This document shows positions 1 through 64,000 of a stretch of 64,000 nt of DNA, piece by piece. Location: the IMG/VR virus record IMGVR_UViG_3300044612_003086, positions 1 through 64,000 of that record; one strand, given 5' to 3'. The number at the start of each line of letters is the position of its first letter. Within the stretch, counting starts at the first letter, position 1. The position numbers were made by a program, and so were the translations under genes. The notes beneath the pieces are model-generated. The model searched no databases, was not told the origin of the DNA, and worked only from the letters and a program-made list of their open reading frames with translations. Source of the DNA: an uncultured virus (IMG/VR IMGVR_UViG_3300044612_003086). Its lineage: Duplodnaviria; Heunggongvirae; Uroviricota; Caudoviricetes.

Positions 1-127
1 TAGCTCTGGTTGAATCGTGTTCGCCCCAGTTCTCGTACTCGATTCGAGACCGTTCCTGTCTGTCTCGTTTCTTGTTAGCGCGACGCTTGCCAGCTGAGTA
101 GATAATTGCTGCGCGTATCAGGCCCAT
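1..127 (-). CDS. hypothetical protein, partial (runs off left end)
   Basis: ATG at 127 with AGGAGA RBS; frame open to the window edge. Confidence 0.5.
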   Translation of the reverse strand, partial: MGLIRAAIIYSAGKRRANKKRDRQERSRIEYENWGEHDSTRA

Positions 128-137
128 GTCTATCTCC

Positions 138-464
138 TTACGGTTCTAATATGCCCAAGGGGTCGTTTTGATTTATGTAATATTCGGTGTCTTTACAGTA
201 ATCGGAACTGCGTGTGCTAAATGATTTCTGTGAGCACCAATCCTCTTTGAAATCACCAACAAAAAACCAAAAAGCCCAATACAGCGGCAATGCAAAGAAA
301 AAGAAAAATATAAATATTGAATAAGTTCTTGTAGACGTTTGGTCAAGGGCTGAATCAATAATTCCGCGACCGCCTAGTGGGGTGTGGTTATAAAGCGCGC
401 TACCGCCACGCCAGCTTAATAGTGCAGCTACCACCAAGCACGAGCCAAAATACACAATGCCCAT
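138..464 (-). CDS. hypothetical membrane protein
   Basis: 108 aa ORF with two hydrophobic segments, co-oriented with neighbours. Confidence 0.6.
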   Translation of the reverse strand: MGIVYFGSCLVVAALLSWRGGSALYNHTPLGGRGIIDSALDQTSTRTYSIFIFFFFFALPLYWAFWFFVGDFKEDWCSQKSFSTRSSDYCKDTEYYINQNDPLGILEP

Positions 465-513
465 CTTCCACCACCGTCATCTTTCTAGTAACTTTTTTAA
501 ATTGCTTTTTTAT

Positions 514-1182
514 TTATACCGTGAGCTCGAGGTTAAACCAACCTCGTTCCCACATAATTCCAATTGCTGAGTAGCCGACAATATCGGTGTATGTGTCTGA
601 GATTGATTCGTTGTTAGGCGCAGCAGACTGCAGCATTAAGTTCTTTAATCTTGCAATTTTGTCATGCACGCGCACGAGGAGACCATGGCGTCCAAATCTT
701 GAAATATTATGGTGACCGTAGTCGTGCTGCTTGCGAATCAAAGTTTCGGTTATTTGTTCCCGAATCATCCAGCTGTCGAAGACTTCGGTACCGCTAGCAC
801 TCAAATTTTCCATTTTTTTGTAGTTGCTGCCGGCCGCAGCATCTGGCAAAAAACTTCCATTTTTCATTCCTCCAGAAGCAGCAATCGCCCCCAGCATTTT
901 CCACTCTTCTGCCCAATACATCTGGTCAGCTTCGAACCATTTCGAAGTATTAATCATTCCCTCGAATTGGATGTCGAGGTGACCTTGGAAAAGGAGGAAC
1001 GTCTCGAGCTCGGAATTCAATTTTTCATAATTTTCTGAGGAGATTAGTGTGATTCTGGATTCTCCGCGGTCGGCCATGATGGCTGCCGTTGAGTCAAAAA
1101 TCGAAGAAACACAAACCTTGGCAGCATCTTGCCATCTTCTGGGTTCAAATGGTCCCTCGGTATCAACAGCTGTGATTTGCAT
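514..1182 (-). CDS. DUF1599 / nucleotide-modification-associated (MazG-like helical) domain protein
   Basis: C-terminal RKQHDYG...LLVRVHDKIARLKNL...ESISDTYTDIVGYS matches the DUF1599 pattern; GGGAAA RBS. Confidence 0.7.
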   Translation of the reverse strand: MQITAVDTEGPFEPRRWQDAAKVCVSSIFDSTAAIMADRGESRITLISSENYEKLNSELETFLLFQGHLDIQFEGMINTSKWFEADQMYWAEEWKMLGAIAASGGMKNGSFLPDAAAGSNYKKMENLSASGTEVFDSWMIREQITETLIRKQHDYGHHNISRFGRHGLLVRVHDKIARLKNLMLQSAAPNNESISDTYTDIVGYSAIGIMWERGWFNLELTV

Positions 1183-1228
1183 AATTTCCCTTTTCTTTTA
1201 ATTTAAAACCAGGCGTCTTCCACCACCG

Positions 1229-1744
1229 TCATTCAGATTCATTGGAATCCAGCAATGATTCCCATTTATCTGGTGGGTTGGCTGCCAGCTCCAGCCTAAC
1301 AATTTCCACTAGCTTTTCCAATTCGTTCATCCAGGCAACATCACCGATACCAGTGAGCCCCGCGTTTTCTTCCAACAAATCAACTGTTTTAATCTTCGAG
1401 CGAATGAATTCATCAGAAAATGCCGCAATGATGTTCTTGTCATTTGCTCCCGGCATGAGGACAGGACCTTCCCGTCCATCGAGTGATGACTTTGGTGCAT
1501 GAATTGCGGTAATTGCATATGTGCCCTCAGTGAAGACGAAGATGACATTGTGTTGATTTTTTGTTGTTTCTTGGATTTGAGTCTGGAGCTCTTTGGCTAG
1601 CTCTGGGTCGACATTGTTTTTGGACAATACTTCGGCCAGCTCTTTCTTGCCCTTGTCCCCGTGTCCTAGTTCAATCCATTCCTTTTGATTCTTTTTCTCT
1701 TCCATGGTGATGCACCCCTTGCTTGTTTGGTGCGTCAATGACAT
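1229..1744 (-). CDS. hypothetical protein
   Basis: 171 aa ORF; start may be the downstream ATG at 1705 (AAGGGG RBS). Confidence 0.7.
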   Translation of the reverse strand: MSLTHQTSKGCITMEEKKNQKEWIELGHGDKGKKELAEVLSKNNVDPELAKELQTQIQETTKNQHNVIFVFTEGTYAITAIHAPKSSLDGREGPVLMPGANDKNIIAAFSDEFIRSKIKTVDLLEENAGLTGIGDVAWMNELEKLVEIVRLELAANPPDKWESLLDSNESE

Positions 1745-1969
1745 CGCAGGTTGCCATGGCGCTTTATATACAATTGTAGATATGGAAAAATTTGCCTGAT
1801 TTGCTCATGCATTTATCCACGTCGTATACGTTAGCCGCCACGTGGGATAAAAGCAAATCTATTTAAAAATATTTCCAAGATAAAAAAATCTTTTTTCTTC
1901 CACCACCGCGGCCGGCTGCAGCTCCGCGTTAATTGTAAAAAAATCAATTTATTTACTTGTCACCCCTGG

Positions 1970-1983
1970 CGAACATATGTTCG
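1970..1983. promoter_or_regulatory. LexA (SOS) box, Gram-positive/actinobacterial type
   Basis: Perfect CGAAC-ATAT-GTTCG, 2 bp upstream of a TATCGT -10 element and 15 bp upstream of the ATG at 1999. Confidence 0.65.
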
Positions 1984-1998
1984 TCTATCGTTACAAGT

Positions 1999-2373
1999 AT
2001 GGACAACAACACCAAATTCAATACCTACATCAAGGCACTTGAGCAATACATTGCACGAGAAGGAAATTCAAAAGTTCCGGCAATTCATGTTGAAAATTTT
2101 GAAGAAAAAGATGTAACTCTTGGAGCTTGGGCTGGATACATTCGCCAGAGATTTCGCAAAGGTCAATTGAGTCAGGAAAGAATTGACATAATTTCACAAA
2201 TTTCCCAGTGGCAGTGGGGCCCGTTTCAACCGGGTCCAGCAACTGACTCAAAAAGAAATGAAGTAATTCGCAACATGCGGACCGAGGGTAAGTCCCTTCG
2301 GGAAATTGCAGATGAGTTTGATTTGAGCCGGCAGCGGGTCCATCAAATTGTTAAAAAATTAAAGATTTCTTAA
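1999..2373 (+). CDS. helicase-associated (HA) domain + sigma70 region-4-like HTH DNA-binding protein
   Basis: ALEQYIAREGNSKVP...LGAWAGYIRQRFRKGQLSQERI (HA pattern) followed by GKSLREIADEFDLSRQRVHQI (HTH); probably leaderless. Confidence 0.8.
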   Translation: MDNNTKFNTYIKALEQYIAREGNSKVPAIHVENFEEKDVTLGAWAGYIRQRFRKGQLSQERIDIISQISQWQWGPFQPGPATDSKRNEVIRNMRTEGKSLREIADEFDLSRQRVHQIVKKLKIS

Positions 2374-2423
2374 ATCCAGGAAAGTCTTCCACCACCGTCA
2401 AGTTCCTAGGAGCTCAGAAGAAC

Positions 2424-2717
2424 ATGCCTTCCAAAAATACTCAAAAAATTGGAAATTCTTTTCCTCGTCCGCTGCCGAACCCAATTTCTGGCGGGGCTCC
2501 AACGGTAAATGGGGGCATGAAGGCAATTCTTGCGATTCTGAATCTTGTGTTTGTGTCGGTCATGCTCGGCTCGGTTCTGTATCTTGCTCTGCGTGTCGTG
2601 AGCGTGGACGGCAGTGGAGTGAGTATCACACTCTCTCTGTGGCGTTGCGTGGTGCTGGCGTTGTTCTACACGCTGTGGCGACTTGTCGTTACTGCACTCT
2701 TGCGTGTGCGTGACTAA
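2424..2717 (+). CDS. hypothetical membrane protein
   Basis: 97 aa, two TM-like segments, AGGAG RBS. Confidence 0.55.
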   Translation: MPSKNTQKIGNSFPRPLPNPISGGAPTVNGGMKAILAILNLVFVSVMLGSVLYLALRVVSVDGSGVSITLSLWRCVVLALFYTLWRLVVTALLRVRD

Positions 2718-2879
2718 CAACTTATCTAGTAAGTAGATACGAGCGAATCGCATGCACTTATCTAGTTCATGTGTATTGACTAGATAAGTACCAGTGGTGA
2801 TACTGACTAGATAAGTACCGAGTGTGATACACGCAATACAAGTAAGCAGAATCATTATCAGCACTTATCTAGTCCTTTC

Positions 2880-3101
2880 TCAAACAATTTCTAAGTCAAG
2901 TTCAGCGAGTGAACTCAACTGCGAAATGAAGTCAATACCTTCGTTCCACAGTAGATTCTCGTAGTCCTCACTTGCTTTCTTTGGTGTGTACGAGCCTGTC
3001 GTAATTTCGTCCAGTATTCCAGTCAAATAATGAATCGCATGTTTCAGGCTGTCTTGCAGTTCGCTCAATGCTTCCTGCACTGCTTCATCGGGTGTGTCCA
3101 C
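2880..3101 (-). CDS. hypothetical protein
   Basis: 73 aa acidic ORF; AAAGGA RBS, GTG start overlapping the 11-mer. Confidence 0.7.
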   Translation of the reverse strand: MDTPDEAVQEALSELQDSLKHAIHYLTGILDEITTGSYTPKKASEDYENLLWNEGIDFISQLSSLAELDLEIV

Positions 3102-3139
3102 TTATCTAGTCCTTTCACTTATCTAGTAGGTATTGGGAG

Positions 3140-3293
3140 TGCCTAGCCCTCTCGTAGAGCGTTAGAAACGGAAAGTGTATCGCTTGGTATTCAGAGCGAC
3201 ACACGCTCGCCGAGAGAGCGTAGGCAAGTCGTACACGGTTCTCCCCAACTGTGTACGCCAAGAGTGGGGGCTGGCTCTCACCAACCCCCACCC
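3140..3293 (-). ncRNA. candidate structured RNA (three consecutive hairpins)
   Basis: Long imperfect stem 3140-3226 plus hairpins 3230-3257 and 3262-3293; most mismatches become G-U pairs on the minus strand. Confidence 0.45.
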
Positions 3294-3311
3294 GAGGACT
3301 TATCTAGTCAC

Positions 3312-4853
3312 TCAAGCGAGTGGGATTTTGCCCATGTGTCTGCGCCACACATCACGGAACATCGCTGGATAGACACTCCGTGCCGTTCCACCGTTGCTCA
3401 ATGACTTGAGTTGCTTTATCGCTTCCTCAACATGAGGAACAACGATGTAGTTGTTCTTGCGAGCGTAGGTGAGACACTGCATAGCGAGTGAATCGTGGAA
3501 ACTGTCGTTCACGCCACACACTCCACCGTCTGTTACCCAAACAAGAGGAGTGCGAGAATCTTTGCGATTCTTTACGCCCCACTGAATTGCTGGATAGTCC
3601 ACGCCGTTGCCGTGTCCGTAGTCAATTCCTTCCACTGTCTCAACCATGCGTCCTTTGTCGCCAACGACCCATGCGTTATGACCACGACTACCTCTGTCGG
3701 AGTAGAGCAACACAGTAGCCCCAGGGGCATGCTCAATAATTTCGGCAATTTGTTCTGTCGTGAACGACATAGAACCACTTGCGTCAATAACGACCATGCC
3801 ACCACTGCCACGCACCTTTCGGTCAAACACTCGCATAGCAGGGTCGGTCATCATGCGTTGCATACGGCGAGGTCTGCGACCTGCGTTTGTTGCAATACGC
3901 TTCTTACCGATACCACCTTTGCTGTAGCGAGGCATTGGCATACGCTCAAGACGAAGTTCGCCCCATTTCGGAGTGCCAGTGGTGATAGCAGACGGAGTTA
4001 TGTCCTTGAGTGGATTTCCGTCCTTGTCGCCTTCACCTTCCTTGCCTTCACCTTCGTTGCTGTGGGCTTTGGACTTATCTAGTGAGTTACCTTCGCCCTC
4101 GCCACCAGCCTTGCTCTTGCTCGGCTTTGGTTGCTTCCGTTCCTTTGGTGGTGGGAACGAAGCGAGCCTGTCCACCCACTCGGCGAGTTGTTCCGTGTAG
4201 GTGAATCCGAACGGCGCAAGTCCGTTGTGAACTGTCGTGTTAGCCAAGTGACCAGTGCGATGAGCCTTCTTCATCTCACGCACGGCTCGCTTGCCAATGT
4301 CTAGCAGTTGGTCGCCCCATGCACGATTCACTCTGCGAACGCCGTTGAGAAATTGCTTGTGTCCAGCACTTCCAGCAGTTCCAACGCACATAGCAACTGC
4401 CATTGCCCAGTCGTTAGTTTCTGCGCAACGCTGTCCACTTGCGAGTTCGCTTCCGTCAGCAAGGTGTTTCTTTACATCTATCCCTGCCTGTTGGCAGAGA
4501 AAGTTCACACGAAGTTCCTCAACGACAGTGAGTGCTGTAGCCGAAGCCATTTCACGCTTGACCCACTCTGCCATTTGTGCCGAATCAGGCGACACCTTTG
4601 CGTGCATGAGTTCGTGCGCACGAATCGCCCGAGCCTTGTCGTCATTGTCCGTTGGTGCGAACATGATTTTGTTAGTCACATCGGTCATTGGCTCGCCACG
4701 CACGGCTTGGCAGTGTTCTACTGTCCAAACTCCGTGTGCTTGGTCACGCCGACCGAGAAGGGTTGCCTCGGCTTTGGCGTTACCCCGAGTGGACTTATCT
4801 AGTCCACTCGGGAACGCCTTGCCAGCAACATGCTTGCCAGCAGGTTGAGACAT
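3312..4853 (-). CDS. HExxH metallopeptidase-like + vWA (MIDAS) domain protein, partner of the adjacent AAA+ ATPase
   Basis: HELMH, VVIDASGSM and VWVTDG motifs; low-complexity linker; overlaps the AAA gene stop. Confidence 0.8.
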   Translation of the reverse strand: MSQPAGKHVAGKAFPSGLDKSTRGNAKAEATLLGRRDQAHGVWTVEHCQAVRGEPMTDVTNKIMFAPTDNDDKARAIRAHELMHAKVSPDSAQMAEWVKREMASATALTVVEELRVNFLCQQAGIDVKKHLADGSELASGQRCAETNDWAMAVAMCVGTAGSAGHKQFLNGVRRVNRAWGDQLLDIGKRAVREMKKAHRTGHLANTTVHNGLAPFGFTYTEQLAEWVDRLASFPPPKERKQPKPSKSKAGGEGEGNSLDKSKAHSNEGEGKEGEGDKDGNPLKDITPSAITTGTPKWGELRLERMPMPRYSKGGIGKKRIATNAGRRPRRMQRMMTDPAMRVFDRKVRGSGGMVVIDASGSMSFTTEQIAEIIEHAPGATVLLYSDRGSRGHNAWVVGDKGRMVETVEGIDYGHGNGVDYPAIQWGVKNRKDSRTPLVWVTDGGVCGVNDSFHDSLAMQCLTYARKNNYIVVPHVEEAIKQLKSLSNGGTARSVYPAMFRDVWRRHMGKIPLA

Positions 4854-5581
4854 TATTTCACCCCGTCAATGGCGAGTGCGTCAAGAATCTGACGGGAACG
4901 GTCGCCGAAAGTGAGTGAGCATGCTCGTTCCATGCCAACGCTCGCACGGAGTTTGTCCAATGCGATGAACGCACGAAGTGAGATACGGTCGTCACCAGCG
5001 TCAGCCATGCGAACGGCGTACTTGCGCAAGTCAGGAGACAAGCGAAGCAGTGCGCTCGGGTGTGGCTCGTTGATACGAATACGAATCGGGAAACGGTCAG
5101 CGAGTGCTGTTGGCAACTCACCCATGTTCTCAATGTTCGTGGTCATAATTGCCGAGAATCCACCGAGAGGACGAATCACTTCGCCAGTTTCAGGATGCTC
5201 AAACGAAGCAGATTCAGGTGAATCCAACATCGCCAAGAGTGTTGCGAACACATCGCCCGAAGCCTTATCTACTTCGTCCACGATGAGTCGTCCACCCTCT
5301 GTTCCGTTGCCCTTCCATGCCTTGAGAGCCGAACCGTCCAGCCACATGAAGCCACCTTTGCCGTTCGGCATGAAGCCACCTGTAACATCCATGTTCGTCA
5401 TGTCCTCGGTGCAGACCAGTCGGAACGCACCAGCGTCCACTTTGCCGAGCGTCATGCCAGCGTAGGTCTTTCCGATACCTGATGGACCGTAGAGGATTAC
5501 TCGGTCTATCCCTGCGTTGAGGCAGTCCTCAAGTGCTTTCCAGCACTCGGGGAGAGCCGTTGTTTCTGTCTGTGCAACCAT
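4853..5581 (-). CDS. MoxR/CbbQ/CobS-like AAA+ ATPase
   Basis: Walker A GPSGIGKT, Walker B LIVDEVDK, sensor MTTN, ALADRF. Confidence 0.88.
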   Translation of the reverse strand: MVAQTETTALPECWKALEDCLNAGIDRVILYGPSGIGKTYAGMTLGKVDAGAFRLVCTEDMTNMDVTGGFMPNGKGGFMWLDGSALKAWKGNGTEGGRLIVDEVDKASGDVFATLLAMLDSPESASFEHPETGEVIRPLGGFSAIMTTNIENMGELPTALADRFPIRIRINEPHPSALLRLSPDLRKYAVRMADAGDDRISLRAFIALDKLRASVGMERACSLTFGDRSRQILDALAIDGVK

Positions 5582-5888
5582 TGGTATTTCTCCGTTTCTA
5601 GTAGTTGGGTTGGTTGTCGTGTACCACTGTAGCGACCCGACAGCAGATTTATCTCGCCACTTATCTAGTTAGTTCATACCACTTATCTAGTCAGTCCACT
5701 TATCTAGTTAGTTTCACTCGGACACTTATCTAGTTAGTTCCAGCCACTCGGTAATCGTTCGGCAACTTGCACCCGACCACCCCGTGCCTCGCCAACTTAC
5801 ACCCGACCACCCCGAGCCTCGCTTCCTTTGGAAGCCCCGCGGACTTATCTAGTTAGATACAGAATTATTAGATTTTTGACTTATCTAG

Positions 5889-6368
5889 TTAGTCAGGTCG
5901 CTTGGCGATAGAGATTCGGTACAAGCCACGCTTGACCTTGATGAACTCTGGAGTTTCGTTCACGAACCCGAGTGTCGTCTGATACGAGAATCCACACTGC
6001 TCAACCAGTTGCTCGGTGGTGAACTCTTTACCGTCTTGGGTCTTTGCCCACTCCATAAACGCACCCCATTTGTCCTTGCGTTTTTCAGGCTTCTGCATTG
6101 CTTCCCTCTGGACTTCCTTGCCACAGTATGTCTGAATAATGTGGTCGGCGATGTGGGGAAGCACGGAGTAAGAGTTCAGGTAAGAAAGCACATTTTTGCT
6201 TCCACCTTCCCTTTGCCATAATTGCAGTACATGTAGCCCACGAATCAGTTCGCTGGCATTGGACGCTTGTTCTTTGGGAATCCGATACATCGTTCCGAAT
6301 TCTTTTTCCATTTCCTTCCACATCTCTTTGTGGATTCCGTCAATGAATTCATCAGTCAGTTTTTTCAT
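5889..6368 (-). CDS. hypothetical protein, possible C-terminal winged HTH
   Basis: 159 aa; AAAGG RBS; own promoter element at 6414-6441. Confidence 0.7.
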   Translation of the reverse strand: MKKLTDEFIDGIHKEMWKEMEKEFGTMYRIPKEQASNASELIRGLHVLQLWQREGGSKNVLSYLNSYSVLPHIADHIIQTYCGKEVQREAMQKPEKRKDKWGAFMEWAKTQDGKEFTTEQLVEQCGFSYQTTLGFVNETPEFIKVKRGLYRISIAKRPD

Positions 6369-6732
6369 GGCTACCTTTCTAGCGGAACTTTATCCCGACT
6401 TGCCCGTCACTCCAGATTATCTTTTGGTAGGCAGACTTATCTGGTACGGCAACGCAAGAAAGTTATTTTTTTGACCACCTGACATCGAGGGCACTTCCTT
6501 TCCACCACCGTCAATTAGATTCACCACCCCCCGGGAATTAAATTTGTCAAATTTTTCATTTTTTTGCACGTTCTGGCGGCCGGCTGCGGCGGCTCTGGAT
6601 TTCTGGATTTTTTGGCAGCGAAACGCGGGGCTTACATGGTGAATCGGGTGCATAAAGAAAGAGGGTGGGTTTGACCCCACCCCCTGACTTATCTAGTTAG
6701 TTATCGGACTTATCTAGTAACTAGATAAGTGG

Positions 6733-7131
6733 CTACTGGTTCTTGAGAAAATCCTCAATGTCGGGAATCGTCTCTTTGGCTATTTCCCGTGCTTCCGAAT
6801 AAGCCATAGCGTCCATAATCAAGTCGTCCAGCATGTCTGCCAATGCACGGTCGTCCTCTGTGAGCAATGGTCCATCAGGACTTGGCACAAGAAACTTTAG
6901 CGCCTCATCCTTCTCCTTGTCGGGGAGTTGTGCAATTTCTTGCACCTGCGAGAAACTGAATCCCATTCGGTGACCATGATTCTGATAAACAAACAGTGCC
7001 TCGGTCAATGTCTGCAATGCGTCAAATCCGAATCTGATAAACGGATTCTCGGTGGGAAACTCGGTGTTATCAGAGAACACTTTTTTCATTATTTCTTGCA
7101 TTTCTTCATCATGGTTTTGTTGTTCGCTCAT
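6733..7131 (-). CDS. hypothetical protein
   Basis: 132 aa ORF, GAGG RBS. Confidence 0.7.
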   Translation of the reverse strand: MSEQQNHDEEMQEIMKKVFSDNTEFPTENPFIRFGFDALQTLTEALFVYQNHGHRMGFSFSQVQEIAQLPDKEKDEALKFLVPSPDGPLLTEDDRALADMLDDLIMDAMAYSEAREIAKETIPDIEDFLKNQ

Positions 7132-7280
7132 TTCACTTCCTCTTTCTGTTTGTCGTTGGTTATTAGCGAACGCAGGTCAAGCAACATGTCGGTCATTTCC
7201 GATGAAGCAACTAAGTCTCTGCCCGAGCAGTGACGAATCATTGTGTCCACCAGTTCGGTTGCTGTAAGTGTTTGGGTCAC
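7128..7280 (-). CDS. small hypothetical protein (50 aa, not in ORF track)
   Basis: GTG start in the 11-mer after AAGGGA; stop overlaps the next ATG (ATGA). Confidence 0.6.
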   Translation of the reverse strand: MTQTLTATELVDTMIRHCSGRDLVASSEMTDMLLDLRSLITNDKQKEEVK

Positions 7281-7284
7281 TTAT

Positions 7285-7989
7285 CTAGTTCCCTTCTTTG
7301 TCGTTGTCGGCTTCGGTGAGCAAGGTGTGAAACGCCTTTGCCTTTATTGCCATTTTCAGGTATGAAATCGTCTGAAGCATGGCATTGGTGAAACGAGCCT
7401 CAGCCATTTCGCTGTTCTCATCTGTCAGGTGAACAATGTCAGTGTCCACATCATCAAACATCGGTACACCTTGGTCGTCATAGGTGTAGGTGCTTGCGCT
7501 CATGTAAATCTTGTCCTGTTCCCAGTCCACGCCACTTACTACAAGACCCTCACGAACATCGGTGAAAGGGTTGTTTTGGAACTCATCTTTCAGCGATTCT
7601 CTTTCACTGTCACGGTCGGCTGGAGTCGTCAGGTCTGTGAAGCGACGCATGTAACCCTCAACAGCAACAAAGATGAAGTTCACTGGTGCTGTAGGCAAGT
7701 GACCAACAGCGTCAATGTAAGCGTCGTATGGGTCGCCTTTGTGAATCAGTGGAAGCATGGCAACATCGTATTGGCGTTCCAAGCCCAACTGCTTTGTGTA
7801 TTGACTTGCTGATTCAGCCAATTCATCATCTGTATCATCAGACTGGTGAATACGACCAATGATGAGCATTGGTGGGGTGTCGCTCATCGCAACCTCTTTG
7901 CACATTTCTTTTTTTGCATACTTGTTTCGGCGCATTACATCGCCGAGAATCTTTAGTATGTCGTTTGAGATTACTTGCTGTTCGCTCAT
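7285..7989 (-). CDS. hypothetical protein
   Basis: 234 aa, AAGGAG RBS, promoter element at 8020-8047; stop TAG supplied by the 11-mer. Confidence 0.75.
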   Translation of the reverse strand: MSEQQVISNDILKILGDVMRRNKYAKKEMCKEVAMSDTPPMLIIGRIHQSDDTDDELAESASQYTKQLGLERQYDVAMLPLIHKGDPYDAYIDAVGHLPTAPVNFIFVAVEGYMRRFTDLTTPADRDSERESLKDEFQNNPFTDVREGLVVSGVDWEQDKIYMSASTYTYDDQGVPMFDDVDTDIVHLTDENSEMAEARFTNAMLQTISYLKMAIKAKAFHTLLTEADNDKEGN

Positions 7990-8096
7990 GGCGTTTCTCC
8001 TTTGGTGGTAAGTACCAACACTGTATCTATTAGTAAGCAGACTTATCTAGTGAGTATGGGTGGGGTGTCCACTCCCCACCCATTTCACATCAGGCA

Positions 8097-8321
8097 TTAT
8101 TTTGCAATAATGTCTTGGGCGTTCACTTTCATCGCTTCGCACAACAATAGAAATGTCGTCATGCTTGGCGAGAAATGTCCGTTCTCAATGCGATTCACCG
8201 TTTTACGGTCAATGCCAGCCTTATTCGCCAGCGTTTCTTGTGACCACTCACGCTCAAGTCTTTCGTTCTTGAGTCGCTCTGCGATTCGCATTGTCTTTTT
8301 CTCAATGGCTGTAAGTGCCAT
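8097..8321 (-). CDS. XRE/Cro-family HTH transcriptional regulator
   Basis: WSQETLANKAGIDRKTVNRIENGHFSPS; AAGGAG RBS. Confidence 0.9.
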   Translation of the reverse strand: MALTAIEKKTMRIAERLKNERLEREWSQETLANKAGIDRKTVNRIENGHFSPSMTTFLLLCEAMKVNAQDIIAK

Positions 8322-8355
8322 GTCTTTCTCCTTTGTTTCTTGGTTGATTTTGGGT

Positions 8356-9123
8356 TTAGGACTTATCTAGTAAGTAATCGTCATACTGACTGAACGATAG
8401 TTTCTCCTTTCGCCTCTGATTAGAACGAATCCACGACACGATGAGTTGCATCGCCTTGTCGCACGAATCAACCATTTCATCGTCACGGTTTGCTCGCCAC
8501 TCACTCTGTGCTTCCCAGTATTCGTCCATTTGTTCATCGGTATCTTGGGGCATGCCCTCTATCTCCGAATCCATTTCGGTTACACCTTCGCCCTCAACAA
8601 TGAGTTCGCCATTGTGGATTACAACCCAACCAGCAAAGAACTCGGCTTCTTCCGTGAACACGACACCGAATACAAGTTTCGGGAACTGCTTTGAGATACG
8701 AGCGATAAGACCGTTACACGGCGACCATGCTGACTGGTAATACATTGAGACAGAACCCTTGTTGTAGTCGTCATCAGATACGCCAACATCACCTGCGCCC
8801 CACTTGCTTCCCCATACGGCGTTGGCATAGTCGTACCAGTCCTTGTAGCCGTACTTATCTAGGTTGTCTTGCATTTGCTTTTTGTGTTCAGCCTGTTTGT
8901 CCTCGGGAACTGAACCCGAAACCGTGTTCATCAACGCCTCGGGAATCGGGTCAAGGTGGTTGAGTGAATCAACTTCTACTTCTTTTTCACCAGTGGCTAC
9001 CCATTTGCCGTCTTGGATTTCTCCAGTCTTTTGCAATTCCTTTATCTTGAGTGATTTCAGGAATCGCTTGAGTTCAGGTTTCGGACCTGACACCTTCATT
9101 GTGTTACTGCACCAGTTTGGCAT
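8356..9123 (-). CDS. DUF1281/YubB-like ferredoxin-fold protein
   Basis: MPNWCSN start, WYDY...WGSKW, YQSAWSP motifs; AAAGGG RBS. Confidence 0.75.
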   Translation of the reverse strand: MPNWCSNTMKVSGPKPELKRFLKSLKIKELQKTGEIQDGKWVATGEKEVEVDSLNHLDPIPEALMNTVSGSVPEDKQAEHKKQMQDNLDKYGYKDWYDYANAVWGSKWGAGDVGVSDDDYNKGSVSMYYQSAWSPCNGLIARISKQFPKLVFGVVFTEEAEFFAGWVVIHNGELIVEGEGVTEMDSEIEGMPQDTDEQMDEYWEAQSEWRANRDDEMVDSCDKAMQLIVSWIRSNQRRKEKLSFSQYDDYLLDKS

Positions 9124-9401
9124 GCTCGCCCTTTCGTCTAGTAGTGGTACGACCCACTCTAGCCCCACACCAGCAGATTTATCAACCTGACTTATCTAGT
9201 CAGCATGTTCTTCCACCACCGTCAATGTCTTGATGTGTTCTCAACCCGACCCGACTTTCACCCGACCCACCCGTGAGCCGACCCAACTTCTTGCCGACCA
9301 CCCCGAACCAGCCCCACCCCATCACTTACCGTGTAAGCCCCGCGTCCCACTGTTTAGCCGGGGCTCAAAGGGTCGAGCTGGTTTAATTTGGTTGGACTTA
9401 T

Positions 9402-9731
9402 CTAGTCAGTAATGATTTCGTCTGCGTAAACGAGTTGTGTTTCGCTGACACGCCAGCCGTTCTGATGGTCCGTCCATGCGTACTTGATAAGTGCCGTCCA
9501 CTTATCTAGGTAGTCATAAATCTCATCATCGGGAATCCCATAGTCGTCAAAATACGAAGTGTCGTTCGGGTCTGGCGAGAAAGAGAAATAGACAAATGAG
9601 CGACCCTCTGGAAACTCCACTCTGCACTTGCTGCCGATGAGAATCAGACCACGAGCCTTTATTGCGAGCATGGTCAGAAAGAGCCGAATCGTAACCCATA
9701 GGGGAACGAAGAACTTATCTAGTAGGTTCAT
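9402..9731 (-). CDS. hypothetical protein
   Basis: 109 aa, overlaps upstream gene; stop inside the 11-mer. Confidence 0.6.
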   Translation of the reverse strand: MNLLDKFFVPLWVTIRLFLTMLAIKARGLILIGSKCRVEFPEGRSFVYFSFSPDPNDTSYFDDYGIPDDEIYDYLDKWTALIKYAWTDHQNGWRVSETQLVYADEIITD

Positions 9732-9957
9732 ACGCCATCTCGTTTACGTCTTTGCCGAGAAGTTGGTCTGTAGTCAGCCGAATTATTGAGCGCACAATGT
9801 CGTCACTTGTTATGCCCCACGAATCAAGAGCCCACGCCAATAAAGTTCCATTTGCTAAATCACCACAAATTGCTTCTATTGCTTGAGCCCGTGTCGTGGC
9901 AAGGAAGTAGTAGTTCTCCCACAAAATCTTGTCTAAATCTTCAGGCGTCAGAACCAT
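9715..9957 (-). CDS. hypothetical protein
   Basis: 80 aa, AAGGAG RBS. Confidence 0.65.
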   Translation of the reverse strand: MVLTPEDLDKILWENYYFLATTRAQAIEAICGDLANGTLLAWALDSWGITSDDIVRSIIRLTTDQLLGKDVNEMAYEPTR

Positions 9958-10223
9958 TTCTCTCCTTTCACGGAAACAGTAGTCCGTACCACCCCAGTTT
10001 CGGTAGCAGAAACCACGACTGGAGTCAGCACCTTGTATGCGTTTATCCAGTACTTAGACCGTTCAGCAGACCTGACCCATTTCGCCCTTTCTTCATCGGT
10101 CATGTATTCCCACTCATCGGGCATTTCATTGGTGGGGATACTCCACTCCTCAATTATTTCTTCTTCTTCGTGTTTCACAATTTGTGCGCTCGCACGGACT
10201 GTGATGTGAACATGGGCAGTCAC
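9948..10223 (-). CDS. hypothetical protein
   Basis: 91 aa; AAAGGA RBS + GTG start in the 11-mer. Confidence 0.65.
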   Translation of the reverse strand: MTAHVHITVRASAQIVKHEEEEIIEEWSIPTNEMPDEWEYMTDEERAKWVRSAERSKYWINAYKVLTPVVVSATETGVVRTTVSVKGEKWF

Positions 10224-10236
10224 TTATCTAGTCCTT

Positions 10237-10737
10237 TCAGTACCAGCAGGTAGAGCCGTCTGCCTCATCGGCAGTCCAACGAAGCCACCAAATCGCATAA
10301 CGAATCTGAGGAATCAAATCCTCACCGTTCACGATGAACTCTGGAGAATCCTGAATCTTTTCGTTCAGAAACCATTCCATTTGGTTGGCAGTTGCTCGGC
10401 AACTCTCTGGAGACTTCTCCGTACCTTCCTCATTGTCGCCATAGAAATCGTATTCGCTAATGCCAAGAGCGTCAATGAGGTAGTTCCCCCACTTACCCCG
10501 ATACCAGCACGGAGTTCCGAACATGCCGTACACAGCACCTTCGGTCATGCCACTTGCCTTGACTGCTGTCTGATACGGGCATGCGTTGCGATTAGCAGTT
10601 TCCTCACAGGAAATGCTTTCCACGAACTCACCGTCTTGTCCACGAATCGGCTGACCTTCCTTGTCCAGTCGCCTCACCATTACTGCCGTGCCTTTGGACT
10701 TGCACGGGTAGTTCTTCGGTATGTTGTCTAATCCCAT
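10237..10737 (-). CDS. hypothetical protein (MGLD-start phage family)
   Basis: 166 aa, AAGGGG RBS, promoter element at 10769-10796. Confidence 0.75.
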   Translation of the reverse strand: MGLDNIPKNYPCKSKGTAVMVRRLDKEGQPIRGQDGEFVESISCEETANRNACPYQTAVKASGMTEGAVYGMFGTPCWYRGKWGNYLIDALGISEYDFYGDNEEGTEKSPESCRATANQMEWFLNEKIQDSPEFIVNGEDLIPQIRYAIWWLRWTADEADGSTCWY

Positions 10738-11073
10738 TTTCTTCCCCTTTGGTTTAGTAGGTGATTACACGATACATGTGTACGAGCAGACTTATCTAGT
10801 AATCCTTTCCACCACCGTCAAACAGTTAGAGCCAGCAAACGACATTCCCCCGACACGCCCGAACTTTGCGCACTTTTCCCCGACCACCCCCGTTGCTCGC
10901 AAAAAAATCCATTTTTTATCACTTCCCGTGTGAGCCCCGGCTCATGGTCGGGGCGCGGGGCTTCCATCGTCGGAAGCGAACTTATCTAGTAAGTATTCGG
11001 GTCGGCACTTATCTAGTAAGTATCCAGCCAGCCCGACCCACCGTTGGCAAGTGGGTCAGACTGACTAGATAAG

Positions 11074-11385
11074 TCACTCGGCTTCGGCGATACCAGCCCT
11101 GCCCTCGTAGCCACGAACAGCGTTAGAGATTTGCCCGTAATAGTCACCGTTCTCGCAGTACCAGCCTTCGGGTCGTGCGATGAGTGTCCACACCACGAAC
11201 GGCGAGTAGGTGTCGTTCGGCAAGTGGCACAGCACTGTCCACGAAGCGTACAGACCGTCACCAGCGACATTACGCAAGTGATACGCAAGCACCAAACCGT
11301 CATTGGCGTTAGTAAGCACCAGCCCCACTTTGGGGGCTGGTGACTTATCTAGTGAGTTGATGTGGTGAATAGTTGCTTCACTCAT
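11074..11385 (-). CDS. hypothetical protein
   Basis: ATG overlapping the end of the upstream gene. Confidence 0.6.
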   Translation of the reverse strand: MSEATIHHINSLDKSPAPKVGLVLTNANDGLVLAYHLRNVAGDGLYASWTVLCHLPNDTYSPFVVWTLIARPEGWYCENGDYYGQISNAVRGYEGRAGIAEAE

Positions 11386-11848
11386 TGGGAAGTTCACCGT
11401 TGGCGAAGTAGTTATCCATTTGCTCATCGGTCATACCGATTACCTTTGGTGCGAAGTTCTCATCATCGCTCGCCCAGTCGGTGAGCCAATTTGCGTACTC
11501 ACCGTCAGTGCGAACGGTCTTGACGAGATTTGCGAATTGCTCACTCCATACGAACGCAGGAACATCGTGGTTCTCTCCGTCATACTCGCCCTGCTCGTTG
11601 AGCGCACCGATTACCACGCAGTCACCTGCCAGTGGTCTGCCGAACAGTGCCGAAGCGACTGCGTTCATTGGCAAGCCGATGAGCAAGCCTTCATCGTTGA
11701 TGTAACCAACAATGCCCAAGTTTCCCTCGTTCACGCTGTCAAACCAACCACCTACGATTTCGTTGATGGCGATGTGAGCCGTGTCCTCGTCAAGAAAGAG
11801 TGGCAAGCACTCTCCCTCGCTTGTGATGTGTAATGCCTTTGTTGCCAT
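11378..11848 (-). CDS. DUF3846-like protein
   Basis: EIVGGWFDSV...YINDEGLLIGLPMN...LAGDCVVIG pattern. Confidence 0.75.
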   Translation of the reverse strand: MATKALHITSEGECLPLFLDEDTAHIAINEIVGGWFDSVNEGNLGIVGYINDEGLLIGLPMNAVASALFGRPLAGDCVVIGALNEQGEYDGENHDVPAFVWSEQFANLVKTVRTDGEYANWLTDWASDDENFAPKVIGMTDEQMDNYFANGELPNE

Positions 11849-11943
11849 TGTTCTACCCCCTTCGGGTCTAGGTATTTATTACGATTTCATCGTAATAGTG
11901 GGTGGGCAGACTTATCTAGTAAGTCCACCCACCCACTGAACGA

Positions 11944-12354
11944 CTAAGCGACTTTGCTCGCCTTGCTTGCTGGCTTGACTGCGCCCTTCGCTGGCTTCAC
12001 CAGCACTCGGACATAGTTCGTGATTTCCACGACTGACTTGATTACCTTGTTTGGTATTTCGCCCTTGTCCACTGCGCTATCCCACGCCTTCGTGTCCACG
12101 CTTGGCTTCGTCACCTTACGGAACAGAGCAGGACTGACTGACTTGCGCAACTTATCTAGTGAGAAAGACCTGCGCTCGCTCGGCGTGACCGAGAGAGTGA
12201 TTTCGTCTTGCGTGAAGTCGTTGATGCCGTTCTCGGCGAACACTGCGACAAGAGTTTCTCTTGCCACTTCGTGCGCCTGCTCGGCTTGTTCTTTCGCTGT
12301 GAGAGCGTTTAGGAACGCTTCCACTGCTTGCTTGACTTGGGTTTCTGTAGCCAT
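11944..12354 (-). CDS. hypothetical protein
   Basis: AAGGAG RBS before MATETQ; promoter element at 12395-12422. Confidence 0.75.
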   Translation of the reverse strand: MATETQVKQAVEAFLNALTAKEQAEQAHEVARETLVAVFAENGINDFTQDEITLSVTPSERRSFSLDKLRKSVSPALFRKVTKPSVDTKAWDSAVDKGEIPNKVIKSVVEITNYVRVLVKPAKGAVKPASKASKVA

Positions 12355-12721
12355 TGGTTTAGTCTCCTTTGTGTTGGGTGGTGGCTTGCGCACCACCCTA
12401 CACCCGTGAGAGCAGATTTACCAACATCGCTAGACAGATTTCTGAACTTGCCCCCGACACGCCCGATTTCCACTTGCCCCCGACCACCCCGTGCGCCCAT
12501 TATTCTTGCCCTATGCGCCCTTTCCTTGTAAGCCCCGGCAGCCAGCCCTTCCAACGGGGCTCAGAAGGTTGGATAGAGGAAAGGCTGGCACTTATCTATG
12601 AAATGACAGCCGAAGCGAACAGACTGATAGCAATAGCCGAAGCAAGCAACGCCGAAGCGAAAGCCCTGCTCGCTCGTAGTCGCTTCTCGCTCGTCAGGGA
12701 CTTATCTAGTTAGATAAGTGA

Positions 12722-12757
12722 AACGGGTGGCTCACCATTTCTGGCAAGCCACCCGTT
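12722..12757 (-). terminator. hairpin, probable intrinsic terminator
   Basis: AACGGGTGGCT...AGCCACCCGTT inverted repeat downstream of 12786-13211. Confidence 0.55.
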
Positions 12758-12785
12758 ACTTTCGGTGGTTTAGTGGGAAAGGGGG

Positions 12786-13211
12786 TTAGAGATACTTCGC
12801 CACCGAGTTGTAGGTGCTTGCGCTCACCAACTGCTCGTCTGTGAGTTTCAGCACACGAATTGCCTGTGAGATTTCCTCTTTTTCACGCTTGAACTCGTGT
12901 TCGCTGTAACCCGTAGGGCGTTCAGGCTCGGCTGGGAGTGCGCCTGCTGGAAGCAGAACGCTGACGCTGAACGATACTTTGCCCTTGTGCTTGCGGTCAC
13001 GGGAGTACCAATAGTTCTTGCTGGCTTCCTCAATTTCGCCTTTTCCTGCTTTGATGAGTTTCAGGACAGCGAGGTTGTACGCCTCAACTGCCTTTTCGTA
13101 GGCAAGTTCCTCTTTCTCTTGGTTCTTGTACCGAGCCTCACGCTCGGCAAGAGCCTTCTCTAAGTGAGAGATGAGAACACTCACCTTCACCTTGACTTTG
13201 ACTGTGGACAT
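12786..13211 (-). CDS. hypothetical protein
   Basis: AAGGAG RBS before MSTVKVK; promoter element at 13258-13285. Confidence 0.75.
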   Translation of the reverse strand: MSTVKVKVKVSVLISHLEKALAEREARYKNQEKEELAYEKAVEAYNLAVLKLIKAGKGEIEEASKNYWYSRDRKHKGKVSFSVSVLLPAGALPAEPERPTGYSEHEFKREKEEISQAIRVLKLTDEQLVSASTYNSVAKYL

Positions 13212-13534
13212 TATTGCTCTCCTTGTTCGGGGTCTAGTTGGTATCCGAACACCACCCACGCTACGAACACGACAGCAGACTTATCTCCACTTATCTAGTC
13301 AGTTCAGTTTCCTTTCCACCACCGTCAATAAGTTGAGGACAGATGTTGGTCGCCGTTTCTTTCAGCGCAAACTTTCGCCCGACCACCCCGAAGCGCACTC
13401 ACTTCGCTTCACTCGCCTGCTTACCGTGTAAGCCCCGTGGTTTTTTGTTTTATTGAGCGAAGCGGGGCTCAAACCGTTGAGTGAGTGTTTGGCAACTTAT
13501 CTAGTGAGTGTGTGTGGACTTCGGACTTATCTAG

Positions 13535-13834
13535 TTAGTTATCGTCTATCGGCAGGTCTATCGCCTGTCCTGCGTGTATAGTCGTGCCGTACTTATCTAC
13601 TAAGTAATCGGCAACCTGCGTGATTTCGCCAGTACACTCTGTCTCTGCGATACTCCATAGCGTGTCACCCTCTCTAACGATTATCGTTGCTTCCGAGCAA
13701 GCGTAATCGGGCTGATTTGCTGTGTGAGTGGCAAGCAACGCAATGATAATAACTGCGATTATTGCGAACGCTCTGAACTTACGAGCAAGCATACGGTAGT
13801 GCTGGTCATACTTATCTAGTTCATTATTTCTCAT
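13535..13834 (-). CDS. membrane-anchored LysM domain protein
   Basis: TM segment then IIVREGDTLWSIA...IHAGQAIDLP. Confidence 0.8.
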   Translation of the reverse strand: MRNNELDKYDQHYRMLARKFRAFAIIAVIIIALLATHTANQPDYACSEATIIVREGDTLWSIAETECTGEITQVADYLVDKYGTTIHAGQAIDLPIDDN

Positions 13835-14095
13835 CAGTAACCCCCTGTATTTGGTTTCTCCAACTCTAACTCGTATCGGGCAGATTTATCTGACTTTCTC
13901 CCGACCACCCCGACGCTCCAATAAACGCAATAAACGCAACGCTACGCAGGGAGCCCCGGCTCCTCGCAGGCCGTGCTCGCCACCATGCTCGCAGGACTTA
14001 TCTAGTTAGATAGATAAGTGTCGGCAATGGAATAAGCCCGACACACTCTCGCAAGTATGTCGGGCTCGTCCGTGTCGGATGAGACGTGCTAGGTA

Positions 14096-14392
14096 CTACT
14101 CGTTATCCTCGCCGTACAGTTCCAAGTGTGCTTGCCAGTCAATGAATTGGCTTAGGTGCAATCCCTCTACAAGCGCATGAGTTGGGCAGGTTGCCTGCCC
14201 ACGCCATAGGATGCCTGCAGGCAGGTCAATCTCCACGTCCCAGTCGGCTTGCTGTGCGTTTGCGATTGCAACCTTGCACGGCTCCACCATGACGGCTGGA
14301 ATTGCTGGATAGTGATTGCTTGCTAGGTGCCAGCGAAGTGCAGTATCCATGTCTGCCACTTCTAGCATCCCTTCTAGTGAGTATCGTCCCAT
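14096..14392 (-). CDS. hypothetical protein
   Basis: 98 aa, AGGGGG RBS, promoter element at 14432-14459. Confidence 0.7.
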   Translation of the reverse strand: MGRYSLEGMLEVADMDTALRWHLASNHYPAIPAVMVEPCKVAIANAQQADWDVEIDLPAGILWRGQATCPTHALVEGLHLSQFIDWQAHLELYGEDNE

Positions 14393-14462
14393 TAGTAACC
14401 CCCTGTGTGTTGTGTGATTAGGACAAGTACCACGATAGTACCTGCCGTGCAGACTTATCTAG

Positions 14463-14744
14463 TTAGTCTGGCAGTCCGTAATAAGTCTCGTACTGTGGCT
14501 CGCATACTGCCTGCCAGCAATCGTTGCACCATTCACGCTCGCCATCCTCGTCTATGCGCCAGTACGTGATTAGCGACATACCTTCACGCCAACCTATCTC
14601 CGTACTGCAACGCTCGCAGGTACGTTCACCTACTCGCAAGTCTTTACCCTCGTAGTCGGCGTAGTTCAGTTCGCTGATAAGTACGGGCTCGTATTCAGGG
14701 ATACGTGTTATCCAGTTATCCAGTGCCTGTGTATCTAGTCTCAT
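14463..14744 (-). CDS. hypothetical Zn-finger-like protein
   Basis: CERC...CNDC; GAGG RBS. Confidence 0.65.
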   Translation of the reverse strand: MRLDTQALDNWITRIPEYEPVLISELNYADYEGKDLRVGERTCERCSTEIGWREGMSLITYWRIDEDGEREWCNDCWQAVCEPQYETYYGLPD

Positions 14745-15195
14745 AACTCTTACCTCGCTTAGTGATTGGATTAGTTCCTACTGATTACGGTATGGCGCAG
14801 TGGGCAGACTTATCTAATTAGTTCCACCCTCACTCTCGGCACTTGCCCCCGACCACCCCGACGCTCCACACCTGCTCGCTTGCGTTGGAAGCCCCGGGTT
14901 TCGCCGACTTCTGCGGGGCTTACAAGGTGCGAGCCGTTGGCTGGCATACGGGTATGTCGGGGGGAAGTTCGGCTCTTGCTCGGAGTGACTTCGTGGCTAG
15001 CGCACACGGCTATCGCCGTGCTTGCTCTCGGAGTGAACGCCTGACCGTCACGGTGGAGTTCGGTGCTTGCGTGAACTGACTAGATAAGTCGTATCGCTTG
15101 CGTGACGATGAACTAACTAGATAAGTCCATAAACGACTAAGCCCACCACGCAGGGGGTGCGTGGTGGGCTAGTCGGCTTGACCGAACGAACTTAT

Positions 15196-15636
15196 CTAGT
15201 TCGTATTCTTTCGTGCCTTGGCGAACAAGTTGTGTACTGCGTCAGCGAGCGAGCCTCTCGCTTGACCTTCATCGGTAACAACGCTGTCTGGCTCATCGGA
15301 GAAACGAAGCACACTCGCCACACTTTGACGGCTTGCCAAGACGAACAAGCGAACACGCCTACGCTGTGGGTGCTGGCTCGGTGCTACTTCCTCATCATCG
15401 TCATCGGTGATAGGTGAAGCCCAACCACAAGTGACCAATGCGATGAAGTCCGAAGCATTGGCTACTGCCACGCTTTCGTCACTTTCTAGGAGTTCATACA
15501 CATCGCCGTGTGTTCCAGCAATAGCGTACTCGCCGTACTTCGTGACGGAGTAAAGTTGGGCTTGACTAATCTCATAGCCAAGTTTGGTGTCGTTGAGACT
15601 TTGCTCAACTTCGGTGGCTAGGTCTATGGCTTTCAT
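15196..15636 (-). CDS. hypothetical protein
   Basis: AAGGGG RBS before MKAIDL; stop inside the 11-mer. Confidence 0.7.
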   Translation of the reverse strand: MKAIDLATEVEQSLNDTKLGYEISQAQLYSVTKYGEYAIAGTHGDVYELLESDESVAVANASDFIALVTCGWASPITDDDDEEVAPSQHPQRRRVRLFVLASRQSVASVLRFSDEPDSVVTDEGQARGSLADAVHNLFAKARKNTN

Positions 15637-16146
15637 TGAGTTCCCCTTTCGTGGGATTAGTAGATACTCATACGATAACGGTGGGTGGGCAGACTTATCT
15701 AGTGAGTTCACACTTATCTAGTTATTCCACACGCCACGAAGCCATTGACCGTTTGCGTTGCCTGCCACTTCCACCCGACCTACCCGTTGCGCCACGCCCA
15801 CCCCACCCCCCCGACGCTGGAAGCCCCGCAGGGGCTGACGCCCCCCGGGGCTCCCAAAGGGAGCGAGGGCTGGGTGGTCACGGGGTAGTCGGCGCGAAGT
15901 TCGCTTTCGGTTGCTCTCTCGTGGTCTATGCTTCGCTTCGTGGTGGGCAACATACGGCTCGTTGCGAGTGGGGCTTCTTATCCTTTCTGACCCTACCCTG
16001 CTCAACCGTAATGGGTCTTTCGCTCGTAACGGAGTGGTTTACCGAGACAGCCGAGACTGCTCACCACAACTAACTAGATAAGTGACTAGATAAGTGGGGG
16101 CGTGGTCTTATCTAGTCAGTCATAGAACTAACTAGATAAGTGTCGC

Positions 16147-16449
16147 TCACTCGCTCTCGCAAGCACCACACAGAATGTCAGCACCTGCCCAGTCACCGAC
16201 ATAAGTACCGTGCTTGCAGTACAGGCTTTCCTCGTAGTCGTGTTGCAAGCGCACACGGGCTTCGTAGTTCGCTTCGTACTCGTCATAGTGCTTGTCACAA
16301 CGGGCGAACATAATCGCCGTGCCGTTGCTACGGAAACGCATGGGCAACGCATAGCGAAACTCAACGACACCTTCGCACGGGCTATTTGGGTGTTCGCCGA
16401 GACAGTCAAGGTGAGTGAGTTCAGGCGTGGTTACTTCGTGTTCGCTCAT
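16147..16449 (-). CDS. hypothetical Cys-rich protein
   Basis: 100 aa, AAGGAG RBS, TAATG coupling with the upstream gene. Confidence 0.65.
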   Translation of the reverse strand: MSEHEVTTPELTHLDCLGEHPNSPCEGVVEFRYALPMRFRSNGTAIMFARCDKHYDEYEANYEARVRLQHDYEESLYCKHGTYVGDWAGADILCGACESE

Positions 16450-16772
16450 TAGTAGTCGTCTCCTTCGTATGGGTTGTCGTCATAATTTGGCTCGCTGTAA
16501 TAATCTGCGTACCTATCCTCATACGCTTTGATAATTGGTGCTTCCTCGTTCCAATGCGAGTAGTCGCTAAGTGATGAATGACGCTCATTACTACGACCAC
16601 TGCTTTGCTTGCGCTCCTCGTAGTAGCACTTCTCGCACCACAGGTTGTCGTGCTTGTCCACAATGAAACCAAACGGCAAATCAGTTCGCTCATTCAGTTC
16701 TGACCAGTTTGCAGGCTCGTCACAATGCACACACTCGGTCATGCAGGTATCGGCTTCGTATTCAGTACTCAT
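16449..16772 (-). CDS. hypothetical Zn-finger-like protein
   Basis: CVHC...CEKC; AAGGGG RBS. Confidence 0.65.
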   Translation of the reverse strand: MSTEYEADTCMTECVHCDEPANWSELNERTDLPFGFIVDKHDNLWCEKCYYEERKQSSGRSNERHSSLSDYSHWNEEAPIIKAYEDRYADYYSEPNYDDNPYEGDDY

Positions 16773-16832
16773 AGTTCCCCTTTCGTTGGTACTGGTAATG
16801 GTATCGGCGTGTTGGCAGACTTATCTAGTTAG

Positions 16833-17315
16833 TTAGACACGCTTGGCGCACACGCTCCCGATACCTGCTCGCACGGACTTCTCGTTCGTTAGGTCTGCTC
16901 CACACACACAGCACACACCTGCGAGTGCCCCTATCTCTTGCGCTTGCTCAATGGTCATACGGTCACTTGCAGATAGTTCGTAAATAGCACCTGCTTCGTA
17001 CACGAAACGCTCGGACTTCGTGCTTGCTTCGGGAACGAAACGCATAGCGTAGAAACTTCCACGCTTGGACTGCTTCACACGAAACACACCTTGCGAATTG
17101 CGATACATACCGACTTCAGTTACAGGGTTCACACTTGCTCGCTTACCTGACTTGTCTTGCTCTATCTGTCGCAATACTGCCGAGAGTTGCTTCTCGGTAA
17201 TCACTCCGTGTCGCTCCCAGTAATTGAGAACGCTCGCAAGAAATTGGCTCTTATGCGAATTAGCAACAAGGTAATCCCTTGCTCTATCTGTATCGGTTGT
17301 TGGCACTTGGCTCAT
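16833..17315 (-). CDS. DUF6011-like Zn-ribbon protein
   Basis: C-terminal CCVCGADLTNEKSVRAGIGSVC. Confidence 0.75.
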   Translation of the reverse strand: MSQVPTTDTDRARDYLVANSHKSQFLASVLNYWERHGVITEKQLSAVLRQIEQDKSGKRASVNPVTEVGMYRNSQGVFRVKQSKRGSFYAMRFVPEASTKSERFVYEAGAIYELSASDRMTIEQAQEIGALAGVCCVCGADLTNEKSVRAGIGSVCAKRV

Positions 17316-17654
17316 CAGTATCCCTTTCGTAGTATCCCTGTAATCAGCATAACCCACATCACGCAGACTTATCTAGTATCTATTTACGCTTGCTCGCTCG
17401 CTGGACTTATCTAGTAAGTTCACGCCACCTTCACCTTGCGCCCTTCGCCTTCTCTCCCAGTCGCACTTCTCGCCCGACCCCACCCGACCCACCCACTTGC
17501 GCCCGACCCACCCGTTGCGCCTTCACTTCTCCCCCGACCCACCCCGTGTGGGAGCCCCGCTACCCGACCGGTCTTCCGGGTGACCTGACCGGTTTATACC
17601 GGGGCTTCTGTGGGCCATGGCCCGCAGGGGACTGAACCCCTGCGAGCTGCTGGC

Positions 17655-17879
17655 TCAGCGAGCCTTGGCCTTCCGGCGTGTGTCGCTGTCGAGATACCAC
17701 CACAGCGAGCCATCGCTGTAGCCGAGCTGCTCAAGCTCTGCAGCAACTAAAGCCGAATTGGCCCGATGCCGCTGCAGCTCTTCGTCACCATCGCCGACTT
17801 GTGTCGGGCAGAAAATGATTGCTCGAAGGATTGCCTCTTTCTGAGCTTCTGTCAGCCTCCACACAATCTCTCTTTTCAC
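17655..17879 (-). CDS. hypothetical protein
   Basis: AAGGGG RBS; promoter element at 17915-17942. Confidence 0.55.
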   Translation of the reverse strand: MKREIVWRLTEAQKEAILRAIIFCPTQVGDGDEELQRHRANSALVAAELEQLGYSDGSLWWYLDSDTRRKAKAR

Positions 17880-18114
17880 ATTGTCCCCTTTCGTTCGTGG
17901 CTTGCGCCAAGCGAAGCCTAGTAACAGGAGGGCAGAGTTATCTCGCGCGCAGCAGGAGCCCCGTGTTTTGTGTCTCGGTTATTCTCAACGGGGCTTCTTT
18001 GATGCGAGGAATGTTTTTCGCATCGGGGTGGTCGGCAAAAAGTTTGGCTGTTGTTGGAATGATGTTTGCTCTCGCTACGATGTTTGCAACCTACTAGAAA
18101 CGGAGAAATTGATA

Positions 18115-18534
18115 ATGACCAAAACCACGACTTCGCTAATTGGAAAGCGTATTCGTCTTGTCCGAACGAATGACCCGTACACGAAACTTGTTGCTGGCGA
18201 CCTCGGAGTGATTACGAATGTGCGTGACGATTTATGGGGCGCCAGCATCGTGAGTGTTGATTGGGATAGTGGAAGCAGTCTCTCGCTAATTGAGGGTGAG
18301 GATTCTTTCACGATTATTAGTGAGCGTGAACAATTCGCAACAGCGTTAGAGAACTTCGTGCAATCCACACTGGAACTCTCGCTCGCTTGGGAGCGTCTTG
18401 ACGAACAATTCGCCGAGTATCTGAACACTTTGGACTGGGGTTTCACTTCATCGCTTGATGAGTATGTCCACGAACTCTCGCATCTGCGCCACAAGGTGCT
18501 GGACGCTATTCGTCAGTCTGCCAAAGAGAACTAG
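18115..18534 (+). CDS. DUF4314 domain protein
   Basis: GKRIRLVRTNDPY...GDLGVI...VDWDSGSSLSLIEGED; GGAG RBS; stop inside the 11-mer. Confidence 0.8.
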   Translation: MTKTTTSLIGKRIRLVRTNDPYTKLVAGDLGVITNVRDDLWGASIVSVDWDSGSSLSLIEGEDSFTIISEREQFATALENFVQSTLELSLAWERLDEQFAEYLNTLDWGFTSSLDEYVHELSHLRHKVLDAIRQSAKEN

Positions 18535-18556
18535 ATAAGTCGGCAGAACAATAGTT

Positions 18557-18582
18557 CTCCCCCCGATTTCTCGGGGGGAGAG
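18557..18582. terminator. hairpin between convergent genes
   Basis: TCTCCCCCCGA-TTTC-TCGGGGGGAGA flanked by two 11-mers. Confidence 0.65.
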
Positions 18583-18596
18583 ACTAACTAGATAAG

Positions 18597-19058
18597 TCAG
18601 TCACCAGAGTAATTTTTGGACTCTGTGGTTTCTCCATCTAGACCACACTTGGAGCACTTGTGGTAGTTCGTTGCCGAAAAAGTGCCCAACACCGTGTTGT
18701 AGTGATGGACGATGAAGCCGACTTGTTGCCAATTGTGACCAAGCAATGCTTGGCGTAGCCAGTAGTTCTTATCGGAGTATTTCCGATAGAGCCGACCTAC
18801 ATACCACAATTGCTTTTGACTTAGTTCGCCTTTCTTGGCGTACTGGTCGGCAAGGCTTTTGACGAACTCAGCGTCATTCCCCTCTATCGTTGAGAGACGA
18901 ACCAATTGCTCATCAAGTGTCGCTGACTGTGACCAAGCCTCTGGCGCTTCCACAGCGTGGCAATAGGTGTGTCTTGCCGAACGGCGTTGCTCGCTCGCTT
19001 GGTCGGAAAGGTCGGCAGGAATTTCCCCCGACCATCTGTCTGTAATGGTGCTCATCAT
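18597..19058 (-). CDS. hypothetical protein
   Basis: 153 aa; shares F-x-x-S-(L/V)...G-x-(L/I)-(S/T)-x-KQL segment with 16833-17315; C-terminal CSKC. Confidence 0.65.
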   Translation of the reverse strand: MMSTITDRWSGEIPADLSDQASEQRRSARHTYCHAVEAPEAWSQSATLDEQLVRLSTIEGNDAEFVKSLADQYAKKGELSQKQLWYVGRLYRKYSDKNYWLRQALLGHNWQQVGFIVHHYNTVLGTFSATNYHKCSKCGLDGETTESKNYSGD

Positions 19059-19415
19059 GCTCCCCCTCTGGGGGAGACCATCTCCCCCGACAGAACCATC
19101 GTACCCAATGTGGGGCAGACTTATCTAGTCAGTTTAGATTTTGCTCACACTTATCTAGTCGGTTCATGGAACGACACGACACCGACAAAAGAACAGACAG
19201 AGAGAGCAGGTGCTCGGTCGGCAGACTTGCCCCCGACCCACCCGAACAGAAGGCGCAGCACACACTGTGTGAGCCCCGGCTAGGAACGCTTGCAGCGAAA
19301 GCTGCGGGGCTTACAGCGTTTTGGTGGCTGTCGAAACAGCCATGCCATCGGGGTAGTCGGCAGAAAGTGGAAAAAAGATTTGCTTTTTTATTGCAGTACC
19401 AGTAATGTGAAGAAC

Positions 19416-20042
19416 ATGATTACTGAACTAAACCCTGAACTACTGGAATACACCGAGACGCATGATGTATTCGGAACGATTATTCGTCACCCATTGGTGA
19501 TGTGGATAGGACCAGTAACAGACATTGACCTAATAAATAATCTTCTTGATAACAAGCGCAAGGCAACGGAAGAAGCACTAGATAAGTGTGAATGGTCACG
19601 ATTTATTTATTTGCATGAGCGTCCATATCGTTTTGATGCTTTACACTTTGTTCTCAACACTTTTGATGAAATTACTGATGATGAGTATTGGTCACTTGTT
19701 TCGGATGTATGGATAGACACGGAGAACGCTTGGCAGAATGTTGGTTCGTGGACAGAACTATTCGGAAGTGACCGTGCTTCACAACACTCGCTGATGAATG
19801 AAGAAGAACTGAAACTATTCGCATCGCTTGACGACACGCTGACAATTTATCGTGGATGCCGTAAGGATGTAAACGAAGAAGGTTTATCGTGGACGCTTGA
19901 CAGAAGTAGGGCGAAGTGGTTCGCTGACCGTCACGGTCACGATGATAGGACGTTGCTTACGAGAGAGATAAGCAAGAGTGAAGTAATCGCAGTGTTTACA
20001 CGCAGAGGCGAAGAAGAAGTAATCGTACTTCCGTATTACTAA
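19416..20042 (+). CDS. putative ADP-ribosyltransferase-fold protein (R-S-E type)
   Basis: LTIYRG, GLSWT and GEEEVIV in the expected order. Confidence 0.6.
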   Translation: MITELNPELLEYTETHDVFGTIIRHPLVMWIGPVTDIDLINNLLDNKRKATEEALDKCEWSRFIYLHERPYRFDALHFVLNTFDEITDDEYWSLVSDVWIDTENAWQNVGSWTELFGSDRASQHSLMNEEELKLFASLDDTLTIYRGCRKDVNEEGLSWTLDRSRAKWFADRHGHDDRTLLTREISKSEVIAVFTRRGEEEVIVLPYY

Positions 20043-20116
20043 CTAGATAAGTGTCCAGATAAATCTGCTCGTCATTTATTACCATTATTAGTACCTACTA
20101 CCGAAAAGGGGAAAAT

Positions 20117-20539
20117 ATGTTGGTAACAGATGTAATCGTGAGAAGCAGGGGAACAGCGTTCTCAATAGCGCACAAATTTCAGCAAGGCGAAAAAATTGCC
20201 TTTCGCCAAGAAGGCGACAAAGATGTATTTCTCGTAGATACCGTACTTGTTTCTAATGACGGCAATTCGGTTTATGTTGACGGCACTTGGCTTGATGCAG
20301 AGAACGATTATGAATTCGGTGGAGAGTGGGATAACGAATTTGATTCCCGTGATGCAATTTTTGTTTCGTTCGTAGAAGTAGTAAAGCGTGAGCCTCGCAA
20401 TTGGACGGAGTGCTTGCCTGCTGAATACAACAATGGCACTTACGCTTGGACGGAAGAAGTGGTCTGGGATGCAATTGCAGAATTTCACGGAGTAGATGTT
20501 TCCGAAATTGCTGACGGTGACCTTGCTTCTTATCTATGA
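20117..20539 (+). CDS. hypothetical protein
   Basis: 140 aa, AAGGGG RBS, promoter element at 20058-20085. Confidence 0.7.
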   Translation: MLVTDVIVRSRGTAFSIAHKFQQGEKIAFRQEGDKDVFLVDTVLVSNDGNSVYVDGTWLDAENDYEFGGEWDNEFDSRDAIFVSFVEVVKREPRNWTECLPAEYNNGTYAWTEEVVWDAIAEFHGVDVSEIADGDLASYL

Positions 20540-20558
20540 ACTAGATAAGTAATGAAAG

Positions 20559-20598
20559 ACCCACTTATCTAGTGAATAACTAGGTGAGTGGGTTTTTT
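20559..20598 (+). terminator. intrinsic terminator whose stem contains the 11-mer
   Basis: ACCCACTTATCTAGT-GAATA-ACTAGGTGAGTGGGT followed by a T-run. Confidence 0.7.
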
Positions 20599-20778
20599 CG
20601 TATGCGTAACTAACTAGATAAGTGCATTGAGTTGGTTACTGCTACCGCAGCCCCGCCTTTCGTCGGTTTTTATGACATTGACTTATCTAGTAAATAGAAA
20701 AGCCCCCATCAGTTCCTGCGAGGACCGATGGGGGCGATTCGTACTGGGTGGAAATCGGGGGAAATCACCCAGCGAGCT

Positions 20779-21705
20779 TTAGAGACGTATGTATCCAGTC
20801 TCTGCCGGCTGTGTAACTGGCTTGATTGCTGCAACTGTCGTGTTCGTAACACTCTCGCGACGCAGCTTCATTGAGTCACGCACCTGACGCTTCTGTTCGA
20901 GCACATCGACGAGAGCAGCGAGCGATGCGTTCATCTCGCCCTTGCTAGTCGGGGTGTACTGTCCGTAGAGGTTAAAGGTGCCGTCCGGCAAGGCTTCCTG
21001 GCTCGTAGTGAACTGCGAGAGGTCAAACCCGTAGCGAGTACTCCATTTCCAACGGAACGTAAAGAACTCCTCGTTAGCCTTTGCTCCACTGCGCAACAAG
21101 ACGCGAGAATTTGGGTGCTTGAGGACTTCGAGGAACAGCTCTTCAGTCTCGTTCATTGGGTACTTGATGACGTGATTCAGAGAGCCAGGCTTTGTTTTGG
21201 TTGCCTTCCCCATCCTGGTTGAGGTGACTGTCAACCCTGATTCGACAGCAGACTTGATGGTTTGCAGCTTCTCACGAATTTGCTTAACCTTGCGGCCACC
21301 AGGGATTGTCAGTGCTCCACCCGTGAAGCGTGCATAGTGCTCAATCTCGCCAGCCTCATTAGCGCGTGTGACGATTTCGATGCCTTTTGCAATGCTTCGC
21401 AGTGGGCCATTGCCACCACGCTTCTTTGACTTCTTGACGAGGAACCACTCATTCGGAGAATCGAGAAGTGTCATAATAACAACTTCGATGTTCGTCAATC
21501 GTGGGACTGCCTTGCTTGAGGTGCGACCAGTGGCCGACGATGGTGGTGCCATCTTTACTGGTAGTGGTGCCATCCCACTAATAACCTTTGCCATTTTGAC
21601 AATGGTTTGCTGGTCTACGTTAGAGGCACTCGATGTAAGTGTCTCAATGAGTTGTGCCTGTCCGGCACCGGACGGGGACTTACCCCGATGCTTTGTTGTC
21701 GCCAT
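20779..21705 (-). CDS. hypothetical basic protein
   Basis: 308 aa, AAGGAG RBS. Confidence 0.75.
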   Translation of the reverse strand: MATTKHRGKSPSGAGQAQLIETLTSSASNVDQQTIVKMAKVISGMAPLPVKMAPPSSATGRTSSKAVPRLTNIEVVIMTLLDSPNEWFLVKKSKKRGGNGPLRSIAKGIEIVTRANEAGEIEHYARFTGGALTIPGGRKVKQIREKLQTIKSAVESGLTVTSTRMGKATKTKPGSLNHVIKYPMNETEELFLEVLKHPNSRVLLRSGAKANEEFFTFRWKWSTRYGFDLSQFTTSQEALPDGTFNLYGQYTPTSKGEMNASLAALVDVLEQKRQVRDSMKLRRESVTNTTVAAIKPVTQPAETGYIRL

Positions 21706-21811
21706 GGTTGGCTCCTTCTAGTTACTTGTCTCAGGTGGCTTATTGCCACTTGGGGACAGACTAGGGCTTGCCAATACGAGTTCACAACCTCCAACAAAGA
21801 TTTTTTTTATG

Positions 21812-21840
21812 TTGCATGGTGGCGTAAAGATGACTAATAT
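21812..21840 (+). promoter_or_regulatory. sigmaA-type promoter
   Basis: TTGCAT-17-TAATAT upstream of the histone-like gene. Confidence 0.5.
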
Positions 21841-21898
21841 TGCCTCCGACCGATGTGAAGCGCTCACAAAGGCAAACAAACAACTAGGAGATAGCTAA

Positions 21899-22177
21899 AT
21901 GGCTACAAAGAAAAAAGCTGCACCAAAGAAAGCAGCAAAGAAAAAGCCGGCCAAGAAAACTGCAAAGAAAGCAGTAAAGAAAGCAGTAAAGAAGAAGCCA
22001 GCAAAGAAAGCCGTCAAGAAGGCAACCAAGAAGACAGCAAAGAAAGCAAAGACGGTCAAGAAGGCTGCCAAGAAGGCAGTTCGGATGCCAGCTCCTGCTC
22101 GCAAGAAGCTAAAGAAAGCTATTGCTAATAACTCATCAATTATCGACGGTCCAATCGTCGACAACGCGCAGAAGTAA
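21899..22177 (+). CDS. histone H1-like Lys/Ala-rich DNA-binding protein
   Basis: Repeated KKAAKK/KKPAKK; AGGAG RBS. Confidence 0.8.
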   Translation: MATKKKAAPKKAAKKKPAKKTAKKAVKKAVKKKPAKKAVKKATKKTAKKAKTVKKAAKKAVRMPAPARKKLKKAIANNSSIIDGPIVDNAQK

Positions 22178-22183
22178 TTACGC

Positions 22184-22489
22184 ATGTCTCGCCTGCGAAT
22201 AGAAAGAACAGAGATGTCTCAAATCGGTGAGCCCTCACAGCCTTCGTCAAAGGCGAAGACAAGCACAATCAGCTTCGACGAGTGGCTCCACATCGGTCTA
22301 GAAAATGACTGGTGTGGACCACCCGTATGCTCAATACATGACGGTATCCCAATGAGCGAAGCTGAAGAAGAGGAATTTCAGGAAGGTGACCCGTGTGTGC
22401 ACATCATTCGTTTGTACGAAGATGAAGAGCAAAAGAAGTTGGTAGAAGACTTCCACTCGCCATCCAATTGGCGTAAACCACTTATCTAG
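22184..22489 (+). CDS. hypothetical protein
   Basis: WCGPPVCSIHDGIP...DPCVHIIRLY; stop TAG inside an 11-mer. Confidence 0.7.
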   Translation: MSRLRIERTEMSQIGEPSQPSSKAKTSTISFDEWLHIGLENDWCGPPVCSIHDGIPMSEAEEEEFQEGDPCVHIIRLYEDEEQKKLVEDFHSPSNWRKPLI

Positions 22490-22666
22490 TTAAGTTCACC
22501 CACAGCACTTATAACGGCCACGACGAGGTGGTCTTTGGCTTGTTTTGGCTTCTGATACAGGAACAGCACGACGAGTGAAATTTGGTGCTTCTGTTTCCTG
22601 CTCTTGTTTTTTCTTTTTAGCCATACCCTATTTTCTCATAGGGAAGCAGCTCTATGGTGGAAGCGC

Positions 22667-22873
22667 CTAGAACAGGGCTATTTGGATACCACCAGTATCT
22701 TCTACTTGTTTGCAGTAGTTGTGCTTGTATTCGTGAAGCTCGTCAATAACTTCGGAAATTGTTGTCCCCTTGGCTTTAAGCCAAACAACAGCTTTACGTT
22801 CGCTAATCGAATCTTGTGGGCGCAACGGTAGACCACATACGCAACACGTGAACAACGGTGGGAGTGAAGCCAT
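22667..22873 (-). CDS. small Zn-finger-like protein
   Basis: CCVC...HNYC. Confidence 0.5.
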   Translation of the reverse strand: MASLPPLFTCCVCGLPLRPQDSISERKAVVWLKAKGTTISEVIDELHEYKHNYCKQVEDTGGIQIALF

Positions 22874-22879
22874 AATCTA

Positions 22880-23077
22880 TTACCACTTTCCTACTGGGCA
22901 TTCAGCCTCAATTAGTCTTGTTTTTAAATGCATGAAGCAACCACACACAGCGCACTGCTGCGTTTGGCGCAAGAATTCAGGGCATGCCTTGCAGATAGCG
23001 AAGCGCTCCTGTTGTTTCTTTTCGGTCGTGTAATTCTGTCGGCGCAGCAAGTGCCAGGGCATGTTTCGTCGTCTCAT
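22880..23077 (-). CDS. small Cys-rich protein (DUF6171-like)
   Basis: RFAICKACP...QCAVCGCFMHLKT...CPVGKW. Confidence 0.65.
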   Translation of the reverse strand: MRRRNMPWHLLRRQNYTTEKKQQERFAICKACPEFLRQTQQCAVCGCFMHLKTRLIEAECPVGKW

Positions 23078-23331
23078 AACTTAATCCCGACCACCCCGTG
23101 CCTTGCTATCAAATTTTAAAAATCCGTACAGAACTAGCAAGAGCAGCACGGAAACAATAACGCTGTTGGTATCCATGGACCCATGATAGCGATTTTCTCG
23201 CTTTTCATCAAGCTCACTGATAAACCTGCTTTCCTCGACTTAGGATTCACATCGCAGACCGGCAGGGCTCACACTCTCCTTTCGGTATCCAACACACGTG
23301 AGCCTTGTCGGTCCTCATTTTTATCTGTACA

Positions 23332-25269
23332 ATGTCCATCGTGAAGTTATTTTTAGACCACAACGAAATAATTCTTGATTTTCCATTTGATGCCGGCCAG
23401 GTTGAGGAAATAAAACGCATATCAGGTGCAAGGTGGGACAAGATTGGCCGTGTGTGGCGCTTACCAATTACGGCTATCAATGAAGGTCGTGAGTTTGCAT
23501 TGCGTCATAACTTTGAGGTCACTGTCGATGCTCTAAAGTTCTCCGTACCAATACCTGCTATAGGGCGCACCGGTGCTCGTGTGTATGTCGATAATGGTAT
23601 GGCGGTTATCCGTGTGCCTTATGAGCGAGTAATCATTAAGGCTATTAAACAAATACCTGGCATTACATGGGATAGCAAAATGCTTGCATGGAAAGCCCCC
23701 CTTACATCGATTACAAATATCATTACGTGGGCCAAATCTTTCGGCGTTACCGTAGACAATGAGCTAATGGACATGGCTGTACAAGTAGAGACAGAGATGA
23801 CTGAATTGATACAGGCATCACGCTCGGTAGACGCAGAGATACAGATACCTGAACTACAAGGCGCACTGCTGCCGTATCAGAAAGCTGGAGTTTCGTACGC
23901 TGCAAGAGCCCGTAGGACATTTATCGCTGACGACATGGGTCTCGGAAAGACACTGCAGGCGATGTCCACGCTCGAATACGTTCACGACAGTTACCCAGCA
24001 GTCGTTGTATGTCCACCAAGTCTCGTGCTTAACTGGGCGAGTGAATATTCGAAGTGGTATCCACATCGCAAGGTGGCCACTGTGACGAACCGTAAGTCAT
24101 TCCCTGACGCAGGCACATATGACGTTGTGGTAGTTGGATACAGCAATATCGCTACATGGGAGAAGCAACTATCCAAACATCGCTCGTACGTATGGGATGA
24201 AAGCCACTATCTAAAAACGCCCACCTCGCAGAGAACGAAAGCAGCAGTCAAGATAGCTCGTAGCGCACCAAAAGAAGGTCTCGTATTGTGTCTCACGGGA
24301 ACACCCGTAACGAACAGGCCGAACGAATACGCAAGCCAACTTGATGTACTGGGTCGCCTCAAGGACTTTGGTGGGTTGTGGGGTTTCTATCGACGCTATT
24401 GCGCTGCATACCAAGACAGTTTTGGTCAGTGGAATATCAGTGGACACTCACACCTAGACGAACTCAATGACAGGCTTCGTGGCACTTGCTACATACGCCG
24501 TACGAAAGACCAAGTGTTATCGGAGTTGCCACCCGTAGTCCATAGCAAATTGCTGGTAGAGGGCTCATCACAAGCGATGAAAGAATACAAGAAAGCAGAG
24601 AACGACATTATTCTCTACATCGCAGAGCGAGCCCGACAACTCGCCATAGAGCAGGGCAAGTCACAGCACGGCGCTGCCATATCAGCAATGATTAGGGCAG
24701 AAGCGAACGAACATTTAGTCCGTCTGTCGGTGCTTCGCCGTCTTGCTGCGAAAGCAAAGATGGAAGTCGCTCATGAGTGGATTACTGAACGTATAGAGGC
24801 CGGCCGTAAGGTCGTTGTCGCTGCACACCATCGAGACATCGTTGACGAAATCGCCCGTAAGTATGGAGACCTACGTATTCAGGGTGGAATGAAGGTTGAG
24901 GAAGTAGAGGAGAATAAACGCAAGTTTCAGCAGTTAACCGTAGATAAAGCACCCGTAATCGTGTTATCTATCCAGGCTGCCAAAACTGGACACACACTCA
25001 CTGCGTCAGAGGAGTGTTTATTCATAGAACTTCCGTGGACACCAGCAGACGTAGACCAGACATACTCACGCCTACATCGCATCGGACAACAAGGAAGCGT
25101 GACGGCAACTTATCTATTAACTAAAGACACCATTGATGAGGAGATTTATCAACTCATCGAGCGAAAGCGTTCGGTGGTAAATGCGTCAGTAGAAGGTGGG
25201 GAGTTCGCTAACGAGGATAGTGCCGTGCAACTTATTCTGAATTTACTCGGTAAAGCAGAACAGAACTAA
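23332..25269 (+). CDS. SNF2-family helicase with N-terminal HARP-like repeats
   Basis: ADDMGLGKT, DESH, LTGTP, Q-x-x-SRLHRIGQ; two N-terminal (A/T)-x-WD...W-x-x-P repeats. Confidence 0.92.
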   Translation: MSIVKLFLDHNEIILDFPFDAGQVEEIKRISGARWDKIGRVWRLPITAINEGREFALRHNFEVTVDALKFSVPIPAIGRTGARVYVDNGMAVIRVPYERVIIKAIKQIPGITWDSKMLAWKAPLTSITNIITWAKSFGVTVDNELMDMAVQVETEMTELIQASRSVDAEIQIPELQGALLPYQKAGVSYAARARRTFIADDMGLGKTLQAMSTLEYVHDSYPAVVVCPPSLVLNWASEYSKWYPHRKVATVTNRKSFPDAGTYDVVVVGYSNIATWEKQLSKHRSYVWDESHYLKTPTSQRTKAAVKIARSAPKEGLVLCLTGTPVTNRPNEYASQLDVLGRLKDFGGLWGFYRRYCAAYQDSFGQWNISGHSHLDELNDRLRGTCYIRRTKDQVLSELPPVVHSKLLVEGSSQAMKEYKKAENDIILYIAERARQLAIEQGKSQHGAAISAMIRAEANEHLVRLSVLRRLAAKAKMEVAHEWITERIEAGRKVVVAAHHRDIVDEIARKYGDLRIQGGMKVEEVEENKRKFQQLTVDKAPVIVLSIQAAKTGHTLTASEECLFIELPWTPADVDQTYSRLHRIGQQGSVTATYLLTKDTIDEEIYQLIERKRSVVNASVEGGEFANEDSAVQLILNLLGKAEQN

Positions 25270-25733
25270 TCGGTTTCGGAACTTGTTTCCGACTTACCCG
25301 TGGCACCCTGGGTGCGACCGTAAAATATTTCCTCTGCAATTAGTTTGGAATATTTCTTACGCAAGCGCCATATTTTCTTGTTCATTTCAGTCATCTCTTG
25401 GCTCATTCGAGCTTTGATTATTGCTTTGTCGTCATACACGCCGTGCCCATTAAATAGTGCGTCATGGATATCTGCGTCCTCAATGATGATGTCTGATATC
25501 CAACCGGCACGTTTGTCTATTGCCATCATTAATTCACACAAACCCTCTACGCCGAATTCATCGTGAATTCGATTTGCGATTATTGAGCAGAAGTGTGAAC
25601 GATACATATTTCTCGCTTTCTGCGAGTTAGACATGAACTCGGATATGAACAGCGCAAGTTCTTCCTTTGTCGGCATTTCTTCGCCATCATCACCGGCAAA
25701 TTCGTAAAAATCGTCTGCGCCGTCGTTATTCAT
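25266..25733 (-). CDS. hypothetical protein
   Basis: 155 aa, GAGG RBS. Confidence 0.7.
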   Translation of the reverse strand: MNNDGADDFYEFAGDDGEEMPTKEELALFISEFMSNSQKARNMYRSHFCSIIANRIHDEFGVEGLCELMMAIDKRAGWISDIIIEDADIHDALFNGHGVYDDKAIIKARMSQEMTEMNKKIWRLRKKYSKLIAEEIFYGRTQGATGKSETSSETD

Positions 25734-25781
25734 CTTGCCTCACTTTTCTATGGGCTTGACTAATAATACCCGTACTAGAAG

Positions 25782-26807
25782 TCAGACATTTGTTAATAGA
25801 TAAGTTTGAGTTTTTAGTTTTGTTCTCGTCACCCATGAGTTGTTGTCCATGGACGCGAGCGCGCGTTCATCGCGAGAAGCATCTCGGTAGTGGTCGAGAT
25901 ATTCGCCGATGGCGTTATAGATTGACCAGCCGTTGTACCCGTAGTTCTTTGCGTTGTTTTCGTTTTCATAAATAGCGCGAACTAGCGACAACACGTCATC
26001 ACGGTTCTTTCTCTGACGCTCTGTGCTATTTGGCTCTATCGGAAATGCTGTATTTAGGACTTTGTCAAGAACTTGTGTGCGTGCTGGAACTTTCACTGCC
26101 AGTAGTCGTTCGGCAGTAGCAGCAAAGTTGTTTGCCCATTCATTAGATATCGCAAGAACTTCATTCGCTTGCTCTATCGCTCTGTCTGCATTACGAGTGT
26201 GACGAGCAGTAAATACCCGTCGAGCGCTTTCTATGCCAAGCGTTACGGTATTTTGACATACGGCACGAATAGAAGTGTTGGCGAATGTAATTGCCGTCTT
26301 TCCATCGTGTCCATTGCGAACAAGTAAGTAGCGCGCTATTTGGTCATTCACGCCAGCAGGGTCTACGACTATCGCGCCCAAGTCAAGTGAAGCAAAGAAA
26401 CCTTTTCCATCGTGTAGAACACCGGCGGTATCTACAACTGCGTCTCCTTCGGAAGCACCCACGATGCTTAGCGCATAATCCAAACACTCTTTATTCTGCT
26501 GAACTACATAACGCGTTCCAACGGTGGCCAAACCGGTGAATGTGCCGTCAATGTTGACCCGTACGGTTGCACGACTGTCCGGCACGAGAATAGTTGTGCC
26601 ATCAGGGTTCCGTAGTGGTTCGCCATTGTCATCGCAAATTGCCACCCGTGTTGTGACTACATCGAAGTTCGCCTGTGAAGCTTCGAGCATTGCCTCTGCC
26701 GTTTGTAGCCCCTTCATTGGCGTTCCAAGCCTGTGCCACGGGATTTCTCTGTCGGCGTATGCCATTCTCGCTGTGCCGTCTTTATTGATTTCTAGTCCGT
26801 GTGCCAT
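25782..26807 (-). CDS. DUF932 / TIGR03299-like phage-plasmid protein
   Basis: MAHGLE...PWHRLG...YVVQQN...NGHDG...IRAVCQNT...ARHT. Confidence 0.85.
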   Translation of the reverse strand: MAHGLEINKDGTARMAYADREIPWHRLGTPMKGLQTAEAMLEASQANFDVVTTRVAICDDNGEPLRNPDGTTILVPDSRATVRVNIDGTFTGLATVGTRYVVQQNKECLDYALSIVGASEGDAVVDTAGVLHDGKGFFASLDLGAIVVDPAGVNDQIARYLLVRNGHDGKTAITFANTSIRAVCQNTVTLGIESARRVFTARHTRNADRAIEQANEVLAISNEWANNFAATAERLLAVKVPARTQVLDKVLNTAFPIEPNSTERQRKNRDDVLSLVRAIYENENNAKNYGYNGWSIYNAIGEYLDHYRDASRDERALASMDNNSWVTRTKLKTQTYLLTNV

Positions 26808-27012
26808 TTCGTGTCTTTCCTTCTCTCTCTTTTAGATAAATCTAACCGAGTATTGCCTGGTTCATTGTACACCGGGGCTCCAGAGGCAGGGGCAGTGGTT
26901 GGGGTTCGGTCTGTGGCGAGGGCGCACGGGTGGGTCGGCAGAAAGTCGGATAATTCTGCTCGTCAATGGTTATGATTTATTCAGGAACTAACGCTCGTGA
27001 AAGGGGCAACTA

Positions 27013-27291
27013 ATGAAGTTACTAGATAAGTGCGAAAACTGGTGTCAGGAACATTATCTCGGAACGATGAAGGCTCTGCTCGGCATTATCTCTGCCGTGC
27101 CGACTATCGGACTGTTCGGAGTGGTTCAGGCGTACTACAACAGCAACATCGGCGACCTGCTGACCTGTTTGTTCATCGTGGTAGGTGGAACGGTGATTAC
27201 CACCCTATTCGCTCTGACCGTGTACAACGAACATCAAGACGAACGCTACGGCTCTATTCGCCGTCACCCAGTCACGAAGCGAGTGCGCTAA
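27013..27291 (+). CDS. hypothetical membrane protein
   Basis: Two TM segments; AAGGGG RBS; promoter element at 26949-26976. Confidence 0.7.
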   Translation: MKLLDKCENWCQEHYLGTMKALLGIISAVPTIGLFGVVQAYYNSNIGDLLTCLFIVVGGTVITTLFALTVYNEHQDERYGSIRRHPVTKRVR

Positions 27292-27992
27292 TGACTACGA
27301 CAGCACTGGACACCCGTAGCGTGTTAGCAGAAATGCTAACAGAAAACACTGGAACGCACATCTTGGACAGTGGTGGCGCATACGGCAGGAACTGGGAACG
27401 AAACAATGGCAAGACGCTTGCCGATTTTGAGAACGAACCGACTGCGTGGGCTGACGGTTATGGCGTAGTGCTTTCAGTTTTTCACTTTCTTGCGAACCGT
27501 GTGGAGTTTCTGCCGAGTATCCAAGCCGAGTTAGATGATTTGGCACGGTGTATGCCTGATGAGGGCTGGTTGGCTATCGCCGAGACACTGGCTGAACGCT
27601 ACGACCCTAAGCCTCGTACTTGGAACACTTACAACGGCGAGGACAGTCTTTCGCAAACACTACAAGGCGTATCGTTCACCCGTAATGACGGTGAGACTGT
27701 GAGCCTTATTCAGATACACGGGGGCTGTGATGTTCGTGGTGGATACACGAAGCCTCGTGCTTTCCGTGTGACGGTGGAAATGGCTGACTGTTTCCCATAC
27801 GACCACAACTCTTATGAGTTGGAGTGTCCGACTGATAACGAACACTCTCTCTCGTATTTGGGTGAGTACATCGGTTGGCACGGGTCAAGCATTGACGCTG
27901 ATGAGTATCCGACATACGACAGCGAGAAGCGAACAGCGAACTGTGTGAAGTGTGGTTCGCCATTCATCGTTCACGCCTCTGAACCGTACTAG
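27291..27992 (+). CDS. hypothetical protein
   Basis: TAATG coupling; MLTENTGTHILDSGGAYGRNW, IHGGCDVRGGYT; stop inside the 11-mer. Confidence 0.75.
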   Translation: MTTTALDTRSVLAEMLTENTGTHILDSGGAYGRNWERNNGKTLADFENEPTAWADGYGVVLSVFHFLANRVEFLPSIQAELDDLARCMPDEGWLAIAETLAERYDPKPRTWNTYNGEDSLSQTLQGVSFTRNDGETVSLIQIHGGCDVRGGYTKPRAFRVTVEMADCFPYDHNSYELECPTDNEHSLSYLGEYIGWHGSSIDADEYPTYDSEKRTANCVKCGSPFIVHASEPY

Positions 27993-28225
27993 ATAAGTCT
28001 CAACGGTCACCCGTAGCCTCTGCGCTCTTATCCCCAACCCCCTTTCATCAAGGGCGTAGGGGTTACGGGGTTTCACTTATCTAGTGAGCATTACTCTGCT
28101 ACGGCGAGACTATGACTTACTAGATAAGTGTTCATCACAAGTGAGGGCAAAGTGCGAAGCACTGCGCCAGCCGGGGCTCCGAGCGTTTGAGTGTGGTTTG
28201 TGTTGTAACTAGATAAGATGATGAG

Positions 28226-28558
28226 ATGAACGAGAACACCTATCGAACAGCAAAGACAATTCTCATCGCTATCGCAATAACACTTGCGTCAGTATTCGCA
28301 TTTGGGTATTTGGAAAGACAGCAAGCAAGAGACAGTGAGTTCTTTTGTGATGGCACACCAGTCACTATCAAAGAAGGCGACACTCTCTATTGGATAGCCC
28401 GAACAAAGTGTGAAGGCAACACTATGGAAGTGGTGGACAGACTTGTCGCCCTGTACGGCACGACATTGACTATCGGTGACACCATCTATCTGCCGACACA
28501 CAACTCCTGTGAGTTGCGTATGACAGACGGTGGTCAAGTAATGGAAGAGTGTGCGTGA
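28226..28558 (+). CDS. membrane-anchored LysM domain protein (paralog of 13535-13834)
   Basis: TM segment then VTIKEGDTLYWIA...LTIGDTIYLP. Confidence 0.8.
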   Translation: MNENTYRTAKTILIAIAITLASVFAFGYLERQQARDSEFFCDGTPVTIKEGDTLYWIARTKCEGNTMEVVDRLVALYGTTLTIGDTIYLPTHNSCELRMTDGGQVMEECA

Positions 28559-28567
28559 TGAACTTAT

Positions 28568-28771
28568 CTAGTTCAGTATCTGTCCAACACTGACAACGAA
28601 AACTTCTCCACAGTAAAGCACACGGGCGTACTGTTTATCTGTGTCGTGGTATGAGATGAACTCTGCTTCCACAGCACCCGTAGTCATTCGGCGTGCCTTG
28701 TCTGAAACGATGTGACCGAACGACACTGGTATCAACAGCGTCTGACCTACGGTAAGTCCTTTGGTAATCAC
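28568..28771 (-). CDS. hypothetical protein
   Basis: 67 aa; start overlaps upstream stop; stop inside the 11-mer. Confidence 0.5.
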   Translation of the reverse strand: MITKGLTVGQTLLIPVSFGHIVSDKARRMTTGAVEAEFISYHDTDKQYARVLYCGEVFVVSVGQILN

Positions 28772-28956
28772 TAGATGCCGTATGTTCCGAGTTGAGTGCG
28801 CTCTGCTTGGCGCAAGACTTCGTAGATTTCGGAAACATGCGCTTCCGTGTGTTCATCATCAGCGAACAACCTGACTATCTGTAAGACACACTCCAAGCGA
28901 GCAACCTGCTGTGCCGTAAGTGTGATAGTGAGTTCTGCGTTTCGTGCTATTCCCAT
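28771..28956 (-). CDS. hypothetical protein
   Basis: AAGGGG RBS; promoter element at 28978-29005. Confidence 0.6.
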   Translation of the reverse strand: MGIARNAELTITLTAQQVARLECVLQIVRLFADDEHTEAHVSEIYEVLRQAERTQLGTYGI

Positions 28957-29004
28957 TGTGTTCCCCTTTCGGTATTGACCTTAGGGTAGGGCGAGCAGAC
29001 TTAT

Positions 29005-29412
29005 CTATTTACTATCTGTGACATCACGCCACTGACCATCAACGACCACCTGATAGTGCGCCCCCGACACTGGCACGAGTTCGCCATTAGCATTGCGTTC
29101 ATACTTGCCGAAGTTCTCAGTGGAACGCCATGCCCACTCACAGCACGGTGTTTCACTATCGCAGGGGTGTGTCCCCTTACCTATCGTCTCTGCCAATGCT
29201 GGGAACAGAGTAAGGAACTTCACTATGCAGTCGTGACACAGTATCCAACTACGGCTACGGCGATTACTAAACAGTACATCTACCTCATCAGTGAAGCCAC
29301 CATAGTAACCAAATAGGTCAAATGGTAAATCCCAACCGTTACTAGGTAGGTGCTTTTGTTCATCGCACTGGACATCGTAGTCACAACCTGAACAGCGAAC
29401 ATGGTTACTCAT
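29005..29412 (-). CDS. hypothetical Cys-rich protein
   Basis: CSGC...CHDC; promoter element at 29422-29449. Confidence 0.65.
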   Translation of the reverse strand: MSNHVRCSGCDYDVQCDEQKHLPSNGWDLPFDLFGYYGGFTDEVDVLFSNRRSRSWILCHDCIVKFLTLFPALAETIGKGTHPCDSETPCCEWAWRSTENFGKYERNANGELVPVSGAHYQVVVDGQWRDVTDSK

Positions 29413-29474
29413 AACATCTCAACGATAGTCGTATGCGAGCAGACTTATCTAGTACCCGTAGCACTTGGCGACTT

Positions 29475-29888
29475 CTATGACTGGCGTGTGTTGAGGCGAA
29501 GGTAGGCAGAGTAGGCGTAGTTGCGTTGGCGTTGGCGTTCGGCGTGTGCCCTCTCTGCGTCTGCTGGGGGCATACGGTCTATCTCATCATCAGTGGGTGC
29601 GAAGCCTATCTCCCTCTCTGCTTCTAGCATCAGTGACACAAGGCTAAGCGTGTGGGTGTCTGCGTACTCACCCGTAGCGATGTGGCAACCTTGTTCATCT
29701 AAGTCAAGTGCCAACAGTTCGCTTGCTACCTTTGAGATGAATACACCTGTGAGTTTCATCTGCGACAGGCGTTGGTGTGTGGTCAGGTGTTCGTTCGCTG
29801 TCCTCTTAGACCGAAGCAACTGTGTGTACATACTGTTGCTTGGAACGAAAGCGACAAACTCTGATGGGGTTGGCTCTTGTGTTGTCAT
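29475..29888 (-). CDS. hypothetical protein
   Basis: 137 aa ORF. Confidence 0.6.
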   Translation of the reverse strand: MTTQEPTPSEFVAFVPSNSMYTQLLRSKRTANEHLTTHQRLSQMKLTGVFISKVASELLALDLDEQGCHIATGEYADTHTLSLVSLMLEAEREIGFAPTDDEIDRMPPADAERAHAERQRQRNYAYSAYLRLNTRQS

Positions 29889-30593
29889 CTCATCTCTCTC
29901 TTGTGTTTGTGTGTGTCGTGTGTATGCGATGTGTATGAGCGAGGCTCTGCGTGGCTAAGCCCACACCAGACCCGAAACCCGACAGACCCGACAGTGCTGT
30001 TGGTTTTGTTGGCGTGTCGTGTTGCGTGTTGGATTACATCGGGTGTGTGGTCTCTCTCTCGGCGTGTGTCTTACTGAAACACTTGGATAAATCGTCTTGC
30101 TGTTTTTTGGGGTGTCGTATTCGGGTCGTGACTTATCTAGTGAGTTGTGTCGTTTTGTAATCAGCCAGAAACCATCGGCACACACTGCGAGAGACTGCTG
30201 TGTGTCCTCTGCGTGTGTGGACTTGTTGCCGACTACCCCGAGTACCGACACAAATTGCGAAAAATTGTTCGCAGTGTCGCCTCGCAGCACCTGTCTCTTG
30301 TAGCCCCGCGAAACTTTCTCGGTTGAGGCAGGGTGGGTGGGGGAGCAAAATCGCAAAAAATTCATCCCAGGTTTTTCACTTAAATTTATCCAATGCATAC
30401 AGCTCGGCCGCCAGTTTGCGGACTTTCTTCCAGTGTCTTGATTGTCTCCCATTTGCCCCCAGACAGCATGGGATGAGCCCTGTGAAGGACAAATGCATGA
30501 ATGCCCTGTCTTCGTATGCTTCAATCACGTCCGGTGAATCCGAGTACAAAGCGTCCTGTGTTTCTTTCACGGTTCAAGCGTATACTGAAATTC

Positions 30594-30824
30594 ATGCAAA
30601 CCCAATACCTGTCGTTTAATGATTTTCTTGCTGATGTCAGCATTAAGTATGAGCACCAGAAGAACGATAAATACCCACTTCGCTATGGGCAAATGTACTT
30701 CAACCTTCTGGAAGAATTCAGGCCGGCACTTGCTATCAAACTACGGGAATCACCATATGACCCGTACTACTCAGTACATGAGGAGATTCCAGAGACTCAC
30801 GCATTTGTTGAGTCGAACTGGTAA
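30594..30824 (+). CDS. hypothetical protein
   Basis: LRYGQMYFNLL...DPYY pattern; TATACT just upstream suggests a leaderless start. Confidence 0.6.
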   Translation: MQTQYLSFNDFLADVSIKYEHQKNDKYPLRYGQMYFNLLEEFRPALAIKLRESPYDPYYSVHEEIPETHAFVESNW

Positions 30825-31111
30825 CTAGCTGTTTGATTTCTTTTTTGCTAGTTGTGTTATTTGTATAACCTCAAACATTGAGCCCTTTTCCAGCAGCGAC
30901 TTAATCAGCGACTCACTAGAGAATCGTGCTATGTCGCCTCCTGTTGACTTCCTTACTGAAATCATAAAGCTCTCTTCGTTATTGGTTGTCACTTCTACTG
31001 TTCCTCCTATTAGTTCTCCGTGAATGGAGATTATTAAAGAGTGCCGGCATTTTTATTAGCATTTTCGGCACCCTAGATATATATAAAACATGTTCCGCAT
31101 TTAGGATAAAT

Positions 31112-31579
31112 TTATCTAATAAATATGTCAGCGCAGCATTTTTCACCGACATTAATTGTGAGTAATCCATAACCAATTGGTATTGATATCTCTACAAATT
31201 CCCGGGAAATTATTCCGCACAAATCACAGTCTGTGCTTTTCATCTGCTCGTGCAGCAGGGGCATGAAGTCCGGCAAACACATTGAACAGCATGCAACCTG
31301 AATTGCTGGCAGCAGTAAATGGTCAATTGTTGGTGGCACCGTATTGATGTGCGGACAGAATTTTTCTATTCTTTGGAGTAAGTCATCTAGTGCTTCGGCA
31401 ACTGCATCAGGCACATTGTCTCTTTGTACTGATTGGAATCCTCTTGGCAGCAGTTCTTCGTTGAGTTTGTCGGCTTGTTCAGCCTGTTTCTGTGTCAGCT
31501 CGGAGATGAATTTGTTCATTTCCTTTTCGCTGTCGAAATGTTTTCCATCGGGTGCGGATTTTCTAAAACGTGGGTCCAT
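31112..31579 (-). CDS. hypothetical Cys-rich protein
   Basis: 155 aa with several CxxC. Confidence 0.6.
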   Translation of the reverse strand: MDPRFRKSAPDGKHFDSEKEMNKFISELTQKQAEQADKLNEELLPRGFQSVQRDNVPDAVAEALDDLLQRIEKFCPHINTVPPTIDHLLLPAIQVACCSMCLPDFMPLLHEQMKSTDCDLCGIISREFVEISIPIGYGLLTINVGEKCCADIFIR

Positions 31580-31718
31580 TAGTGGATAAATCTATCTGAA
31601 GTAAATGCCATTTTCAAAAAAAAATTTTGGAGTGTTGCTATAGCAGTGATTGTATTTTTCATTACTTTTTGTTGGAAGTACCCGCGCCGGTCGCTCATAT
31701 TTTGAGTTTTCTTTGGCG

Positions 31719-31791
31719 TGCGCCCTCTGGGGTTCGAACCCAGGACCAACGGATTAAAAGTCCGGTGCTCTACCGGCTGAGCTAAAGGCGC
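31719..31791 (-). tRNA. tRNA-Lys(UUU)
   Basis: Cloverleaf, anticodon loop CTTTTAA, GGTTCGAA T-loop. Confidence 0.95.
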
Positions 31792-32076
31792 GAAAAACAC
31801 GCTATTTATTTCTTTTTCTTTTTCTTTTTTGATTGTTTCTGTATCTTGCGCGTAACAGAAAAAATATACACCCACATAGCAAAGCTCAAAACGAGCACAA
31901 TCTGCCAAGCTATAAAAAGAAAATTAGGCATTACTTCTCCAGTTTTTTAAGTTGGTTTTCCCTCAGCAGTCTATATGTGTCTGGGGATATGTCAAGCACC
32001 CATTTTCTTGTCGGATACTTGCGTGTCAGCCACGCCTTGTAGTCGGCCAGGGTTGGCGGAATGTCTGGGTGGGTGT

Positions 32077-32283
32077 TCATTTTTCTCCATTTATAAATGA
32101 TGCGTTGTATTCAGCATTTTTGTGGCGCCTTTGATACGAACAGTCTTCATGTTCGAGCTCGCAGTAACAGTCATAGTACGGAAACTTGGTTAAACACGTA
32201 TTACATACGGTCACATTTCCGTAATACGTGAATCCAGGTGGCTTTGTGGCGCTACAGCAGTAGTCGTCCTGTTCAGTAGTCAT
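32077..32283 (-). CDS. small Cys-rich hypothetical protein
   Basis: GAGGG RBS, overlaps upstream gene end. Confidence 0.5.
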   Translation of the reverse strand: MTTEQDDYCCSATKPPGFTYYGNVTVCNTCLTKFPYYDCYCELEHEDCSYQRRHKNAEYNASFINGEK

Positions 32284-32602
32284 GTCCCTCTAGGTCTATG
32301 TTGAATGCTTCATTTTCAAACGCTGTATAAGCATCTTTCCAAGTCTGCGGAACAGCGAAGTCTGGGTTTATCCTATCGCTGATTTGATTATTGTACAAAC
32401 ATTCTTCGGCGTAGTAGTTCCTGATTATCTTCTTTAGTCTATGTATTTCGTACGCCTGTTCAGCGATAATTCCCATAAGTTCATCGTTGACAGAGTCATT
32501 TGCTTTTATCACTTCTGCGGCTTTGGAGATTATTGACCCACCTCTACCATGTTGGAGTTTGCGAGCAATTGACTCAAGCTGTTCGATTATTTCATTAGCC
32601 AT
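32273..32602 (-). CDS. hypothetical protein
   Basis: 109 aa ORF. Confidence 0.6.
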   Translation of the reverse strand: MANEIIEQLESIARKLQHGRGGSIISKAAEVIKANDSVNDELMGIIAEQAYEIHRLKKIIRNYYAEECLYNNQISDRINPDFAVPQTWKDAYTAFENEAFNIDLEGHDY

Positions 32603-32736
32603 TAGCGGCTTTCTTTTCGTCCAGAATTTTTCCGCATACAGAACAGAAGATTACACCGCCTTTTTCGTTGCCAAGAAAGTGTTGCCAATTACCGCAGCGA
32701 TGAGGCATGCGAGATGTCAGCCAAATCCAGAAGTAT

Positions 32737-33012
32737 CTAATTTGTTCCATCTTCCCCCCAGTGTTGCTTGTCCAGCGTGGACATTAACTCATCGATTGCA
32801 CGCCACAGCTCTGGCCAGTCTCTGCGGAGCTTGGCCATCATGCGCCTGTGTCGCCTCGTATCATCGTCAATCCATGTGATTGCCATGCGAAATGCAAATA
32901 CTTTATGCAATAGCTCATGGTATTTTTCCTCAAGGTCGTCATACGCGAACATCAGAAGCTCATGTTCTGACTCAAACCCCTTGATTATGTTTTTCATTTT
33001 TTCTTTTTTCAT
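32737..33012 (-). CDS. hypothetical protein
   Basis: GAGGAGG RBS. Confidence 0.65.
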   Translation of the reverse strand: MKKEKMKNIIKGFESEHELLMFAYDDLEEKYHELLHKVFAFRMAITWIDDDTRRHRRMMAKLRRDWPELWRAIDELMSTLDKQHWGEDGTN

Positions 33013-33024
33013 TTTTCCTCCTCG

Positions 33025-33097
<73 letters not shown>

Positions 33098-33102
33098 TTT
33101 GA

Positions 33103-33384
33103 TTATAAATCTCTTGGCGGTATCGGTATTCCGCCTCCAGCCATTCTGAGGAATGTTTTTTCGTCAATAACCTCAAACGACCATGCGTCTTGAGTGAATC
33201 CATTATTTATTTCGTGCGGTCTTCTGTCAATCAACGAAATCAGTCTGCACCTAGCGATATTCCCGTCAATTTTAGTGTTTACGTACCATGTTTTTACTGG
33301 GTCTCTTGTTTGCCAAATAACATAAATGCAGTCATCGGTTTGGCCTGTTTTTGTTATTTTTCCAATTGTCCCTTTTTGTGACAT
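33103..33384 (-). CDS. hypothetical protein
   Basis: 93 aa ORF. Confidence 0.55.
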   Translation of the reverse strand: MSQKGTIGKITKTGQTDDCIYVIWQTRDPVKTWYVNTKIDGNIARCRLISLIDRRPHEINNGFTQDAWSFEVIDEKTFLRMAGGGIPIPPRDL

Positions 33385-33397
33385 GTTATTACCATTC

Positions 33398-33787
33398 TTA
33401 TTTCTCGACTACTTTATATTTTGCATAGTGCAGACTTTTTTCAGCATACTCGGGATTTAGCGTTTTACGCCATCCGCCGATAGATTCCATGAGCACACCA
33501 GGCTGTCCTGTTGCCTCGCACGTGCGAGCCGCAATCTCCTCATGTTTGGTGATTATTTCACTAAGCCTGACTGGCTCATGACATGACTCCGACACCTCGA
33601 TGTAATATCTCAACCCACCAAATTTTTGTTTCACTTGAAGGATTGTGTAATTTGGGTCTATCGCGAGAAGTTCTTTGTCGCAGTCAAGGACAATCTTGTA
33701 CCACCCCTCATCGACGTCGATGTTCTTCCACCACCCATCTTTTATTCTTTGGGCTAGTTCTCTTATTTCTATGCTTATGTTGTTCAT
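33398..33787 (-). CDS. hypothetical phage protein
   Basis: GWY...QVKQKFGGLRYY...TCEATG...GGWRKTL pattern common in phage hypotheticals. Confidence 0.75.
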   Translation of the reverse strand: MNNISIEIRELAQRIKDGWWKNIDVDEGWYKIVLDCDKELLAIDPNYTILQVKQKFGGLRYYIEVSESCHEPVRLSEIITKHEEIAARTCEATGQPGVLMESIGGWRKTLNPEYAEKSLHYAKYKVVEK

Positions 33788-33789
33788 AG

Positions 33790-33861
33790 TGGGAGCCGAG
33801 GGTCTCGAACCCTCCGCCTACTCGATGTAAACGAGTTGCTCTACCGCTGAGCTAGGCACCC
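33790..33861 (-). tRNA. tRNA-Val(UAC)
   Basis: Anticodon loop TTTACAT; one U-U mismatch in the acceptor stem. Confidence 0.9.
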
Positions 33862-33877
33862 TGCGTGTTCACCTTAG

Positions 33878-33952
33878 TGCCCCTGGTTGGAATTGAACCA
33901 ACGTGGACCGCTACGGTTTCTACACCTTATAAGAGTGAGCCGATACAGGGGC
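33878..33952 (-). ncRNA. D-armless tRNA-like RNA with UAU anticodon loop and long variable arm
   Basis: Acceptor GCCCCTG/CAGGGGC + A, T-arm GTTGG-TTCAATT-CCAAC, CACT-CTTATAA-GGTG arm, ACCG-TAG-CGGT hairpin, only about 8 nt in place of the D arm. Confidence 0.7.
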
Positions 33953-33957
33953 CAGTT

Positions 33958-34284
33958 TCACTTGAATAGCTCCACTGCCTCGGTTATTCGTTCACGCAAA
34001 GCACTCACGCTTCCAGACGACGACATTTTCCCTTGGAAAACACCTTTGTGGAAAAGAAGCAATGAAGGAATAGACATAATTTCGAAGTCCTTCGCTGTCG
34101 CCATATTGTCGTCTGTGTTGATTTTAACAAAATCTACTTTCTCACTGAATTCACCAGATAGTTCATCAAGAATTGGGGAAAGTTTTAAGCACGGTCCGCA
34201 CCATGGTGCCCAAAAATCTACAAGAACCAGCTTGTCTGATGAGTTGATAAATTCACTAAATGTTTGGTCGGTAAGTTCTAACAT
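33958..34284 (-). CDS. trxA: thioredoxin
   Basis: LVDFWAPWCGPC, IMSIPSL. Confidence 0.95.
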   Translation of the reverse strand: MLELTDQTFSEFINSSDKLVLVDFWAPWCGPCLKLSPILDELSGEFSEKVDFVKINTDDNMATAKDFEIMSIPSLLLFHKGVFQGKMSSSGSVSALRERITEAVELFK

Positions 34285-34294
34285 GATTTAAATA

Positions 34295-34753
34295 CTACTC
34301 CGTTTCATCGTAATTTTTGTCGTACATCATCTTAATTACATCTTCTGGGTAGATAAGAAAACCCTTTGCCGGGTTGTCATCTCCACCAAAATTTCTTTTT
34401 GTCTCAGGATTGAATTTATCAGGATGTTTCCTGAGAAAACGCTTTAGACGGGCTACCGATATTATTACGAACGAACCGTCCATTGCGTAAATGTATACCC
34501 ACCATTTTGCGGTTGTTACATTTATTCCGCTTGCTACCCAAACTTGCTCACCGTTTTCATCACGCGCACCGCGTGGATTTTGTTGCGTTTCCACAACCAT
34601 TCTGCCATTGCGATATCTATCGCTTTTTACTTCAAATTCCCCACCGGAGAGTGATTCAAGAAACTGAGAAATCAGTTTCTCTCCTTCCTGCCCATACGCC
34701 AGGTCGGATTTAAAATCAAATGTTCTAGCTGGTAAATCCCAAGAGTCTTTCAT
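34295..34753 (-). CDS. hypothetical protein, possible PD-(D/E)XK nuclease fold
   Basis: FEVKSD...GRMVVE...SGINVTTAKWW. Confidence 0.6.
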   Translation of the reverse strand: MKDSWDLPARTFDFKSDLAYGQEGEKLISQFLESLSGGEFEVKSDRYRNGRMVVETQQNPRGARDENGEQVWVASGINVTTAKWWVYIYAMDGSFVIISVARLKRFLRKHPDKFNPETKRNFGGDDNPAKGFLIYPEDVIKMMYDKNYDETE

Positions 34754-34795
34754 TCCTGAAAGAATACTAATTCAGCGATGGAATAACAACCGTTA

Positions 34796-35398
34796 CTACA
34801 TTCTCCAGTTGGCTAATCCGCCCTTACTATTGTTCATAATGTAACGAGCCATCATTAAATTGCAGTGCACTGTCTTAAGCCCTTGCATTCGGTTTTCGAC
34901 AGCATTGTCCCCGCATACATTTTTTACTGCCGAGTACCAACTGGAATTGATTTGCAACAATCCCGTATCGTATGAGCCGTCCTTGTTTAGAGCGTAGGTC
35001 ATGTTGCCAGCGGCATCCCACTTCGCATTTTGTGCTTTCGGGCGACAACCCGACTCCCTCCACGCAATGTATGACCATGTTTGTATTGGGTAAAGACCAT
35101 AAGCTTCGAAAACTGGCTCAAGCTTTGGGCAGCGCTTACTCGGGTCGCTTGGAACTTCTTTCCTGTGCCCCTCGTGGTCGCTTTTCACTGGTGGGAACTG
35201 CGGCAAGCTTCGCTTGGCCCTAAACCCTGGGTCGGCTTCCCTGACCTCTTGGTTTGCGGCCCACACCGGATTTTCAACTAACACCTCCTCAACCGATAAA
35301 TTGACCGAAGTGTTTGCTGTTTCCGTTGTGTTTGTCGGAATTCCAACTCCAGCTATAAAAAGGAGTATAGAAAATCCCCATCCAATAAATGTGTTCAA
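34796..35398 (-). CDS. secreted lytic transglycosylase/lysozyme-like protein
   Basis: Signal peptide; IAWRESGC catalytic-Glu motif; DTGLLQIN. Confidence 0.8.
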   Translation of the reverse strand: MNTFIGWGFSILLFIAGVGIPTNTTETANTSVNLSVEEVLVENPVWAANQEVREADPGFRAKRSLPQFPPVKSDHEGHRKEVPSDPSKRCPKLEPVFEAYGLYPIQTWSYIAWRESGCRPKAQNAKWDAAGNMTYALNKDGSYDTGLLQINSSWYSAVKNVCGDNAVENRMQGLKTVHCNLMMARYIMNNSKGGLANWRM

Positions 35399-35552
35399 TT
35401 GCTTCTCCTGTTGTCGGCGGATAAGACGTGGCGTTTAGTAAAAAGCCAATATTTGGTTTGCTTTGGTCACCCCGCCAGGGGCACTATTAATTATAACAGT
35501 TTGATTACGCCAGCTGCAACCGCGTAGCAACCAATAAAAATAAGGGTTTTAT

Positions 35553-35786
35553 CTATTGAAAGTTATCTGGTCCAAGAATCTCAAAAACAGCAAGCACTTT
35601 ACCCTGTGGCGTCGGACCGATAATAATTTCAAATTGCATTGACCGAAGTATCAGTTCGGCTATGTCTTCCGCTTGTCGTTTTGCGTCTGCAGCATCTTGC
35701 TCATCATTTTGTTTAACGGAAATATAATTTAAAATCACTTCCGCTAAATGGTCAATGACCGTGAGTCTAGATACTGGTTCTGACAT
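35553..35786 (-). CDS. hypothetical protein
   Basis: 77 aa ORF. Confidence 0.55.
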   Translation of the reverse strand: MSEPVSRLTVIDHLAEVILNYISVKQNDEQDAADAKRQAEDIAELILRSMQFEIIIGPTPQGKVLAVFEILGPDNFQ

Positions 35787-35788
35787 GG

Positions 35789-35817
35789 TTGACAGGCTAC
35801 ACCAGTTGGGCTAGGGT
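35789..35817 (+). promoter_or_regulatory. sigmaA-type promoter for ssb
   Basis: TTGACA-17-TAGGGT. Confidence 0.65.
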
Positions 35818-35848
35818 GACACGCAATATCAACCCAGTAGGAGAAGAA

Positions 35849-36331
35849 ATGAACCTAGCGCCAATAACAGTAATTGGGAACGTCACGGCGGACCCAGAGC
35901 TCACCTACACGCAAAGCGAGCAGGCCCGCCTGTCGTTTTCTGTAGCAGTTAACCACATCTGGTACGACCAGAAAAACGAAAAGCAGGAAAAGGTCAGCTA
36001 CCACAACGTAACAGCGTGGAGATACCTTGCTGAAAACACTGCACGAGTAATCGAAAAGGGCATCGGCGTCGTTGTTTATGGACGACTAGAGCAGCGCTCA
36101 TATGATGACAAGGACGGCAACAAGCGTTCAATCACGGAGATTGTCGCAGAAGACATTGGCGTACTGACTCGCTCAATTGAGACGATTACTCGTCGTGTTG
36201 GAAAGAATTCTGGTGAGGGCCAGCCTCAGCAGTCTGGCTCGCGTCAGTCGTCTCAGCAGACTGGAGCACGTCGCGCGCGACCAGCAACCGCCGCAGTGGG
36301 CGCCCCATCGGACGAACCAGAGCCATTCTGA
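35849..36331 (+). CDS. ssb: single-stranded DNA-binding protein
   Basis: ITVIGNVTADPEL, VVVYGRLEQRSY, acidic ...EPF tail; AGGAG RBS. Confidence 0.95.
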   Translation: MNLAPITVIGNVTADPELTYTQSEQARLSFSVAVNHIWYDQKNEKQEKVSYHNVTAWRYLAENTARVIEKGIGVVVYGRLEQRSYDDKDGNKRSITEIVAEDIGVLTRSIETITRRVGKNSGEGQPQQSGSRQSSQQTGARRARPATAAVGAPSDEPEPF

Positions 36332-36360
36332 GCCCAACCCCGAGATTCGGGGAAAAGTTT

Positions 36361-36406
36361 AAGCGCCTGTTAATTTGCGCCAGGGAGCGTAAAACAGGCG
36401 CTTTTT
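36361..36406 (+). terminator. intrinsic terminator
   Basis: AAGCGCCTGTT...AACAGGCGCTTTTT. Confidence 0.6.
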
Positions 36407-36520
36407 CTATGCCCAAAATCAGTTTCTGACTCTAGAAAAAATAGTCAGAAAAAGGTTGCAATCTTAAAAATCAGACATTAAGTTTGTTGCCACCTAGACC
36501 ACAGCCAAGGAGGTAGTGGA

Positions 36521-36760
36521 ATGTCAGAATACAGCAAGCTCAAAGAAAAAGGAATGGGACGCGGTCGTCCACGTCACACAGAAGAGCAGAAAGTTCAGTC
36601 AGCAGCATTGAATACAATGCGTCAGGAAGCACGTCGACGTGCGCATTTGGTTCTCAAAAGTCGTCATATCGATGAATATAACGATATCTACGAGGCTGAA
36701 TTGGGCGCGATGCAGTCAACTGAAACTACATCACGTCGCGTAAAGCGCACGCGCAAATAA
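36521..36760 (+). CDS. small basic protein with AT-hook-like GRGRPR
   Basis: AGGAGG RBS; TTGCAA-17-TAAGTT upstream. Confidence 0.7.
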   Translation: MSEYSKLKEKGMGRGRPRHTEEQKVQSAALNTMRQEARRRAHLVLKSRHIDEYNDIYEAELGAMQSTETTSRRVKRTRK

Positions 36761-36781
36761 GTTTGAGCTGAGTTGGTGGGG

Positions 36782-36964
36782 CTAAATTTGCTCGTCCAAC
36801 TCAGCTTTTCTTATTCTTTTTTCAGCGTTTGGACTAAGGTCAAGTAGAAACCTTCTTGCCCAGGTTCTTTTTTCGTTATCAGTCATTTCCCAGAAGTTCT
36901 CTGGCAACTTTTTAATTCGTTGAAGAGGTGCATCAGCCATTATCTTCTTCGCCTTTATCGTCAT
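36782..36964 (-). CDS. hypothetical protein
   Basis: Short ORF in an overlapping gene string. Confidence 0.45.
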   Translation of the reverse strand: MTIKAKKIMADAPLQRIKKLPENFWEMTDNEKRTWARRFLLDLSPNAEKRIRKAELDEQI

Positions 36965-37124
36965 TGACTAATTCGCCAGTTTTAAAACGCTTGTTTTTTG
37001 ACATATGTTCCATGATTGCTACAAGGTCCATGTGGTTTTCATAACTTGATGTCCTCATGCGGCCGTCAGCGTCTGCTATTTGGGCAAGCTGCTCTATCGA
37101 TGCTTCAAATCCAGGTGTCGTCAT
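36933..37124 (-). CDS. hypothetical protein
   Basis: Start abuts the upstream stop. Confidence 0.5.
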   Translation of the reverse strand: MTTPGFEASIEQLAQIADADGRMRTSSYENHMDLVAIMEHMSKNKRFKTGELVNDDKGEEDNG

Positions 37125-37328
37125 TTATCTTCCATCCCTAATCTTGTTAATCCTAGTTGATGAATGTTTATGTGTTTTTTTCTTTGCTGAACCATACTCT
37201 ATTTCTAGCCATTCATCAAAATCTTCGTACGCACCGGGGGTGTCCCTGATGTAGCGCTCGTACTCTTTAAGCAATTCGACGTATTCATCGTCGTCTTCAT
37301 CAAATCTTCTACCCATAACTAAAATCAA
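37125..37328 (-). CDS. hypothetical protein
   Basis: Acidic/basic 67 aa ORF. Confidence 0.55.
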   Translation of the reverse strand: MILVMGRRFDEDDDEYVELLKEYERYIRDTPGAYEDFDEWLEIEYGSAKKKTHKHSSTRINKIRDGR

Positions 37329-37828
37329 TCAGCCTTCGATGACCTTGCGCGTTTTCCCGCAGATGAAGCGGCTTCTGTGTTTTTTACAAATTGTCGGCCA
37401 GAACGACTGCCTAATAGCTTTTTTCTATTTGTTGCTGCTCGCTGAGCTGGGGTAAGTCTTGACCACGCTTTTGCTGGGAGATATCTACGCATTCCACCAG
37501 GACGATTTGCTGGTTTTCCGTCTGATGTTCTCCATTTTTCTTTAGTCCATTTCTTTAGAGAGCGTTGACGTTTTTTAAGTCCACCCCTGTATCCGCCACC
37601 GGCTTTTTCATACTCAATGGCAAGTAGTTGGGCTTTACGCGCAGACCACTGTCCTGGTTTCCCGCCTTTTGAGCCGGCCATAATTCTGTTTTTTATTTTT
37701 TCGCGGAGTTGCGGTTTTGTGTAAGACATGTTTGCAGCCTTAGCCAAGATGACAGGAGCTTCGCCGACAAATGTATTGATTGACTCTTCCACCCACGCAG
37801 CTGTTGAATCTGAATTTCGCGTTCTCAT
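37325..37828 (-). CDS. DUF5872-like basic protein
   Basis: YTKPQLREKIK...GSKGGKPGQWSARKAQLLA...GGGY...SLKKWTKEKW. Confidence 0.75.
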   Translation of the reverse strand: MRTRNSDSTAAWVEESINTFVGEAPVILAKAANMSYTKPQLREKIKNRIMAGSKGGKPGQWSARKAQLLAIEYEKAGGGYRGGLKKRQRSLKKWTKEKWRTSDGKPANRPGGMRRYLPAKAWSRLTPAQRAATNRKKLLGSRSGRQFVKNTEAASSAGKRARSSKAD

Positions 37829-37853
37829 ATCGATACCTATATTATTGCACTTT

Positions 37854-40800
37854 TTATGAAGATTTTTTCTTAGTGTTTTTTATGGGCAATCGTGGCTGTC
37901 CTTCATCGCCTGACTCAAAAGCAAGTAGGGCCTTTCTGAACCGTTCAATTGTTTCCCTAGTAATTGTTTGGCCGCCATCGCCGCCGGTATCAATAAAGGC
38001 AGGACTCAGGTCATCTGCCCCAGACTCGAGCAACTCCCACAGAACGTTCAGGTTGGTTACGGCTTTTTGGTTTTCCTGCCCACCCAAATCCCTGGCTCGC
38101 GGAAGGAATTGCGCTGTTGGGTAAATATCGGTTACATCAAGATAAAGAGTTCCGTCATCCACCCATCCGCCGATAGCGACTCTTTCTGCTCCATCCGATG
38201 GGTTGTTGAATACTTCAGGTCCGTGAAAGTCCAGCCATGCAACGAATGTGTCAATAAGTTCTTCTGTTGGCTCTCCATCCGGAGTGAAGTCTGCAGAAGC
38301 TGGAAAAATCATTCCTTTTTTATTTCTTGCTACTGCTATACCATTTTTTATGTCGTCCATTGTGTCTAGCTCGACAGTAAAACCGCCTTGGAATCCTTTT
38401 TGCAGAGTCTTTCTTGCCAGTAGGCGTTTCTCTGGGGTTTCAGCATATTTGACCTCAACCTGTGATGCTATTTGCCGTATCTGCTCTGGAGAGTACTTAA
38501 CTCTTTTTTTCTTCACAGTAGCTCCAGATGAAAGGCGTGGCGCACTGCTTGAATTTCGTTCCTGAGATTTTTCTGCCAGATTTCCCCACGGTTCTGTATT
38601 GCCGTCAACAAACAGTATTGAATAAACATCTTCACGCAGTTTTTTATTTAGCGCATATGTCTTCAACTTATCATTTGGGTGAAGTATCGCAACTACTGCC
38701 TCAGCAAATGCTTCAGCTTTATTTGTATTACCGTAAGAAGAGAGCGTCATCGGACTATCTGTAACCGAATTTATGTCAACCCCGTCAGAGAATCTGGCCA
38801 TCATGTCAGGATTCATAATTACATCGTTATACTCGGACGCAACCTGCAGCGCTTGCGCGTAACGCTTATCCTGAGGGTCACCAGAACCAAAATAATGGCG
38901 ATTTTTTGGCTTGCCAGCTAGTTCGACGTCTTTTAGTGCTCGGAAATGCAACCAATGTCCCCACTCATGGGTTATGACTCCAGCTATTGATTTGTCAATA
39001 GTGTTATCACGGCTCGTTACGAGTCTCGTCGGGTCCATGGTCACGTTTTCGCGTGCTGTGTCTAGCGAATTTGATTCCCTGTCGATAATCAGTCTTCGGT
39101 TAAAGGATACGGAATTAAGGAATGGAGTTGTCCTGGCGCGAACATATGGGTCTTTTGAACCGATTCCGCGAACACTCTTTATTTGTTCAAGTTTTGACGA
39201 AACCTGAGGCAAGCTTTCATACGCCCTCGAAGCATCAGCTGTTTGCATGTAGAAAACGGGAGCACCGTGTGTCTCAAATGCCCACTTTAGTTTTGGATTT
39301 GATTCGACAGCTTGCTCAACAGCGTTACGCACAGCTTCAACTGCTTCGGGGGAGAAATCTATATCATCCCATGGATTGTTTTTAAAATACTCGTCATGGA
39401 CGGCGTTGAATTTTTTTACGTATTCTTCAGAGTCTCGTCCTCCTGGCGCAAAATCATCAATAAGCATTTCAAAGTATTGCTCTTTTGATGTTGGGACGAG
39501 CAATTCAGACATTTGTCTTGGAGTCATGCCCTTTAGCCAGTTCGACTTGCTTCTGCGAACATTTCCGCCAAGTTCACTTTGGTCTCCGTATTTATATTTT
39601 TTCAATTGATGCGCTTTTATATCTGGCTGATTCATTTTGAGTATTGGACGCTCGCCTCCAGACGAAAGACGGTTAGAGGTTCGTCTATTTTTCCTGCCAC
39701 CACGCGATAGGAGGCGATTAACCACAGTCCTTGGAGCTGACTGCTGGCTCTTGCGCTTGATGTCACGCTTCATTAAAATAGTGACGCCTTCTCCGGCTCT
39801 AAATAGCTCATCGGCTTCTTCAAAATCAACAAGCTGTTCTGCTGTTGCATTTGTTTTGAATTTTCCGTTTTTTGATTTTTCGTAGAGCGATGTTATTCTC
39901 TTCTTTTCTTCGTCCGTAAACCAGTTTCGTGATGAATCATTTACCGCATTATCTATTACTTCTATAAATTTTTGCTGCTCGCCCTGCGACGCCCATGTAA
40001 AGCCATTTCTAGCCCAGTGTGTTGCGCCCATATAGTCGCCTTGTTTCCCAGACTGAGCGGAAGCCAATATTGTTTCTGCATCAATCTCTCTGTAAACAGC
40101 CTCGTTTCTGGCGTTGAAAATGCTCGCTATTCCATTGCCTCGAGCTGGGGCACCGACGGATAGTGAATCATGGACAATTATCTTATTTCTTCCATTGATT
40201 ACAATTGTTCTGATTGAATCAGCAATTACCAGTTGGCCTTCGTTTTGCCCTTTTTCGAAGTCCTCCATATCTCCAATTCCGTCCCAACGTTCCCGCCGTG
40301 GAATTCCTGCTTGAGTAAGTCGTTTTACCGCGTCCTTGTCTTTTGTTTCAATGGTGAATTTCAAGCTCACGCTTGTGGATGGCCGCTTTTTCACGCCTTC
40401 CATAATTCCATCGACCCCAAGGGCTTCACTTGCTTCTTCGAATTCTTCTTCGTCCATTTTCTGTACGACGACGTCTGTCGGTGAAACAACAACATCAAAT
40501 GTTCTACCAAGATTTATTTTTTCTCCGTTTGTTGCCGTGACTATAACGTCGTTTCTTGTCGTTATTTCACCAGAAAACATATCTTTCGCTGCTGACTTTA
40601 TTGATTCTTTGAGGGCTTTTCTTTCTTCGCTATCCGCGAGAACCTCTTCTTCGAATACATCGTATTCAATACCCTGAATTTTCTGAAATGAGGAATATCT
40701 TGGGTCATCTTTGGTAATCCACTCATCTTCTTTTTGGAGTTCGTCATTCAGCATCAGCGCAGAGAAACTCTCTACTCCTGCTCGCTGTTCGTTTGATAGG

Positions 40801-43800
40801 TAATTTTCCTCACTTACGACTGAATCGTAAATTTTACCTGAAGACAAACCGCGTATTTCATTAATTCTTTCCAACAAGCGATTATCTTCATTGATGTCAT
40901 ATTCTTCTGCAAGAATTTTACGAATTTTTCGTGCGTAGTTGTATCTCCTTCTAAATAAAGCACGAAGTTGTTTATCTTTTTCTTCATCACTTCTTCTAAG
41001 TGAGTTCGTACTAATATCCCGTATTGAGTCATATGCCAAAATAGGATTGTGAACTTCTATTTCATAAGAATAAGTTGTACGCGTATTGCCATCTCTGTCT
41101 TTGACTTCTTTTTGTATATCCCTGAGTACGTATCCAAATTCTTTAATTGAATCATCATCGCTAATCGCTTGAAATAAAATCCCACTGTCAGGTTTGAGTG
41201 AGGTCTCAATCCGCCCGCCATCATATTCAACTGCAGCTTTTGGAAGTTTGAATGTTTTTGGCTGAATTGCTCCGTCTTGCCCAGATGACAAGGAGTTGCG
41301 TTTATCTGGGTCATAACCCCACTCGAGCCATGAGTCACCGTTGGTGTAGATGTCTTTTGCTTTGACGCGTTTTTTGATTATTTCATAGTCCCCACGAAGA
41401 ACTCCCTCACCGTGCTCAACTGCATACTGTCGTACGGGGGTCACCCAGTCACCTGGATTTATTGATACAAGCTCAGATTCTTCCTGATTGCGTAGAGCAT
41501 CTAGCTCAGATGCAAGTTTGTCGTAATAGTCGCTGTGATGGAGGTTTGTTGATACACCACGAGGTACCCGACCATATTGGAGAATGTATTTCTGCTGTTT
41601 TTCGAGTCTTAGTATTTGCTCATCCCTCGATATCGGAACAGCCCTATACACGGTCACATCGGCATTCGGTTTATTTCTGAAACGACGAACCACATCTACT
41701 GCGGCTGCGTCAAAACTGTCATTACCCGTTCCGTAGTAGCGGATACTTGAGGAGGAATAAACATCATCTGGGTAAACACCAGTCAAATTGTGAAGTGGTG
41801 CTCCAGAATCTGCATCTGGGGCCATATGCATTCCTCTGTAGTCGCCATCATCTCCAGATGAAAGACGGCGATACTCAGCGACATCTTGTTCGAATTTATC
41901 TACCGCTGCTGCAAATTTTGCATTATTTGAATTGAACTTTGCATCCCTTTTGTCTTTGTCCAAAACGTCAGTTGACCAACCATTAATGATGGCTCCATCG
42001 ATAATCGCCGACATGACAAGACCGGTTGCTTCAGCATCTGCATCTGCCGTATGGTGTTTTTCACCTAAATCAACATTGAGGTATTTGGTTATGGCGGCAA
42101 GTCCATTGGACGGCTTCTTGTTCCCGTCTGCATCAAGAACGAATGGGCCGTCGTCTGTTTCTGGCGTCCAACGAGGAAGGGCCATATCTGAAATTTCTTT
42201 AGTGTCTAGGTAGCCCTTGGGTCTCCATGTAATGCCTGATTGAGATAGTGCCAGTTCGAGGACGTCTTTGTCAAATGATGCGTTTTGTACGCCGAATATT
42301 GCATCATCTCCAGCAAACTCGGCAAGTCGTTCATGTGCCTTTTTGATAGATGTTTGGGTTTTTAACCACTCATCTGTCAGCGGATTGCCATCTATGTCCT
42401 TGAGGTTCGCGCGAGACCATTCACCAAGAGATTCTTCTGGGTCCATGAAAATATTGATGCTGTCAATTATTTTTCCGTCTTTCATCTTCACAGCACCAAA
42501 CTGTGTTGGTTGGCCATTGGAAGAAGGTTTGCGGAATTCATCAAATACCAGACCAGTCGTCTCGTAATCAAAGAAAATTATTTCTCGATTTTTGTACTTG
42601 TCCTTAAATTCCTGCCATGTTTTAGCATCGCCAAATTCTTGCTCTGCTCCGCCAATAAAAGCACCGTATGTTGGTTTTCTAGGATAAGAAGGCCTGTCTG
42701 AGCCGCTAGACAAACGCTTTGAGTAGTCAATCGGTTCGTTTATGTCAGCTAGAAGCTCATCAATGTCTACATATCCCCTTTCATCATGCATTTTGACAAT
42801 TCTTGGAGTCATCGCAAACAATATGTCGTCATAATCAGTCTGGCTGAAACCCTGAGGCTTCGAGAGTCCGGCAATCGGCTTGTTTTTTCCTAGTACTTGC
42901 CACTCCCCACCAGGACCAAGGATGTCGGTAATGTCATGACCCCATTTTCCTACACCAAACCATGATGTGCCTCTACGATGTCGTGCTGTTGCTAAATCCT
43001 GCAACCATAATGTGCGTATTTCCTTTATCATCGAGGAAAAGGCTTCAGTTGGATATCTGTCGAGATATCCAGAATATTTTGTAGCAGCTTGATACAGACC
43101 AGAGTGAGTAGACATAAAGTTCTTGTCATCACCAAGTGCAGCCAATACCGACTGCATCTCTGATGCTGCTTTTTCTTCGACTCCTAGATTTAACTCGACC
43201 TCACTGATAATCCCGTCAAGATTAAATGCATTGCCTTTTCTGGCATTTATGTCAGATATTCTCAGGCTGTCACCAACTTCCCAGCCTTTTGTAAATTTAT
43301 CGTCAGAAGCAAATGCCACGTACGGACTACCAATGATGTTCGCAATAGCTCTAACTTCGTCTTGATTCTCAATTACTGAAGACTCATCATTTGCGCGAAG
43401 CTTTTGCAATAATGAGCGATATGCTTTGACTTTGACTGACGTTGAAGCAAAATCACGGCGTAAATTTCGTGACTGTGTCTCATTTAGCTCGCGTGTATTA
43501 CCTAGTATCTGTCCAGAGCCAATTCCTCCACCTTTTGTGCGTTCAGGTATGAATATTCCATCATCTAGTTCTGCTACTCCATGATGAATAAAGTACGCGT
43601 TAGTTGGTGTTGGTGAAATAAAAAGGTTATCTTGTTCTTGCTGACTCAGAGACCTTATCGAATCAGCTTCGCTTTTAAGAACTGCAATTTTTTCTTTTGG
43701 TATTTCTTCAACATCTAGAACATTTTGTTCATCTCGTATTTTTTTGCGATTTTCTTCAAATTCTTGAATTCGTAGGCTTTCTTCAGCAAGATAAAGTTTT

Positions 43801-44471
43801 TCTTTTGCTTCCGTAACCCTACTTGACAGGGCTTTTTTAATTTCGCTTTCCCGTTGCGCAGGGTCGTTAATGTTTCTACTATCGAGGTCTTGCTCGATGA
43901 GTGCTACGTGTTCTTCACGTGTTTGATTTGCTGGATTTATTCCAGGTTTATCAATATCGATGGTGTCGACTGGCTCGTTGCTTCTTGAATTACCGCTAAG
44001 AACGACACCGTTATCTTTTCCTGTCCAATTCCCGGACCGCTCTAATTCGGCAATTGCAGCCCTTAGCCCTTCAACTCTTTTACGAGCCACAGCAACTCTT
44101 TCTTCTACTGGGCTGGTTTGTTCTGTTGTGTTTGCCTGCCCAGAAGAGAGTCGCACGGCTTGTCGAACCGCCTGGGTTTCATCGTTTGTGCCTATAAACC
44201 TTGGACGCGTTGTGCCCTCATCGACCCACCCGTCTGCATCCGGGTCGAAATTACTGCCGGTTGGTTTTCTGCTTCCTGGCACCCCTCCTGTTGGAACATC
44301 AATGTCTCCACGACGACGCCTACGTCCGCCTCCAACATTTGGCCTATCAATAAGACGACTGCCCACATACGAGGCAAGGCGACGACCAATGGCCTTGGTT
44401 TCCTGCTCTAGCTCTCTACCTTTTCGGGAAAGCTCAAACGGAATCTCAAATTCCTCATCTGCGTTAGACAT
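37854..44471 (-). CDS. 2205-aa polyvalent multi-domain protein (DEDDh exonuclease, ART-like, GNAT-like, zincin peptidase-like domains)
   Basis: FFDYETTG...QNASFD...HTADADA (DEDDh); VTVYRAVP...INPGDWVT (ART-like); ARGNGIAS...HWARNGF (GNAT-like); HEWGH...YGNTNKAEAFAE (zincin). Confidence 0.85.
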   Translation of the reverse strand: MSNADEEFEIPFELSRKGRELEQETKAIGRRLASYVGSRLIDRPNVGGGRRRRRGDIDVPTGGVPGSRKPTGSNFDPDADGWVDEGTTRPRFIGTNDETQAVRQAVRLSSGQANTTEQTSPVEERVAVARKRVEGLRAAIAELERSGNWTGKDNGVVLSGNSRSNEPVDTIDIDKPGINPANQTREEHVALIEQDLDSRNINDPAQRESEIKKALSSRVTEAKEKLYLAEESLRIQEFEENRKKIRDEQNVLDVEEIPKEKIAVLKSEADSIRSLSQQEQDNLFISPTPTNAYFIHHGVAELDDGIFIPERTKGGGIGSGQILGNTRELNETQSRNLRRDFASTSVKVKAYRSLLQKLRANDESSVIENQDEVRAIANIIGSPYVAFASDDKFTKGWEVGDSLRISDINARKGNAFNLDGIISEVELNLGVEEKAASEMQSVLAALGDDKNFMSTHSGLYQAATKYSGYLDRYPTEAFSSMIKEIRTLWLQDLATARHRRGTSWFGVGKWGHDITDILGPGGEWQVLGKNKPIAGLSKPQGFSQTDYDDILFAMTPRIVKMHDERGYVDIDELLADINEPIDYSKRLSSGSDRPSYPRKPTYGAFIGGAEQEFGDAKTWQEFKDKYKNREIIFFDYETTGLVFDEFRKPSSNGQPTQFGAVKMKDGKIIDSINIFMDPEESLGEWSRANLKDIDGNPLTDEWLKTQTSIKKAHERLAEFAGDDAIFGVQNASFDKDVLELALSQSGITWRPKGYLDTKEISDMALPRWTPETDDGPFVLDADGNKKPSNGLAAITKYLNVDLGEKHHTADADAEATGLVMSAIIDGAIINGWSTDVLDKDKRDAKFNSNNAKFAAAVDKFEQDVAEYRRLSSGDDGDYRGMHMAPDADSGAPLHNLTGVYPDDVYSSSSIRYYGTGNDSFDAAAVDVVRRFRNKPNADVTVYRAVPISRDEQILRLEKQQKYILQYGRVPRGVSTNLHHSDYYDKLASELDALRNQEESELVSINPGDWVTPVRQYAVEHGEGVLRGDYEIIKKRVKAKDIYTNGDSWLEWGYDPDKRNSLSSGQDGAIQPKTFKLPKAAVEYDGGRIETSLKPDSGILFQAISDDDSIKEFGYVLRDIQKEVKDRDGNTRTTYSYEIEVHNPILAYDSIRDISTNSLRRSDEEKDKQLRALFRRRYNYARKIRKILAEEYDINEDNRLLERINEIRGLSSGKIYDSVVSEENYLSNEQRAGVESFSALMLNDELQKEDEWITKDDPRYSSFQKIQGIEYDVFEEEVLADSEERKALKESIKSAAKDMFSGEITTRNDVIVTATNGEKINLGRTFDVVVSPTDVVVQKMDEEEFEEASEALGVDGIMEGVKKRPSTSVSLKFTIETKDKDAVKRLTQAGIPRRERWDGIGDMEDFEKGQNEGQLVIADSIRTIVINGRNKIIVHDSLSVGAPARGNGIASIFNARNEAVYREIDAETILASAQSGKQGDYMGATHWARNGFTWASQGEQQKFIEVIDNAVNDSSRNWFTDEEKKRITSLYEKSKNGKFKTNATAEQLVDFEEADELFRAGEGVTILMKRDIKRKSQQSAPRTVVNRLLSRGGRKNRRTSNRLSSGGERPILKMNQPDIKAHQLKKYKYGDQSELGGNVRRSKSNWLKGMTPRQMSELLVPTSKEQYFEMLIDDFAPGGRDSEEYVKKFNAVHDEYFKNNPWDDIDFSPEAVEAVRNAVEQAVESNPKLKWAFETHGAPVFYMQTADASRAYESLPQVSSKLEQIKSVRGIGSKDPYVRARTTPFLNSVSFNRRLIIDRESNSLDTARENVTMDPTRLVTSRDNTIDKSIAGVITHEWGHWLHFRALKDVELAGKPKNRHYFGSGDPQDKRYAQALQVASEYNDVIMNPDMMARFSDGVDINSVTDSPMTLSSYGNTNKAEAFAEAVVAILHPNDKLKTYALNKKLREDVYSILFVDGNTEPWGNLAEKSQERNSSSAPRLSSGATVKKKRVKYSPEQIRQIASQVEVKYAETPEKRLLARKTLQKGFQGGFTVELDTMDDIKNGIAVARNKKGMIFPASADFTPDGEPTEELIDTFVAWLDFHGPEVFNNPSDGAERVAIGGWVDDGTLYLDVTDIYPTAQFLPRARDLGGQENQKAVTNLNVLWELLESGADDLSPAFIDTGGDGGQTITRETIERFRKALLAFESGDEGQPRLPIKNTKKKSS

Positions 44472-44532
44472 CTACAAAATGATACCACTTACATAAAACT
44501 CAATAAAAATGAATTTACGTGGTGTTAAGACT

Positions 44533-44895
44533 TTACTGAAGTCTTGTGTTGCATTTTGTGCAGGTTACGGACCATGGATACCGCTTAACCATACTTGGCG
44601 GGTGCTGGCAATCCAGGGCTCGTGTGGCGCGCTCGTTAAGGCAGTTTCGTATCCACGCAGAAAGGGATAGTTGCTCCTCGGATGAGGCTTGTTTCCAGCG
44701 CTCTCTTTCTGCTTCTGTGGTTCGGATGAGAACGGACTTATCGATTGGGGCGTCGTCTTCTTTTGCAACAGGAGCAATAGTTGGACTGATTGTGTCAGCA
44801 ACTTTTTTCATTGCCGCCATCATATTTGAAGCGCTTATATCTTCACTCGTCAAAATCTTTATCTGCTTCTTCACCGTAATCCTCCTCGGATTCAT
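44533..44895 (-). CDS. hypothetical protein, RHH-like + Cys motif
   Basis: VLIRTTEAERERWK...LSAWIRNCL; CTKC. Confidence 0.55.
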   Translation of the reverse strand: MNPRRITVKKQIKILTSEDISASNMMAAMKKVADTISPTIAPVAKEDDAPIDKSVLIRTTEAERERWKQASSEEQLSLSAWIRNCLNERATRALDCQHPPSMVKRYPWSVTCTKCNTRLQ

Positions 44896-45529
44896 CCAGA
44901 CCTGAAAGCTCGACTAATTCGGCATCAATTATGTCCGAACTATCTGTCCCTAGAAGAGACTTTACTGTACTTTCGGGCAACACGCCGGATATAGCCATCA
45001 GTTCCAAAAGTTTTTTTGCTTCGGACTCTGGGTCAAAACCAATCGCCGGTCTTTCAACTCCTGGCTGGCCGGCAATAACTGCTCGTATATTCGTATTGTT
45101 GTTGACATCCATTTGCACATTGACGTTCGTCTGTTCCATGCCAAGGAGTTTTGTCCTCCTGTCCATGATTGATAAAACCTGCTGAATAGCCTTGAGGTCT
45201 GGCTCAATTTGAATTTCCGTGCCATCCTCCTGAACCTCCCTGCGATGTTGCGTCATTGGCCAAATCGCCTGCTGTAGGTTGTCCAGCCGCTCGAGCTCAA
45301 GCCGAAGAACTTCGGGGTAAGCAAGAATTGCTTCCTTGTTCATTTTTTCCAATTGGCGCTGAACTGAACGAGTGACAGATGATGTGGATACCCCGAATCT
45401 TCTGGCTATTTCCTGCACTGACGTTCCAGCCTGGCGCATCTTAAAGATGCGTATATCGCGCTCGTTCAGAAATTCACGAGTCGTTATCGGCTTTGTTTTA
45501 TCATCACTCATGTTGTTGTCTTCATCCAC
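44843..45529 (-). CDS. HTH protein, possibly terminase small subunit-like
   Basis: MRQAGTSVQEIARRFG HTH; ELERLDNLQ...MDRRTKLLG. Confidence 0.6.
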   Translation of the reverse strand: MDEDNNMSDDKTKPITTREFLNERDIRIFKMRQAGTSVQEIARRFGVSTSSVTRSVQRQLEKMNKEAILAYPEVLRLELERLDNLQQAIWPMTQHRREVQEDGTEIQIEPDLKAIQQVLSIMDRRTKLLGMEQTNVNVQMDVNNNTNIRAVIAGQPGVERPAIGFDPESEAKKLLELMAISGVLPESTVKSLLGTDSSDIIDAELVELSGLDESEEDYGEEADKDFDE

Positions 45530-47304
45530 TCTATCACTTCGAATGGGAAGCGTTTTCCGCGTTTCATCTTCAGCGGCCAGTGGCGTTCATCGCGAGCACC
45601 TCTAAAGTGCTTAACGTCATAGACGTAATCGCCACCAGCAGTTGGGTCTGGTTGCAGGGACAAGCCAAATTCTGGCCAGCGCGACCAAACTGCAGAACCG
45701 AATGGACGCAAATCCCTTGACGTAGAACTTGTACCAAGTGGGGCATGGTGCTCAATCCATAGAGCGCAACCATAAACAACGCGAATTGTGTCCAAGTATT
45801 TAGCCACTTCAATGGCGATTGATTCAGAAGTTCTCCCACCTGGGTCAAGAAATGCCTTATATAGCGGCCCTATCACGAGAAGCTGTGGCCTAACTTGGTC
45901 TAGCGCATCTTCAAGGATTGCCCTGTCTGCTGCCTTGAGCAAGTCCATTCCTGATGGTTTGGAAAGCAGGTGTGCGTCGATGCTGTCAGTTCCTGCGTGG
46001 GACATGGCCTGGAGAGCAATTGAGCGTGATGTTCTTCGGATGATTCGTTCTGGGTTTTCTAGGTCAACGGTAAGCGTTGTGATTCTTGGCATTTGCTGAA
46101 AAGAAAAAGGATTTATTCCAGCAGCCGTAAGAATTCCAACCTGACGTGCAAGCATGGTTTTACCAACACCTTCTGCGGCTACGACTATCACTCTTTCGCT
46201 TTTTTCTAATAACCCAGGAATAACCCATTCATATGTGTCGCCAGTGGTTTCACTAAGAAATTCATTCCACTGAACAAGACGACCAGTATCCAGAACAAAG
46301 GACACAGTTGAAGAAGCAATGATTAGATTGCTCTTTGCAATTTTTTGTTTTGCATTTAGGTCGGTTCGCGCAATCAGTTCGCTTAGCTTCTCAATTGCGG
46401 CATCTTCTGGAGTTTGGGGCGACTCAACTTCAACCTCTTCAAAATCAATTTGCTCAAAATCTTGATTTTCCGCGTCCTCGAAAATTGGCAGCAATCCATC
46501 GATTGAGCCACCACTCGACATGTGGTCAGTAATATCCTTGTGTGATGGGCAAACCCATGCCTGCGCGCTGCATCCAGCTGCAGAAAGTGTCTCCACTACT
46601 TCATTGGCGTGTTTTACCCCAATTTCATCATTGTCGGCGATGACCTCTACAACGGCTCCAGCCAGTGCCTCTGTGTGGATGTCGAGCCATTTACCAGCAC
46701 CGCCAGGCATTGTTGTTGCAACAATCCCCATGTCAATGAGCGTGTTGGCATCCTTTTCCCCCTCAACAACCCAAATTGGCACACCATTTTTCTTGGCTTC
46801 AAGAACTGCTGGCAAATTGTAAAGAACTTTCGGCGTATCGCCGAGAGCATAAACCCAGCCATTTCGCCCATCTGGCTTTCTCTGACTGAATGACTTCTTG
46901 CCATTTTCATCGACGTATCTAACTTTTTGAAATAGCAACTGATGATTTTCATCAACAAAGTCATACGACTCGACAAAAGTCAACTTCGGTTTCTGTGTGG
47001 GTATTGGTTTTTTTTCTGTCTTTATTGGCTTGTCTGTTGCAGCATTTCTGATGACGGGTTTTGAATCCTGCGGCATTAAGTCCGAAACGCGCAAACCAAC
47101 CGAACTGCAAATTTCATCAACATTGCACGACATTGCGCGGTGGCAAGTAACTAGAACACGGCCGTCGTTCCCCTCCGAGACAGATAAGGACGGGTTTGAG
47201 TCGTCGTTTCTGCACGGACAGCGAGCAACCCATCCGGTGCTTGTTTTACGGACGCCATCAAGCAGTCCGAGAAAATTTTCTACTGGGTCGGATATTTGGG
47301 TCAT
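45508..47304 (-). CDS. DNA primase-helicase (Zn-binding + TOPRIM + RepA/AAA_25 helicase)
   Basis: ARCPC...PSLSV...CH; VVEGEKDA, IADND; AAEGVGKT. Confidence 0.9.
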   Translation of the reverse strand: MTQISDPVENFLGLLDGVRKTSTGWVARCPCRNDDSNPSLSVSEGNDGRVLVTCHRAMSCNVDEICSSVGLRVSDLMPQDSKPVIRNAATDKPIKTEKKPIPTQKPKLTFVESYDFVDENHQLLFQKVRYVDENGKKSFSQRKPDGRNGWVYALGDTPKVLYNLPAVLEAKKNGVPIWVVEGEKDANTLIDMGIVATTMPGGAGKWLDIHTEALAGAVVEVIADNDEIGVKHANEVVETLSAAGCSAQAWVCPSHKDITDHMSSGGSIDGLLPIFEDAENQDFEQIDFEEVEVESPQTPEDAAIEKLSELIARTDLNAKQKIAKSNLIIASSTVSFVLDTGRLVQWNEFLSETTGDTYEWVIPGLLEKSERVIVVAAEGVGKTMLARQVGILTAAGINPFSFQQMPRITTLTVDLENPERIIRRTSRSIALQAMSHAGTDSIDAHLLSKPSGMDLLKAADRAILEDALDQVRPQLLVIGPLYKAFLDPGGRTSESIAIEVAKYLDTIRVVYGCALWIEHHAPLGTSSTSRDLRPFGSAVWSRWPEFGLSLQPDPTAGGDYVYDVKHFRGARDERHWPLKMKRGKRFPFEVIEWMKTTT

Positions 47305-47308
47305 TTGG

Positions 47309-47677
47309 TCACTTGAGATTCATTCCTGGAATAAGAATTATCGGTTCACGCGGAACCAATTGTATTTTCATTCTACGTCGCAAAGTCTTCCGTTGTCGCT
47401 CGGTTGTACCAGCCCAGATACCGTACTTTTCGTGGTAAATGCTGTATGCAAAACACTGTTCTATTTTTGCGCATTCATTGCAAATTTCAATAGCGAGCTT
47501 GGTGTTGTCTCGAGACTCGATATAGCTTTCCTTGAAATCATCGCTCTCTCGGTCAGCGTGTGGAAAGAAAATGTTTGGGCTGTAATTTTTGCATGCGCCA
47601 TCAGTCGGCGGTCTATCCACTCGTACTGGAATTTCACTTTGCGTATATGGATAGCTTGGCACTGTTCCCCCAATCAT
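47309..47677 (-). CDS. whiB: WhiB-family transcriptional regulator
   Basis: AC...FFP...ICNEC...QC...YGIWAGTTERQR. Confidence 0.9.
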   Translation of the reverse strand: MIGGTVPSYPYTQSEIPVRVDRPPTDGACKNYSPNIFFPHADRESDDFKESYIESRDNTKLAIEICNECAKIEQCFAYSIYHEKYGIWAGTTERQRKTLRRRMKIQLVPREPIILIPGMNLK

Positions 47678-47702
47678 GAACTATAAATTGATGGGAGTGA
47701 TG

Positions 47703-48113
47703 TTAGCGGGTGTCAACCAATCTTGTCACGTCTCTGGCGGAAAGAAATATTGTCGCACTGCGAATAACCAGTTGACCAGATATATCTTCTGAAAGAACAT
47801 CTACAGCGTCTACGGGAATCGAGAATCTTGTTGCTAGCGCGGCTCGCGTGCGTTCAATTTTTACTTCGTCGTCAGCAAGGGCTTCATCTTCGGTTCTTAT
47901 CACCCGAGGTCCGACGAGCGCGCGAATCTCACTGGCTTTTTGTTCAGCGCGCAAACACCACGCACAAGCTAATTCTCCAGTTGATGCTGCACGTTTACGT
48001 ATCTCAGTATGACCACATACTAGGACGTGATGATACGAAACATGACCCCAAGCACCGACTCTTTTTATTTCGGCTATTTTGCGTCTTGGTGAGCGCCTAC
48101 GCTCGGATGTCAT
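47703..48113 (-). CDS. hypothetical protein
   Basis: 136 aa, CGH...CAWC. Confidence 0.6.
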   Translation of the reverse strand: MTSERRRSPRRKIAEIKRVGAWGHVSYHHVLVCGHTEIRKRAASTGELACAWCLRAEQKASEIRALVGPRVIRTEDEALADDEVKIERTRAALATRFSIPVDAVDVLSEDISGQLVIRSATIFLSARDVTRLVDTR

Positions 48114-48131
48114 TAAGACTCGGTCTGAAAA

Positions 48132-48419
48132 TTATTTAAAAAGCTTTCGCAAGAAGCTCTTTAGCCAATTTTTTGCCTTAGTTGTATCGACTTCAACCTT
48201 GTCTGGAACTGACTGTTCAATTTTTTCTTCAATGGCATCCCATGCCTTCATGAATTCATCTGTGTCAGCAAGATACGAGGAGGCAGAATCCTTTATCTTG
48301 ACTGCAGCTTTCGATGCTGACGTCTTTTTCGCCGCAGGCTTTTTGGCTGCTGGCTTTTTCTTGGCCGGAGCCTTCTTAGCTGCGGCTTTTTTTGCTGTTG
48401 GTTTTTTGTTCGTTGTCAT
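48132..48419 (-). CDS. Lys/Ala-rich histone-like protein
   Basis: KKAAAKKAPAKKKPAAKK N-terminus. Confidence 0.65.
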   Translation of the reverse strand: MTTNKKPTAKKAAAKKAPAKKKPAAKKPAAKKTSASKAAVKIKDSASSYLADTDEFMKAWDAIEEKIEQSVPDKVEVDTTKAKNWLKSFLRKLFK

Positions 48420-48521
48420 GGAACAGACTCTAGTGCATAAATCGAGTCCGCGGTGAAAGGGGTATTTTATTCAAAAAACATATTTACGGTTCAACTTTTT
48501 AATAATGATTAGTATTTCGAT

Positions 48522-49160
48522 GTGGAGCAATACGTTGACGATTTCGGCAAGATGGCCTTAGCCCTGACGTCGGCCCAGTTGGCTAAAGATGTTGCCATTT
48601 CCGAGCACGGAATCGGAGAGGACGTGGCTACACACTTTCTTGGATGGTCTCCAAAGTACTTAATGCTTATTGCCCAGATGAAGCAGTCTGTCACCAATCT
48701 CCCACACGAAATAAAATTTGAAAAGTGTAAAGAATTATGCGAGTTAATGCGAAAATACTGGGGTATTGCGTCGCTGACGATGGTGGCTGAGGGGTACTGC
48801 TCCTACGACGCAGCACAGACCAAAGGGTCCAGTCTTGCAGCCGCATTCGTGGACAGGGACAACTCTGTGTCTGAGTGCATAACGATAAGCCATGCCTCTA
48901 TTGACGATTCAGACTCGGTAACGCCGGTTTCGATGGTCGCCGCACCATATTCCGTTTCAATAGGTAAAAAAGTTGATTGGGCAGAAATGCTCTTTTACCC
49001 AGAAAAAGCAGACAAATACCTAAAACAGGCGAAATATCCGCAGATGATAAGAAATTCGTTAATGGGGAACGTGGTCGATGAAGTGAGCCAGGGGCAAATC
49101 ATGCGGGTTAGGGATGAAATAGACGAACTTGGCTTTTTAATTCAAGATTTTACTGTTTAA
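48522..49160 (+). CDS. hypothetical protein
   Basis: 212 aa ORF. Confidence 0.7.
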   Translation: MEQYVDDFGKMALALTSAQLAKDVAISEHGIGEDVATHFLGWSPKYLMLIAQMKQSVTNLPHEIKFEKCKELCELMRKYWGIASLTMVAEGYCSYDAAQTKGSSLAAAFVDRDNSVSECITISHASIDDSDSVTPVSMVAAPYSVSIGKKVDWAEMLFYPEKADKYLKQAKYPQMIRNSLMGNVVDEVSQGQIMRVRDEIDELGFLIQDFTV

Positions 49161-49182
49161 ATATTAGGTATAATTAAATATT

Positions 49183-49512
49183 ATGGGAGCTTTTTACGAT
49201 AGTCCTGCATTTGGAGACGGCTCCAAGGGGGAAGTAGAAATAATTGCAGGCGTAAAGATTCACCGAGCGAGCCGTCAACCATGCCCAGTTTGTGGTCATC
49301 CGACCGGTGATTGTAGTGGAGAATCTGGGCCACCAAAAACTATTTTTGGTTACAACACGAATTCATCACTAGATGACAATTTGACTTTTTATGTTGAAGA
49401 AGATTATGTTGAGGAACACGAAATAGCACCAGGCGTTACAACGAAAACAATAATTTATCGAGCTGGACAACACATTCCATTAAATACAGCAAAAGAGCTC
49501 GGACTAATTTAA
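49183..49512 (+). CDS. hypothetical protein
   Basis: CPVCGHPTGDC. Confidence 0.65.
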   Translation: MGAFYDSPAFGDGSKGEVEIIAGVKIHRASRQPCPVCGHPTGDCSGESGPPKTIFGYNTNSSLDDNLTFYVEEDYVEEHEIAPGVTTKTIIYRAGQHIPLNTAKELGLI

Positions 49513-49610
49513 TTTTTTCCACGACGCTGGACCATTTCAGTATTTTTTTTTCGGCTACACTCTTTTCTCTTATACGCTCACCGCACCACACAGTAAGGAA
49601 TTAAATTAAA

Positions 49611-51539
49611 ATGTCTATTCTTGACCCATCTTTCATCGCAAGTTACGCAGATAAAAAAACACCATGGGGTTTCGGTGGTTTGGGCGAGGTTGTATACCTG
49701 CGCACATACAGCCGCCCAGTCGATGGAACTGGTCGCAATGAGACGTGGACCGAAACAATTACCCGCGCAATTAATGGCGCAATTGAAATTGGCGTTCCAT
49801 TTACGCCAGAGGAAGCAGAAAAGCTTTTTGACCACATGTTCAACCTGCGTTGCTCGCTTTCTGGGCGTGCTCTTTGGCAACTTGGCACACCGCTTGTCAA
49901 GAAGTTCAATGCAACTTCTTTGAATAATTGTTACTTCACAAATATTGAATCGATTGAAGATTTTGAATTGCTGTTTGAATACCTGATGCTGGGTGGCGGC
50001 GTTGGATTCTCGGTAGAGCGCTCGAAGATTCACGAGCTACCAAAAGTTAAGCCAGGCGTCGTCATCACTCACGAGCGGTCAAATGACGCAGACATTATCG
50101 TTCCTGACTCTCGTCAAGGATGGAAGCGACTCCTTCATGCAGTTCTTAAGTCATACTTTGATACTGGCAAGTCTTTTTCATACTCGACAATTTTAATTCG
50201 TGAATATGGCGCGCCATTGAAGACGTTCGGCGGTACCGCATCTGGTCCAGGCGCATTAATTGACGGAGTTGCCGACATATGCAAGGTAATGCAGAATCGC
50301 GAGGGCAAGAAGCTTCGTTCAATTGACGTGCTCGACATTTGCAACATCATTGGTCGCATCGTTGTTTCTGGTTCATCACGTCGTTCAGCACAGATTGCAA
50401 TTGGTGACCCAGACGACGTTCTGTTTATTCGAGCAAAGAACTGGTCAACTGGCAGCGTTCCAGCGTGGCGTGCTAACTCCAACAACTCCATCTATGCAGA
50501 TGCGTACGAAGAAATCATGACAGAACTCTGGAAGGGTTACGACGGCTCAGGCGAGCCATACGGTCTTGTTAATCGCAAGCTTGCAAGGAATTATGGCCGA
50601 CTAGGCGAAAGAATGGTCGACAATAGCATTGAGGGCTTCAATCCGTGTGCGGAAATTGCCCTCGCAGATGGCGAGTCATGCAATCTAGCCACAATATTTT
50701 TGCCAAATGTCGAATCACTTGAACAGCTAAAAGAAATATCAATGTTGCTATACAAGGTGCAGAAACAGATAACCAGGCTTGACTACCCATACGCAAAGAC
50801 AACCGAGATTGTTCGCAAGAACGCAAGACTCGGCCAGAGCGTCACTGGAATCTTGCAGGTGGAGCAGGAAAAGATTGAGTGGCTTGATAAGGCGTATATA
50901 AATCTCCGTGAATTTGATAAAAAGTACTCGGCAGAAAATAATTGGCCAGAATCGGTTCGCCTTACAACAGTTCAGCCATCTGGTACCTTGGCGCTGCTCC
51001 CAGGCAACACGCCTGGTATACATCCAGGATTTGCGCAGTACTACATCCGACGTGTGCGCTTTGGTTCATCAGACCCATTGGTCGATGGTTGCCGTAAGCG
51101 CGGTTATAAAGTTCAGTGGGATATCGGAATTGACGGTCGCGAAGACCACACTAAATATGTGGTTGATTTTCCGTGCGAATCGCCAGAGGGCGCAGTTCTT
51201 GCCGCAAGCATGACAGCAGTTGAGCAGCTTGAATGGGTGAAGAAGATGCAAACCGTATGGGCAGACAACGCTGTGTCCGTAACCGTCTACTATCGCAAGG
51301 AAGAGCTCGATTCAATCAAAGAATGGTTATCCAAGAACTACGACAAGGGCGTCAAATCGGTGTCGTTTCTTTTGCACAGCGACCACAACTTCCCGCTTCC
51401 GCCATACGAAGAAATCACCAAAGAGGAATACCAAAAACTGATATCAAAAATAGATTTTTCAATTCCTTTGGTGCAAAATTCCTTTGACGGACTGCTTGCG
51501 CTTGATGATTGTGCTACTGGTGCTTGTCCTGTAAAGTAA
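49611..51539 (+). CDS. nrdJ: class II (B12-dependent) ribonucleotide reductase
   Basis: VYLRTYSR, SGRALW, LNNC, RRSAQI, NPCAEI, TTVQPSGT, C-terminal CATGACPVK; no beta subunit adjacent. Confidence 0.93.
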   Translation: MSILDPSFIASYADKKTPWGFGGLGEVVYLRTYSRPVDGTGRNETWTETITRAINGAIEIGVPFTPEEAEKLFDHMFNLRCSLSGRALWQLGTPLVKKFNATSLNNCYFTNIESIEDFELLFEYLMLGGGVGFSVERSKIHELPKVKPGVVITHERSNDADIIVPDSRQGWKRLLHAVLKSYFDTGKSFSYSTILIREYGAPLKTFGGTASGPGALIDGVADICKVMQNREGKKLRSIDVLDICNIIGRIVVSGSSRRSAQIAIGDPDDVLFIRAKNWSTGSVPAWRANSNNSIYADAYEEIMTELWKGYDGSGEPYGLVNRKLARNYGRLGERMVDNSIEGFNPCAEIALADGESCNLATIFLPNVESLEQLKEISMLLYKVQKQITRLDYPYAKTTEIVRKNARLGQSVTGILQVEQEKIEWLDKAYINLREFDKKYSAENNWPESVRLTTVQPSGTLALLPGNTPGIHPGFAQYYIRRVRFGSSDPLVDGCRKRGYKVQWDIGIDGREDHTKYVVDFPCESPEGAVLAASMTAVEQLEWVKKMQTVWADNAVSVTVYYRKEELDSIKEWLSKNYDKGVKSVSFLLHSDHNFPLPPYEEITKEEYQKLISKIDFSIPLVQNSFDGLLALDDCATGACPVK

Positions 51540-51551
51540 TAGGCCACGCAG

Positions 51552-51628
51552 GCGTTGGTAGCTCAATCGGATAGAGCAACAGACTTCTAATCTGTAGGTT
51601 GTAGGTTCGAGTCCTACCCGACGCGCCA
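51552..51628 (+). tRNA. tRNA-Arg(UCU)
   Basis: Anticodon loop CTTCTAA; encoded CCA. Confidence 0.95.
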
Positions 51629-51643
51629 TCAAACACATCAATC

Positions 51644-52342
51644 ATGGAGGCTGCAATGGAAGTGAAAGAAAGAAAAATTGATGAGTTTGGGTTTGTGCGT
51701 CTAGACGCACATATGGCCGACGATATGTCGGTTGTCAATGCAGCACGTGTATCTTTTGCACGACACCAAGAGGAGCTTGATGAAGCAGCAAAAGGATTGA
51801 TAAATTTCTTAATGCGCGAAAGACATGGCACTCCTTTTGAGCACAATGCATTTAGATTCCATATTAAGTGTCCAATATTTGTTGCTAGGGAATGGTTTAG
51901 GCACAGAATAGGTTCATTTAATGAATTTTCAGCTCGATACAGTATGGTCAACGATGAGTTTTTCGTTCCTGCAGAGCACGATGTGAGAACTCAGGTTGGA
52001 AAACCGGGCGCATACCACTTTGACCCCGTTGAAAAAGATGTCGCCGATAGAACTATTGAAAGAATTAAAAATATAAACGAAATGGCGTACGGCACCTACA
52101 AGGAATTGATTAATGACGGCGTTGCAAAAGAGCTTGCACGAACAGTTTTGCCAATGGGAATGTACACACAGTTTTATTGGACGGTAAATGCTCGCTCGTT
52201 AATGAATTTTTTATCTCTTCGTCTAGACAAGTCTGCACAGGTGGACATTCGCCGATATGCAACATGTGTTGAAATTGTTTTGGCTCAAACTATGCCTGTC
52301 ACGTATAAGGCATGGGTTGAAAATGGAATGGTATGTCCATAG
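51644..52342 (+). CDS. thyX: flavin-dependent thymidylate synthase
   Basis: HGTPFEH, REWFRHRIGSFNEFSARY; start may be 51656. Confidence 0.95.
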   Translation: MEAAMEVKERKIDEFGFVRLDAHMADDMSVVNAARVSFARHQEELDEAAKGLINFLMRERHGTPFEHNAFRFHIKCPIFVAREWFRHRIGSFNEFSARYSMVNDEFFVPAEHDVRTQVGKPGAYHFDPVEKDVADRTIERIKNINEMAYGTYKELINDGVAKELARTVLPMGMYTQFYWTVNARSLMNFLSLRLDKSAQVDIRRYATCVEIVLAQTMPVTYKAWVENGMVCP

Positions 52343-52374
52343 TTGATTGAAGGTGTAAAAATTAACCATATTTT

Positions 52375-52450
52375 TGGCGAGTAGCTCAGTTGGCAGAGCA
52401 AGGGACTGTTAATCCCTGGGTCGTAGGTTCGAGCCCTACCTCGCCAGCCA
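52375..52450 (+). tRNA. tRNA-Asn(GUU)
   Basis: Anticodon loop CTGTTAA; encoded CCA. Confidence 0.95.
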
Positions 52451-52513
52451 TTATGTGGATTATTTAATTGTTTCCGATAGGGTACATCTAAACCACAAAT
52501 TTAAAGGAAAATC

Positions 52514-53290
52514 ATGAGAAACATGAAGAAGATAGTTGTAGTTGCCGCCCTTTTGTTTGCAACGCTCGGCTCTAGTGAGGCAACCGCTCAAGATTGCGGC
52601 GAATACACAGAAGCTCCATCATCATTGGCCCCCTCAATGATTACGATTATTGATACAGAAGTTGGAACCGATGCATATCAACGATTGGTTGCTTACAGTA
52701 ATGGTGGGCACAAGGCTCTGGGAATGGCGATTGCTGGTTTCTATAACTACCTTGATAAGTGCCAGTACGTAGGCATTGGCATCGGAGACGGAAGTGGTGG
52801 TAATGGCTTTCGCCCGAATTACACACTAGCTATTTGGTACGAAGGTATTGATTTGTCCGTGGCTCGTTCTGCTATTTACTCCCTTATTGGAGCCAGCGCG
52901 AATCCAGTTGTGAGTAATGGTGATTGCAATATCTCATGTGACGGAACGACTGGTCGTCAGTTTGATGGCACCATTGCTACTTCCACCACTACGACGAACA
53001 TTCCCGAGACGACCACCACTACGACGACAATTATTCCGCAAGTTATTGTGCCCGTTGCTCCTCCAAGGCCAGCAGAAGAATTAGATGTTGCTCCAGTTGA
53101 AGTACCAACAGTCCCAAGTGAAGCACCAGTAATCGTTGAAACAACGACAACCACCTCCCTTGCTTCCATGCAAGTAATTGAGTCTGTTTCATTGAGTGTT
53201 GCTACTGCAAACAAGGAAGTTGCCAGCAATAAGAAGACTTTGCCCCCTAAGAAGAAGGCAAAGAAGGTGGTTGTTCAGCGCCGAAAATAA
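52514..53290 (+). CDS. secreted protein with Thr/Pro-rich linker and basic tail
   Basis: Signal peptide, poly-Thr tracts. Confidence 0.75.
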   Translation: MRNMKKIVVVAALLFATLGSSEATAQDCGEYTEAPSSLAPSMITIIDTEVGTDAYQRLVAYSNGGHKALGMAIAGFYNYLDKCQYVGIGIGDGSGGNGFRPNYTLAIWYEGIDLSVARSAIYSLIGASANPVVSNGDCNISCDGTTGRQFDGTIATSTTTTNIPETTTTTTTIIPQVIVPVAPPRPAEELDVAPVEVPTVPSEAPVIVETTTTTSLASMQVIESVSLSVATANKEVASNKKTLPPKKKAKKVVVQRRK

Positions 53291-53300
53291 CATAGGCGTC

Positions 53301-53390
53301 GGAGCGGTGGCAGAGAGGCTTATTGCACCTGTCTTGAAAACAGGAGTCCGTTTGCGCGGACCGGGGGTTCAAATCCCTCCCGCTCCTCCA
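53301..53390 (+). tRNA. tRNA-Ser(UGA)
   Basis: Anticodon loop CTTGAAA, long variable arm, CCA. Confidence 0.95.
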
Positions 53391-53396
53391 TATCCA

Positions 53397-53469
53397 GTCT
53401 GGGTAGCCCAATGGCAGAGGCACGGCGCTTAGGACGCCGCCAGTGAGAGTTCGAGTCTCTCTCCAGACA
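53397..53469 (+). tRNA. tRNA-Leu(UAG), short variable loop
   Basis: CGGCG-CTTAGGA-CGCCG arm; 5-nt variable region CCAGT. Confidence 0.88.
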
Positions 53470-53486
53470 CTATATTTTTAAGGGCT

Positions 53487-53558
53487 GCCCTTGTAGCTCA
53501 GTGGTAGAGCACCTCACTTGTAATGAGGTGGCCGTGGGTTCGACTCCCACCGAGGGCT
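53487..53558 (+). tRNA. tRNA-Thr(UGU)
   Basis: Anticodon loop CTTGTAA. Confidence 0.95.
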
Positions 53559-53581
53559 CTACTTTTTGCTAGGTTCTATTT

Positions 53582-54364
53582 ATGTCCGTAAAAATCATCA
53601 AAAATGTCGATATCGGCAATATTCCGCCTACCCCGGCGATTCCGATTATTGATGATGCTCGGACCCCGGAAGCCACATCCAACCTTATTGAAATCGCTGG
53701 ATTCCACGGATATCCAGTAAGTTACCGACAAGAACAGGGTGGGCGACTGATTCAGAATATTGTCCCTGTGCATAAAAACGAAAACCAACAAATATCTACG
53801 TCGTCAAAAGTTGAATTATATCTTCATACCGAGACGGCTTTTCACCCGTATAAGCCAACACATGTAATTTTGATGTGTTTACGCGGCGACGAAACAGCAC
53901 TGACAACATACTCCTCCCTTGACGACATAGTCTCCGAGCTTTCTGAAGAGCAGATAAATGTTCTCCGAACTCCAAACTTCACAACTTCATTGGATGACAG
54001 CTTCATGATGGATGGGGAACCGGATTTTACTCTCGGAATAACTCCTCTTTCTCGCGACAAAGCCGGCCATGATGTATTCACATTTGATTGGGCGTTAATG
54101 AGAGGTAAGACCACAGAAGCGCAATCGACTCTTTCCGCTGTTCGTGATGCAATATCAAAGACCACAAAAGAAGTGGCGCTCAAGTCTGGTGAAGTTATGG
54201 TTATAGACAACAGAGTTGCTGTACATGGCAGAAAGCCGTTTCAACCAAAATATGATGGGAGCGATAGGTGGGTGAAGCGAATCCTAACCATAGATAGACT
54301 TCCGCCAAGAAAATACATGGACGAACATGTAATTGATTTCGATTTTGAAGAGGAGGCGATGTGA
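53582..54364 (+). CDS. TauD/clavaminate-synthase-like Fe(II)/2-oxoglutarate dioxygenase
   Basis: LHTE metal motif, IDNRVAVHGR, DRWVKR. Confidence 0.85.
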   Translation: MSVKIIKNVDIGNIPPTPAIPIIDDARTPEATSNLIEIAGFHGYPVSYRQEQGGRLIQNIVPVHKNENQQISTSSKVELYLHTETAFHPYKPTHVILMCLRGDETALTTYSSLDDIVSELSEEQINVLRTPNFTTSLDDSFMMDGEPDFTLGITPLSRDKAGHDVFTFDWALMRGKTTEAQSTLSAVRDAISKTTKEVALKSGEVMVIDNRVAVHGRKPFQPKYDGSDRWVKRILTIDRLPPRKYMDEHVIDFDFEEEAM

Positions 54365-54422
54365 GCCTTAAAGAAATAGGTCTCTCCGAAGATTTCGATT
54401 TTTTGCGCACACGTTTTTCAGC

Positions 54423-54725
54423 ATGGACCAGAAGACTACGGGTTTATTAGTGCATCCACAATATACCACTAGCATGTATCCAATAACGATAAGGCAATCT
54501 CGTTATGGTGGGACATATGAGGGCGGCGAGTGGTATGCGTATCACGGAGACATAGAGCTCGCACAGGGGTATTACGACTACATTGACGGCGATGACTGCG
54601 ACGCTCTGGATTTTTGGGATTCGGACGACTCAAAATTTTTTGGTATTGGCGACACGCCGAACCAGGCACTCGAGGATATGTTGGACAGAAATCCAGTTAT
54701 TCGTACATCTCCCGATTGGGAATAG
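54423..54725 (+). CDS. hypothetical protein
   Basis: SRYGGTYEGGEW...GIGDTPNQAL; true start may be upstream. Confidence 0.6.
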   Translation: MDQKTTGLLVHPQYTTSMYPITIRQSRYGGTYEGGEWYAYHGDIELAQGYYDYIDGDDCDALDFWDSDDSKFFGIGDTPNQALEDMLDRNPVIRTSPDWE

Positions 54726-54827
54726 ACAGGTCTTTTCTCATTCTGAGAAATGTTTTTAGCATTACCGCGACTATTACCGGAGCAAATACAACTGCAGAAA
54801 CAAACCGGCAGCCCTTCTTGATGTCAA

Positions 54828-55154
54828 TCACCTAAAATCACCACTCCCACTTATCGCCCCACGCTCTTTCCTGTCGGCAAGTTTCGCAAGATTCTCATGA
54901 GCTACATTATCCAGCGTGACATTTAGCTCAAGCGCTAATTGAGAAACATACCAAAGAACATCCCCTAGCTCTGATGCTAATTCAAACCGCTTTTCTTCCG
55001 TCAGGTGTGAATCATAATCACGAATGACTTTCTTTAGTTTTCCCGCTACTTCCCCAGCCTCGGAGCAGAGACCAAGAGCTAAGTATTCGAGTGCTTTGCC
55101 CTTTGGGTAGATTGCAGTAGAGCTGGTTCGATGTTGGTAGTCGTTAAAATCCAT
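54828..55154 (-). CDS. mazG: MazG-like nucleotide pyrophosphohydrolase
   Basis: LGLCSEAGEVA...ELGDVLWY...NLAKL. Confidence 0.9.
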   Translation of the reverse strand: MDFNDYQHRTSSTAIYPKGKALEYLALGLCSEAGEVAGKLKKVIRDYDSHLTEEKRFELASELGDVLWYVSQLALELNVTLDNVAHENLAKLADRKERGAISGSGDFR

Positions 55155-55384
55155 GATGGGGCCTATCTATTTTTATGATACTTAACTTTGTTGTATTCAT
55201 TTTAGTGATTGCAATGCAATAATGATTGCCATGACAGCACTAATAATACTTGGGTTTTTGGGCATTGTTGCCGGAATATTTCACCTTTTTCTAGTTAGGT
55301 CGGTAGACCAGTACACCGCCTATGGTCAGGGCGGCACATTCCGCGAGTGGAATGAATTCGAGCGACAGAAGCTCAATTTCTAGA

Positions 55385-55993
55385 CTACTTAACGTATATT
55401 CCAAGTCTTTCCAGCTCTGTGCCCTCATCGCTAATAAACCTATAACCATCTGGCTTTGGGTCTGGCTCGTCTTTCCATACAGGAATCATTGAATTGTTCC
55501 CATATGCAAAGTCCGGATTTTCTCGCAGGTGAATTTCGATTAGTTTGCCGCCAATAAACTCGCAGTTGATTGTTCTGTACTGAAGCGGGATTAACCCTAT
55601 GAACTGCGGCAGAGGGTGCCATTTATCTGTTTTTTCCCATTTGGTGAATCTCTGATAGGGGCGCTCTGAATGCTTTGTCCCAACTGTTTTGAGGATTGGC
55701 TGATATCCCTTGTAGTCGATGCTTAGATGTTCTCCCTCAAAAACCTCACACCAGAACTCGCCTGGATGAAGAAGTTCTGTGGTTTTTTCTTCTATGTATA
55801 TTTTTCTTGCTTTTTCGCCCATACCCTCGATGTTCATCACGGGCTTCACGAAGTACTCACCCGGCTTCGGAACGGGGGTTCCACGTGGGCCACAGATATG
55901 TCCGGAGAGCCTGGAAACAATTAACTTGTCAAATACCCAGAGGTGTTTTGGGTCGCAGTTAAGCCATGCTTTTGCTTCTAGTGATTGCTCCAC
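55385..55993 (-). CDS. hypothetical protein, ATP-grasp-like
   Basis: YFVKP, FWCEVFEGEHLSIDY, INCEFIGGKLIEIHLR. Confidence 0.6.
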   Translation of the reverse strand: MEQSLEAKAWLNCDPKHLWVFDKLIVSRLSGHICGPRGTPVPKPGEYFVKPVMNIEGMGEKARKIYIEEKTTELLHPGEFWCEVFEGEHLSIDYKGYQPILKTVGTKHSERPYQRFTKWEKTDKWHPLPQFIGLIPLQYRTINCEFIGGKLIEIHLRENPDFAYGNNSMIPVWKDEPDPKPDGYRFISDEGTELERLGIYVK

Positions 55994-55995
55994 AT

Positions 55996-56241
55996 TTACG
56001 GCTCAATAAAGATGCACTCACCAGGGCACTCTTCGGCAGCTTCAATTACGTCAGATAGTCTTTCGTCTGCGAAAGAAGCCATTCCTTCCGCTCCTTCCGG
56101 GTTCCCCACAGCGGCCGCATAAATCTTGTCCCCTTCGCGCACATACGCAAGACCGTCTGGCATCATGTGAAAAACATCTGGGGCTATCTCTGCGCATAGT
56201 CCATCTCCAGTACATAGGTCTTGGTCAATCCATACTCTCAT
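55996..56241 (-). CDS. ferredoxin (single-cluster, actinobacterial type)
   Basis: IDQDLCTGDGLCAEIAPDVF...AAEECPGECI. Confidence 0.9.
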   Translation of the reverse strand: MRVWIDQDLCTGDGLCAEIAPDVFHMMPDGLAYVREGDKIYAAAVGNPEGAEGMASFADERLSDVIEAAEECPGECIFIEP

Positions 56242-56570
56242 TGCGCAGTTTCTTGTCCGCAGTAAATCTTTGCTTCATGGAGAACTTCGAACCACTTCTC
56301 ATCTATGTTCGCGCCGAATTGACTCAGTTCCATGAACAGTCGGTCACCAAGGCCCTTGTCTGACATGTCCTTAAACAATGCAAAGAACTCATGACTCTTC
56401 GTGCTTAGGTGTATATCCTTGCGCGTGAATGGATGTGTAATTCTTATGTGCGCAGCATTAAGCATTGGAGTGCAAATGTTGTATTCAGAGTTTTTTGCAG
56501 TTGTAAATGCAATCTCTTCGCTGTTCTTTTCCTCACGAACAACTTTTTTCTTCGGGGGTGCTCCAGCCAT
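56238..56570 (-). CDS. hypothetical protein
   Basis: GGAGG RBS; stop overlaps the ferredoxin start. Confidence 0.65.
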   Translation of the reverse strand: MAGAPPKKKVVREEKNSEEIAFTTAKNSEYNICTPMLNAAHIRITHPFTRKDIHLSTKSHEFFALFKDMSDKGLGDRLFMELSQFGANIDEKWFEVLHEAKIYCGQETAQ

Positions 56571-56628
56571 TACTTATCCTCCGTAATCGGTCCGCCGGTA
56601 ACCCATGCCCGGCATGATGTTTCACTTT

Positions 56629-56916
56629 TCACAGTTGCTCCTCGCTATCTGGGATGCCATTGCCGTTTTTGTCTTCAGCATTTCTTCCAGTGGAAATCAT
56701 CAGTCCTGCAAGTGTTCCAGTTATGAAAGTCGCGACGCTCGAAAGCACGCTAAAAAACATTTTATCGTTTTCTGCTTGAGCTCCTATCGGCTGCGTAACG
56801 AATACGAGAGCGTACAAAACACCTATAGTTGTTAGTGTTAAAACTGCAGCAAGTACGCACCCAACAACAAACTTAAGACGAGCATCAAGGTCCGCTGGTG
56901 TGAGTCGTGGTTTCAT
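56629..56916 (-). CDS. two-TM membrane protein
   Basis: Two hydrophobic helices; C-terminal DKNGNGIPD. Confidence 0.7.
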   Translation of the reverse strand: MKPRLTPADLDARLKFVVGCVLAAVLTLTTIGVLYALVFVTQPIGAQAENDKMFFSVLSSVATFITGTLAGLMISTGRNAEDKNGNGIPDSEEQL

Positions 56917-56936
56917 ATTTTAATTAACCCTCCTGA

Positions 56937-57467
56937 TTAATCAAGGTTGGAAAAAGAACGGACTGGGCGCACAAAGTACAATTGGTCCTTACTAACGTTG
57001 TAGCCACTAGACCCACTAGCACCAAAAATCTGCACATGTGCGGTTTCGTATGTGAAGTTCATTCCTGGAACACCTTGGGTTGAACTCCAGTATGCGCTAC
57101 CATCATCAAAGCCTCCAACCATGTCTCGATGGGCGTATAGCTGGGCCATCTCGTCATCGGAAGGCAGGAACCAATCTGTAAATCCATTCCATGAATAACT
57201 AGTGCAATATGCTGCTGCGCAGTTGTCCTTTGTATTTCCACTCATTGACGCAATAAGTTTTGTATTGCTTTCTCCTGTGCCAATTTTGTTTCCCGAAGCA
57301 CCAGAATCTCCGTATCCAGAAGACCAGGGTATTTGGACGAAATCGGGATTTCTGCATGGACCTGCTTCAAACCACAAACCAGTAGTATTTCCATGTGTGG
57401 TCGGATTGATAAAAATAACTCCACCCGCAGGTCCTTTATCACCGATTCTTAAATGTTCTATTTTCAT
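56937..57467 (-). CDS. DUF1566/Lcl-like C-type-lectin-fold protein
   Basis: IGDKGPAGGVIF, DWFLPS..E...LY, YWSST, VRPVRSF. Confidence 0.75.
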   Translation of the reverse strand: MKIEHLRIGDKGPAGGVIFINPTTHGNTTGLWFEAGPCRNPDFVQIPWSSGYGDSGASGNKIGTGESNTKLIASMSGNTKDNCAAAYCTSYSWNGFTDWFLPSDDEMAQLYAHRDMVGGFDDGSAYWSSTQGVPGMNFTYETAHVQIFGASGSSGYNVSKDQLYFVRPVRSFSNLD

Positions 57468-57682
57468 GGCGCCGTTGTTACCTCTGGTGAAATCGTATCT
57501 ACGCTTATTTCGTTCGGGTCCCATCCAAGCAGCGTTTTTGTGCACGCTCCATCTACCTCGCATATTGGCGGCTTACATTCACTCTTGCCCCAGTTTTCAG
57601 GGTCTTGACATTCATATCGGTACTTACCGTCATAGCCGCAAGAAGCAATAAGAAGTGCAGAAACAAGAATTAACCTTTTCAT
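57464..57682 (-). CDS. small lipoprotein-like protein
   Basis: LIASC lipobox; YRYECQDPENW...CKPPIC. Confidence 0.7.
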   Translation of the reverse strand: MKRLILVSALLIASCGYDGKYRYECQDPENWGKSECKPPICEVDGACTKTLLGWDPNEISVDTISPEVTTAP

Positions 57683-58080
57683 TTTGTCTTGAATTCATTC
57701 CAGGTTTTGTCACCCACACCAAAATATTCACGAGCAAAACCAGATTGGATAATGTCTTTGTTTAAACAAGCAGTTGTGGGGTCATCTATTTTGTCTGATG
57801 AGTAAATTCTTGCCAAAACTCTTCCATATTTATCATTTTTGTCTGGAATAGTGTTTACAAAAACCCATTTATGACCATCAAGCCAGTCCTTGGTAAAAGA
57901 CTTTGCCTTAAGCCCAAGTTCTTTTTCCTTGAGGTCTTTGGTGCGTGACTCTGGTGTATTAACGCCATATAGACGAACACGAATTTTATGATGGACACTA
58001 AATCCAAGGTCAATCATTAGGTCGACCGTGTCTCCATCAACTACATTGAGTACCGTTGCCCCATACCAGAATCGTTCCAC
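57679..58080 (-). CDS. thermonuclease (SNase-like)
   Basis: VVDGDTVD, RVRLYGVNTPES, DKYGRVLA. Confidence 0.9.
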   Translation of the reverse strand: MERFWYGATVLNVVDGDTVDLMIDLGFSVHHKIRVRLYGVNTPESRTKDLKEKELGLKAKSFTKDWLDGHKWVFVNTIPDKNDKYGRVLARIYSSDKIDDPTTACLNKDIIQSGFAREYFGVGDKTWNEFKTK

Positions 58081-58092
58081 GACAAGTTATCC

Positions 58093-59508
58093 CTACTTGC
58101 TGTTCTTTGGATTTAGGCGATTCATTATCGCATCTTGGCCCGGAAACTTGGGACCCATAACGCGTCCTGTTTCTGGCTTCTTTTCTACTCGCGGACCTGG
58201 TGCGATTGTTGGTGGCTGTGGCCTATCAGCTCCTGGTCTTTTTGATGAAGGAGTTCCAGGATTTGGTTTTTGTCCTGGTGGGTACTTCTTTCCAGGACTC
58301 GGAATACGGTCTGCTGGCTTGCTTGGTTGAGGCCTACTTGGGCTTGGGTATCTGTCGGCTGGCTTGGTGTCTTTTGGCTCCGGTTTTTGCCCAGGAGGAT
58401 ACTTTTTCCCTGGACTTGGATATCTGTCGGCAGGCTTCTGGTCCCTTGGTTTGGATGGTGACGGCTTTTGCCCTGGTGGGTATTTCTTTGGCGGGTCTGG
58501 ATACCTATCTGCAGGCTTCTGGTCACGTGGTTTTGAAGGAGATGGCTTCTGTCCCGGAGGTGATGATGGTCCCTTTGGAAGACCGTCAGCAGATGGCTTA
58601 CCATCTGCCCCTCTTAGAACCTTGTCGAAAGCTGCTCTAGCTCTTGCACGAGCATCTCTTTCTTCCTTGCTTCTATCCTCAACACGTCGATTCATTTTTA
58701 TTCCCTGAAGCTTTAGCTGCTGACGAACAAATTTTCTTCTCTGCGCTTCATAGTTCGCATCGCTTGAGCGTTGATATGGTTTTCTTTGCTCTTGTGGAGT
58801 GCCATCGAAAATCATTCCATCGCTGTCGTGGTCTACGGCTTCCGCTGGATTTGTTCCGGTAGGAGCAGCGCCGCCAGCGCGTTGGCCAATTGACATTCCA
58901 AGAGCGGCTTTGTACTCATAATCTTCAAGTTCATCTGACTTCTTCTTTGAGTTTTGGTAACGCTCAAGAAGTCTTTTCCCTTTTGCAGCAAGCGCTGCTG
59001 CATCTTCCATATTTTTGGGAACTGGTTCCCCCCATGCTGCAGCAGAAAGAGCAAGTCTTGTTGCTCTTCCTTTTTCGTCTTTCATTGGTCCACGTGGGTT
59101 GGTGAAAAATCTAGTAAGGAATGAACCCTTGCGACGCATTTTTTCCGGTGTATCAGCTGGGCCTCTTACTCCTGGCTTTAGATTTGCGCCTTCTGTTCTC
59201 TTGAAGAACGCTCTACCAGCAGCTGTCAAACCACCCTTTGGGTCTTTGAGTGGTTTTTTCCCGCCCTTTGTTTTTATGTATTCAGGAATTGCCGAGATTT
59301 GTTCCTCGGATGGGAATTCGAATTGACCGACACGATTAGAACCGTAATACTCATCGAATATCGGCATGAAATCTTCTGATTTAAGTTCGATTAGCGTTTC
59401 ATCAATTAGCTGCTCGAGCTCATCTTGTTCTTGGATATTGTTCGCTATTTGCTCTAATTCGGCAAAAAGCTCTTCATCGCTTTTGATTTGTGACATCGCA
59501 TCTTCCAT
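58093..59508 (-). CDS. hypothetical protein with DUF6321-like domain and Pro/Lys-rich repeats
   Basis: DPKGGLTAAGR...NLKPGV...RRKGSF; repeated KPADRYP..KKYPPGQKP. Confidence 0.75.
   Translation of the reverse strand: MEDAMSQIKSDEELFAELEQIANNIQEQDELEQLIDETLIELKSEDFMPIFDEYYGSNRVGQFEFPSEEQISAIPEYIKTKGGKKPLKDPKGGLTAAGRAFFKRTEGANLKPGVRGPADTPEKMRRKGSFLTRFFTNPRGPMKDEKGRATRLALSAAAWGEPVPKNMEDAAALAAKGKRLLERYQNSKKKSDELEDYEYKAALGMSIGQRAGGAAPTGTNPAEAVDHDSDGMIFDGTPQEQRKPYQRSSDANYEAQRRKFVRQQLKLQGIKMNRRVEDRSKEERDARARARAAFDKVLRGADGKPSADGLPKGPSSPPGQKPSPSKPRDQKPADRYPDPPKKYPPGQKPSPSKPRDQKPADRYPSPGKKYPPGQKPEPKDTKPADRYPSPSRPQPSKPADRIPSPGKKYPPGQKPNPGTPSSKRPGADRPQPPTIAPGPRVEKKPETGRVMGPKFPGQDAIMNRLNPKNSK
58265..58560 (-). 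repeat. coding tandem repeats (KPADR-x-P-x-P-x-KKYPPGQKP)
   Basis: Four KPADR units, with PPGQKP repeated four times, and synonymous codon variation. Confidence 0.8.
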
Positions 59509-59546
59509 GGTTCAATTTTCGCACAGATATGAAACTATAAAAGAAA

Positions 59547-59592
59547 CAACCCCCGGTTTCACCGTTTTCACGATTACTCCCGGGGGTTATTT
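59547..59592 (-). terminator. hairpin after the capsid gene
   Basis: AACCCCCGG...CCGGGGGTT inverted repeat with a T-rich tail on the minus strand. Confidence 0.55.
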
Positions 59593-59625
59593 CAACTCAA
59601 ACTGGATAACCAGTTATTGGATTAA

Positions 59626-60975
59626 TCAGCTTGGCTCGTTGTCGAAGTCAACTTTGACGAATGCTTCTGGACGCTTGACAGCAAGGGCGAGTCTCTGCTC
59701 GGCCAAGATGACGATTGCGTTGCGCACGAAGAAGTCTGAGTGCTGTTCCGAAATTCGGATTGAAGCCTCTTCTCTGTCGTACAGCTGAGCACCGGTACCG
59801 AATGCACCGACCAGGGCTGTTCCCTCAGCGATTGCCGGGGTGTCAACGACTGGCATTCTCCAAACGCGTGGCTCGCCACCCATTGCCACTGACACAGCGA
59901 CCAAGTACTGGCCGTTTGTATCCTTGGTCAATTCGATGTCTTCCCAGTCGTTCGGGTGCAACACGATGCCGGATGGCTCGTAGTAAGCAAGGAACGAGAG
60001 GGTTGCGGCACGACGAATTGCATCAGCCTTTGTGTCTGGAACTGGTGTGTCTGCACCGTCTGACCATGCGTACTCCTGAATGTTTGGAGTCTGAAGAACA
60101 CCAAGAAGGTTTTCGCCAGTTCCATCGCCATTCAAAATCTGCGAGTCTTCTAGGAGACGCAGACCGTACATGAGTTCGTTGTCGATGATTGAACGTAGCT
60201 GTGGCTCATCGGCGAGGACGTTGCGGTGTGCAGCTTCCCAGTGTGCCAATGTGCGAACAGGAGCCTGCTCACCAACGAATGCGAACGATGACTGCGGCTT
60301 GATACCGAAGTTGCCACCAGAACGCTCAGCAACTGAAGATGCCGAGTTAACACCATGGCCAGCCTGAAGGGTTGTGAAACCGAGCTGACGGAAGTATTCG
60401 ATTACTGCTGCAGATGTTCTGCGAACTGGGAACAGGTCGCGAACACGCTTTGTACGCATTGGAGGAAGAACCATGGCATCGCGCTGAACGTTTCCGAAGC
60501 TGCCGAGGCGGCTGTCTGTAACTAGCGTTGTTGGCAATGCTGAGTAAACGTCCTTTACGTTGTAAGCGGTCAATGAAGCAGCGACTTGCCATGGTGCAAC
60601 CATGTTTGCGCCGTTACGGCCACCATTGAGTGTCTTGAACTCAGGTGACTCGATAAACATTTGACCGATTGACTTGATTTCGCGTGAGCTCAATTGACTG
60701 AGGTCTGCAGCTGCTGCAGCATAGCTTGAAGCTACTGCTTCTCCCTGTGGCTGTGATGACCATGAGTCAACATCGCCCATTGTCTGAAGGTCAGCGAGCA
60801 GTGACTTAATTGACTTAATGTCCTGCATGTTCTTGTCGAATGCTGACTTCTGCTCAGAAGAAACAACTACTGTGCCTTCCTCGATTTTGAATGAGTCCGC
60901 AATGGCTTTATTGTCTGCCATTTTGGTGCGAAGAGCTGACTGCAGCTCTTCAATTCTTGCTTTGTCTTGTGACAT
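59626..60975 (-). CDS. major capsid protein, HK97 fold with N-terminal delta domain
   Basis: VRDLFP, VRTLAHW, LEDSQILNGDGTGENLLGVL, VLHPNDW, FVRNAIVILAEQRLALAVKRPEAF. Confidence 0.95.
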   Translation of the reverse strand: MSQDKARIEELQSALRTKMADNKAIADSFKIEEGTVVVSSEQKSAFDKNMQDIKSIKSLLADLQTMGDVDSWSSQPQGEAVASSYAAAAADLSQLSSREIKSIGQMFIESPEFKTLNGGRNGANMVAPWQVAASLTAYNVKDVYSALPTTLVTDSRLGSFGNVQRDAMVLPPMRTKRVRDLFPVRRTSAAVIEYFRQLGFTTLQAGHGVNSASSVAERSGGNFGIKPQSSFAFVGEQAPVRTLAHWEAAHRNVLADEPQLRSIIDNELMYGLRLLEDSQILNGDGTGENLLGVLQTPNIQEYAWSDGADTPVPDTKADAIRRAATLSFLAYYEPSGIVLHPNDWEDIELTKDTNGQYLVAVSVAMGGEPRVWRMPVVDTPAIAEGTALVGAFGTGAQLYDREEASIRISEQHSDFFVRNAIVILAEQRLALAVKRPEAFVKVDFDNEPS

Positions 60976-61133
60976 GATTTGCTCCGTATTGGAATTTGAA
61001 GGGTTGAATTACTGCTTACGTCGTGGCTTAGGTAAGCACCCAGCCCTCGTAATATCAAAAATAACAGATGGTTTACATTCTTTAGTGCAACTAATAAAGT
61101 TTTATACAAAAGTGTGTAAATAGTAATTGCTAT

Positions 61134-61874
61134 TTATTTTTGACTGAGTTCCTCAGAAATTGCGTGCTTTTTCTTTAGGTTGCTCTTGCCACCGGAACGA
61201 AAAACAGTACGAACGGCGTTCATTATTTCTCGGCTTCTGGTTCTCTCCGCATTTCTTCTTCCCAGCGAAGTTGAGCCGGTTCTATTTGCGTAATCGGTCA
61301 TATTTGTGCAAGGCATCCAAACTGTTCTTCCGTTTTTGCTAACTCTCCTGCTTACGCCAATGCAACCGATTTGCCTAGCTCTTGACCGAGCTGAGTCTGG
61401 GTCCATGAACACATCTGTGTCATCTTCCCTTACGTATTGAGGGCCCTGAAGAGCTTTGCCGCTTACCGGGACACAGTTTGGGACCATGCTCCCATTTTTC
61501 CCAGGTTTCATTCCAACCTGTTTGTATCCAGGCCAACATGGACTGGATTCCGCTTTTCCAGCAAAATTCCCAGACACCAATCCACCGCCGTCGATTGTTT
61601 CTATTCCTCGAATCGGCATCTCGTTCAAGTTTTCCCAATTATCTATTCTTCGTTTTTTCTTTTTCTTTCCAGTGCTTCTTCCGGCAGCTTTTCTTTCTCC
61701 GGCAACAACGGTTCTCCATTTACTTGTTTCAGCAATATCTGATAGACGCTCAAGCTCACCCATTGATGCACATGGCATCCAGTTGCCATCTTTATCCTTG
61801 TGCGCCCCAAAGCAACCCATTTCACGCGCAATTGCAAGTGCGTCAAGCTTCTTGACCAAGTCTGGTTTTTTCAT
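61134..61874 (-). CDS. hypothetical protein with duplicated A-R-x-x-GC-x-G...WMPC module
   Basis: AREMGCFGAH...WMPC and ARQIGCIGVS...WMPC; central PCWPGYKQVGMK...PNCVP. Confidence 0.7.
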   Translation of the reverse strand: MKKPDLVKKLDALAIAREMGCFGAHKDKDGNWMPCASMGELERLSDIAETSKWRTVVAGERKAAGRSTGKKKKKRRIDNWENLNEMPIRGIETIDGGGLVSGNFAGKAESSPCWPGYKQVGMKPGKNGSMVPNCVPVSGKALQGPQYVREDDTDVFMDPDSARSRARQIGCIGVSRRVSKNGRTVWMPCTNMTDYANRTGSTSLGRRNAERTRSREIMNAVRTVFRSGGKSNLKKKHAISEELSQK

Positions 61875-62614
61875 ATCTTCCTGCCAAGTTTTGACTGCAG
61901 TGCAGCGATGAGTCTTTGATTTCCCTCTGGGACTATTGGCTCGCGCTTTGATTCAACAAGGAATTCAGCGTGCCTATTTGCGCGCCGTGAAGGTGATTCT
62001 GGATTTGCCGTTTTTTCGGCAACGTGTGCTCTCACTATTGCTTTTTGTCCGATTCTTTCAACTATCCGATTGATTGCAATAGACGCAAGACTATTAGCCT
62101 CTCTTGAAATTAGTTGTCCAGATTTTTTATCAAATCCAATTTTTTGATTATTTTTTATAGAACTAAATACTTCTGAGCGCCTAGCTGAAGATGAGAACAA
62201 CCTTGCCTTGAAGTCAACTATGTTGATTTTTTCAATAGGGCTCTTGAATTTATCAATCCCCCTGCTAGACGGGGAACGAAATCCATTGGTTTTTGTCTCT
62301 GATGGAAATCTTGAAGCGTTCAGTATTTTCTTCTGTGATGTCACGATTGGGGTAGATGGAACGATTACTTCTGGAGAATCAAAATTTATTCCATCAACTA
62401 TTCTCTGTACCGAAGAGTTAATTTCCTTGAAATCAGTTGCAACAAATCCAGCAGGAAGTGATTTTGTTGCGTACGACTCACGCGAAACAACACCATCTAT
62501 TAGGCTGTTTCCGAATTCGGTTAGTGATTTAACAATAAACTTTGAATCATCATCAATAGCTATGGCATGCGGCATATTGCGCAGCGCATCTTTTATTATG
62601 GAAATACGTTTCAC
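61871..62614 (-). CDS. hypothetical protein
   Basis: 247 aa; start and stop overlap neighbours. Confidence 0.7.
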   Translation of the reverse strand: MKRISIIKDALRNMPHAIAIDDDSKFIVKSLTEFGNSLIDGVVSRESYATKSLPAGFVATDFKEINSSVQRIVDGINFDSPEVIVPSTPIVTSQKKILNASRFPSETKTNGFRSPSSRGIDKFKSPIEKINIVDFKARLFSSSARRSEVFSSIKNNQKIGFDKKSGQLISREANSLASIAINRIVERIGQKAIVRAHVAEKTANPESPSRRANRHAEFLVESKREPIVPEGNQRLIAALQSKLGRKI

Positions 62615-64000
62615 TTGCCACCTCCGGAAATGAGACTTCGAAGTACTTGTTTTTGATTTTGTAGTACGTCAAGTCTTGAATTGAACAGTTTAGAAATAAT
62701 GTTTAAGTGAATTTTTTCCCCATCAGACATCCCATACCCATTCATGTCGGATACAAATTTTTTTGAGTTAAAACTTCTTGCCCGATTAATCATTTGTGAC
62801 AAAAGTTTCATAAAAAGAACTCTTTGCTCTGCTCTTAGTTTTTGATAATAGTCAGAATATGCTGGAGTGAGTTGTGCGCCATAAAAATCATTGAGACGCA
62901 TCTTCATTCTTTTTGTTATTTCTATTTTTGAGAGGTCAATCAATCCTGATGTGGTGTTATCTGCCAATACCGCCCTGGTTCCATCAGCTGTATCTATTGG
63001 ATAAATTGAGGATGCTGGTCTTGAGCGCTGGTCTGTCAAGAAGTCGCTTACAAGCATTCTTGCAACATCCGCAATATCAAGGTTTTCAAATTTTTGATTC
63101 GGGTTGAATACGCCACCAGGCACAGCAGACTCCACGTCCTGTCTCAGATACATTCTTTTATCGTTTGGTTTTCCAACAAATATCACATCCGGAGACTCCA
63201 TGCCCAGATGCTGCTGGAGGTCTGACGCAAATCTCTCCGCTAGGTGCTGATAGTTTTTTGGCTTTTCGTAAACGAAATACTTTTGAGCCCCAGACTCAAC
63301 CGCTGATATTGAATTTGATATTTTCTCCTTGCGGACTAATTGTTGATTTGCTAGAAGTTTTGCGAGAACGATAGGTGTAATTCGTGAAAAACTACCTCCG
63401 TCTGCAATGAAACTTATTGCATCATCAAGATTGTTTATTAGCTTTCCTCTCCCGGAAAGTGAAACCGTAGTTCGCGAGGTGCCCTGTTCTTCTTTTGGCA
63501 ATTTCTGTAGTTTTCGCTTACCAAATAGCTTCTTTGCCCAGGCTGTTGTCCCATCAATTATTTCATTAGGATTTTTGATTCCATCAAACGATTCGGAATA
63601 CTGAATACCATCGCCTATTTCGTCGGCAACATTTCTCAGCCTTGCTCCTGGGTCTTTGCTGTTATTTATTTTTTGTGCTGAATTGACTACTCTTCCAAGT
63701 TTTCTTCTCTCGCCAACAGAGAGATTTCTGGCCTTAGACAGGCTTATTGTTGAACCACCAGGTAGAACATAAATCAAACTTTTAATTCCAGTATTGGAAA
63801 GAAGTCCAAGCTCTTCTCCGCCGAGGTCGGATGAAGAAAGAGTCGACATAAGGTAGTAGGCGCCTTCCATGTCCCTGTTATCCGGGATAGCTCTCAGCAC
63901 CTTCGTTGGAACTACTGGTTCCAGAACGAATCCATCACGCCTAACCATTCTCCTGGCTTTAGTGTTGGACGACAGGTTGAATTGACCGATTTCTTTTATG
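62611..64000 (-). CDS. large hypothetical protein, partial (open to right edge); C-terminus resembles a degenerate HipA/PI3-4-kinase-like fold
   Basis: No stop upstream of 63948; LAERFASDL..HLGMESPDV...DFLTDQRSR...LADN. Confidence 0.65.
   Translation of the reverse strand, partial: IKEIGQFNLSSNTKARRMVRRDGFVLEPVVPTKVLRAIPDNRDMEGAYYLMSTLSSSDLGGEELGLLSNTGIKSLIYVLPGGSTISLSKARNLSVGERRKLGRVVNSAQKINNSKDPGARLRNVADEIGDGIQYSESFDGIKNPNEIIDGTTAWAKKLFGKRKLQKLPKEEQGTSRTTVSLSGRGKLINNLDDAISFIADGGSFSRITPIVLAKLLANQQLVRKEKISNSISAVESGAQKYFVYEKPKNYQHLAERFASDLQQHLGMESPDVIFVGKPNDKRMYLRQDVESAVPGGVFNPNQKFENLDIADVARMLVSDFLTDQRSRPASSIYPIDTADGTRAVLADNTTSGLIDLSKIEITKRMKMRLNDFYGAQLTPAYSDYYQKLRAEQRVLFMKLLSQMINRARSFNSKKFVSDMNGYGMSDGEKIHLNIISKLFNSRLDVLQNQKQVLRSLISGGGK

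Follow-up and report, generated by a model that had tools for sequence, protein, structure and literature searches.

What kind of signal is the seven-base word CGGGGCT/AGCCCCG (H), which recurs on both strands among the early genes of a large lake phage? The phage, whose host is probably an actinobacterium, has a genome of 133,891 bp (89% complete by CheckV); the window is the whole stretch of 64,000 nucleotides analysed here. H is most likely a border signal read by a protein and not the end of a jumping element. Counting on both strands revealed 27 copies in the window, whereas 100 dinucleotide shuffles averaged 4.17 copies and peaked at 10, never reaching 27. Within 2492-30308 lie 26 of these 27 copies, and the remaining 103 kb of the 134-kb genome contain none.

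2492-30308, no strand: early-gene block, G+C about 0.47-0.53 versus about 0.44 elsewhere, home of the H words, P boxes, T boxes and promoter cores
1356-1362, minus strand: the sole H outside the block, inside gene 1229-1744 (minus), its sense strand reading CGGGGCT; retained in the relatives G005 and G006

The block has 13 copies on the plus strand (2492, 6626, 9359, 10956, 12555, 13463, 14914, 15846, 17600, 17989, 19305, 26873, 28172) and 13 on the minus strand (5833, 9336, 10933, 12531, 13431, 13952, 14890, 15822, 17553, 17957, 19272, 20649, 30302). A recount confirmed that they alternate in orientation except at 13952/14890 and 26873/28172, as an earlier sequence-only reading of this DNA had described. 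The hexamer CGGGGC is absent from 103.5 kb of this genome, where 11.5-24 copies are expected; none of the 2052 hexamer pairs is more strongly depleted there. The relative G001 has a stretch of about 130 kb free of any copy, and G007 holds 32 of its 34 copies inside a single 29-kb stretch; out-of-block hexamers in three relatives read CGGGGC[A/G/C], not CGGGGCT, in 25 of 32 cases. Since about 22 of the 65 CGGGGC hexamers of G008 lie outside the block, exclusion of the hexamer is not uniform.

The claim that the H words divide the block into modules was borne out, each module being a self-contained expression unit with P boxes and its own promoter. The order of elements is H, a short hairpin, one or more P boxes, promoter, genes, a T box or terminator, and inverted H. 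In every case H lies between gene ends and the P box with its promoter; the H arms stand 50-170 bp upstream of transcription starts. The P box, the "subterminal" repeat of the sequence-only reading and present at each coordinate given there, is cGGGGTGGTCGG-N4-AAGT in about 20 copies; the relaxed pattern G[GT]..TCGG-N4-A[AG]GT gave 22 matches between 5765 and 30238, of which 6387 and 25281 are doubtful. P boxes point away from the nearest H without exception. The sigma-70-type promoter, GATAAGTCTGC-N11-TAnnnT, has 19 copies in the block, and a whole-genome scan detected no cores outside it; each core is followed by a leader of 30-60 nt, a strong Shine-Dalgarno sequence and ATG. T boxes carry stops in all three frames, and some overlap the -35 part of promoter cores. 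Their exact core CTTATCTAGT occurs 72 times in the genome, 71 times between 2721 and 30141 and once at 109729, so that the first and last H do bracket the copies of this repeat, as had been stated for an 11-mer, with that one exception.

5765, 5795, 6387, 9254, 9286, 10872, 12446, 12472, 13371, 13893, 14841, 15767, 17495, 19225, 23079, 25281 and 30221, minus strand: P boxes
14951, 15883, 18026, 19351 and 26929, plus strand: P boxes
5626-29449, no strand: 19 promoter cores, [GT]ATAANT[CT]TG[CT]-N10-12-TAnnnT
2721-30141, no strand: T boxes (ACTAACTAGATAAGT) at nearly all gene junctions, with 71 exact copies of the 10-mer core

Where units abut, H forms back-to-back pairs. All nine pairs listed by the sequence-only reading, with spacers of 16, 16, 17, 25, 17, 17, 40, 25 and 26, were recovered, and reading the spacers upheld that their sequences are unrelated to one another. 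The flanks of the arms follow a common motif: position +4 is A in 20 of the 26 arms, and position +7 is G in 24.

9336-9365, no strand: H pair AGCCCCG-16-CGGGGCT, separating gene 9402-9731 (minus) from the unit starting at P box 9286-9303
10933-10962, no strand: H pair, spacer 16
12531-12561, no strand: H pair, spacer 17
13431-13469, no strand: H pair, spacer 25 (orthologous pair in the relative G004: 16)
14890-14920, no strand: H pair, spacer 17, P boxes on both sides (divergent units)
15822-15852, no strand: H pair, spacer 17, flanked left and right by P boxes; its right arm continues into the hairpin GCTCCC-AAA-GGGAGC (15850-15864)
17553-17606, no strand: H pair, spacer 40, left border of a one-gene cassette
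17957-17995, no strand: H pair, spacer 25
19272-19311, no strand: H pair, spacer 26 (orthologous pair in G004: 16)

The other copies in the block are lone arms, and those at 2492 and 6626 are lone in three lineages (this phage, G005 and G006).

2492-2498, plus strand: lone H at the left block end, AGCCCCG on the transcribed minus strand, then an M4 box at 2388-2401
5833-5839, minus strand: lone H at a unit start, entering the hairpin GCTTCC-AAA-GGAAGC (5821-5835), after which the unit has P boxes 5795-5812 and 5765-5782, four T boxes and promoter core 5626-5653
6626-6632, plus strand: lone H at a unit end, directly after a canonical terminator (6660-6685, minus)
13952-13958, minus strand: lone H at a unit start with P box 13893-13910 and promoter 13863-13890; G004 has a full H pair and an additional rightward unit at the equivalent site
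20649-20655, minus strand: lone H amid T boxes
26873-26879, plus strand: lone H at a unit start with P box 26929-26946 and promoter core 26949-26976
28172-28178, plus strand: lone H upstream of gene 28226-28558 (plus)
30302-30308, minus strand: lone H at the right block end, P box 30221-30238

Comparison with 80 related loci around a conserved ATPase (71-100% identity) revealed the exact 7-mer in 80 of 80, and no other inverted 7-mer recurs among them with a spacer of 14-20 nt. The P and T boxes vary by lineage: in G006 T is CTAATAGATAAC and P is CACGGGGGGCTTCCGATAA, and other lineages have further forms. Of 149 pairs, 128 have spacers of 15-19 nt and 17 have spacers of 24-26 nt; none was shorter than 15 nt and none fell at 20-23 nt. 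The proposal that most spacer lengths lie about one helical turn apart holds in part: two length classes exist, but these are 8-9 nt apart, less than a full helical turn. Simple same-face binding by a dimer does not account for them. In distant lineages H is mostly single or in the reversed arrangement CGGGGCT-N25-33-AGCCCCG.

Whole modules differ between relatives, as had been anticipated; sharp homology endpoints, however, are not enriched at H. Two modules illustrate the differences.

17600-17963, minus strand: cassette with inverted H flanks, containing promoter GATAACTCTGC-N11-TAGGCT (17915-17942), gene 17655-17879 (74 aa) and two 3' hairpins
17989-19278, no strand: H-bounded block with inward P boxes (18026-18043, plus; 19225-19242, minus) and two convergent genes

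The first is missing in G004, which has a single H pair instead, and its G006 homologue is again H-flanked; G006 lacks the second, and its module order is permuted, about 6 of about 11 adjacency changes, by our reading, falling at H pairs. Two independent assemblies end at 17536 and 17592 and one at 9383, all adjoining H pairs. Together with the shutting out of the 7-mer from the remaining genome, as expected of a cut or recombined site, these observations would suit the earlier idea of mobilisable cassettes, here taken as integron-like, with H as their ends or as recombination sites for an unrecognised recombinase or nuclease. We consider this improbable, as dedicated mobile-element features were not found. 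The earlier statement that the window has no integrase or transposase extends to the whole genome (89% complete) and to one 100%-complete relative: neither contains a detectable tyrosine or serine recombinase, resolvase, Y1 or rve transposase, and searches by Pfam or PHROGs found no integrase or transposase. Reading the spacers revealed no target-site duplications, and the spacers are unrelated to one another and exceed the core lengths of known tyrosine or serine recombinases. In the 80 loci, 9 of 234 homology endpoints lay within 15 nt of H (2.2% at random), as did 2 of 35 sharp endpoints within 20 nt (2.3% at random) and 0 of 24 under a stricter cut. The breakpoints of the three indels that separate close relatives lie at T boxes and not at H, and an H pair between two adjacent G006 genes is missing in our genome with gene order unchanged; operon borders, moreover, also tolerate rearrangements.

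The pairs might act instead as RNA stem-loops, the terminator or processing half of a linker like the promoter-early stem-loop (PeSL) cassettes of T4-type phages, with arms kept identical by recombination among copies. This is possible but doubtful. The pairs follow gene ends and precede promoters, their 7-bp stems are G+C-rich, head-to-head and tail-to-tail arrangements can both fold, and the predicted folds of five of the nine pairs are more stable than those of shuffles (z <= -2 for one strand or both). Strong canonical terminators number only two in 2400-22000, so most units must be ended by something else. In the available excerpt of its description (PMC3008698), Pseudomonas phage JG024 has a predicted bidirectional terminator with the same arms 17 nt apart. 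Against a plain hairpin stand the long loops, the opposite arrangement in distant lineages, the lone arms kept in three lineages and, for most pairs of this genome, the lack of a U-tract. A T-run just upstream of AGCCCCG was seen in 31 of 87 unique pairs, and canonical hairpin-plus-U-tract terminators stand immediately upstream in several lineages and at 6660-6685 of this genome, which indicates that H is not needed as a terminator. No compensatory variant of the H stem occurs in the 80 loci, although the small hairpin beside it covaries. Flanks of 26 pairs in three lineages showed no private complementarity of partner arms beyond the 7-mer: likeness to partners versus non-partners was 4.00 versus 3.82 of 8 (p=0.38) in the first lineage and 3.67 versus 4.30 (p=0.83) and 3.00 versus 3.44 (p=0.90) in the other two, and arm flanks pair no better in sense than in antisense RNA. 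By contrast, the 26 nt that begin with the downstream arm's GCT outdo shuffles in folding, and fold better in sense than in antisense (-6.86 vs -4.78, against -5.56 vs -4.29), a hint that at least this arm is transcribed and works as RNA. The same hairpin would suit a bidirectional promoter for an alternative holoenzyme, with AGCCCCG as upstream and CGGGGCT as downstream element 17 (+/-1) bp apart, a sigma-70-family spacing, and transcripts starting at or just past the downstream arm and opening with the short hairpin. Despite A/T-rich runs upstream and the prevalent G at +7, this is very unlikely: no gene for a sigma factor or an RNA polymerase turned up, a downstream element of G+C only is hard to melt, the 24-26-nt class, lone arms and tail-to-tail arrangement do not fit, and a separate, well-formed promoter class lies further downstream. 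Equally remote is strand nicking or cleavage at H by a phage nickase (T5 or phiKMV-type) or a sequence-specific host topoisomerase I. Exclusion of the word and its presence on both strands at unit borders would agree with it; T5 and phiKMV-type phages do have localised nicks, but phage nick sites are known from one strand only. Half of the arms read GGCTTC, resembling the mycobacterial TopoI site C(G/T)CTT(C/G) as given in the accessible part of PMC6379724, where one or two site changes reduce cleavage; the match is just 5/6 and limited to arms in which +1 is T and +2 is C (12 and 15 of 26).

We return to a protein-read boundary and tentatively propose that H is a family-wide, asymmetric boundary or insulator site within regulatory linkers resembling PeSL cassettes and the extended start-associated sequences (ESAS) of mycobacteriophages. 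CGGGGCT with a few flanking bases would mark the borders of small early-gene units across this family of large lake phages. Read along transcription, a unit starts with CGGGGCT running straight into a short hairpin and one to four G-rich P boxes, continues with a sigma-70-type promoter, leader and genes parted by T boxes, and ends with a T box and/or intrinsic terminator and AGCCCCG; where units abut, end word and next start word yield AGCCCCG-N17(+/-1)-CGGGGCT. We infer that a family-conserved protein, a phage or host factor, reads H on double-stranded DNA, and H may insulate unit borders or serve there as operator, much as Cluster A stoperators are read by a monomeric repressor; lineage-specific factors would read the lineage-specific P and T boxes. 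The position and polarity of H, its invariance in the family, the lack of partner-specific complementarity, the conserved lone arms, the quantised spacing, the terminators upstream and the exclusion elsewhere all speak for this reading. Against it count the 8-9-bp difference between the spacer classes, the sense-biased fold at the downstream arm, the G+C-rich stem and its JG024 parallel, the scarcity of strong terminators and the stray hexamers of G008. Just two clear DNA binders, a 74-aa XRE-type HTH protein (8097-8321) and a WhiB-like protein (47309-47677), are encoded within the block or close to it, and no link of either to H was found. Units would be movable as wholes because identical short linkers recur at each border, and their loss, gain and reordering would be a by-product, as with T4-type PeSL linkers, and not transposition.

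Several known systems resemble this architecture in part. In integrons, seven-base inverted core sites flank the variable centre of attC sites, which measure 57-141 bp and stand between successive small gene cassettes, usually promoterless; our phage, in contrast, has no IntI-type integrase, and each unit has its own promoter. Enterobacterial REP/BIME elements are extragenic repeats of alternating orientation at operon 3' ends, which are bound by proteins such as gyrase and IHF and may stabilise mRNA or terminate transcription weakly. Each REP, however, is a palindrome of about 35 nt spread by a RAYT transposase, whereas a single H is not palindromic and our phage lacks a Y1 transposase. The stoperators of Cluster A mycobacteriophages are reportedly oriented relative to transcription, a finding attributed to Brown et al. 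in 1997. As described in the available excerpt of PMC9283540, they are short asymmetric sites in tens of copies in intergenic gaps, where a monomeric repressor reads them and halts elongation, and they co-vary with each phage's repressor; in our phage the T and P boxes fit this covariation but H does not, H occurs mainly in inverted pairs, and neither a repressor nor a lysogeny module is apparent. ESAS of Cluster K mycobacteriophages, whose function was still unknown in 2025 according to the sections available of PMC3203893 and PMC12699233, resemble H in being imperfect inverted repeats with variable spacers, in recurring many times but only within the half of an actinophage genome that holds the non-structural genes, and in their tie to another repeat, itself asymmetric, close to gene starts. 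With 17-bp arms and spacers of 4-13 bp, ESAS lie directly upstream of start codons and have a consensus that varies by subcluster; the arms of H measure 7 bp (plus weak flank), mostly stand 15-19 bp from each other and are invariant across lineages. From PeSL cassettes, as far as the accessible parts of PMC2839356 and PMC4122927 describe them, our linker differs in comprising at least three separate boxes (H, P, T) and a promoter, in that H is one family-invariant 7-mer with an unconserved 15-19-nt spacer and also occurs as a lone arm, and in that homology endpoints are not enriched at H. Both systems nevertheless have short composite terminator/promoter linkers repeated through a plastic early region whose small genes are mostly unknown, and in both, relatives lose, gain or swap whole gene units.

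The 7-mer CGGGGCT/AGCCCCG (H; a single copy is an arm) occurs 27 times in the window against 4.17 expected, and a whole-genome search revealed no copy beyond these 27. Within the early-gene block (2492-30308), 13 copies lie on the + strand and 13 on the - strand. A sequence-only reading had described near-strict alternation of the two orientations with two breaks, as well as nine back-to-back pairs (AGCCCCG-spacer-CGGGGCT); the site count confirmed the alternation, and all nine spacer lengths were as it gave them. Its observation that the spacer sequences are unrelated holds here and among the pairs of related loci. The block (2.5-30.3 kb) has a G+C content above the rest and contains small genes of mostly unassigned function.

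The genome measures 133,891 bp (89% complete according to CheckV), and its first 64 kb make up the window. It encodes in the window an HK97-type capsid protein, a class II ribonucleotide reductase, ThyX, a primase-helicase and eight tRNAs, and beyond it a terminase, baseplate proteins, a 2954-aa polyvalent protein and more than ten 2OG-Fe(II) oxygenases. The capsid is 49% identical to capsids of Brevibacterium and Gordonia phages; this similarity and a WhiB-like protein point to a putative actinobacterial host. A megablast search of GenBank phages with 8-20 kb of the window detected no match. At least half of the sampled words were present in 18 freshwater or lake-water DNA runs (18 different studies), every one of them a possible origin of this DNA; lakes harbour these phages in abundance. 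The following features were recorded outside the block (genome coordinates).

31718-31791: tRNA-Lys, within 113 bp (31691-31803) missing from the close relative G001
37854-44471, - strand: 2205-aa protein with an RNase_T exonuclease domain and PHROG matches to the C-terminal domain of ParB and to an exonuclease subunit of DNA polymerase; it may be a fused replication protein
74951-83812, - strand: 2954-aa polyvalent protein combining prohead protease, ArdC-N, zincin MPTase and UvrD helicase; adjoined by a 2458-aa protein without Pfam or PHROG match
about 115.8-129.3 kb: at least ten 2OG-Fe(II) oxygenase-type genes, two glutathione-peroxidase-like genes and one Asp/Asn beta-hydroxylase-like gene

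All features of the block were oriented by the direction of transcription. The H-bounded units then follow one order: CGGGGCT, a short hairpin, P box(es), a promoter core, a leader with Shine-Dalgarno sequence and ATG, genes with T boxes, a T box and/or hairpin, and AGCCCCG. Because of this order, a back-to-back pair is the end of one unit and the start of the next. The short hairpin starts at the GCT of CGGGGCT, and two of its copies differ by a compensatory change.

5821-5835: hairpin GCTTCC-AAA-GGAAGC
15850-15864: hairpin GCTCCC-AAA-GGGAGC

The P box (cGGGGTGGTCGG-N4-AAGT), which is the repeat that the sequence-only reading had correctly recognised as "subterminal", gave 22 pattern matches, with 1-4 copies per unit at 16-70 nt from H. 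At the pairs 14890/14914 and 15822/15846, P boxes stand on both flanks and divergent units start there. The predicted promoter core (GATAANTCTGC-N11-TAnnnT) is present in 19 copies (window 5626-29449), all within the block and none elsewhere in the 134-kb genome. This core (GATAAGTCTGC-N11-TAnnnT) is spelled GATAA(G/A)TCTGC-N11-TAnnnT, with TAGATA or TTGATA as the -35 part and a spacer of 18 nt, and each copy is followed by a 30-60-nt leader with a strong Shine-Dalgarno sequence and an ATG. Some promoter cores are preceded, at a distance of 10-60 nt, by a fifth box, TTGACGGTGGTGGA, seen in five cases.

2388-2401, - strand: TTGACGGTGGTGGA
6501-6514, - strand: TTGACGGTGGTGGA
9212-9225, - strand: TTGACGGTGGTGGA
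10808-10821, - strand: TTGACGGTGGTGGA
13315-13328, - strand: TTGACGGTGGTGGA

In the relatives G005 and G006 this box comes after lone (unpaired) AGCCCCG arms, and relatives also carry it outside the block. Of the 72 exact genomic copies of the T box (core ACTAACTAGATAAGT), 71 are in the block (window 2721-30141). T boxes are located at nearly every gene junction, contain stops in all three frames and provide the stop codon for about a dozen genes; their tandem arrays, for example four copies at 5660-5734, look like a candidate operator.

Two other promoter assignments were rejected after inspection by eye: the P box alone showed no TAnnnT about 15 nt past AAGT in the 14 of 22 matches viewed, and none of about ten 17-nt spacers contained a sigma-70-type -10. 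Counts from a generic scan for promoters and terminators did not exceed chance, and a gapped H-P pattern searched over the whole collection returned mostly single chance matches. Rfam covariance models (positions 1-34000, E <= 1) detected tRNAs and chance-level matches only, none of them in the block. Two metatranscriptome runs yielded sparse contigs of about 200 nt inside genes only, which are silent on starts, ends and strand.

The close relatives in IMG/VR (G001, 98.8%; G002, about 92%; G003, 99.96% identical) have kept all boxes, and H, P and T are retained in G004 and G005 (about 70-77% nucleotide identity; proteins 31-90%). G006 (proteins 30-86% identical) shows exact H (32 sites, 11 pairs); the T box there reads CTAATAGATAAC (64 copies) and the P box CACGGGGGGCTTCCGATAA (18 copies), and the AGTCTG-N12-TAnnnT part of the promoter core is retained though the upstream box differs. 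Alignment with the AAA_5 ATPase of the block revealed 132 related contigs (several complete genomes, 145-170 kb), and 80 loci were kept. The exact 7-mer is present around this gene in 80 of 80 loci, where H is the sole recurrent inverted 7-mer with a 14-20-nt spacer. The T and P boxes are lineage-specific: other lineages generally carry a G-run followed by a GATAAGT-like box, and the T-box forms include CTAATAGATAAC, GAGTAGATAAGT, TAGGTGTAGGTAAGT and others. The ATPase and its neighbour are as follows; we take them to be possibly a MoxR/CobS-type pair.

4853-5581, - strand: AAA_5 ATPase, best-conserved gene of the block, 71-100% identical in the 80 loci
3312-4853, - strand: partner of about 515 aa, family unassigned, always beside the AAA_5 ATPase

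The 80 loci contain 149 pairs, with near-identical loci counted repeatedly. Their spacers measure 15 (3 pairs), 16 (33), 17 (64), 18 (26) or 19 nt (2), and the longer ones 24 (9), 25 (7), 26 (1), 36 (1), 45 (2) or 60 nt (1). The 93 distinct pairs gave the same picture; spacers of 20-23 nt were never seen, and pairs span 29-33 bp as a rule. The spacer class can change between orthologous pairs (25 and 26 nt here, 16 nt in G004). The early region of these phages holds dozens of small genes without assigned function in a strict three-layer syntax, with H frozen family-wide and P and T rewritten in each lineage.

Outside the block the word is avoided. CGGGGC/GCCCCG is absent from the other 103.5 kb of the genome, with 11.5-24 copies expected (Markov orders 3 to 1), and ranks as the most depleted of the 2052 hexamer pairs for which at least 6 copies were expected. 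In the complete relative G001, 16/16 copies are in the block and a stretch of about 130 kb is free of them; for the relatives G007, G009 and G008 the copies in the block amount to 32/34, 37/43 and about 43/65. Inspection of 32 out-of-block copies in relatives showed A, G or C after CGGGGC in 25. The other seven are true CGGGGCT, located beside the block in G008 (five) and G009 (one) or near a contig end (one). Since it is excluded elsewhere, the 7-mer appears to be a word reserved by these genomes for border use. Further words strongly under-represented in genome 30401-133891 are ATCTTA (8 observed, 41 expected), ATTCTA, CGGGAC and ATGATA.

Our tentative reading is that H may be an asymmetric word, shared by the whole family and read by a protein, that marks borders or acts as an insulator inside composite regulatory linkers; factors particular to each lineage would read the P and T boxes, which differ by lineage. 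A serious rival, which we consider rather unlikely, is that H pairs are plain RNA stem-loops of the PeSL type. The arms are able to pair, and the available part of the description of phage JG024 lists identical arms 17 nt apart as a predicted bidirectional terminator (PMC3008698). Starting at GCT in the downstream arm, a 26-nt stretch is predicted to fold more stably than its shuffles, with a larger gain in the sense strand, and this counts against a pure DNA reading; the mirror side of H has no such folding excess (-3.19 vs -2.56). However, the flanks of partner arms are no more alike than those of non-partner arms in three lineages (4.00 vs 3.82, p=0.38; 3.67 vs 4.30, p=0.83; 3.00 vs 3.44, p=0.90), so what looks like a longer stem is a motif common to the arms (Y-M-C-A-N-N-G-T here) and not selected pairing. 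Compensatory stem variants were never seen in the 80 loci, while the adjacent small hairpin does vary compensatorily. Loops of 15-19 nt, the lack of a U-tract in most pairs and a T-run that precedes AGCCCCG by at most 25 nt in 31 of 87 distinct pairs also argue against terminator stems. Distant lineages place textbook hairpin-plus-U-tract terminators 8-20 nt before AGCCCCG and have chiefly single H or the opposite arrangement CGGGGCT-N25-33-AGCCCCG; in this genome a terminator (6660-6685) precedes the lone arm 6626. This arm and 2492 remain lone in G005 and G006, and the lone start arms 5833, 13952, 26873 and 30302 are accompanied by P boxes. The idea that AGCCCCG in the sense strand is a polar terminator fits the lone intragenic copy 1356; it was dropped, as relatives have long open frames whose sense strand shows AGCCCCG at three of the out-of-block CGGGGCT copies. 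Other CGGGGC hexamers favour the sense strand 19:6, a bias that purine-rich sense strands would produce in any case. A mycobacterial TopoI site was also rejected, with H matching only 5 of 6 bases.

The pattern described from the sequence is real and strong, and boundaries were rightly sensed; its modules are expression units and not transposons. That H belongs to a dedicated cassette-exchange system is improbable. This would account for the cassette at 17600-17963 (one gene, own promoter, 3' hairpins), which is flanked by inverted H, has an H-flanked homologue in G006 and is missing from G004, which has one ordinary pair there, and for the absence of the H-bounded block 17989-19278 from G006. 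Module order is [J][I H' G][E][D C][B][A] here and [J][E][I x H'][C G][B x x][A] in G006, and about 6 of about 11 adjacency changes, judged by reading, fall at H pairs. Three contig ends from two independent assemblies adjoin H pairs. Contig G001 has ends matching 9383 and 17592, without 9384-17591 (8.2 kb), and a second assembly ends at 17536; this gap may reflect strain variation or a break of the assembly at repeats, the two contig ends having only GTT in common. In the DNA contigs from two runs, breaks at 16.7 and 17.7 kb do not coincide with H; joints in these contigs have short sides (22 and 28 nt) and are untrustworthy. Against exchange, an H pair can be present or absent between the same two genes without rearrangement (compared with G006), and unit borders tolerate rearrangement anyway. 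The earlier statement that no integrase or transposase is visible extends to the whole genome and the complete relative, which contain no integrase, resolvase, Y1 or rve transposase: PF00589 was absent in a six-frame search of both (controls matched in 14/14 genomes), as were PF00665, PF01797 and PF00239. There are no target-site duplications, and neighbouring spacers share no sequence. Homology endpoints from an all-against-all comparison of the 80 loci lay within 15 nt of H in 9 of 234 cases (2.2% at random), within 20 nt in 2 of 35 at >= 95% identity (2.3% at random) and in 0 of 24 at >= 97%, in a test of low power with noisy megablast endpoints; the endpoints were not enriched at T-like boxes either. 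The larger indels among close relatives fall at T boxes.

863 bp, G001: 21-bp direct repeat with T box on the flanks
305 bp, G002: beside T box 20042-20051
about 290 bp, another contig: between T boxes 15079 and 15116

It is likewise doubtful that H is the recognition site of an unrecognised DNA-level machine handling whole promoter-gene-terminator cassettes in lytic phages, integron-like or insulator-plus-exchange and with no known recombinase, the word being purged elsewhere because it would be cut, bound or recombined there. Each lineage would own its regulators, legible in the sequence itself, and the common border signal should have a binding factor retrievable with the 7-mer as bait; first candidates for this factor would be a 74-aa HTH protein (8097-8321), the WhiB-like protein and two ParB-like proteins.

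A literature search for the P and T strings brought up no phage-related paper containing them; in the available sections of papers with both 7-mers, these belong to terminator tables or primers. Integron attC sites are 57-141 bp long with paired core sites, and their cassettes are usually promoterless. In contrast, the pairs described here span 29-33 bp, the units carry their own promoters and an IntI-type tyrosine recombinase is missing. Transposons and insertion sequences differ by their transposase gene and target-site duplication, both absent here. H is presumably comparable to the conserved inverted repeats of Streptomyces phage phiC31. Judging by the accessible parts of the papers, the nearest described features to H linkers are PeSLs (PMC2839356, PMC4122927), ESAS and stoperators. 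As in PeSLs, a predicted sigma-70-like early promoter is present in a repeated linker. In the phages described here, whole units vary among relatives and some indels are flanked by T boxes, with homology endpoints unenriched at H or T-like boxes. The system lends itself to testing whether repeated regulatory linkers drive cassette turnover beyond T4-type phages. According to the available text on Cluster K phages, ESAS are 17-bp imperfect inverted repeats with a 4-13-bp spacer directly upstream of the SAS box at the start codon, and such repeats have been unexplained since 2011 and were still so in 2025 (PMC3203893, PMC12699233). Unlike these, H has 7-bp arms with a weak flank and spacers of 15-19 or 24-26 nt and is sited upstream of promoters; its lone arms and two arrangements give cleaner tests of the ESAS question. 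The stoperator, as portrayed in the accessible part of its description, is an asymmetric site at which bound phage repressor blocks elongation (PMC9283540); H, as far as its sequence alone tells, resembles it in being asymmetric, intergenic and polar.

Follow-up and report, generated by a model that had tools for sequence, protein, structure and literature searches.

Twelve tetranucleotides (GATC, TATA, GGCC, TTAA, ATAT, AGCT, TCGA, CGCG, ACGT, CCGG, CCGC and GCGG) are nearly missing from positions 2,492-30,308 of the window, the leading 64 kb (64,000 nt) of a 133,891-nt contig from a freshwater actinophage-like virus. We consider it somewhat probable (about 55%) that the purged cassettes constitute a leading or early accessory region exposed before the remaining genome is protected, with staged entry as the favored cause. 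A literature search found no paper describing the pattern.

Loss of short recognition words inside the modules

Inside the modules (21,135 nt), each of the 12 words was counted 0 to 11 times against 45 to 130 expected after Markov correction. Observed/expected values were as follows.

GATC 0/71; TATA 1/45; GGCC 2/65; TTAA 2/47; ATAT 2/50; AGCT 2/81
CCGC 4/62; TCGA 4/130; CGCG 5/73; ACGT 8/96; CCGG 10/49; GCGG 11/57

Outside the modules (42,327 nt, same correction), only GATC was low (0/131), with TATA partly reduced (78/128). Markov-corrected palindrome frequencies, which the earlier note had proposed comparing, therefore differ strongly between inside and outside. That note had described AGCT as common at 1-2415, at 20656-26872 and beyond 30308 and near-absent from the modules, with GGCC and CCGG following a similar pattern. 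Segment counts, together with the above values for GGCC and CCGG, confirm the observation and show it to be stronger than first reported.

Segments: 1-2415 / 2500-17550 / 17551-17989 / 17990-20650 / 20656-26872 / 26880-30300 / 30308-64000
AGCT: 17 / 1 / 5 / 1 / 20 / 0 / 139
GGCC: 6 / 2 / 4 / 0 / 13 / 0 / 66
CCGG: 6 / 8 / 5 / 1 / 14 / 1 / 64

A scan of the whole 133,891-nt contig confined the purge to kb 3-19 and 27-29. GATC is the only word under-represented genome-wide, with zero occurrences in all 133,891 nt and, in the main genome, 0 against 668 expected on both strands; the remaining words occur at expectation in the ~103-104 kb outside the block. Longer words were also depleted in 38.6 kb of block sequence pooled from this genome (G000) and its relative G002, comprising TTSAA, CCWGG, GCWGC, GGWCC, CGWCG, CTSAG, GAGTC and CCTCC as well as CCATGG, GAAGAC, GAATGC, GTGCAC and GTCAAC; the main genome has all of them at the expected frequency. 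Palindromes retained in the block are CATG, CTAG, GTAC, GCGC, AATT and, in part, TGCA. Many of the purged words are targets of characterized type II and IIS restriction enzymes.

Shuffling synonymous codons in 28 module ORFs predicted 461 ± 17 sites where 17 were observed; for 16 ORFs outside, the values were 624 ± 19 and 468. The block also has a G+C content of 0.51 versus 0.45 and different dinucleotide ratios, and TATA and ATAT are not known as sites of familiar enzymes. These features could point to a by-product of composition, codon usage or secondary-structure avoidance, or to an assembly or synthetic artefact. We find such an origin hardly credible: depletion remains 10- to 40-fold after Markov and synonymous-shuffle corrections, six palindromes are kept while non-palindromic words are missing in both orientations, and the stretch is carried by contigs from 20 runs, 19 of them flagged as possible sources, and by many IMG/VR contigs, divergent ones included.

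Organization of the purged region

The features of the region are listed below by position in the window.

2492-2498, + strand: left boundary half-site CGGGGCT (GCGGGGCTCC), no partner arm nearby
2499-17552, - strand: left arm of purged block 1, with ~28 small ORFs, most of them on the - strand; colinear with purged 42.7-56.4 kb of G002
2720-30141: 11-mer ACTAGATAAGT, 69 exact copies, nowhere else in the 134-kb contig
3312-4853: vWA-like 513-aa protein, block 1 left arm
4853-5581: AAA_5 ATPase, block 1 left arm
6480-6632: unpurged intergenic patch with one 15-mer TTGACGGTGGTGGAA (6500-6514, - strand), ending in an arm CGGGGCT at 6626
9336-9365: complete hairpin AGCCCCG-(16-40 nt)-CGGGGCT, one of nine
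10933-10962, 12531-12561, 13431-13469, 14890-14920, 15822-15852, 17553-17606, 17957-17995 and 19272-19311: the other eight complete hairpins
17600-17963, - strand: unpurged island B, flanked by two complete hairpins
17881-18534: DUF4314 protein, block 1 right arm
17990-20648, + strand: right arm of purged block 1, with most genes on the + strand
19290-20042: 250-aa protein matching phrog_4776, block 1 right arm
20649-20655, + strand: half-site AGCCCCG, left edge of island C
20656-26872: unpurged island C, 6.2 kb; SNF2-type helicase (23305-25269), DUF932 protein (25782-26807) and others
26873-26879, + strand: half-site CGGGGCT, right edge of island C
26880-30301: purged block 2 (third module), G002 counterpart at 70.85-73.0 kb
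30302-30308, + strand: right boundary half-site AGCCCCG; AGCCCCGC(G)AAACTTT is kept in G002 at 73018
30309-64000, continuing to 133,891: main genome, words at expected frequency except for absent GATC

The left arm of block 1 additionally encodes DUF1281_C, DUF3846 and DUF6011 proteins, and a 74-aa ORF in island B (17655-17879) had no family match. Pfam and PHROGs scans assigned none of the module proteins to a named anti-restriction family; family scans detected no nuclease inside the block, and sequence searches of the PDB returned nothing.

Sites in junction spacers, the site-rich stretch at 6480-6625 and the exceptional character of 17600-17963, all noted earlier, were each verified. The accompanying picture of three simple modules gave way to one in which unpurged spacers lie between cassettes resembling transcription units. 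Purged units alternate with unpurged spacers and islands at a scale of 50-400 nt, and the nine complete hairpins, situated at the 3' ends of units, contain most residual sites. Spacers within the block, defined post hoc after the data were seen, contain 42 sites in 1,205 nt (34.9/kb, versus 31.9/kb in the main genome).

Sharp edges and a recurrent 7-mer

Segmentation with a hidden Markov model (HMM), in which sites touching 7-mers were left out, placed change points at 2500, 6350, 6600, 17550, 17950, 20750, 26700 and 30350, with distances to the nearest 7-mer of 8, 276, 26, 3, 7, 101, 173 and 48 nt, respectively. Five of eight thus lie within 60 nt of a 7-mer, against a probability of 0.105 for a position picked at random (binomial, ~5e-4). 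The proposal that 7-mer boundary sites mark the switch stands insofar as purge edges coincide with them; they are not dedicated marks, since the 27 copies form the arms of ~13 hairpins scattered across the region. At the left edge, sites of the unpurged type end with those at 2411, 2469 and 2491 and resume only at 5837. In G002, a CGGGGCT half-site likewise occupies the left edge of the block, and this edge has the same genomic position in all related loci compared. The inverted 8-mers GCGGGGCT and AGCCCCGC stand at the edges, and arms of that kind occur 27 times across the region.

We rejected an integron-like cassette array. Conserved cores of attC sites are of the GTTRRRY type, unlike the arms AGCCCCG/CGGGGCT, and no IntI-type integrase or recombinase was present among the 84 + 58 ORFs scanned against Pfam.

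Oriented repeats and a possible unit of selection

The 11-mer is intergenic or at stop codons in 60 of 69 copies, and block 1 has 60 copies in its two arms, 48 of which match local gene direction. A variant, AATAGATAAGT, has 31 copies in 12 kb of G002, and an extended form, AACTAACTAGATAAGT, contains stop codons in all three frames. A scan for sigma-70-type promoters gave no enrichment (13 versus 15.4 ± 4.7). The promoter-like 15-mer also occurs in the unpurged left flank at 480, 1232 and 2401, and purged and unpurged genes may therefore share one expression class.

This architecture leaves an outside chance that selection acts on the expression unit, consisting of promoter, genes and 11-mers, and not on the whole region. 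Each unit would then be kept clear of sites, and host restriction would cut incoming DNA between units and spare transcribable anti-defense cassettes. The terminator-hairpin spacers would be free to hold sites, or even to accumulate them, as a 'cut here' design that renders restriction harmless to the first wave of expression, and oriented 11-mers or hairpins might slow exonucleases. Selection of this kind would explain purged units among unpurged islands without staged entry.

Continuing selection in related viruses

Over 12.3 kb of colinear DNA, the window differs from locus L007 by 548 substitutions with a change in site count of -5, where random placement gives +98 ± 11. For L008, 602 substitutions changed the count by +1 (random placement, +106 ± 10). 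Word by word, each change was ~0 against an expected +5 to +12. The purge is under continuing selection in place.

IMG/VR contains 435 relatives of the capsid protein, and related loci differ in the words lost. Among 24 loci picked by eye from 80, AATT was lost in L128, L137, L119 and L122 only, CCGC was retained in L119 and L122, and L151 lacked GATC solely inside the block. Since relatives differ in which words they have lost, restriction enzymes are indicated as the cause. For 11 words, GATC being excluded, the inside/outside density ratio at the 58 usable loci of 80 was <0.1 in 18, 0.1-0.25 in 14, 0.25-0.5 in 21 and ≥0.5 in 5. In G000, G002, G004, G005 and G006, the purge holds consistently over a single contiguous block of 16-18 kb; in four relatives, consistent purging is limited to this first block. 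Island C has a syntenic counterpart in G002 (64.6-70.0 kb) that is likewise unpurged. The earlier suggestion that the modules are exposed to host restriction holds as far as restriction-type selection acts on them and not on the rest of the genome, judged from synonymous change, loss on both strands, lineage-specific sets and near-zero gains. The causes suggested there for the unequal exposure, namely timing of entry, modification or a protein coat, are candidates.

Alternatively, the cassettes might belong to a mobile pool that recombines at hairpins or 11-mers between phages or other elements and was purged elsewhere, without selection in the phage context. Individual cassettes carry their own signatures, such as five ACGT sites in 14084-14703 and a G002 third module in which most words are purged and only ACGT and TCGA kept. 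G001 has an 860-bp indel between direct 11-mer copies, with contig ends inside two hairpins, and G002 contains hairpin-flanked yet unpurged cassettes at 60-64 kb. We nevertheless judge this origin quite unlikely, because selection operates in place, with no gain over 12.3 kb despite 548-602 substitutions, because block 1, colinear between G000 and G002 with 65-83% protein identity, is purged in both, and because no integrase or recombinase was found among the 84 + 58 = 142 ORFs scanned against Pfam (three ORFs spanning locus joins were left out, and the contig is 89% complete).

Proposed exposure of the cassettes and protection of the main genome

In our favored reading, the cassettes are leading or early accessory DNA, probably serving host takeover and anti-defense, that would have to survive briefly in the cell until general protection of the phage genome begins. 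During this interval, every recognition site would risk cleavage by the restriction endonucleases of the host strain, and sites would therefore be removed singly through synonymous changes and then kept out. The main genome would either escape such exposure or be protected independently of site sequence, by a protection failing only against a GATC-specific activity, which would explain the genome-wide absence of GATC. As cause of the unequal exposure we favor staged entry, with the block entering and being expressed first, comparable to first-step-transfer DNA of T5 or the T7-like leading region. A single contiguous first-entering segment misfits G000, as unpurged island C lies between two purged blocks. 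Direct-terminal-repeat records of four relatives start at arbitrary map positions, like circular assemblies, and contig ends did not cluster at a block edge among the contigs compared. According to PMC12455610, avoidance in a leading region should be of no consequence under headful packaging.

The main genome is indifferent to every site but GATC. Site-specific self-methylation fails to explain this, because a DNA methyltransferase was not found, either by matches to PF00145, PF01555 and PF02086 or among the 84 + 58 ORFs scanned. A general base modification of the main genome, with the cassettes left bare (for example, to be readable by host polymerase) and hence avoiding sites, could account for the indifference, and a GATC enzyme that tolerates or requires the modification would account for the genome-wide GATC loss. 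Candidate nucleotide-modification genes in the main genome are consistent with it: DUF1599 'nucleotide modification associated domain 1' (514-1182), ThyX, MazG, a TauD-type dioxygenase, a ParB_N and PAPS-reductase-like pair and eight 2OG-FeII_Oxy_3 ORFs. However, no known mechanism keeps 20 kb of a replicating genome clear of a replicatively incorporated base, the modification would have to track the 50-400 nt interleaving, and besides the missing methyltransferase no TET/JBP match exceeded the cut-off. An unmodified zone is improbable in our view.

The avoided words might instead be targets of the phage's own early nucleases, degrading host DNA while the block is alone in the cell, as in Davison's hypothesis for T5 A1 stated in bioRxiv 10.1101/866236. 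The main genome does encode an SNase-like ORF (57679-58080) and a PD-(D/E)XK nuclease. To cover >20 distinct words, many such enzymes would be required, and family scans found none inside the block; word sets that vary among close lineages better fit variable host repertoires, and staged entry would be required here too. We regard self-inflicted cleavage as very unlikely.

If staged exposure is correct, sequence alone would flag the DNA that these uncultured lake phages, a large and abundant family, expose first. The words avoided by each lineage would then show which restriction enzymes its hosts carry, although such hosts cannot yet be grown, and comparison with host genomes from single cells or metagenome assemblies could pair phages with hosts. 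The pattern also raises the question of why the other 85% of the genome is indifferent to all sites but GATC.

Comparison with known systems

Stoperators of cluster A mycobacteriophages are numerous oriented, asymmetric sites in intergenic gaps or over stop codons. The 11-mer, a candidate operator of this type, resembles them in its dozens of exact asymmetric copies, oriented with transcription in short intergenic gaps and at stop codons; it differs in having no known repressor, in being confined to the purged region and in its unrelated sequence.

Genome-wide restriction-site avoidance in virulent phages, with elimination of orthodox Type II short palindromes, is described by Rusinov et al. 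2018 (PMC6286503). Short Type II palindromes are likewise gone here, GATC across the whole genome; avoidance of the other 11 tetranucleotides is restricted to ~15% of the genome and has boundaries sharp to within tens of bases. According to PMC12455610, a Type I motif matters solely in the first-injected region of Murciavirus phages. This leading region of Autographiviridae and those of conjugative plasmids share with the block a variable, accessory-rich content and, in the favored reading, restriction selection on the DNA that enters and acts first. The Autographiviridae case involves a single Type I motif in podoviruses of ~40 kb whose ends are known, whereas short type-II-like words are purged wholesale from the block of a ~150-kb myovirus-like genome.

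T5 offers a further parallel. As bioRxiv 10.1101/866236 reports, EcoRI and CRISPR affect T5 only inside the first-step-transfer (FST) region. First-step-transfer DNA of T5 and BF23, like the block, is a sub-genomic set of small early-type genes without restriction sites in a genome whose rest has sites and is indifferent to them; sites absent from a region and present elsewhere were found here as well. Inverted repeats also stand at the edge of the block, a possible likeness to the cis-acting injection-stop region of T5 with its repeats and inverted repeats, and the first-step-transfer segment makes up 8% of the T5 genome, a fraction similar to that of a 16-18 kb block in ~155 kb. Unlike T5, the block avoids many more specificities, contains unpurged islands and spacers, has hairpin arms throughout and not only at its edge, and had no match in Pfam and PHROGs scans to families of T5 pre-early proteins such as A1 and A2, on which second-step transfer of T5 depends. 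The host is probably an actinobacterium, and two-step transfer, which in T5 goes with a fixed end of the virion DNA and a long terminal repeat, is a proposal here. If the favored reading holds, the T5/T7 principle of restriction filtering part of a genome would extend to an unrelated phage group, with an effect far stronger than in T5 or T7 (>20 words, ~40-fold depletion).

Loss of short words from the modules

The earlier note had described AGCT, GGCC and CCGG as purged from modules of the window, with the 7-mers AGCCCCG and CGGGGCT as boundary sites. Segment counts bore out the distribution of these three words, and the effect proved far broader, with twelve 4-mers near-absent from the modules.

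Segments of the purged region, 2492–30308
2499–17552 (−), block 1, first arm
17600–17963, island B, unpurged
17990–20648 (+), block 1, second arm
20656–26872, island C, unpurged
26880–30301, third module

Observed/expected counts of the twelve 4-mers in the three modules (21,135 nt; expectation from a second-order Markov model)
GATC, 0/71
TATA, 1/45
GGCC, 2/65
TTAA, 2/47
ATAT, 2/50
AGCT, 2/81
TCGA, 4/130
CGCG, 5/73
ACGT, 8/96
CCGG, 10/49
CCGC, 4/62
GCGG, 11/57

CATG, CTAG, GTAC, GCGC and AATT are retained in the modules and TGCA is down by half; across the whole contig (G000), purging occurs only at kb 3–19 and 27–29. The 28 module ORFs contain 17 sites versus 461 ± 17 after synonymous-codon shuffling and, because this shuffle restores the sites, proteins and codon usage are not the explanation. 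Non-palindromic words are depleted in both orientations; the target is therefore double-stranded DNA, not RNA. In the 103 kb outside the region, GATC alone is missing (0 versus 668, both strands).

Further words were examined on both strands of the pooled purged blocks (38.6 kb) of G000 and a divergent relative, G002. Depletion of 5-mers was robust (observed/expected: TTSAA 2/84, CCWGG 1/41, CCTCC 2/31, GCWGC 10/86, GGWCC 8/49, CGWCG 9/46, CTSAG 14/79, GAGTC 22/78), while that of 6-mers, with their low expected counts, is only suggestive (CCATGG 0/23, GAAGAC 0/12, GAATGC 0/14.5, GTGCAC 0/11.6, GTCAAC 1/29). All these words occur at expectation in the main genome. One of them, CCTCC/GGAGG, is Shine-Dalgarno-like (2 versus 31 expected in the blocks of both viruses, normal in the main genome). 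We take most of the avoided words to be sequences recognized by known type II or IIS enzymes.

Cassette organization of the purged region

The region consists of cassettes arranged in an array. A typical unit, read on the coding strand, begins with the 11-mer ACTAGATAAGT, continues with one to four small ORFs with more 11-mers between them and ends in a short spacer and a hairpin, AGCCCCG-(16–40 nt)-CGGGGCT, often followed by a G-rich tract. Three units within the block are headed by a 15-mer, TTGACGGTGGTGGAA, which lies about 17–25 nt upstream of the 11-mer where the latter is present; three of its seven copies fall in the unpurged left flank.

Copies of the 15-mer (T/A)TGACGGTGGTGGAA
466–480 (−)
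1218–1232 (−)
2387–2401 (−)
6500–6514 (−)
9211–9225 (−)
10807–10821 (−)
13314–13328 (−)

The 11-mer occurs in 69 copies, all exact and found only within 2720–30141, of which 60 lie between genes or at a stop codon; the arms of block 1 together hold 60 copies, 48 of them co-directional with the genes. It is often lengthened to AACTAACTAGATAAGT, giving stop codons in all three frames. It may serve as an operator or as a site of recombination or processing. An integron-like array was considered and rejected, as no recombinase was found among the 142 ORFs scanned and the core differs. C-rich low-complexity tracts (CGACCCACCC-like repeats, G-rich on the coding strand) adjoin hairpins at 17420–17550, 9240–9335 and 15790–15822.

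The hairpin arms are the proposed boundary 7-mers. Unpaired arms stand at the purge edges (2492, 20649, 26873 and 30302) and are part of a larger set of 27 copies, all in 1356–30308. Hidden Markov model segmentation, in which sites touching arms were ignored, put an arm no more than 60 nt from five of the eight change points (0.105 for a random position). The hairpins are not intrinsic terminators of the classical type (20 terminator-like sites versus 18.6 ± 3.0 in shuffles), nor were consensus promoters enriched in the block (13 promoter-like sites versus 15.4 ± 4.7).

With spacer limits drawn after the data had been seen, intra-block spacers around hairpins hold 42 sites in 1,205 nt (34.9 per kb, versus 31.9 per kb in the main genome), 19 of them clear of the arm core, and units hold 15 sites in 20,003 nt (0.75 per kb). 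Selection might be imagined to act on each expression unit, so that cutting is tolerated nowhere but between units, a reading that we consider unlikely. Five of the seven ACGT sites present in units lie in one cassette (14084–14703); cassettes therefore bear individual avoidance signatures.

Relatives and ongoing selection

Seven colinear IMG/VR contigs are 95–100% identical over 459–14850. G002 (158.7 kb; vWA-like protein 65% identical) shares with G000 the left edge, the twelve purged words and a colinear block 1, and has hairpin arms and a motif variant, AATAGATAAGT (31 copies in 12 kb), in place of ACTAGATAAGT. Both genomes have a syntenic, unpurged island C, which encodes an SNF2 helicase and a DUF932 protein; the third module's counterpart in G002 (70.85–73.0 kb) is purged of most words and keeps ACGT and TCGA. 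In G002 and three further relatives (G004, G005 and G006), consistent purging is limited to a single contiguous block of 16–18 kb, and the hairpin-flanked cassettes after it are less purged or unpurged.

A locus survey anchored on the AAA_5 protein found 113 relatives, of which 80 were kept and 58 had enough sequence on either side. The inside/outside density of the 11 purged words other than GATC was <0.1 in 18 loci, 0.1–0.25 in 14, 0.25–0.5 in 21 and ≥0.5 in 5, counts that are not independent because many loci are near-duplicates. The cultured Brevibacterium phage Cantare (capsid 49% identical) shows no regional purge; only TTAA is scarce, genome-wide (6 versus 54).

A further relative, G001 (153.9 kb), has ends (loci L010 and L095) that match ~9383 and ~17592 of the window, lie in two separate hairpin spacers and have the letters GGTTTA in common; the explanation is either loss of 8.2 kb of cassettes between hairpins or an assembly that broke at repeats. 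It also carries ~860 extra bases relative to 28560–28577 (10975–11836 of its locus L095), bordered on both sides by the motif's 9-mer core in the same orientation, and this suggests that a cassette was gained or lost at the motif.

Substitutions were compared with the window over 12.3 kb of block 1 in two related loci. In L007, 548 substitutions changed the twelve-word count by −5, against +98 ± 11 under random placement; in L008, 602 substitutions changed it by +1, against +106 ± 10. Words taken singly changed by about 0 versus an expected +5 to +12, except ATAT in L008 (+5 versus +7.8), and in the unpurged left flank simulated and observed changes agreed. Selection is ongoing and operates in situ. 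Set beside this result, the idea that the purge is a legacy of a mobile cassette pool seems quite unlikely.

Word sets differ among lineages

Twenty-four of the 80 loci, picked by eye, were compared for observed/expected counts inside the block.

Lineage differences in purged words (observed/expected inside the block)
AATT lost: L128 1/38, L137 0/36, L119 3/28, L122 0/24
AATT not lost: this genome's type 31/48, G002 24/57
CCGC kept: L119 38/51, L122 35/53
ATAT kept: L112 29/53, L114 28/49, L150 39/34
GATC depleted inside only: L151 2/31, versus 22/28 outside

The GATC pattern of L151 makes the block a stricter zone even for this word. In L176, the purge is absent and GATC occurs throughout. 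Variable host restriction repertoires would give such a mosaic; one structural or mutational cause on its own would not. A cause other than restriction has a negligible share of our confidence. Avoidance of the phage's own early nucleases also appears very unlikely beside this mosaic. PHROGs and Pfam gave no function for most block ORFs, and three PDB sequence searches matched nothing.

Genome content and kinship

The window is the opening 64 kb of one 133,891-nt virus contig (89% complete by CheckV). Pfam assignments in the window also include WhiB, ThyX, class II ribonucleotide reductase, MazG, SSB and a primase-helicase; beyond it, the contig encodes a large terminase, Rad52-like and PD-(D/E)XK proteins and a pair of ParB_N and PAPS-reductase-like ORFs.

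Features assigned by Pfam
Window 59626–60975, HK97-type capsid protein
G000 115804–129252 (loci L003, L004), run of at least eight 2OG-FeII_Oxy_3 ORFs

The latter interval also holds one 2OG-FeII_Oxy_5, one Asp/Arg hydroxylase-like and two glutathione-peroxidase-like ORFs. Three ORFs are giant: 2954 aa (G000 74948–83812; L001 10948–19812), 2458 aa (65789–73165) and 2205 aa (window 37854–44471). By Pfam, the 2205-aa protein carries an exonuclease domain and the 2954-aa protein combines prohead protease, ArdC-N, zincin peptidase and UvrD helicase domains; the latter looks like a packaged, ejected 'polyvalent' protein, judging by this domain content. A literature search on the polyvalent-protein domains DUF3846 and DUF4314 found nothing. 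Eight tRNA genes lie at 31719–33861 and 51552–53558, none in the purged region, and Rfam gave nothing besides them.

By capsid and terminase, the nearest cultured kin are Brevibacterium and Gordonia actinophages (43–49% identity), and the capsid protein has 435 IMG/VR relatives. Two parts of the window (6.6 kb and 7.9 kb) had no blastn match among 50,697 phage records. The stretch is present in contigs of 20 lake/freshwater runs, which are not independent because 19 carry a flag as possible sources. The idea of a synthetic or recoded construct, suggested by a motif with stops in three frames and by the missing type IIS words, was rejected because of these runs and because divergent natural relatives share the pattern. 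Contigs of four runs, aligned to the stretch, revealed neither starts nor ends nor a usable step in depth; in two runs, a single contig each covers all 20 kb.

Proposed exposure ahead of genome protection

Apart from GATC, the main genome must be protected regardless of site sequence, because its exposure would mean hundreds of cuts and make a 20-kb purge pointless. That the region is an unmodified zone within a modified genome would accord with such protection and is in our judgement improbable; a Pfam scan of contig ORFs and family profile searches found no DNA methyltransferase, and TET/JBP gave no match above cut-off. We favour, with a probability of roughly 55%, the reading that the block has entered the cell and begun to function when genome protection does not yet exist, with staged entry as the favoured, unproven cause. 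Time would be the simplest route to separate exposure of one block, which would be present and active ahead of protection. With a small chance of cutting per exposed site, survival would drop multiplicatively with site number, and every site would therefore be selected against singly. Selection of this kind would leave room for constrained hairpin sites and newly acquired unpurged cassettes.

Several observations count against early exposure. Records of four relatives with terminal overlaps begin at arbitrary map positions, and contig ends at 56 loci show no clustering at the block edge or a hairpin. In G000, 6.2 kb of unpurged island lies between two purged blocks, intra-block spacers are unpurged and the block shares the 15-mer with the unpurged left flank. 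Pfam and PHROGs recognized no anti-restriction family among block proteins.

Comparison with known systems

The principle of sparing early-exposed DNA has precedents in T5/BF23 and in the leading regions of T7-like phages and plasmids. For T5, experiments showed EcoRI sites and CRISPR targets to be sensitive only in the first-step-transfer (FST) region (bioRxiv 10.1101/866236), and the same logic is shown for the first-injected region of Murciavirus phages (PMC12455610). Restriction-site avoidance across whole genomes is likewise described (PMC6286503). For the regional purge reported here, literature searches gave general or T5/T7-type precedents only. New are its scale (more than 20 words, ~40-fold depletion, edges sharp to tens of bases), its cassette-by-cassette structure with unpurged spacers and islands, a word set that differs from lineage to lineage within a large uncultured actinophage family and the contrast with a main genome that avoids GATC alone.

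What the first reader, a model, noticed from the sequence alone, without database searches (positions are those of the whole stretch)
2720..30141. About 69 exact copies of an oriented 11-mer (ACTAGATAAGT) saturating the accessory region
Seen: about 69 exact copies lie in 27.4 kb and I saw none in the other ~36 kb. The chance expectation for a given 11-mer in this window is far below 1. Copies inside or at the ends of genes nearly always read ACTAGATAAGT on the sense strand and flip where genes flip (18530, 19577, 20042, 20540, 27021, 27988). The motif supplies stop codons (7285, 9402, 15196, 18534, 27992, 28568). It sits between RBS and GTG start (3101, 7280, 10223). It is also embedded in-frame as CTA-GAT-AAG (Leu-Asp-Lys) in unrelated proteins (4073, 4793, 8361, 9713, 11343, 12150, 13810, 19577, 27021). 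Established: cluster A mycobacteriophages such as L5 use tens of asymmetric, transcription-oriented repressor sites (stoperators). Inference: this is a dense binding-site network for one protein that silences, organises or protects a whole genome domain, apparently in a different type of phage.
Basis: partly seen in the sequence, partly recalled or inferred. Interest (0 to 1): 0.92.

Follow-up and report, generated by a model that had tools for sequence, protein, structure and literature searches.

The report
Oriented 11-mer network in actinophage
A large uncultured phage of actinobacteria marks its block of small early genes with 69 identical, direction-sensitive copies of an 11-base word that also sits on the promoters of those genes, which most resembles the repressor "stoperator" networks known only from much smaller temperate phages.

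Summary
ACTAGATAAGT occurs 69 times (18 +, 51 -) between 2720 and 30141. It occurs nowhere else in the 133,891-bp virus record (chance expectation 0.04).

The record is an uncultured ~150-kb myovirus with WhiB genes, so probably an actinobacterial phage.

- **Selection:** 60 of 61 aligned sites are unchanged in a relative at 91-96% identity. 7 of 10 and 8 of 12 are unchanged in relatives at 65-77%.
- **Lineage variants:** more distant relatives carry their own variant in tens of copies (GG-, AA- or AG-TAGATAAGT, TGTAGGTAAGT and others).
- **Orientation:** copies inside genes are all on the sense strand (8 of 8). About 48 of 58 copies with a defined local direction point with transcription.
- **Promoter link (new here):** 9 copies overlap the -35 region of a promoter (motif-CTG-N12-TAnnnT). 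Another 4 lie 9-12 nt upstream of one.

Best reading (about 0.5): a binding-site network for an unidentified sequence-specific phage protein. It would act as operator at early promoters and as an orientation-dependent block or insulator at gene boundaries.

No binder could be named. All eight DNA-binding candidates examined have recognition elements that do not change with the motif variant. No lysogeny genes were found.

Verdict: a new variant of a known kind, real and interesting, with the mechanism unproven.

The parts
2720..30141 (.). Whole cluster: 69 exact copies of ACTAGATAAGT (M) in 27.4 kb of small genes of unknown function. The extended consensus is aACTnACTAGATAAGT(C/G).
1999..2373 (+). 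Candidate binder c1 (124 aa): an N-terminal HA domain, a flexible linker and a C-terminal sigma-70 region-4-like HTH. It lies just outside the cluster. Its recognition helix is invariant across motif variants.
2374..2879 (.). About 500 bp, probably non-coding, holding 5 copies in mixed orientation. ORF 2406-2864 scores poorly as coding and is not conserved as a protein.
2720..2730 (-). M, in the non-coding hub
2756..2766 (-). M, in the hub; back-to-back with 2779
2779..2789 (+). M, in the hub; points against the neighbouring - strand genes
2806..2816 (+). M, in the hub; points against the neighbouring - strand genes
2863..2873 (-). M in an aaagg-M-G cassette, 6 nt after the end of gene 2880-3101
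3100..3110 (-). M between the ribosome-binding site (gaaagg) and the GTG start of gene 2880-3101
3117..3127 (-). M at the 3' end of ORF 3115-3291, in frame
3298..3308 (-). M 3 nt after the stop of gene 3312-4853; lies in a hairpin loop (-14.2 kcal/mol)
4073..4083 (-). M inside gene 3312-4853, in frame (Leu-Asp-Lys). The position is kept in G002, and other lineages carry their own variant there (Ile/Val-Asp/Gly-Lys).
4793..4803 (-). M inside gene 3312-4853, in frame, in the loop of a strong hairpin (-21.7 kcal/mol); position kept in relatives
5659..5669 (-). M 11 nt upstream of promoter box AGATAAATCTGC, with -10 TACAGT at 5626-5631; drives operon 4853-5581/3312-4853
5681..5691 (-). M, in the tandem array upstream of that promoter
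5698..5708 (-). M, in the tandem array
5724..5734 (-). M, in the tandem array
5843..5853 (-). M between genes, 35 nt after gene 5889-6368, before a GC hairpin
5879..5889 (-). M abutting the stop of gene 5889-6368
5889..6368 (-). Candidate binder p5889 (159 aa): a helical N-terminal domain and a C-terminal winged helix (AlphaFold2 pLDDT 88). The helix GFSYQTTL is invariant across motif variants.
6687..6697 (-). M directly before a terminator-like hairpin with a T run (6660-6685)
6708..6718 (-). M; back-to-back with 6720, 1 nt apart
6720..6730 (+). M between genes, pointing against local transcription
7279..7289 (-). M that supplies the stop of gene 7285-7989 and also lies between the ribosome-binding site and the GTG start of 7128-7280
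8041..8051 (-). M overlapping the -35 region of a promoter; -10 TACAGT at 8020-8025
8097..8321 (-). Candidate binder c2 (74 aa), a Cro/XRE-type HTH_3 protein; its recognition helix is conserved across motif variants
8361..8371 (-). M in frame, 5 nt before the stop of gene 8356-9123
9190..9200 (-). M 12 nt upstream of promoter box; -35 TTGATA, 18-nt spacer, -10 TAGAGT at 9156-9161
9396..9406 (-). M that supplies the stop of gene 9402-9671/9731
9713..9723 (-). M at the end of gene 9715-9957 (inside the longest form of ORF 9402-9731)
10222..10232 (-). M between the ribosome-binding site and the GTG start of 9948-10223
10790..10800 (-). M overlapping the -35 region; -10 TATCGT at 10769-10774; TTGACGGTGGTGGAA lies upstream
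10980..10990 (-). M between genes, before a GC hairpin
11007..11017 (-). M between genes
11064..11074 (+). M pointing against local transcription, between genes
11343..11353 (-). M 25 nt after the stop of gene 11378-11848 (inside doubtful ORF 11074-11427); a hairpin follows
11910..11920 (-). M overlapping the -35 region (-10 TACGAT at 11889-11894) and lying in a hairpin loop (-21.9 kcal/mol)
12150..12160 (-). M inside gene 11944-12354, in frame
12700..12710 (-). M between genes, preceded by a partial inverted copy
13289..13299 (-). M 9 nt upstream of promoter box AGATAAGTCTGC; -10 TAGCGT at 13258-13263
13495..13505 (-). M between genes, before a GC hairpin
13525..13535 (-). M abutting the stop of gene 13535-13834
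13810..13820 (-). M in frame, 14 nt inside gene 13535-13834
13996..14006 (-). M between genes, preceded by a partial inverted copy
14453..14463 (-). M abutting the stop of 14463-14744 and overlapping the -35 region; -10 TATCGT at 14432-14437
15079..15089 (+). M pointing against local transcription; faces a 12-bp-stem hairpin from the far side
15116..15126 (+). M pointing against local transcription, before the same hairpin; a positional counterpart exists in G001
15190..15200 (-). M that supplies the stop of gene 15196-15636; the hairpin follows
15693..15703 (-). M overlapping the -35 region; -10 TATCGT at 15672-15677
15712..15722 (-). M that supplies the stop of ORF 15718-16005
16073..16083 (+). 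M pointing against local transcription, between genes
16085..16095 (+). M pointing against local transcription, 1 nt after the previous copy
16131..16141 (+). M pointing against local transcription; a counterpart exists in G001
16819..16829 (-). M 3 nt after the stop of 16833-17315, overlapping the -35 region; -10 TACCAT at 16798-16803
17367..17377 (-). M overlapping the -35 region; -10 TATGCT at 17346-17351
17405..17415 (-). M 27 nt upstream of the copy at 17367
18530..18540 (+). M that supplies the stop of + strand gene ..18534; a hairpin follows
18587..18597 (+). M after that hairpin, at a convergent gene junction
19119..19129 (-). M overlapping the -35 region; -10 TACGAT at 19098-19103; drives 18597-19058
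19149..19159 (-). M 19 nt upstream of the copy at 19119
19577..19587 (+). M inside + strand gene ..20042, in frame
20042..20052 (+). M abutting the stop of ..20042 and 11 nt upstream of promoter box; -10 TACCAT at 20080-20085
20540..20550 (+). M directly after the stop of 20117-20539
20563..20573 (-). M forming part of the stem of a hairpin followed by a T run
20613..20623 (+). M between genes; it and 20681 face each other
20681..20691 (-). M between genes; it and 20613 face each other
22480..22490 (-). M overlapping the end of + strand gene 22184-22489, antisense to it
27021..27031 (+). M directly before the GTG start of 27030-27992
27988..27998 (+). M that supplies the stop of 27030-27992; a hairpin follows
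28075..28085 (-). M facing the same hairpin from the other side
28119..28129 (+). M between genes, 96 nt before 28226-28558
28562..28572 (-). M that supplies the stop of - strand ORF 28568-28687
29443..29453 (-). M overlapping the -35 region; -10 TATCGT at 29422-29427
30131..30141 (-). M in frame in ORF 29955-30524, whose coding status is uncertain

Best explanation
The 11-mer (really a 12-16-mer, aACTnACTAGATAAGT followed by C or G) is the recognition site of one sequence-specific DNA-binding protein, most probably phage-encoded and binding as a monomer. It governs the block of small, presumably early, genes.

At about 13 of roughly 17 early promoters the site lies on or just upstream of the -35 region. 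The -35 hexamer TAGATA is inside the word, followed by an 18-nt spacer and a -10 TAnnnT. A bound protein would therefore control initiation by host RNA polymerase.

The other ~55 copies sit at gene ends, between ribosome-binding site and start codon, inside genes and before hairpins, mostly pointing with transcription. There a bound protein would act as an orientation-dependent block or insulator of elongation. The whole 27-kb domain could then be shut down together, for example at the switch from early to middle genes.

Shown here: the copy number, exactness, orientation, purifying selection, the promoter overlap and the lineage-specific variants. Inferred: that a protein binds, that the effect is repression, and that these genes are early.
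For: - **Copy number and exactness:** 69 exact copies against 0.04 expected, confined to 2720-30141 of 133,891 bp. Only 11 one-mismatch variants lie in the cluster.
- **Purifying selection:** 60 of 61 aligned sites are identical in G005 (91-96% identity). 7 of 10 are identical in G001 and 8 of 12 in G002 (65-77% identity). The neutral expectation I computed is about 0.45 and 0.03 respectively.
- **Variants with a shared core:** each lineage has its own variant in tens of copies, all sharing the core GATAAGT. The 5' dinucleotide is therefore part of what is read: 69 of 76 TAGATAAGT cores in this record are preceded by AC (count derived).
- **Orientation:** 8 of 8 internal copies are sense, 13 of 16 at stops, 4 of 4 at starts, and 24 of 31 between genes running the same way. 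After counting 7279 once, about 48 of 58 point with transcription.
- **Promoter link:** TAnnnT begins exactly 16 nt after the word in 10 of 69 copies here and 5 of 20 in G001; no other offset exceeds 3. The pattern [TC]CTG-N12-TAnnnT lies on 9 copies and 9-12 nt downstream of 4 more. In lineages B, C, F and G the local variant lies 8-23 nt upstream of the same box; none was found in the one lineage-D locus examined.
- **DNA-level action:** copies pointing against transcription are also conserved (G001 counterparts; G005), which fits action on DNA rather than RNA.
- **Spacing:** spacings within tandem arrays show no helical periodicity (17, 22, 26, 27, 30, 36 nt), which fits independent monomers.
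- **Precedent:** the cluster A and CA stoperator systems share asymmetry, one orientation relative to transcription, positions between genes or on gene ends, an operator at the early promoter, and motif variation between lineages (passages read).
Against: - **No binder identified.** Eight DNA-binding candidates were compared across motif variants: c1, c2, p5889, a MarR-like protein, a ribbon-helix-helix protein with a zinc ribbon, a second such protein, an HTH_38 protein and WhiB2. All have recognition elements that do not change with the variant, and lineages D and F, which differ at two motif positions, are identical there. The column screen found no convincing co-varying residue.
- **No repressor homologue.** Neither c1 nor p5889 hit any cluster A repressor or other phage repressor in the solved-structure sequence search or in the fold searches.
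- **No lysogeny genes.** No integrase or ParA was found in the ORFs scanned.
- **Exceptions to orientation.** 10 of 58 oriented copies point against transcription.
- **Other classes.** Three copies sit in strong hairpin loops, and five sit between ribosome-binding site and start, which an RNA-level role would also explain.
- **Ambiguous promoter position.** A site at or just upstream of -35 suits an activator as well as a repressor.
- **No expression data.** The only RNA material was ~200-nt contigs that show no transcript ends.
Confidence: 0.5

Rival explanations
1. Positive control. The word is the docking site of a phage activator or sigma-like specificity factor, for example c1 with its sigma region-4-like helix. 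This factor would recruit host RNA polymerase to the early or delayed-early promoters. Copies away from promoters would be weak internal promoters, reloading sites or decoys.
For: - The word lies on, or 8-23 nt upstream of, the -35 box of the recurrent promoter in five lineages.
- Twelve of 17 promoter boxes in this record have an exact copy on or next to them, and 3 more have a one-mismatch copy (my reading).
- c1 carries a Sigma70_r4-like HTH and models as two domains joined by a linker.
- The concerted change of many promoter-linked sites between lineages recalls the way phage RNA polymerases and their promoters change together in T7-like phages (recalled, not from a call).
Against: - Only 13 of 69 copies have a -10 element at the right distance.
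- Copies between ribosome-binding site and start, inside genes and directly before hairpins are badly placed for promoters.
- No sigma factor, RNA polymerase, MotA or AsiA family was hit among the ORFs scanned.
- c1's helix does not change with the motif variant.
Confidence: 0.17
2. RNA-level signal. ACUAGAUAAGU in early mRNAs is read by a phage RNA-binding protein or endoribonuclease, or by the ribosome. Its job would be to end, couple or silence translation, or to trigger decay of early messages.
For: - All 8 internal copies and most boundary copies are on the sense strand.
- The word carries stops in two frames and is used as a stop 13 times. It also serves as the spacer between ribosome-binding site and GTG 4-5 times.
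- In lineages D, E, F, G and H the variable 5' part looks like a Shine-Dalgarno sequence (GGAG, GGGG, AGGTG, AAAGGA).
- Three copies sit in strong hairpin loops.
Against: - Copies on or upstream of promoters are not in the transcript that starts there, yet this placement is conserved across lineages.
- Ten copies pointing against transcription are conserved.
- Loop presentation is not general: mean -2.98 against -2.91 kcal/mol for 690 random positions, and 9 of 69 against 14% at -6 kcal/mol or lower.
- No Rfam family matches in the cluster.
Confidence: 0.12
3. Nucleation sites for a phage nucleoid-type silencer or organiser. A protein such as p5889 (helical N-terminal domain plus winged helix) would bind the high-affinity words every ~400 bp and then spread or bridge, compacting or shielding the whole domain rather than blocking polymerase site by site.
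For: - The sites are dense and restricted to one domain.
- p5889's architecture is known from a confident model. The best Foldseek row is the DNA-binding domain of the silencer Rok, but weakly (E 0.087, TM 0.43 on the target).
- Pairs of copies about 185-240 bp apart flank several long intergenic regions (coordinates).
Against: - The winged-helix match is generic: Z 6-8 to many unrelated winged helices.
- Spreading silencers need no strict orientation, whereas these sites are oriented.
- p5889's helix does not change with the motif variant.
Confidence: 0.08
4. Boundary sequence for gene shuffling. The repeated word, together with the promoter and hairpin modules, would serve as short homology or as a recombinase site that lets small genes be swapped, deleted or inserted in this variable region.
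For: - Most copies are at gene boundaries, in direct orientation.
- The region is mosaic between relatives, and some alignment blocks end near copies, for example at 16819.
- A promoter plus stem-loop beside each small gene recalls the mobile regulatory cassettes of T4-type phages (recalled, not from a call).
Against: - Eleven bases is short for homologous exchange, and sequences flanking the word are not conserved.
- Gene boundaries and mosaic joints coincide in any case.
- Internal in-frame copies kept at the same codon across lineages are not boundaries.
- No recombinase was found next to the cluster.
- The one DNA joint seen near a copy (6722 to 9251) rests on 24 bases in a single contig.
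Confidence: 0.06

Closest known systems
Repressor-stoperator systems of cluster A mycobacteriophages (L5, Bxb1, TipsytheTRex), cluster CA Rhodococcus phages and Streptomyces phage R4 relatives
   Same: An asymmetric short site in tens of copies, predominantly in one orientation relative to transcription. Sites lie between genes or overlap gene ends, and one class lies on the early promoter. The motif differs between related lineages (passages read). The CA consensus quoted carries a -35 hexamer on its complementary strand, and the word here likewise carries the -35 hexamer of its promoters.
   Different: The known systems are ~50-kb temperate siphoviruses with an identified immunity repressor and an integrase or parABS, and their sites are spread over the whole genome (20-36 copies). 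This is a ~150-kb myovirus with 55-69 copies confined to one ~27-40-kb block. No repressor homologue or lysogeny genes were found. Many promoters rather than one carry the site, and the word is far more exact.
Start-associated sequences (SAS) of cluster K mycobacteriophages
   Same: An asymmetric 13-mer, mostly in one orientation, tied to gene boundaries and conserved across subclusters. Its function is unknown, and a host or phage binder, protein or RNA, has been proposed (passages read).
   Different: SAS lie immediately upstream of start codons almost without exception. Here only 4-5 of 69 copies do; most are at stops, promoters, hairpins or inside genes.
Early-promoter plus stem-loop cassettes in the variable regions of T4-type phages; T4 MotA boxes (both recalled, no paper read)
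   Same: A block of small early genes in which each gene is flanked by a hairpin and a highly conserved promoter, with an extra conserved box in the -30/-35 region.
   Different: Those elements are promoters only. They do not occur inside genes, as stop codons or in 50 extra copies without a -10, and no lineage-specific recoding of the box is known to me.

Membership tests
Repressor-stoperator system (cluster A type) | Asymmetric site of about 13 bp in more than 20 copies per genome | tested here: met
   69 exact copies of an asymmetric 11-mer, extended consensus up to 16-17 nt. Complete relatives hold 55-58 copies of their own variant.
Repressor-stoperator system (cluster A type) | Sites predominantly in one orientation relative to transcription | tested here: met
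   About 48 of 58 copies with a defined local direction are co-oriented, and 8 of 8 internal copies are sense (gene calls).
Repressor-stoperator system (cluster A type) | Sites between genes or overlapping gene ends | tested here: met
   37 between genes, 16 at stops, 4 at starts (one copy, 7279, counted in both) and 8 internal, of 69.
Repressor-stoperator system (cluster A type) | A site acts as operator on the early lytic promoter | tested here: inconclusive
   By sequence, 9 copies overlap the -35 region and 4 lie 9-12 nt upstream of motif-CTG-N12-TAnnnT promoters. Neither promoter activity nor repression was tested.
Repressor-stoperator system (cluster A type) | Immunity repressor with an N-terminal HTH and a C-terminal stoperator domain | tested here: inconclusive
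   No such hit for c1 or p5889 against solved-structure sequences or in the fold searches. Pfam and PHROGs name no repressor. Other proteins were not folded.
Repressor-stoperator system (cluster A type) | Temperate phage with an integrase or parABS | tested here: not met
   No integrase or ParA family hit among the ORFs scanned from the 134-kb record and the extra ~28 kb of G004. Only ParB-N-like proteins were found, next to a PAPS-reductase gene. Unrecognised genes cannot be excluded.
Repressor-stoperator system (cluster A type) | Sites distributed across the whole genome | tested here: not met
   All 69 lie in 27.4 kb of 133.9 kb. Relatives show the same confinement to ~35-40 kb.
Repressor-stoperator system (cluster A type) | Orientation-dependent block of elongation by the bound repressor | not testable with these tools
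   Needs transcription assays.
Start-associated sequences (cluster K) | Site immediately upstream of start codons | tested here: not met
   Only 3100, 7279, 10222 and 27021 (plus 2863 before a doubtful ORF) of 69 copies.
Actinobacterial sigma-A-type promoter | A -10 TAnnnT with a -35-like hexamer 16-18 nt upstream, at a sensible distance from a ribosome-binding site and start | tested here: met
   TAGATA or TTGATA, an 18-nt spacer and TAnnnT. Start codons lie 30-61 nt after the word. An E. coli-type consensus scan is not enriched (13 found against 14.7 expected). The TAnnnT rule itself is recalled, not taken from a call.
Rok-like xenogeneic silencer (for p5889) | Rok-type winged-helix DNA-binding domain | tested here: inconclusive
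   Foldseek top row 5zuz, E 0.087, TM 0.31/0.43. VIA-align gives Z 6-8 to many unrelated winged helices.

The most novel reading that the evidence does not exclude
A previously undescribed kind of gene punctuation in large, apparently lytic actinophages. One exact, direction-sensitive word brackets nearly every early gene. It serves at once as a -35 element, as stop codons, and as the spacer between ribosome-binding site and start. It would be read by a still unknown factor whose specificity has been recoded at least nine times among relatives. Co-infecting lineages would then be transcriptionally incompatible, a lytic-phage counterpart of heteroimmunity.
Probability: 0.25. Interest if true: 0.88.

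Novelty: new variant of a known kind. Interest (0 to 1): 0.72.

Why it matters
Stoperator-type control, in which one protein silences a long stretch of genome through many oriented sites, is so far known only in a few related groups of ~50-kb temperate actinophages. Finding the same sequence logic in a widespread, uncultured group of ~150-kb freshwater phages has several consequences (at least 199 related loci were found in IMG/VR). No lysogeny genes were found in this group, and the network is confined to the early-gene block.

- It would show that domain-wide, orientation-coded control is a more general phage strategy.
- It offers a natural series of at least nine motif variants for studying how a regulator and some 60 sites change specificity together.
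- It provides compact parts for actinobacteria: a promoter, an operator and a directional insulator in 11-30 bp.
- It gives a sequence marker for delimiting the early regions of such phages in metagenomes.

Tried and rejected
- **Artefact or adapter:** rejected. The same word lies at homologous places in five independent records.
- **Near-identical cultured phage:** none found. The closest terminase hits are about 42-44% identical, in Gordonia and Methanothermobacter/Methanobacterium phages.
- **General hairpin-loop presentation:** rejected.
- **"The word precedes hairpins" as a general rule:** only partly true. The mean folding energy of the 60 nt downstream does not differ from random windows (Mann-Whitney p 0.27). 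However, strong hairpins (-20 kcal/mol or lower) follow 15 of 69 copies, against 7% of 600 random windows and 9 of 69 upstream.
- **E. coli-type scans:** no enrichment of promoters (13 against 14.7 expected) or terminators (20 against 17.9).
- **Rfam:** nothing in the cluster, only a tRNA at 31719.
- **RNA evidence:** two freshwater metatranscriptome runs hold small shares (0.07 and 0.05) as ~200-nt contigs, which show no starts, ends or strand. No conclusion was drawn.
- **Binder by co-variation:** alignments of eight DNA-binding candidates across variants and two column screens gave no convincing determinant. The single column in c1 that differs between lineages D and F (residue 63 of the 124-aa form) does not map one-to-one onto motif variants.
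- **ORF 2406-2864 as a gene:** rejected. It has a poor coding score, an odd amino-acid composition and no protein-level relatives outside close strains.
- **Phage RNA polymerase:** no DxDGD-type motif in the giant ORFs; the three weak pattern hits are in other contexts.
- **The motif in print:** a full-text search for TAGATAAGT found 138 papers. The 10 listed are unrelated, and I read none of them.
- **Earlier findings of this scan:** none on this genome.

Full report
**Observation.** ACTAGATAAGT occurs 69 times in the window (18 on +, 51 on -), from 2720 to 30141. Shuffles predict 0.04. The window is the first 64 kb of a 133,891-bp virus record that IMG/VR classes as linear and about 89% complete. 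That record holds the same 69 copies and no others, and the reversed word occurs 0 times. The word is unusually exact. Only 12 one-mismatch variants exist in the record, 11 of them in the cluster, while two-mismatch variants are at background level (41 against 51 for the reversed control). Most one-mismatch variants differ in the first three bases. Flanking positions are also biased: A at -4 (55 of 69), C at -3 (45), T at -2 (51), and C or G at +1 (58). The site is therefore about aACTnACTAGATAAGT(C/G).

**The genome.** PHROGs and Pfam scans of my ORF sets give the following:
- Structural genes: tail sheath, tube and baseplate, portal, large terminase and major head protein.
- Replication and nucleotide genes: ribonucleotide reductase, thymidylate synthase, primase-helicase and single-strand-binding protein.
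- A WhiB-like protein, eight tRNAs and very large ORFs.

A close relative (G004, 153,913 bp, rated complete) supplies about 28 kb missing from this record. That stretch holds tail fibres, a holin, an endolysin, a second WhiB, a MarR-like protein and a ribbon-helix-helix/zinc-ribbon protein. I infer an actinobacterial host from the WhiB genes and the TAnnnT promoters described below. There is no near-identical cultured phage, and the best terminase matches are 42-44% identical. The group is common in IMG/VR, with at least 199 loci related to one of its proteins. Four complete relatives of 151-159 kb have direct terminal repeats.

**Selection and relatives.** The same word is dense in five other records:

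| Record | Size | Copies |
|---|---|---|
| G001 | 13.8 kb | 21 |
| G002 | 11.3 kb | 12 |
| G003 | 34 kb | 69 |
| G004 | 153.9 kb | 42 |
| G005 | 25 kb | 63 |

G003 is identical to this record, G004 is about 98.6% identical and G005 is 91-96% identical. G001 and G002 are only 65-77% identical.

Of the sites that could be aligned, 60 of 61 are unchanged in G005, 7 of 10 in G001 and 8 of 12 in G002. I estimate neutral survival of an 11-mer at about 0.45 and about 0.03 at these divergences. The sites are therefore under strong purifying selection.

Loci around homologues of gene 1999-2373 in more distant relatives each show their own over-represented word:
- **A:** ACTAGATAAGT
- **B:** GGTAGATAAGT
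- **C:** AATAGATAAGT
- **D:** (G)AGTAGATAAGT
- **E:** GGGGTAGATAA(G)T
- **F:** GGTGTAGGTAAGT
- **G:** AAAGGATAATGTAA
- **H:** AGGGGGATAAGT
- **I:** CTAGGATAGTGC

Each occurs 5-34 times per 8-20-kb locus. In complete genomes the local variant occurs 55-58 times and is confined to a ~35-40-kb stretch. The 3' core GATAAGT is shared and the 5' part is lineage-specific.

The variant is honoured even inside a conserved gene. At the site homologous to 4073, lineages A, C, D and F encode Leu-Asp-Lys, Ile-Asp-Lys, Val-Asp-Lys and Val-Gly-Lys, each spelled by its own word.

**Position relative to genes.** A codon-usage model trained on 42 long ORFs puts all credible genes between 2.4 and 17.9 kb on the - strand. 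The + strand ORFs in the first mechanical list are spurious. The census is:

| Class | With transcription | Against |
|---|---|---|
| Inside genes | 8 | 0 |
| At stop codons | 13 | 3 |
| At start codons | 4 | 0 |
| Between genes running the same way | 24 | 7 |

- The three antisense copies at stops all lie at convergent gene ends.
- The four copies at starts lie between the ribosome-binding site and a GTG start; one of them (7279) is also counted among the stops.
- The remaining copies lie in divergent or convergent gaps or in the 2374-2879 non-coding stretch.

Counting 7279 once, about 48 of 58 copies with a defined local direction point with transcription. No antisense copy lies inside a gene, although the antisense word is open in two of three frames and the sense word in only one.

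**Promoters.** Sorting the downstream flanks exposed a class reading word-CTG(C)-N11-TAnnnT, followed 30-45 nt later by a ribosome-binding site and a start. TAnnnT begins exactly 16 nt after the word in 10 of 69 copies here and 5 of 20 in G001; no other offset exceeds 3.

The pattern [TC]CTG-N12-TAnnnT has 49 hits on both strands of the 134-kb record. Thirteen of them have the word within 45 nt upstream: 9 overlapping and 4 at 9-12 nt, where a variant box AGATAA(A/G)TCTGC follows the exact word. The box ATAA[AG]TCTG[CT] occurs 18 times in the record, 17 of them between 5.6 and 29.5 kb.

The -35 hexamer is TAGATA, inside the word (TTGATA at 9185), with an 18-nt spacer. In lineages B, C, F and G the local variant lies 8-23 nt upstream of the same box (by eye). 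No such pair was found in the one lineage-D locus with the exact 11-mer and the 45-nt limit.

**Intergenic layout.** Long gaps follow a common order:
1. A stop codon, with the word on or just after it.
2. A GC-rich hairpin (GAGCCCCG...CGGGGCT).
3. One to four G-rich repeats (GGGGTGGTCGGG...AAGT).
4. The element TTGACGGTGGTGGAA.
5. The word.
6. The promoter box and the -10 hexamer.
7. A leader, a ribosome-binding site and the start codon.

Short gaps use the cassette aaagg-word-G. There the word supplies the stop of the upstream gene, the spacer, and the first two bases (GT) of the GTG start of the next gene. Around several hairpins, copies face inwards from both sides (15190/15116, 27988/28075).

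**Tests of alternatives.**
- Presentation in hairpin loops is not general: mean -2.98 against -2.91 kcal/mol at 690 random positions. Only 11910, 4793 and 3298 are in strong loops.
- Strong hairpins within 60 nt downstream are over-represented (15 of 69 against 7% of random windows), but the mean energy is not different (p 0.27).
- E. coli-type promoter and terminator scans are at shuffle level.
- Rfam finds nothing in the cluster.
- RNA contigs from two freshwater metatranscriptomes are too short to show transcript ends.
- Copies pointing against transcription have counterparts in G001 and are unchanged in G005, which favours a DNA-level role.

**Who reads it?** The DNA-binding candidates are:
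- c1 (1999-2373): an HA domain plus a sigma region-4-like HTH. Its two-domain model has pLDDT 85.
- c2 (8097-8321): a Cro-type HTH.
- p5889: a helical domain plus a winged helix, pLDDT 88. It has only generic winged-helix matches, and the top Foldseek row is the Rok DNA-binding domain at E 0.087.
- A MarR-like protein, two ribbon-helix-helix/zinc-ribbon proteins, an HTH_38 protein and WhiB2.

In every one of these the DNA-reading helix or strand is the same in all motif variants that I could align. Lineages D and F, which differ at two motif positions, are identical there. Two column screens for residues fixed within a variant but different between variants found only scattered columns.

A two-domain monomer could still fit, with a constant helix reading the constant core and a variable second domain reading the variable 5' part. 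The solved cluster A repressor works this way. On that logic c1 and p5889 are the best guesses, but this is not shown.

**Lifestyle.** No integrase, ParA, sigma factor or RNA polymerase family was hit.

**Interpretation.** Several features together are best explained by one sequence-specific DNA-binding protein that controls this block of genes:
- the exactness and the purifying selection;
- the lineage-specific recoding;
- the tie to the -35 region of a family of promoters;
- the larger number of co-oriented copies at gene boundaries;
- the conserved copies that point against transcription.

Such a protein would act as an operator at promoters and as a directional block or insulator elsewhere. 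I put this at about 0.5. An activator or specificity factor (0.17), an RNA-level signal (0.12), nucleation of a spreading silencer (0.08) and a shuffling boundary (0.06) remain possible.

**Comparison with known systems.** The closest known systems are the repressor-stoperator networks of cluster A mycobacteriophages, cluster CA Rhodococcus phages and R4-like Streptomyces phages (passages read). Four defining sequence features are met or met at sequence level. Three are not: a repressor homologue, lysogeny genes and a genome-wide spread of sites. I therefore file this as working like a stoperator network, not as a member of that family. Cluster K start-associated sequences share the asymmetry, the orientation and the unknown reader, but not the positions.

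**Limits.**
- The gene calls are my own heuristic.
- "Early genes" and the host phylum are inferences.
- Supplementary figures of the papers were not read.
- The TAnnnT rule, the T4 cassettes and the T7 analogy are recalled, not taken from a call.

Noticed in passing
window 466-478, 1218-1230, 2387-2401, 6500-6514, 9211-9225, 10807-10821, 13314-13328 (all - strand): A second recurrent element, (TT)GACGGTGGTGGAA: 7 copies of the 13-mer, all on the - strand. Three of them lie 19-23 nt upstream of a copy of the 11-mer at promoters. Unlike the 11-mer it is the same in distant lineages, where it is among the top k-mers of L166, L172, L173, L179, L181 and L189. It starts with a perfect -35-like TTGACG and also resembles a Shine-Dalgarno sequence. 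It could be the target of one of the invariant HTH proteins.
   Followed up: partly
window 5770-5811, 10880-10888, 12480-12488, 13380-13387, 13900-13909, 14850-14857, 17470-17540, 23095 (- strand): G-rich repeats GGGGTGGTCGGG followed by N3-4 and AAGT, one to four per long intergenic region, between the hairpin and the promoter. GGTGGTCGGG occurs 8 times, all on the - strand.
   Followed up: no
window 9342-9366, 10932-10956, 12537-12562, 13437-13470, 13951-13958, 15828-15853, 17552-17600, 17956-17989, 19271-19305, 26873-26880, 28172-28179: Recurrent GC-rich hairpins with arms GAGCCCCG / CGGGGCT(C/T) after many genes, mostly without a T run. They may be actinobacterial-style terminators.
   Followed up: no
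window 6435, 14808, 28999 (- strand): Three promoter boxes carry a one-mismatch form of the word (ACC-, ATT- and AAT-AGATAAGT followed by CTG). These promoters might escape whatever reads the exact word.
   Followed up: no
relatives L178, L175, L166, L183, L182: In lineages D, F, E, H and G the variable 5' part of the local word looks like a Shine-Dalgarno sequence (GGAG, AGGTG, GGGG, AGGGGG, AAAGGA). The word there reads like a complete ribosome-binding site, spacer and GTG/ATG unit with built-in stops. In F and G it contains a start codon directly followed by a stop.
   Followed up: no
G000 74948-83812 and 65789-73165 (outside the window; L010:9-8873, L009:3190-10566): A 2954-aa protein next to the portal gene combines a prohead protease, an ArdC-like N-domain, a zincin peptidase and a UvrD-type helicase. 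A neighbouring 2458-aa ORF has no family hit at all.
   Followed up: no
G000 116950-131442 (outside the window; L012): A run of at least nine paralogous 2OG-Fe(II) oxygenase-like genes on one strand.
   Followed up: no
L249 and L223 (two contigs of 1048 and 554 bp in a Zoogloea oryzae assembly): The 15-base extended pattern occurs twice in a 1-kb contig and once in a 0.5-kb contig of a bacterial draft genome. These may be stray fragments of a phage of this group rather than a prophage.
   Followed up: no
window 6722 to 9251: One contig of DNA run X3 joins 6722 (inside the copy at 6720) to 9251, skipping 2528 bp, but with only 24 bases on the shorter side. Also, a 4-base insertion (TAGA) next to the copy at 12700 is seen in an RNA-library contig.
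   Followed up: no
G004 140476-140486 (+), L157 4477-4487: The complete relative has one isolated copy of the word about 280 nt upstream of its second WhiB gene, in the part missing from this record.
   Followed up: no
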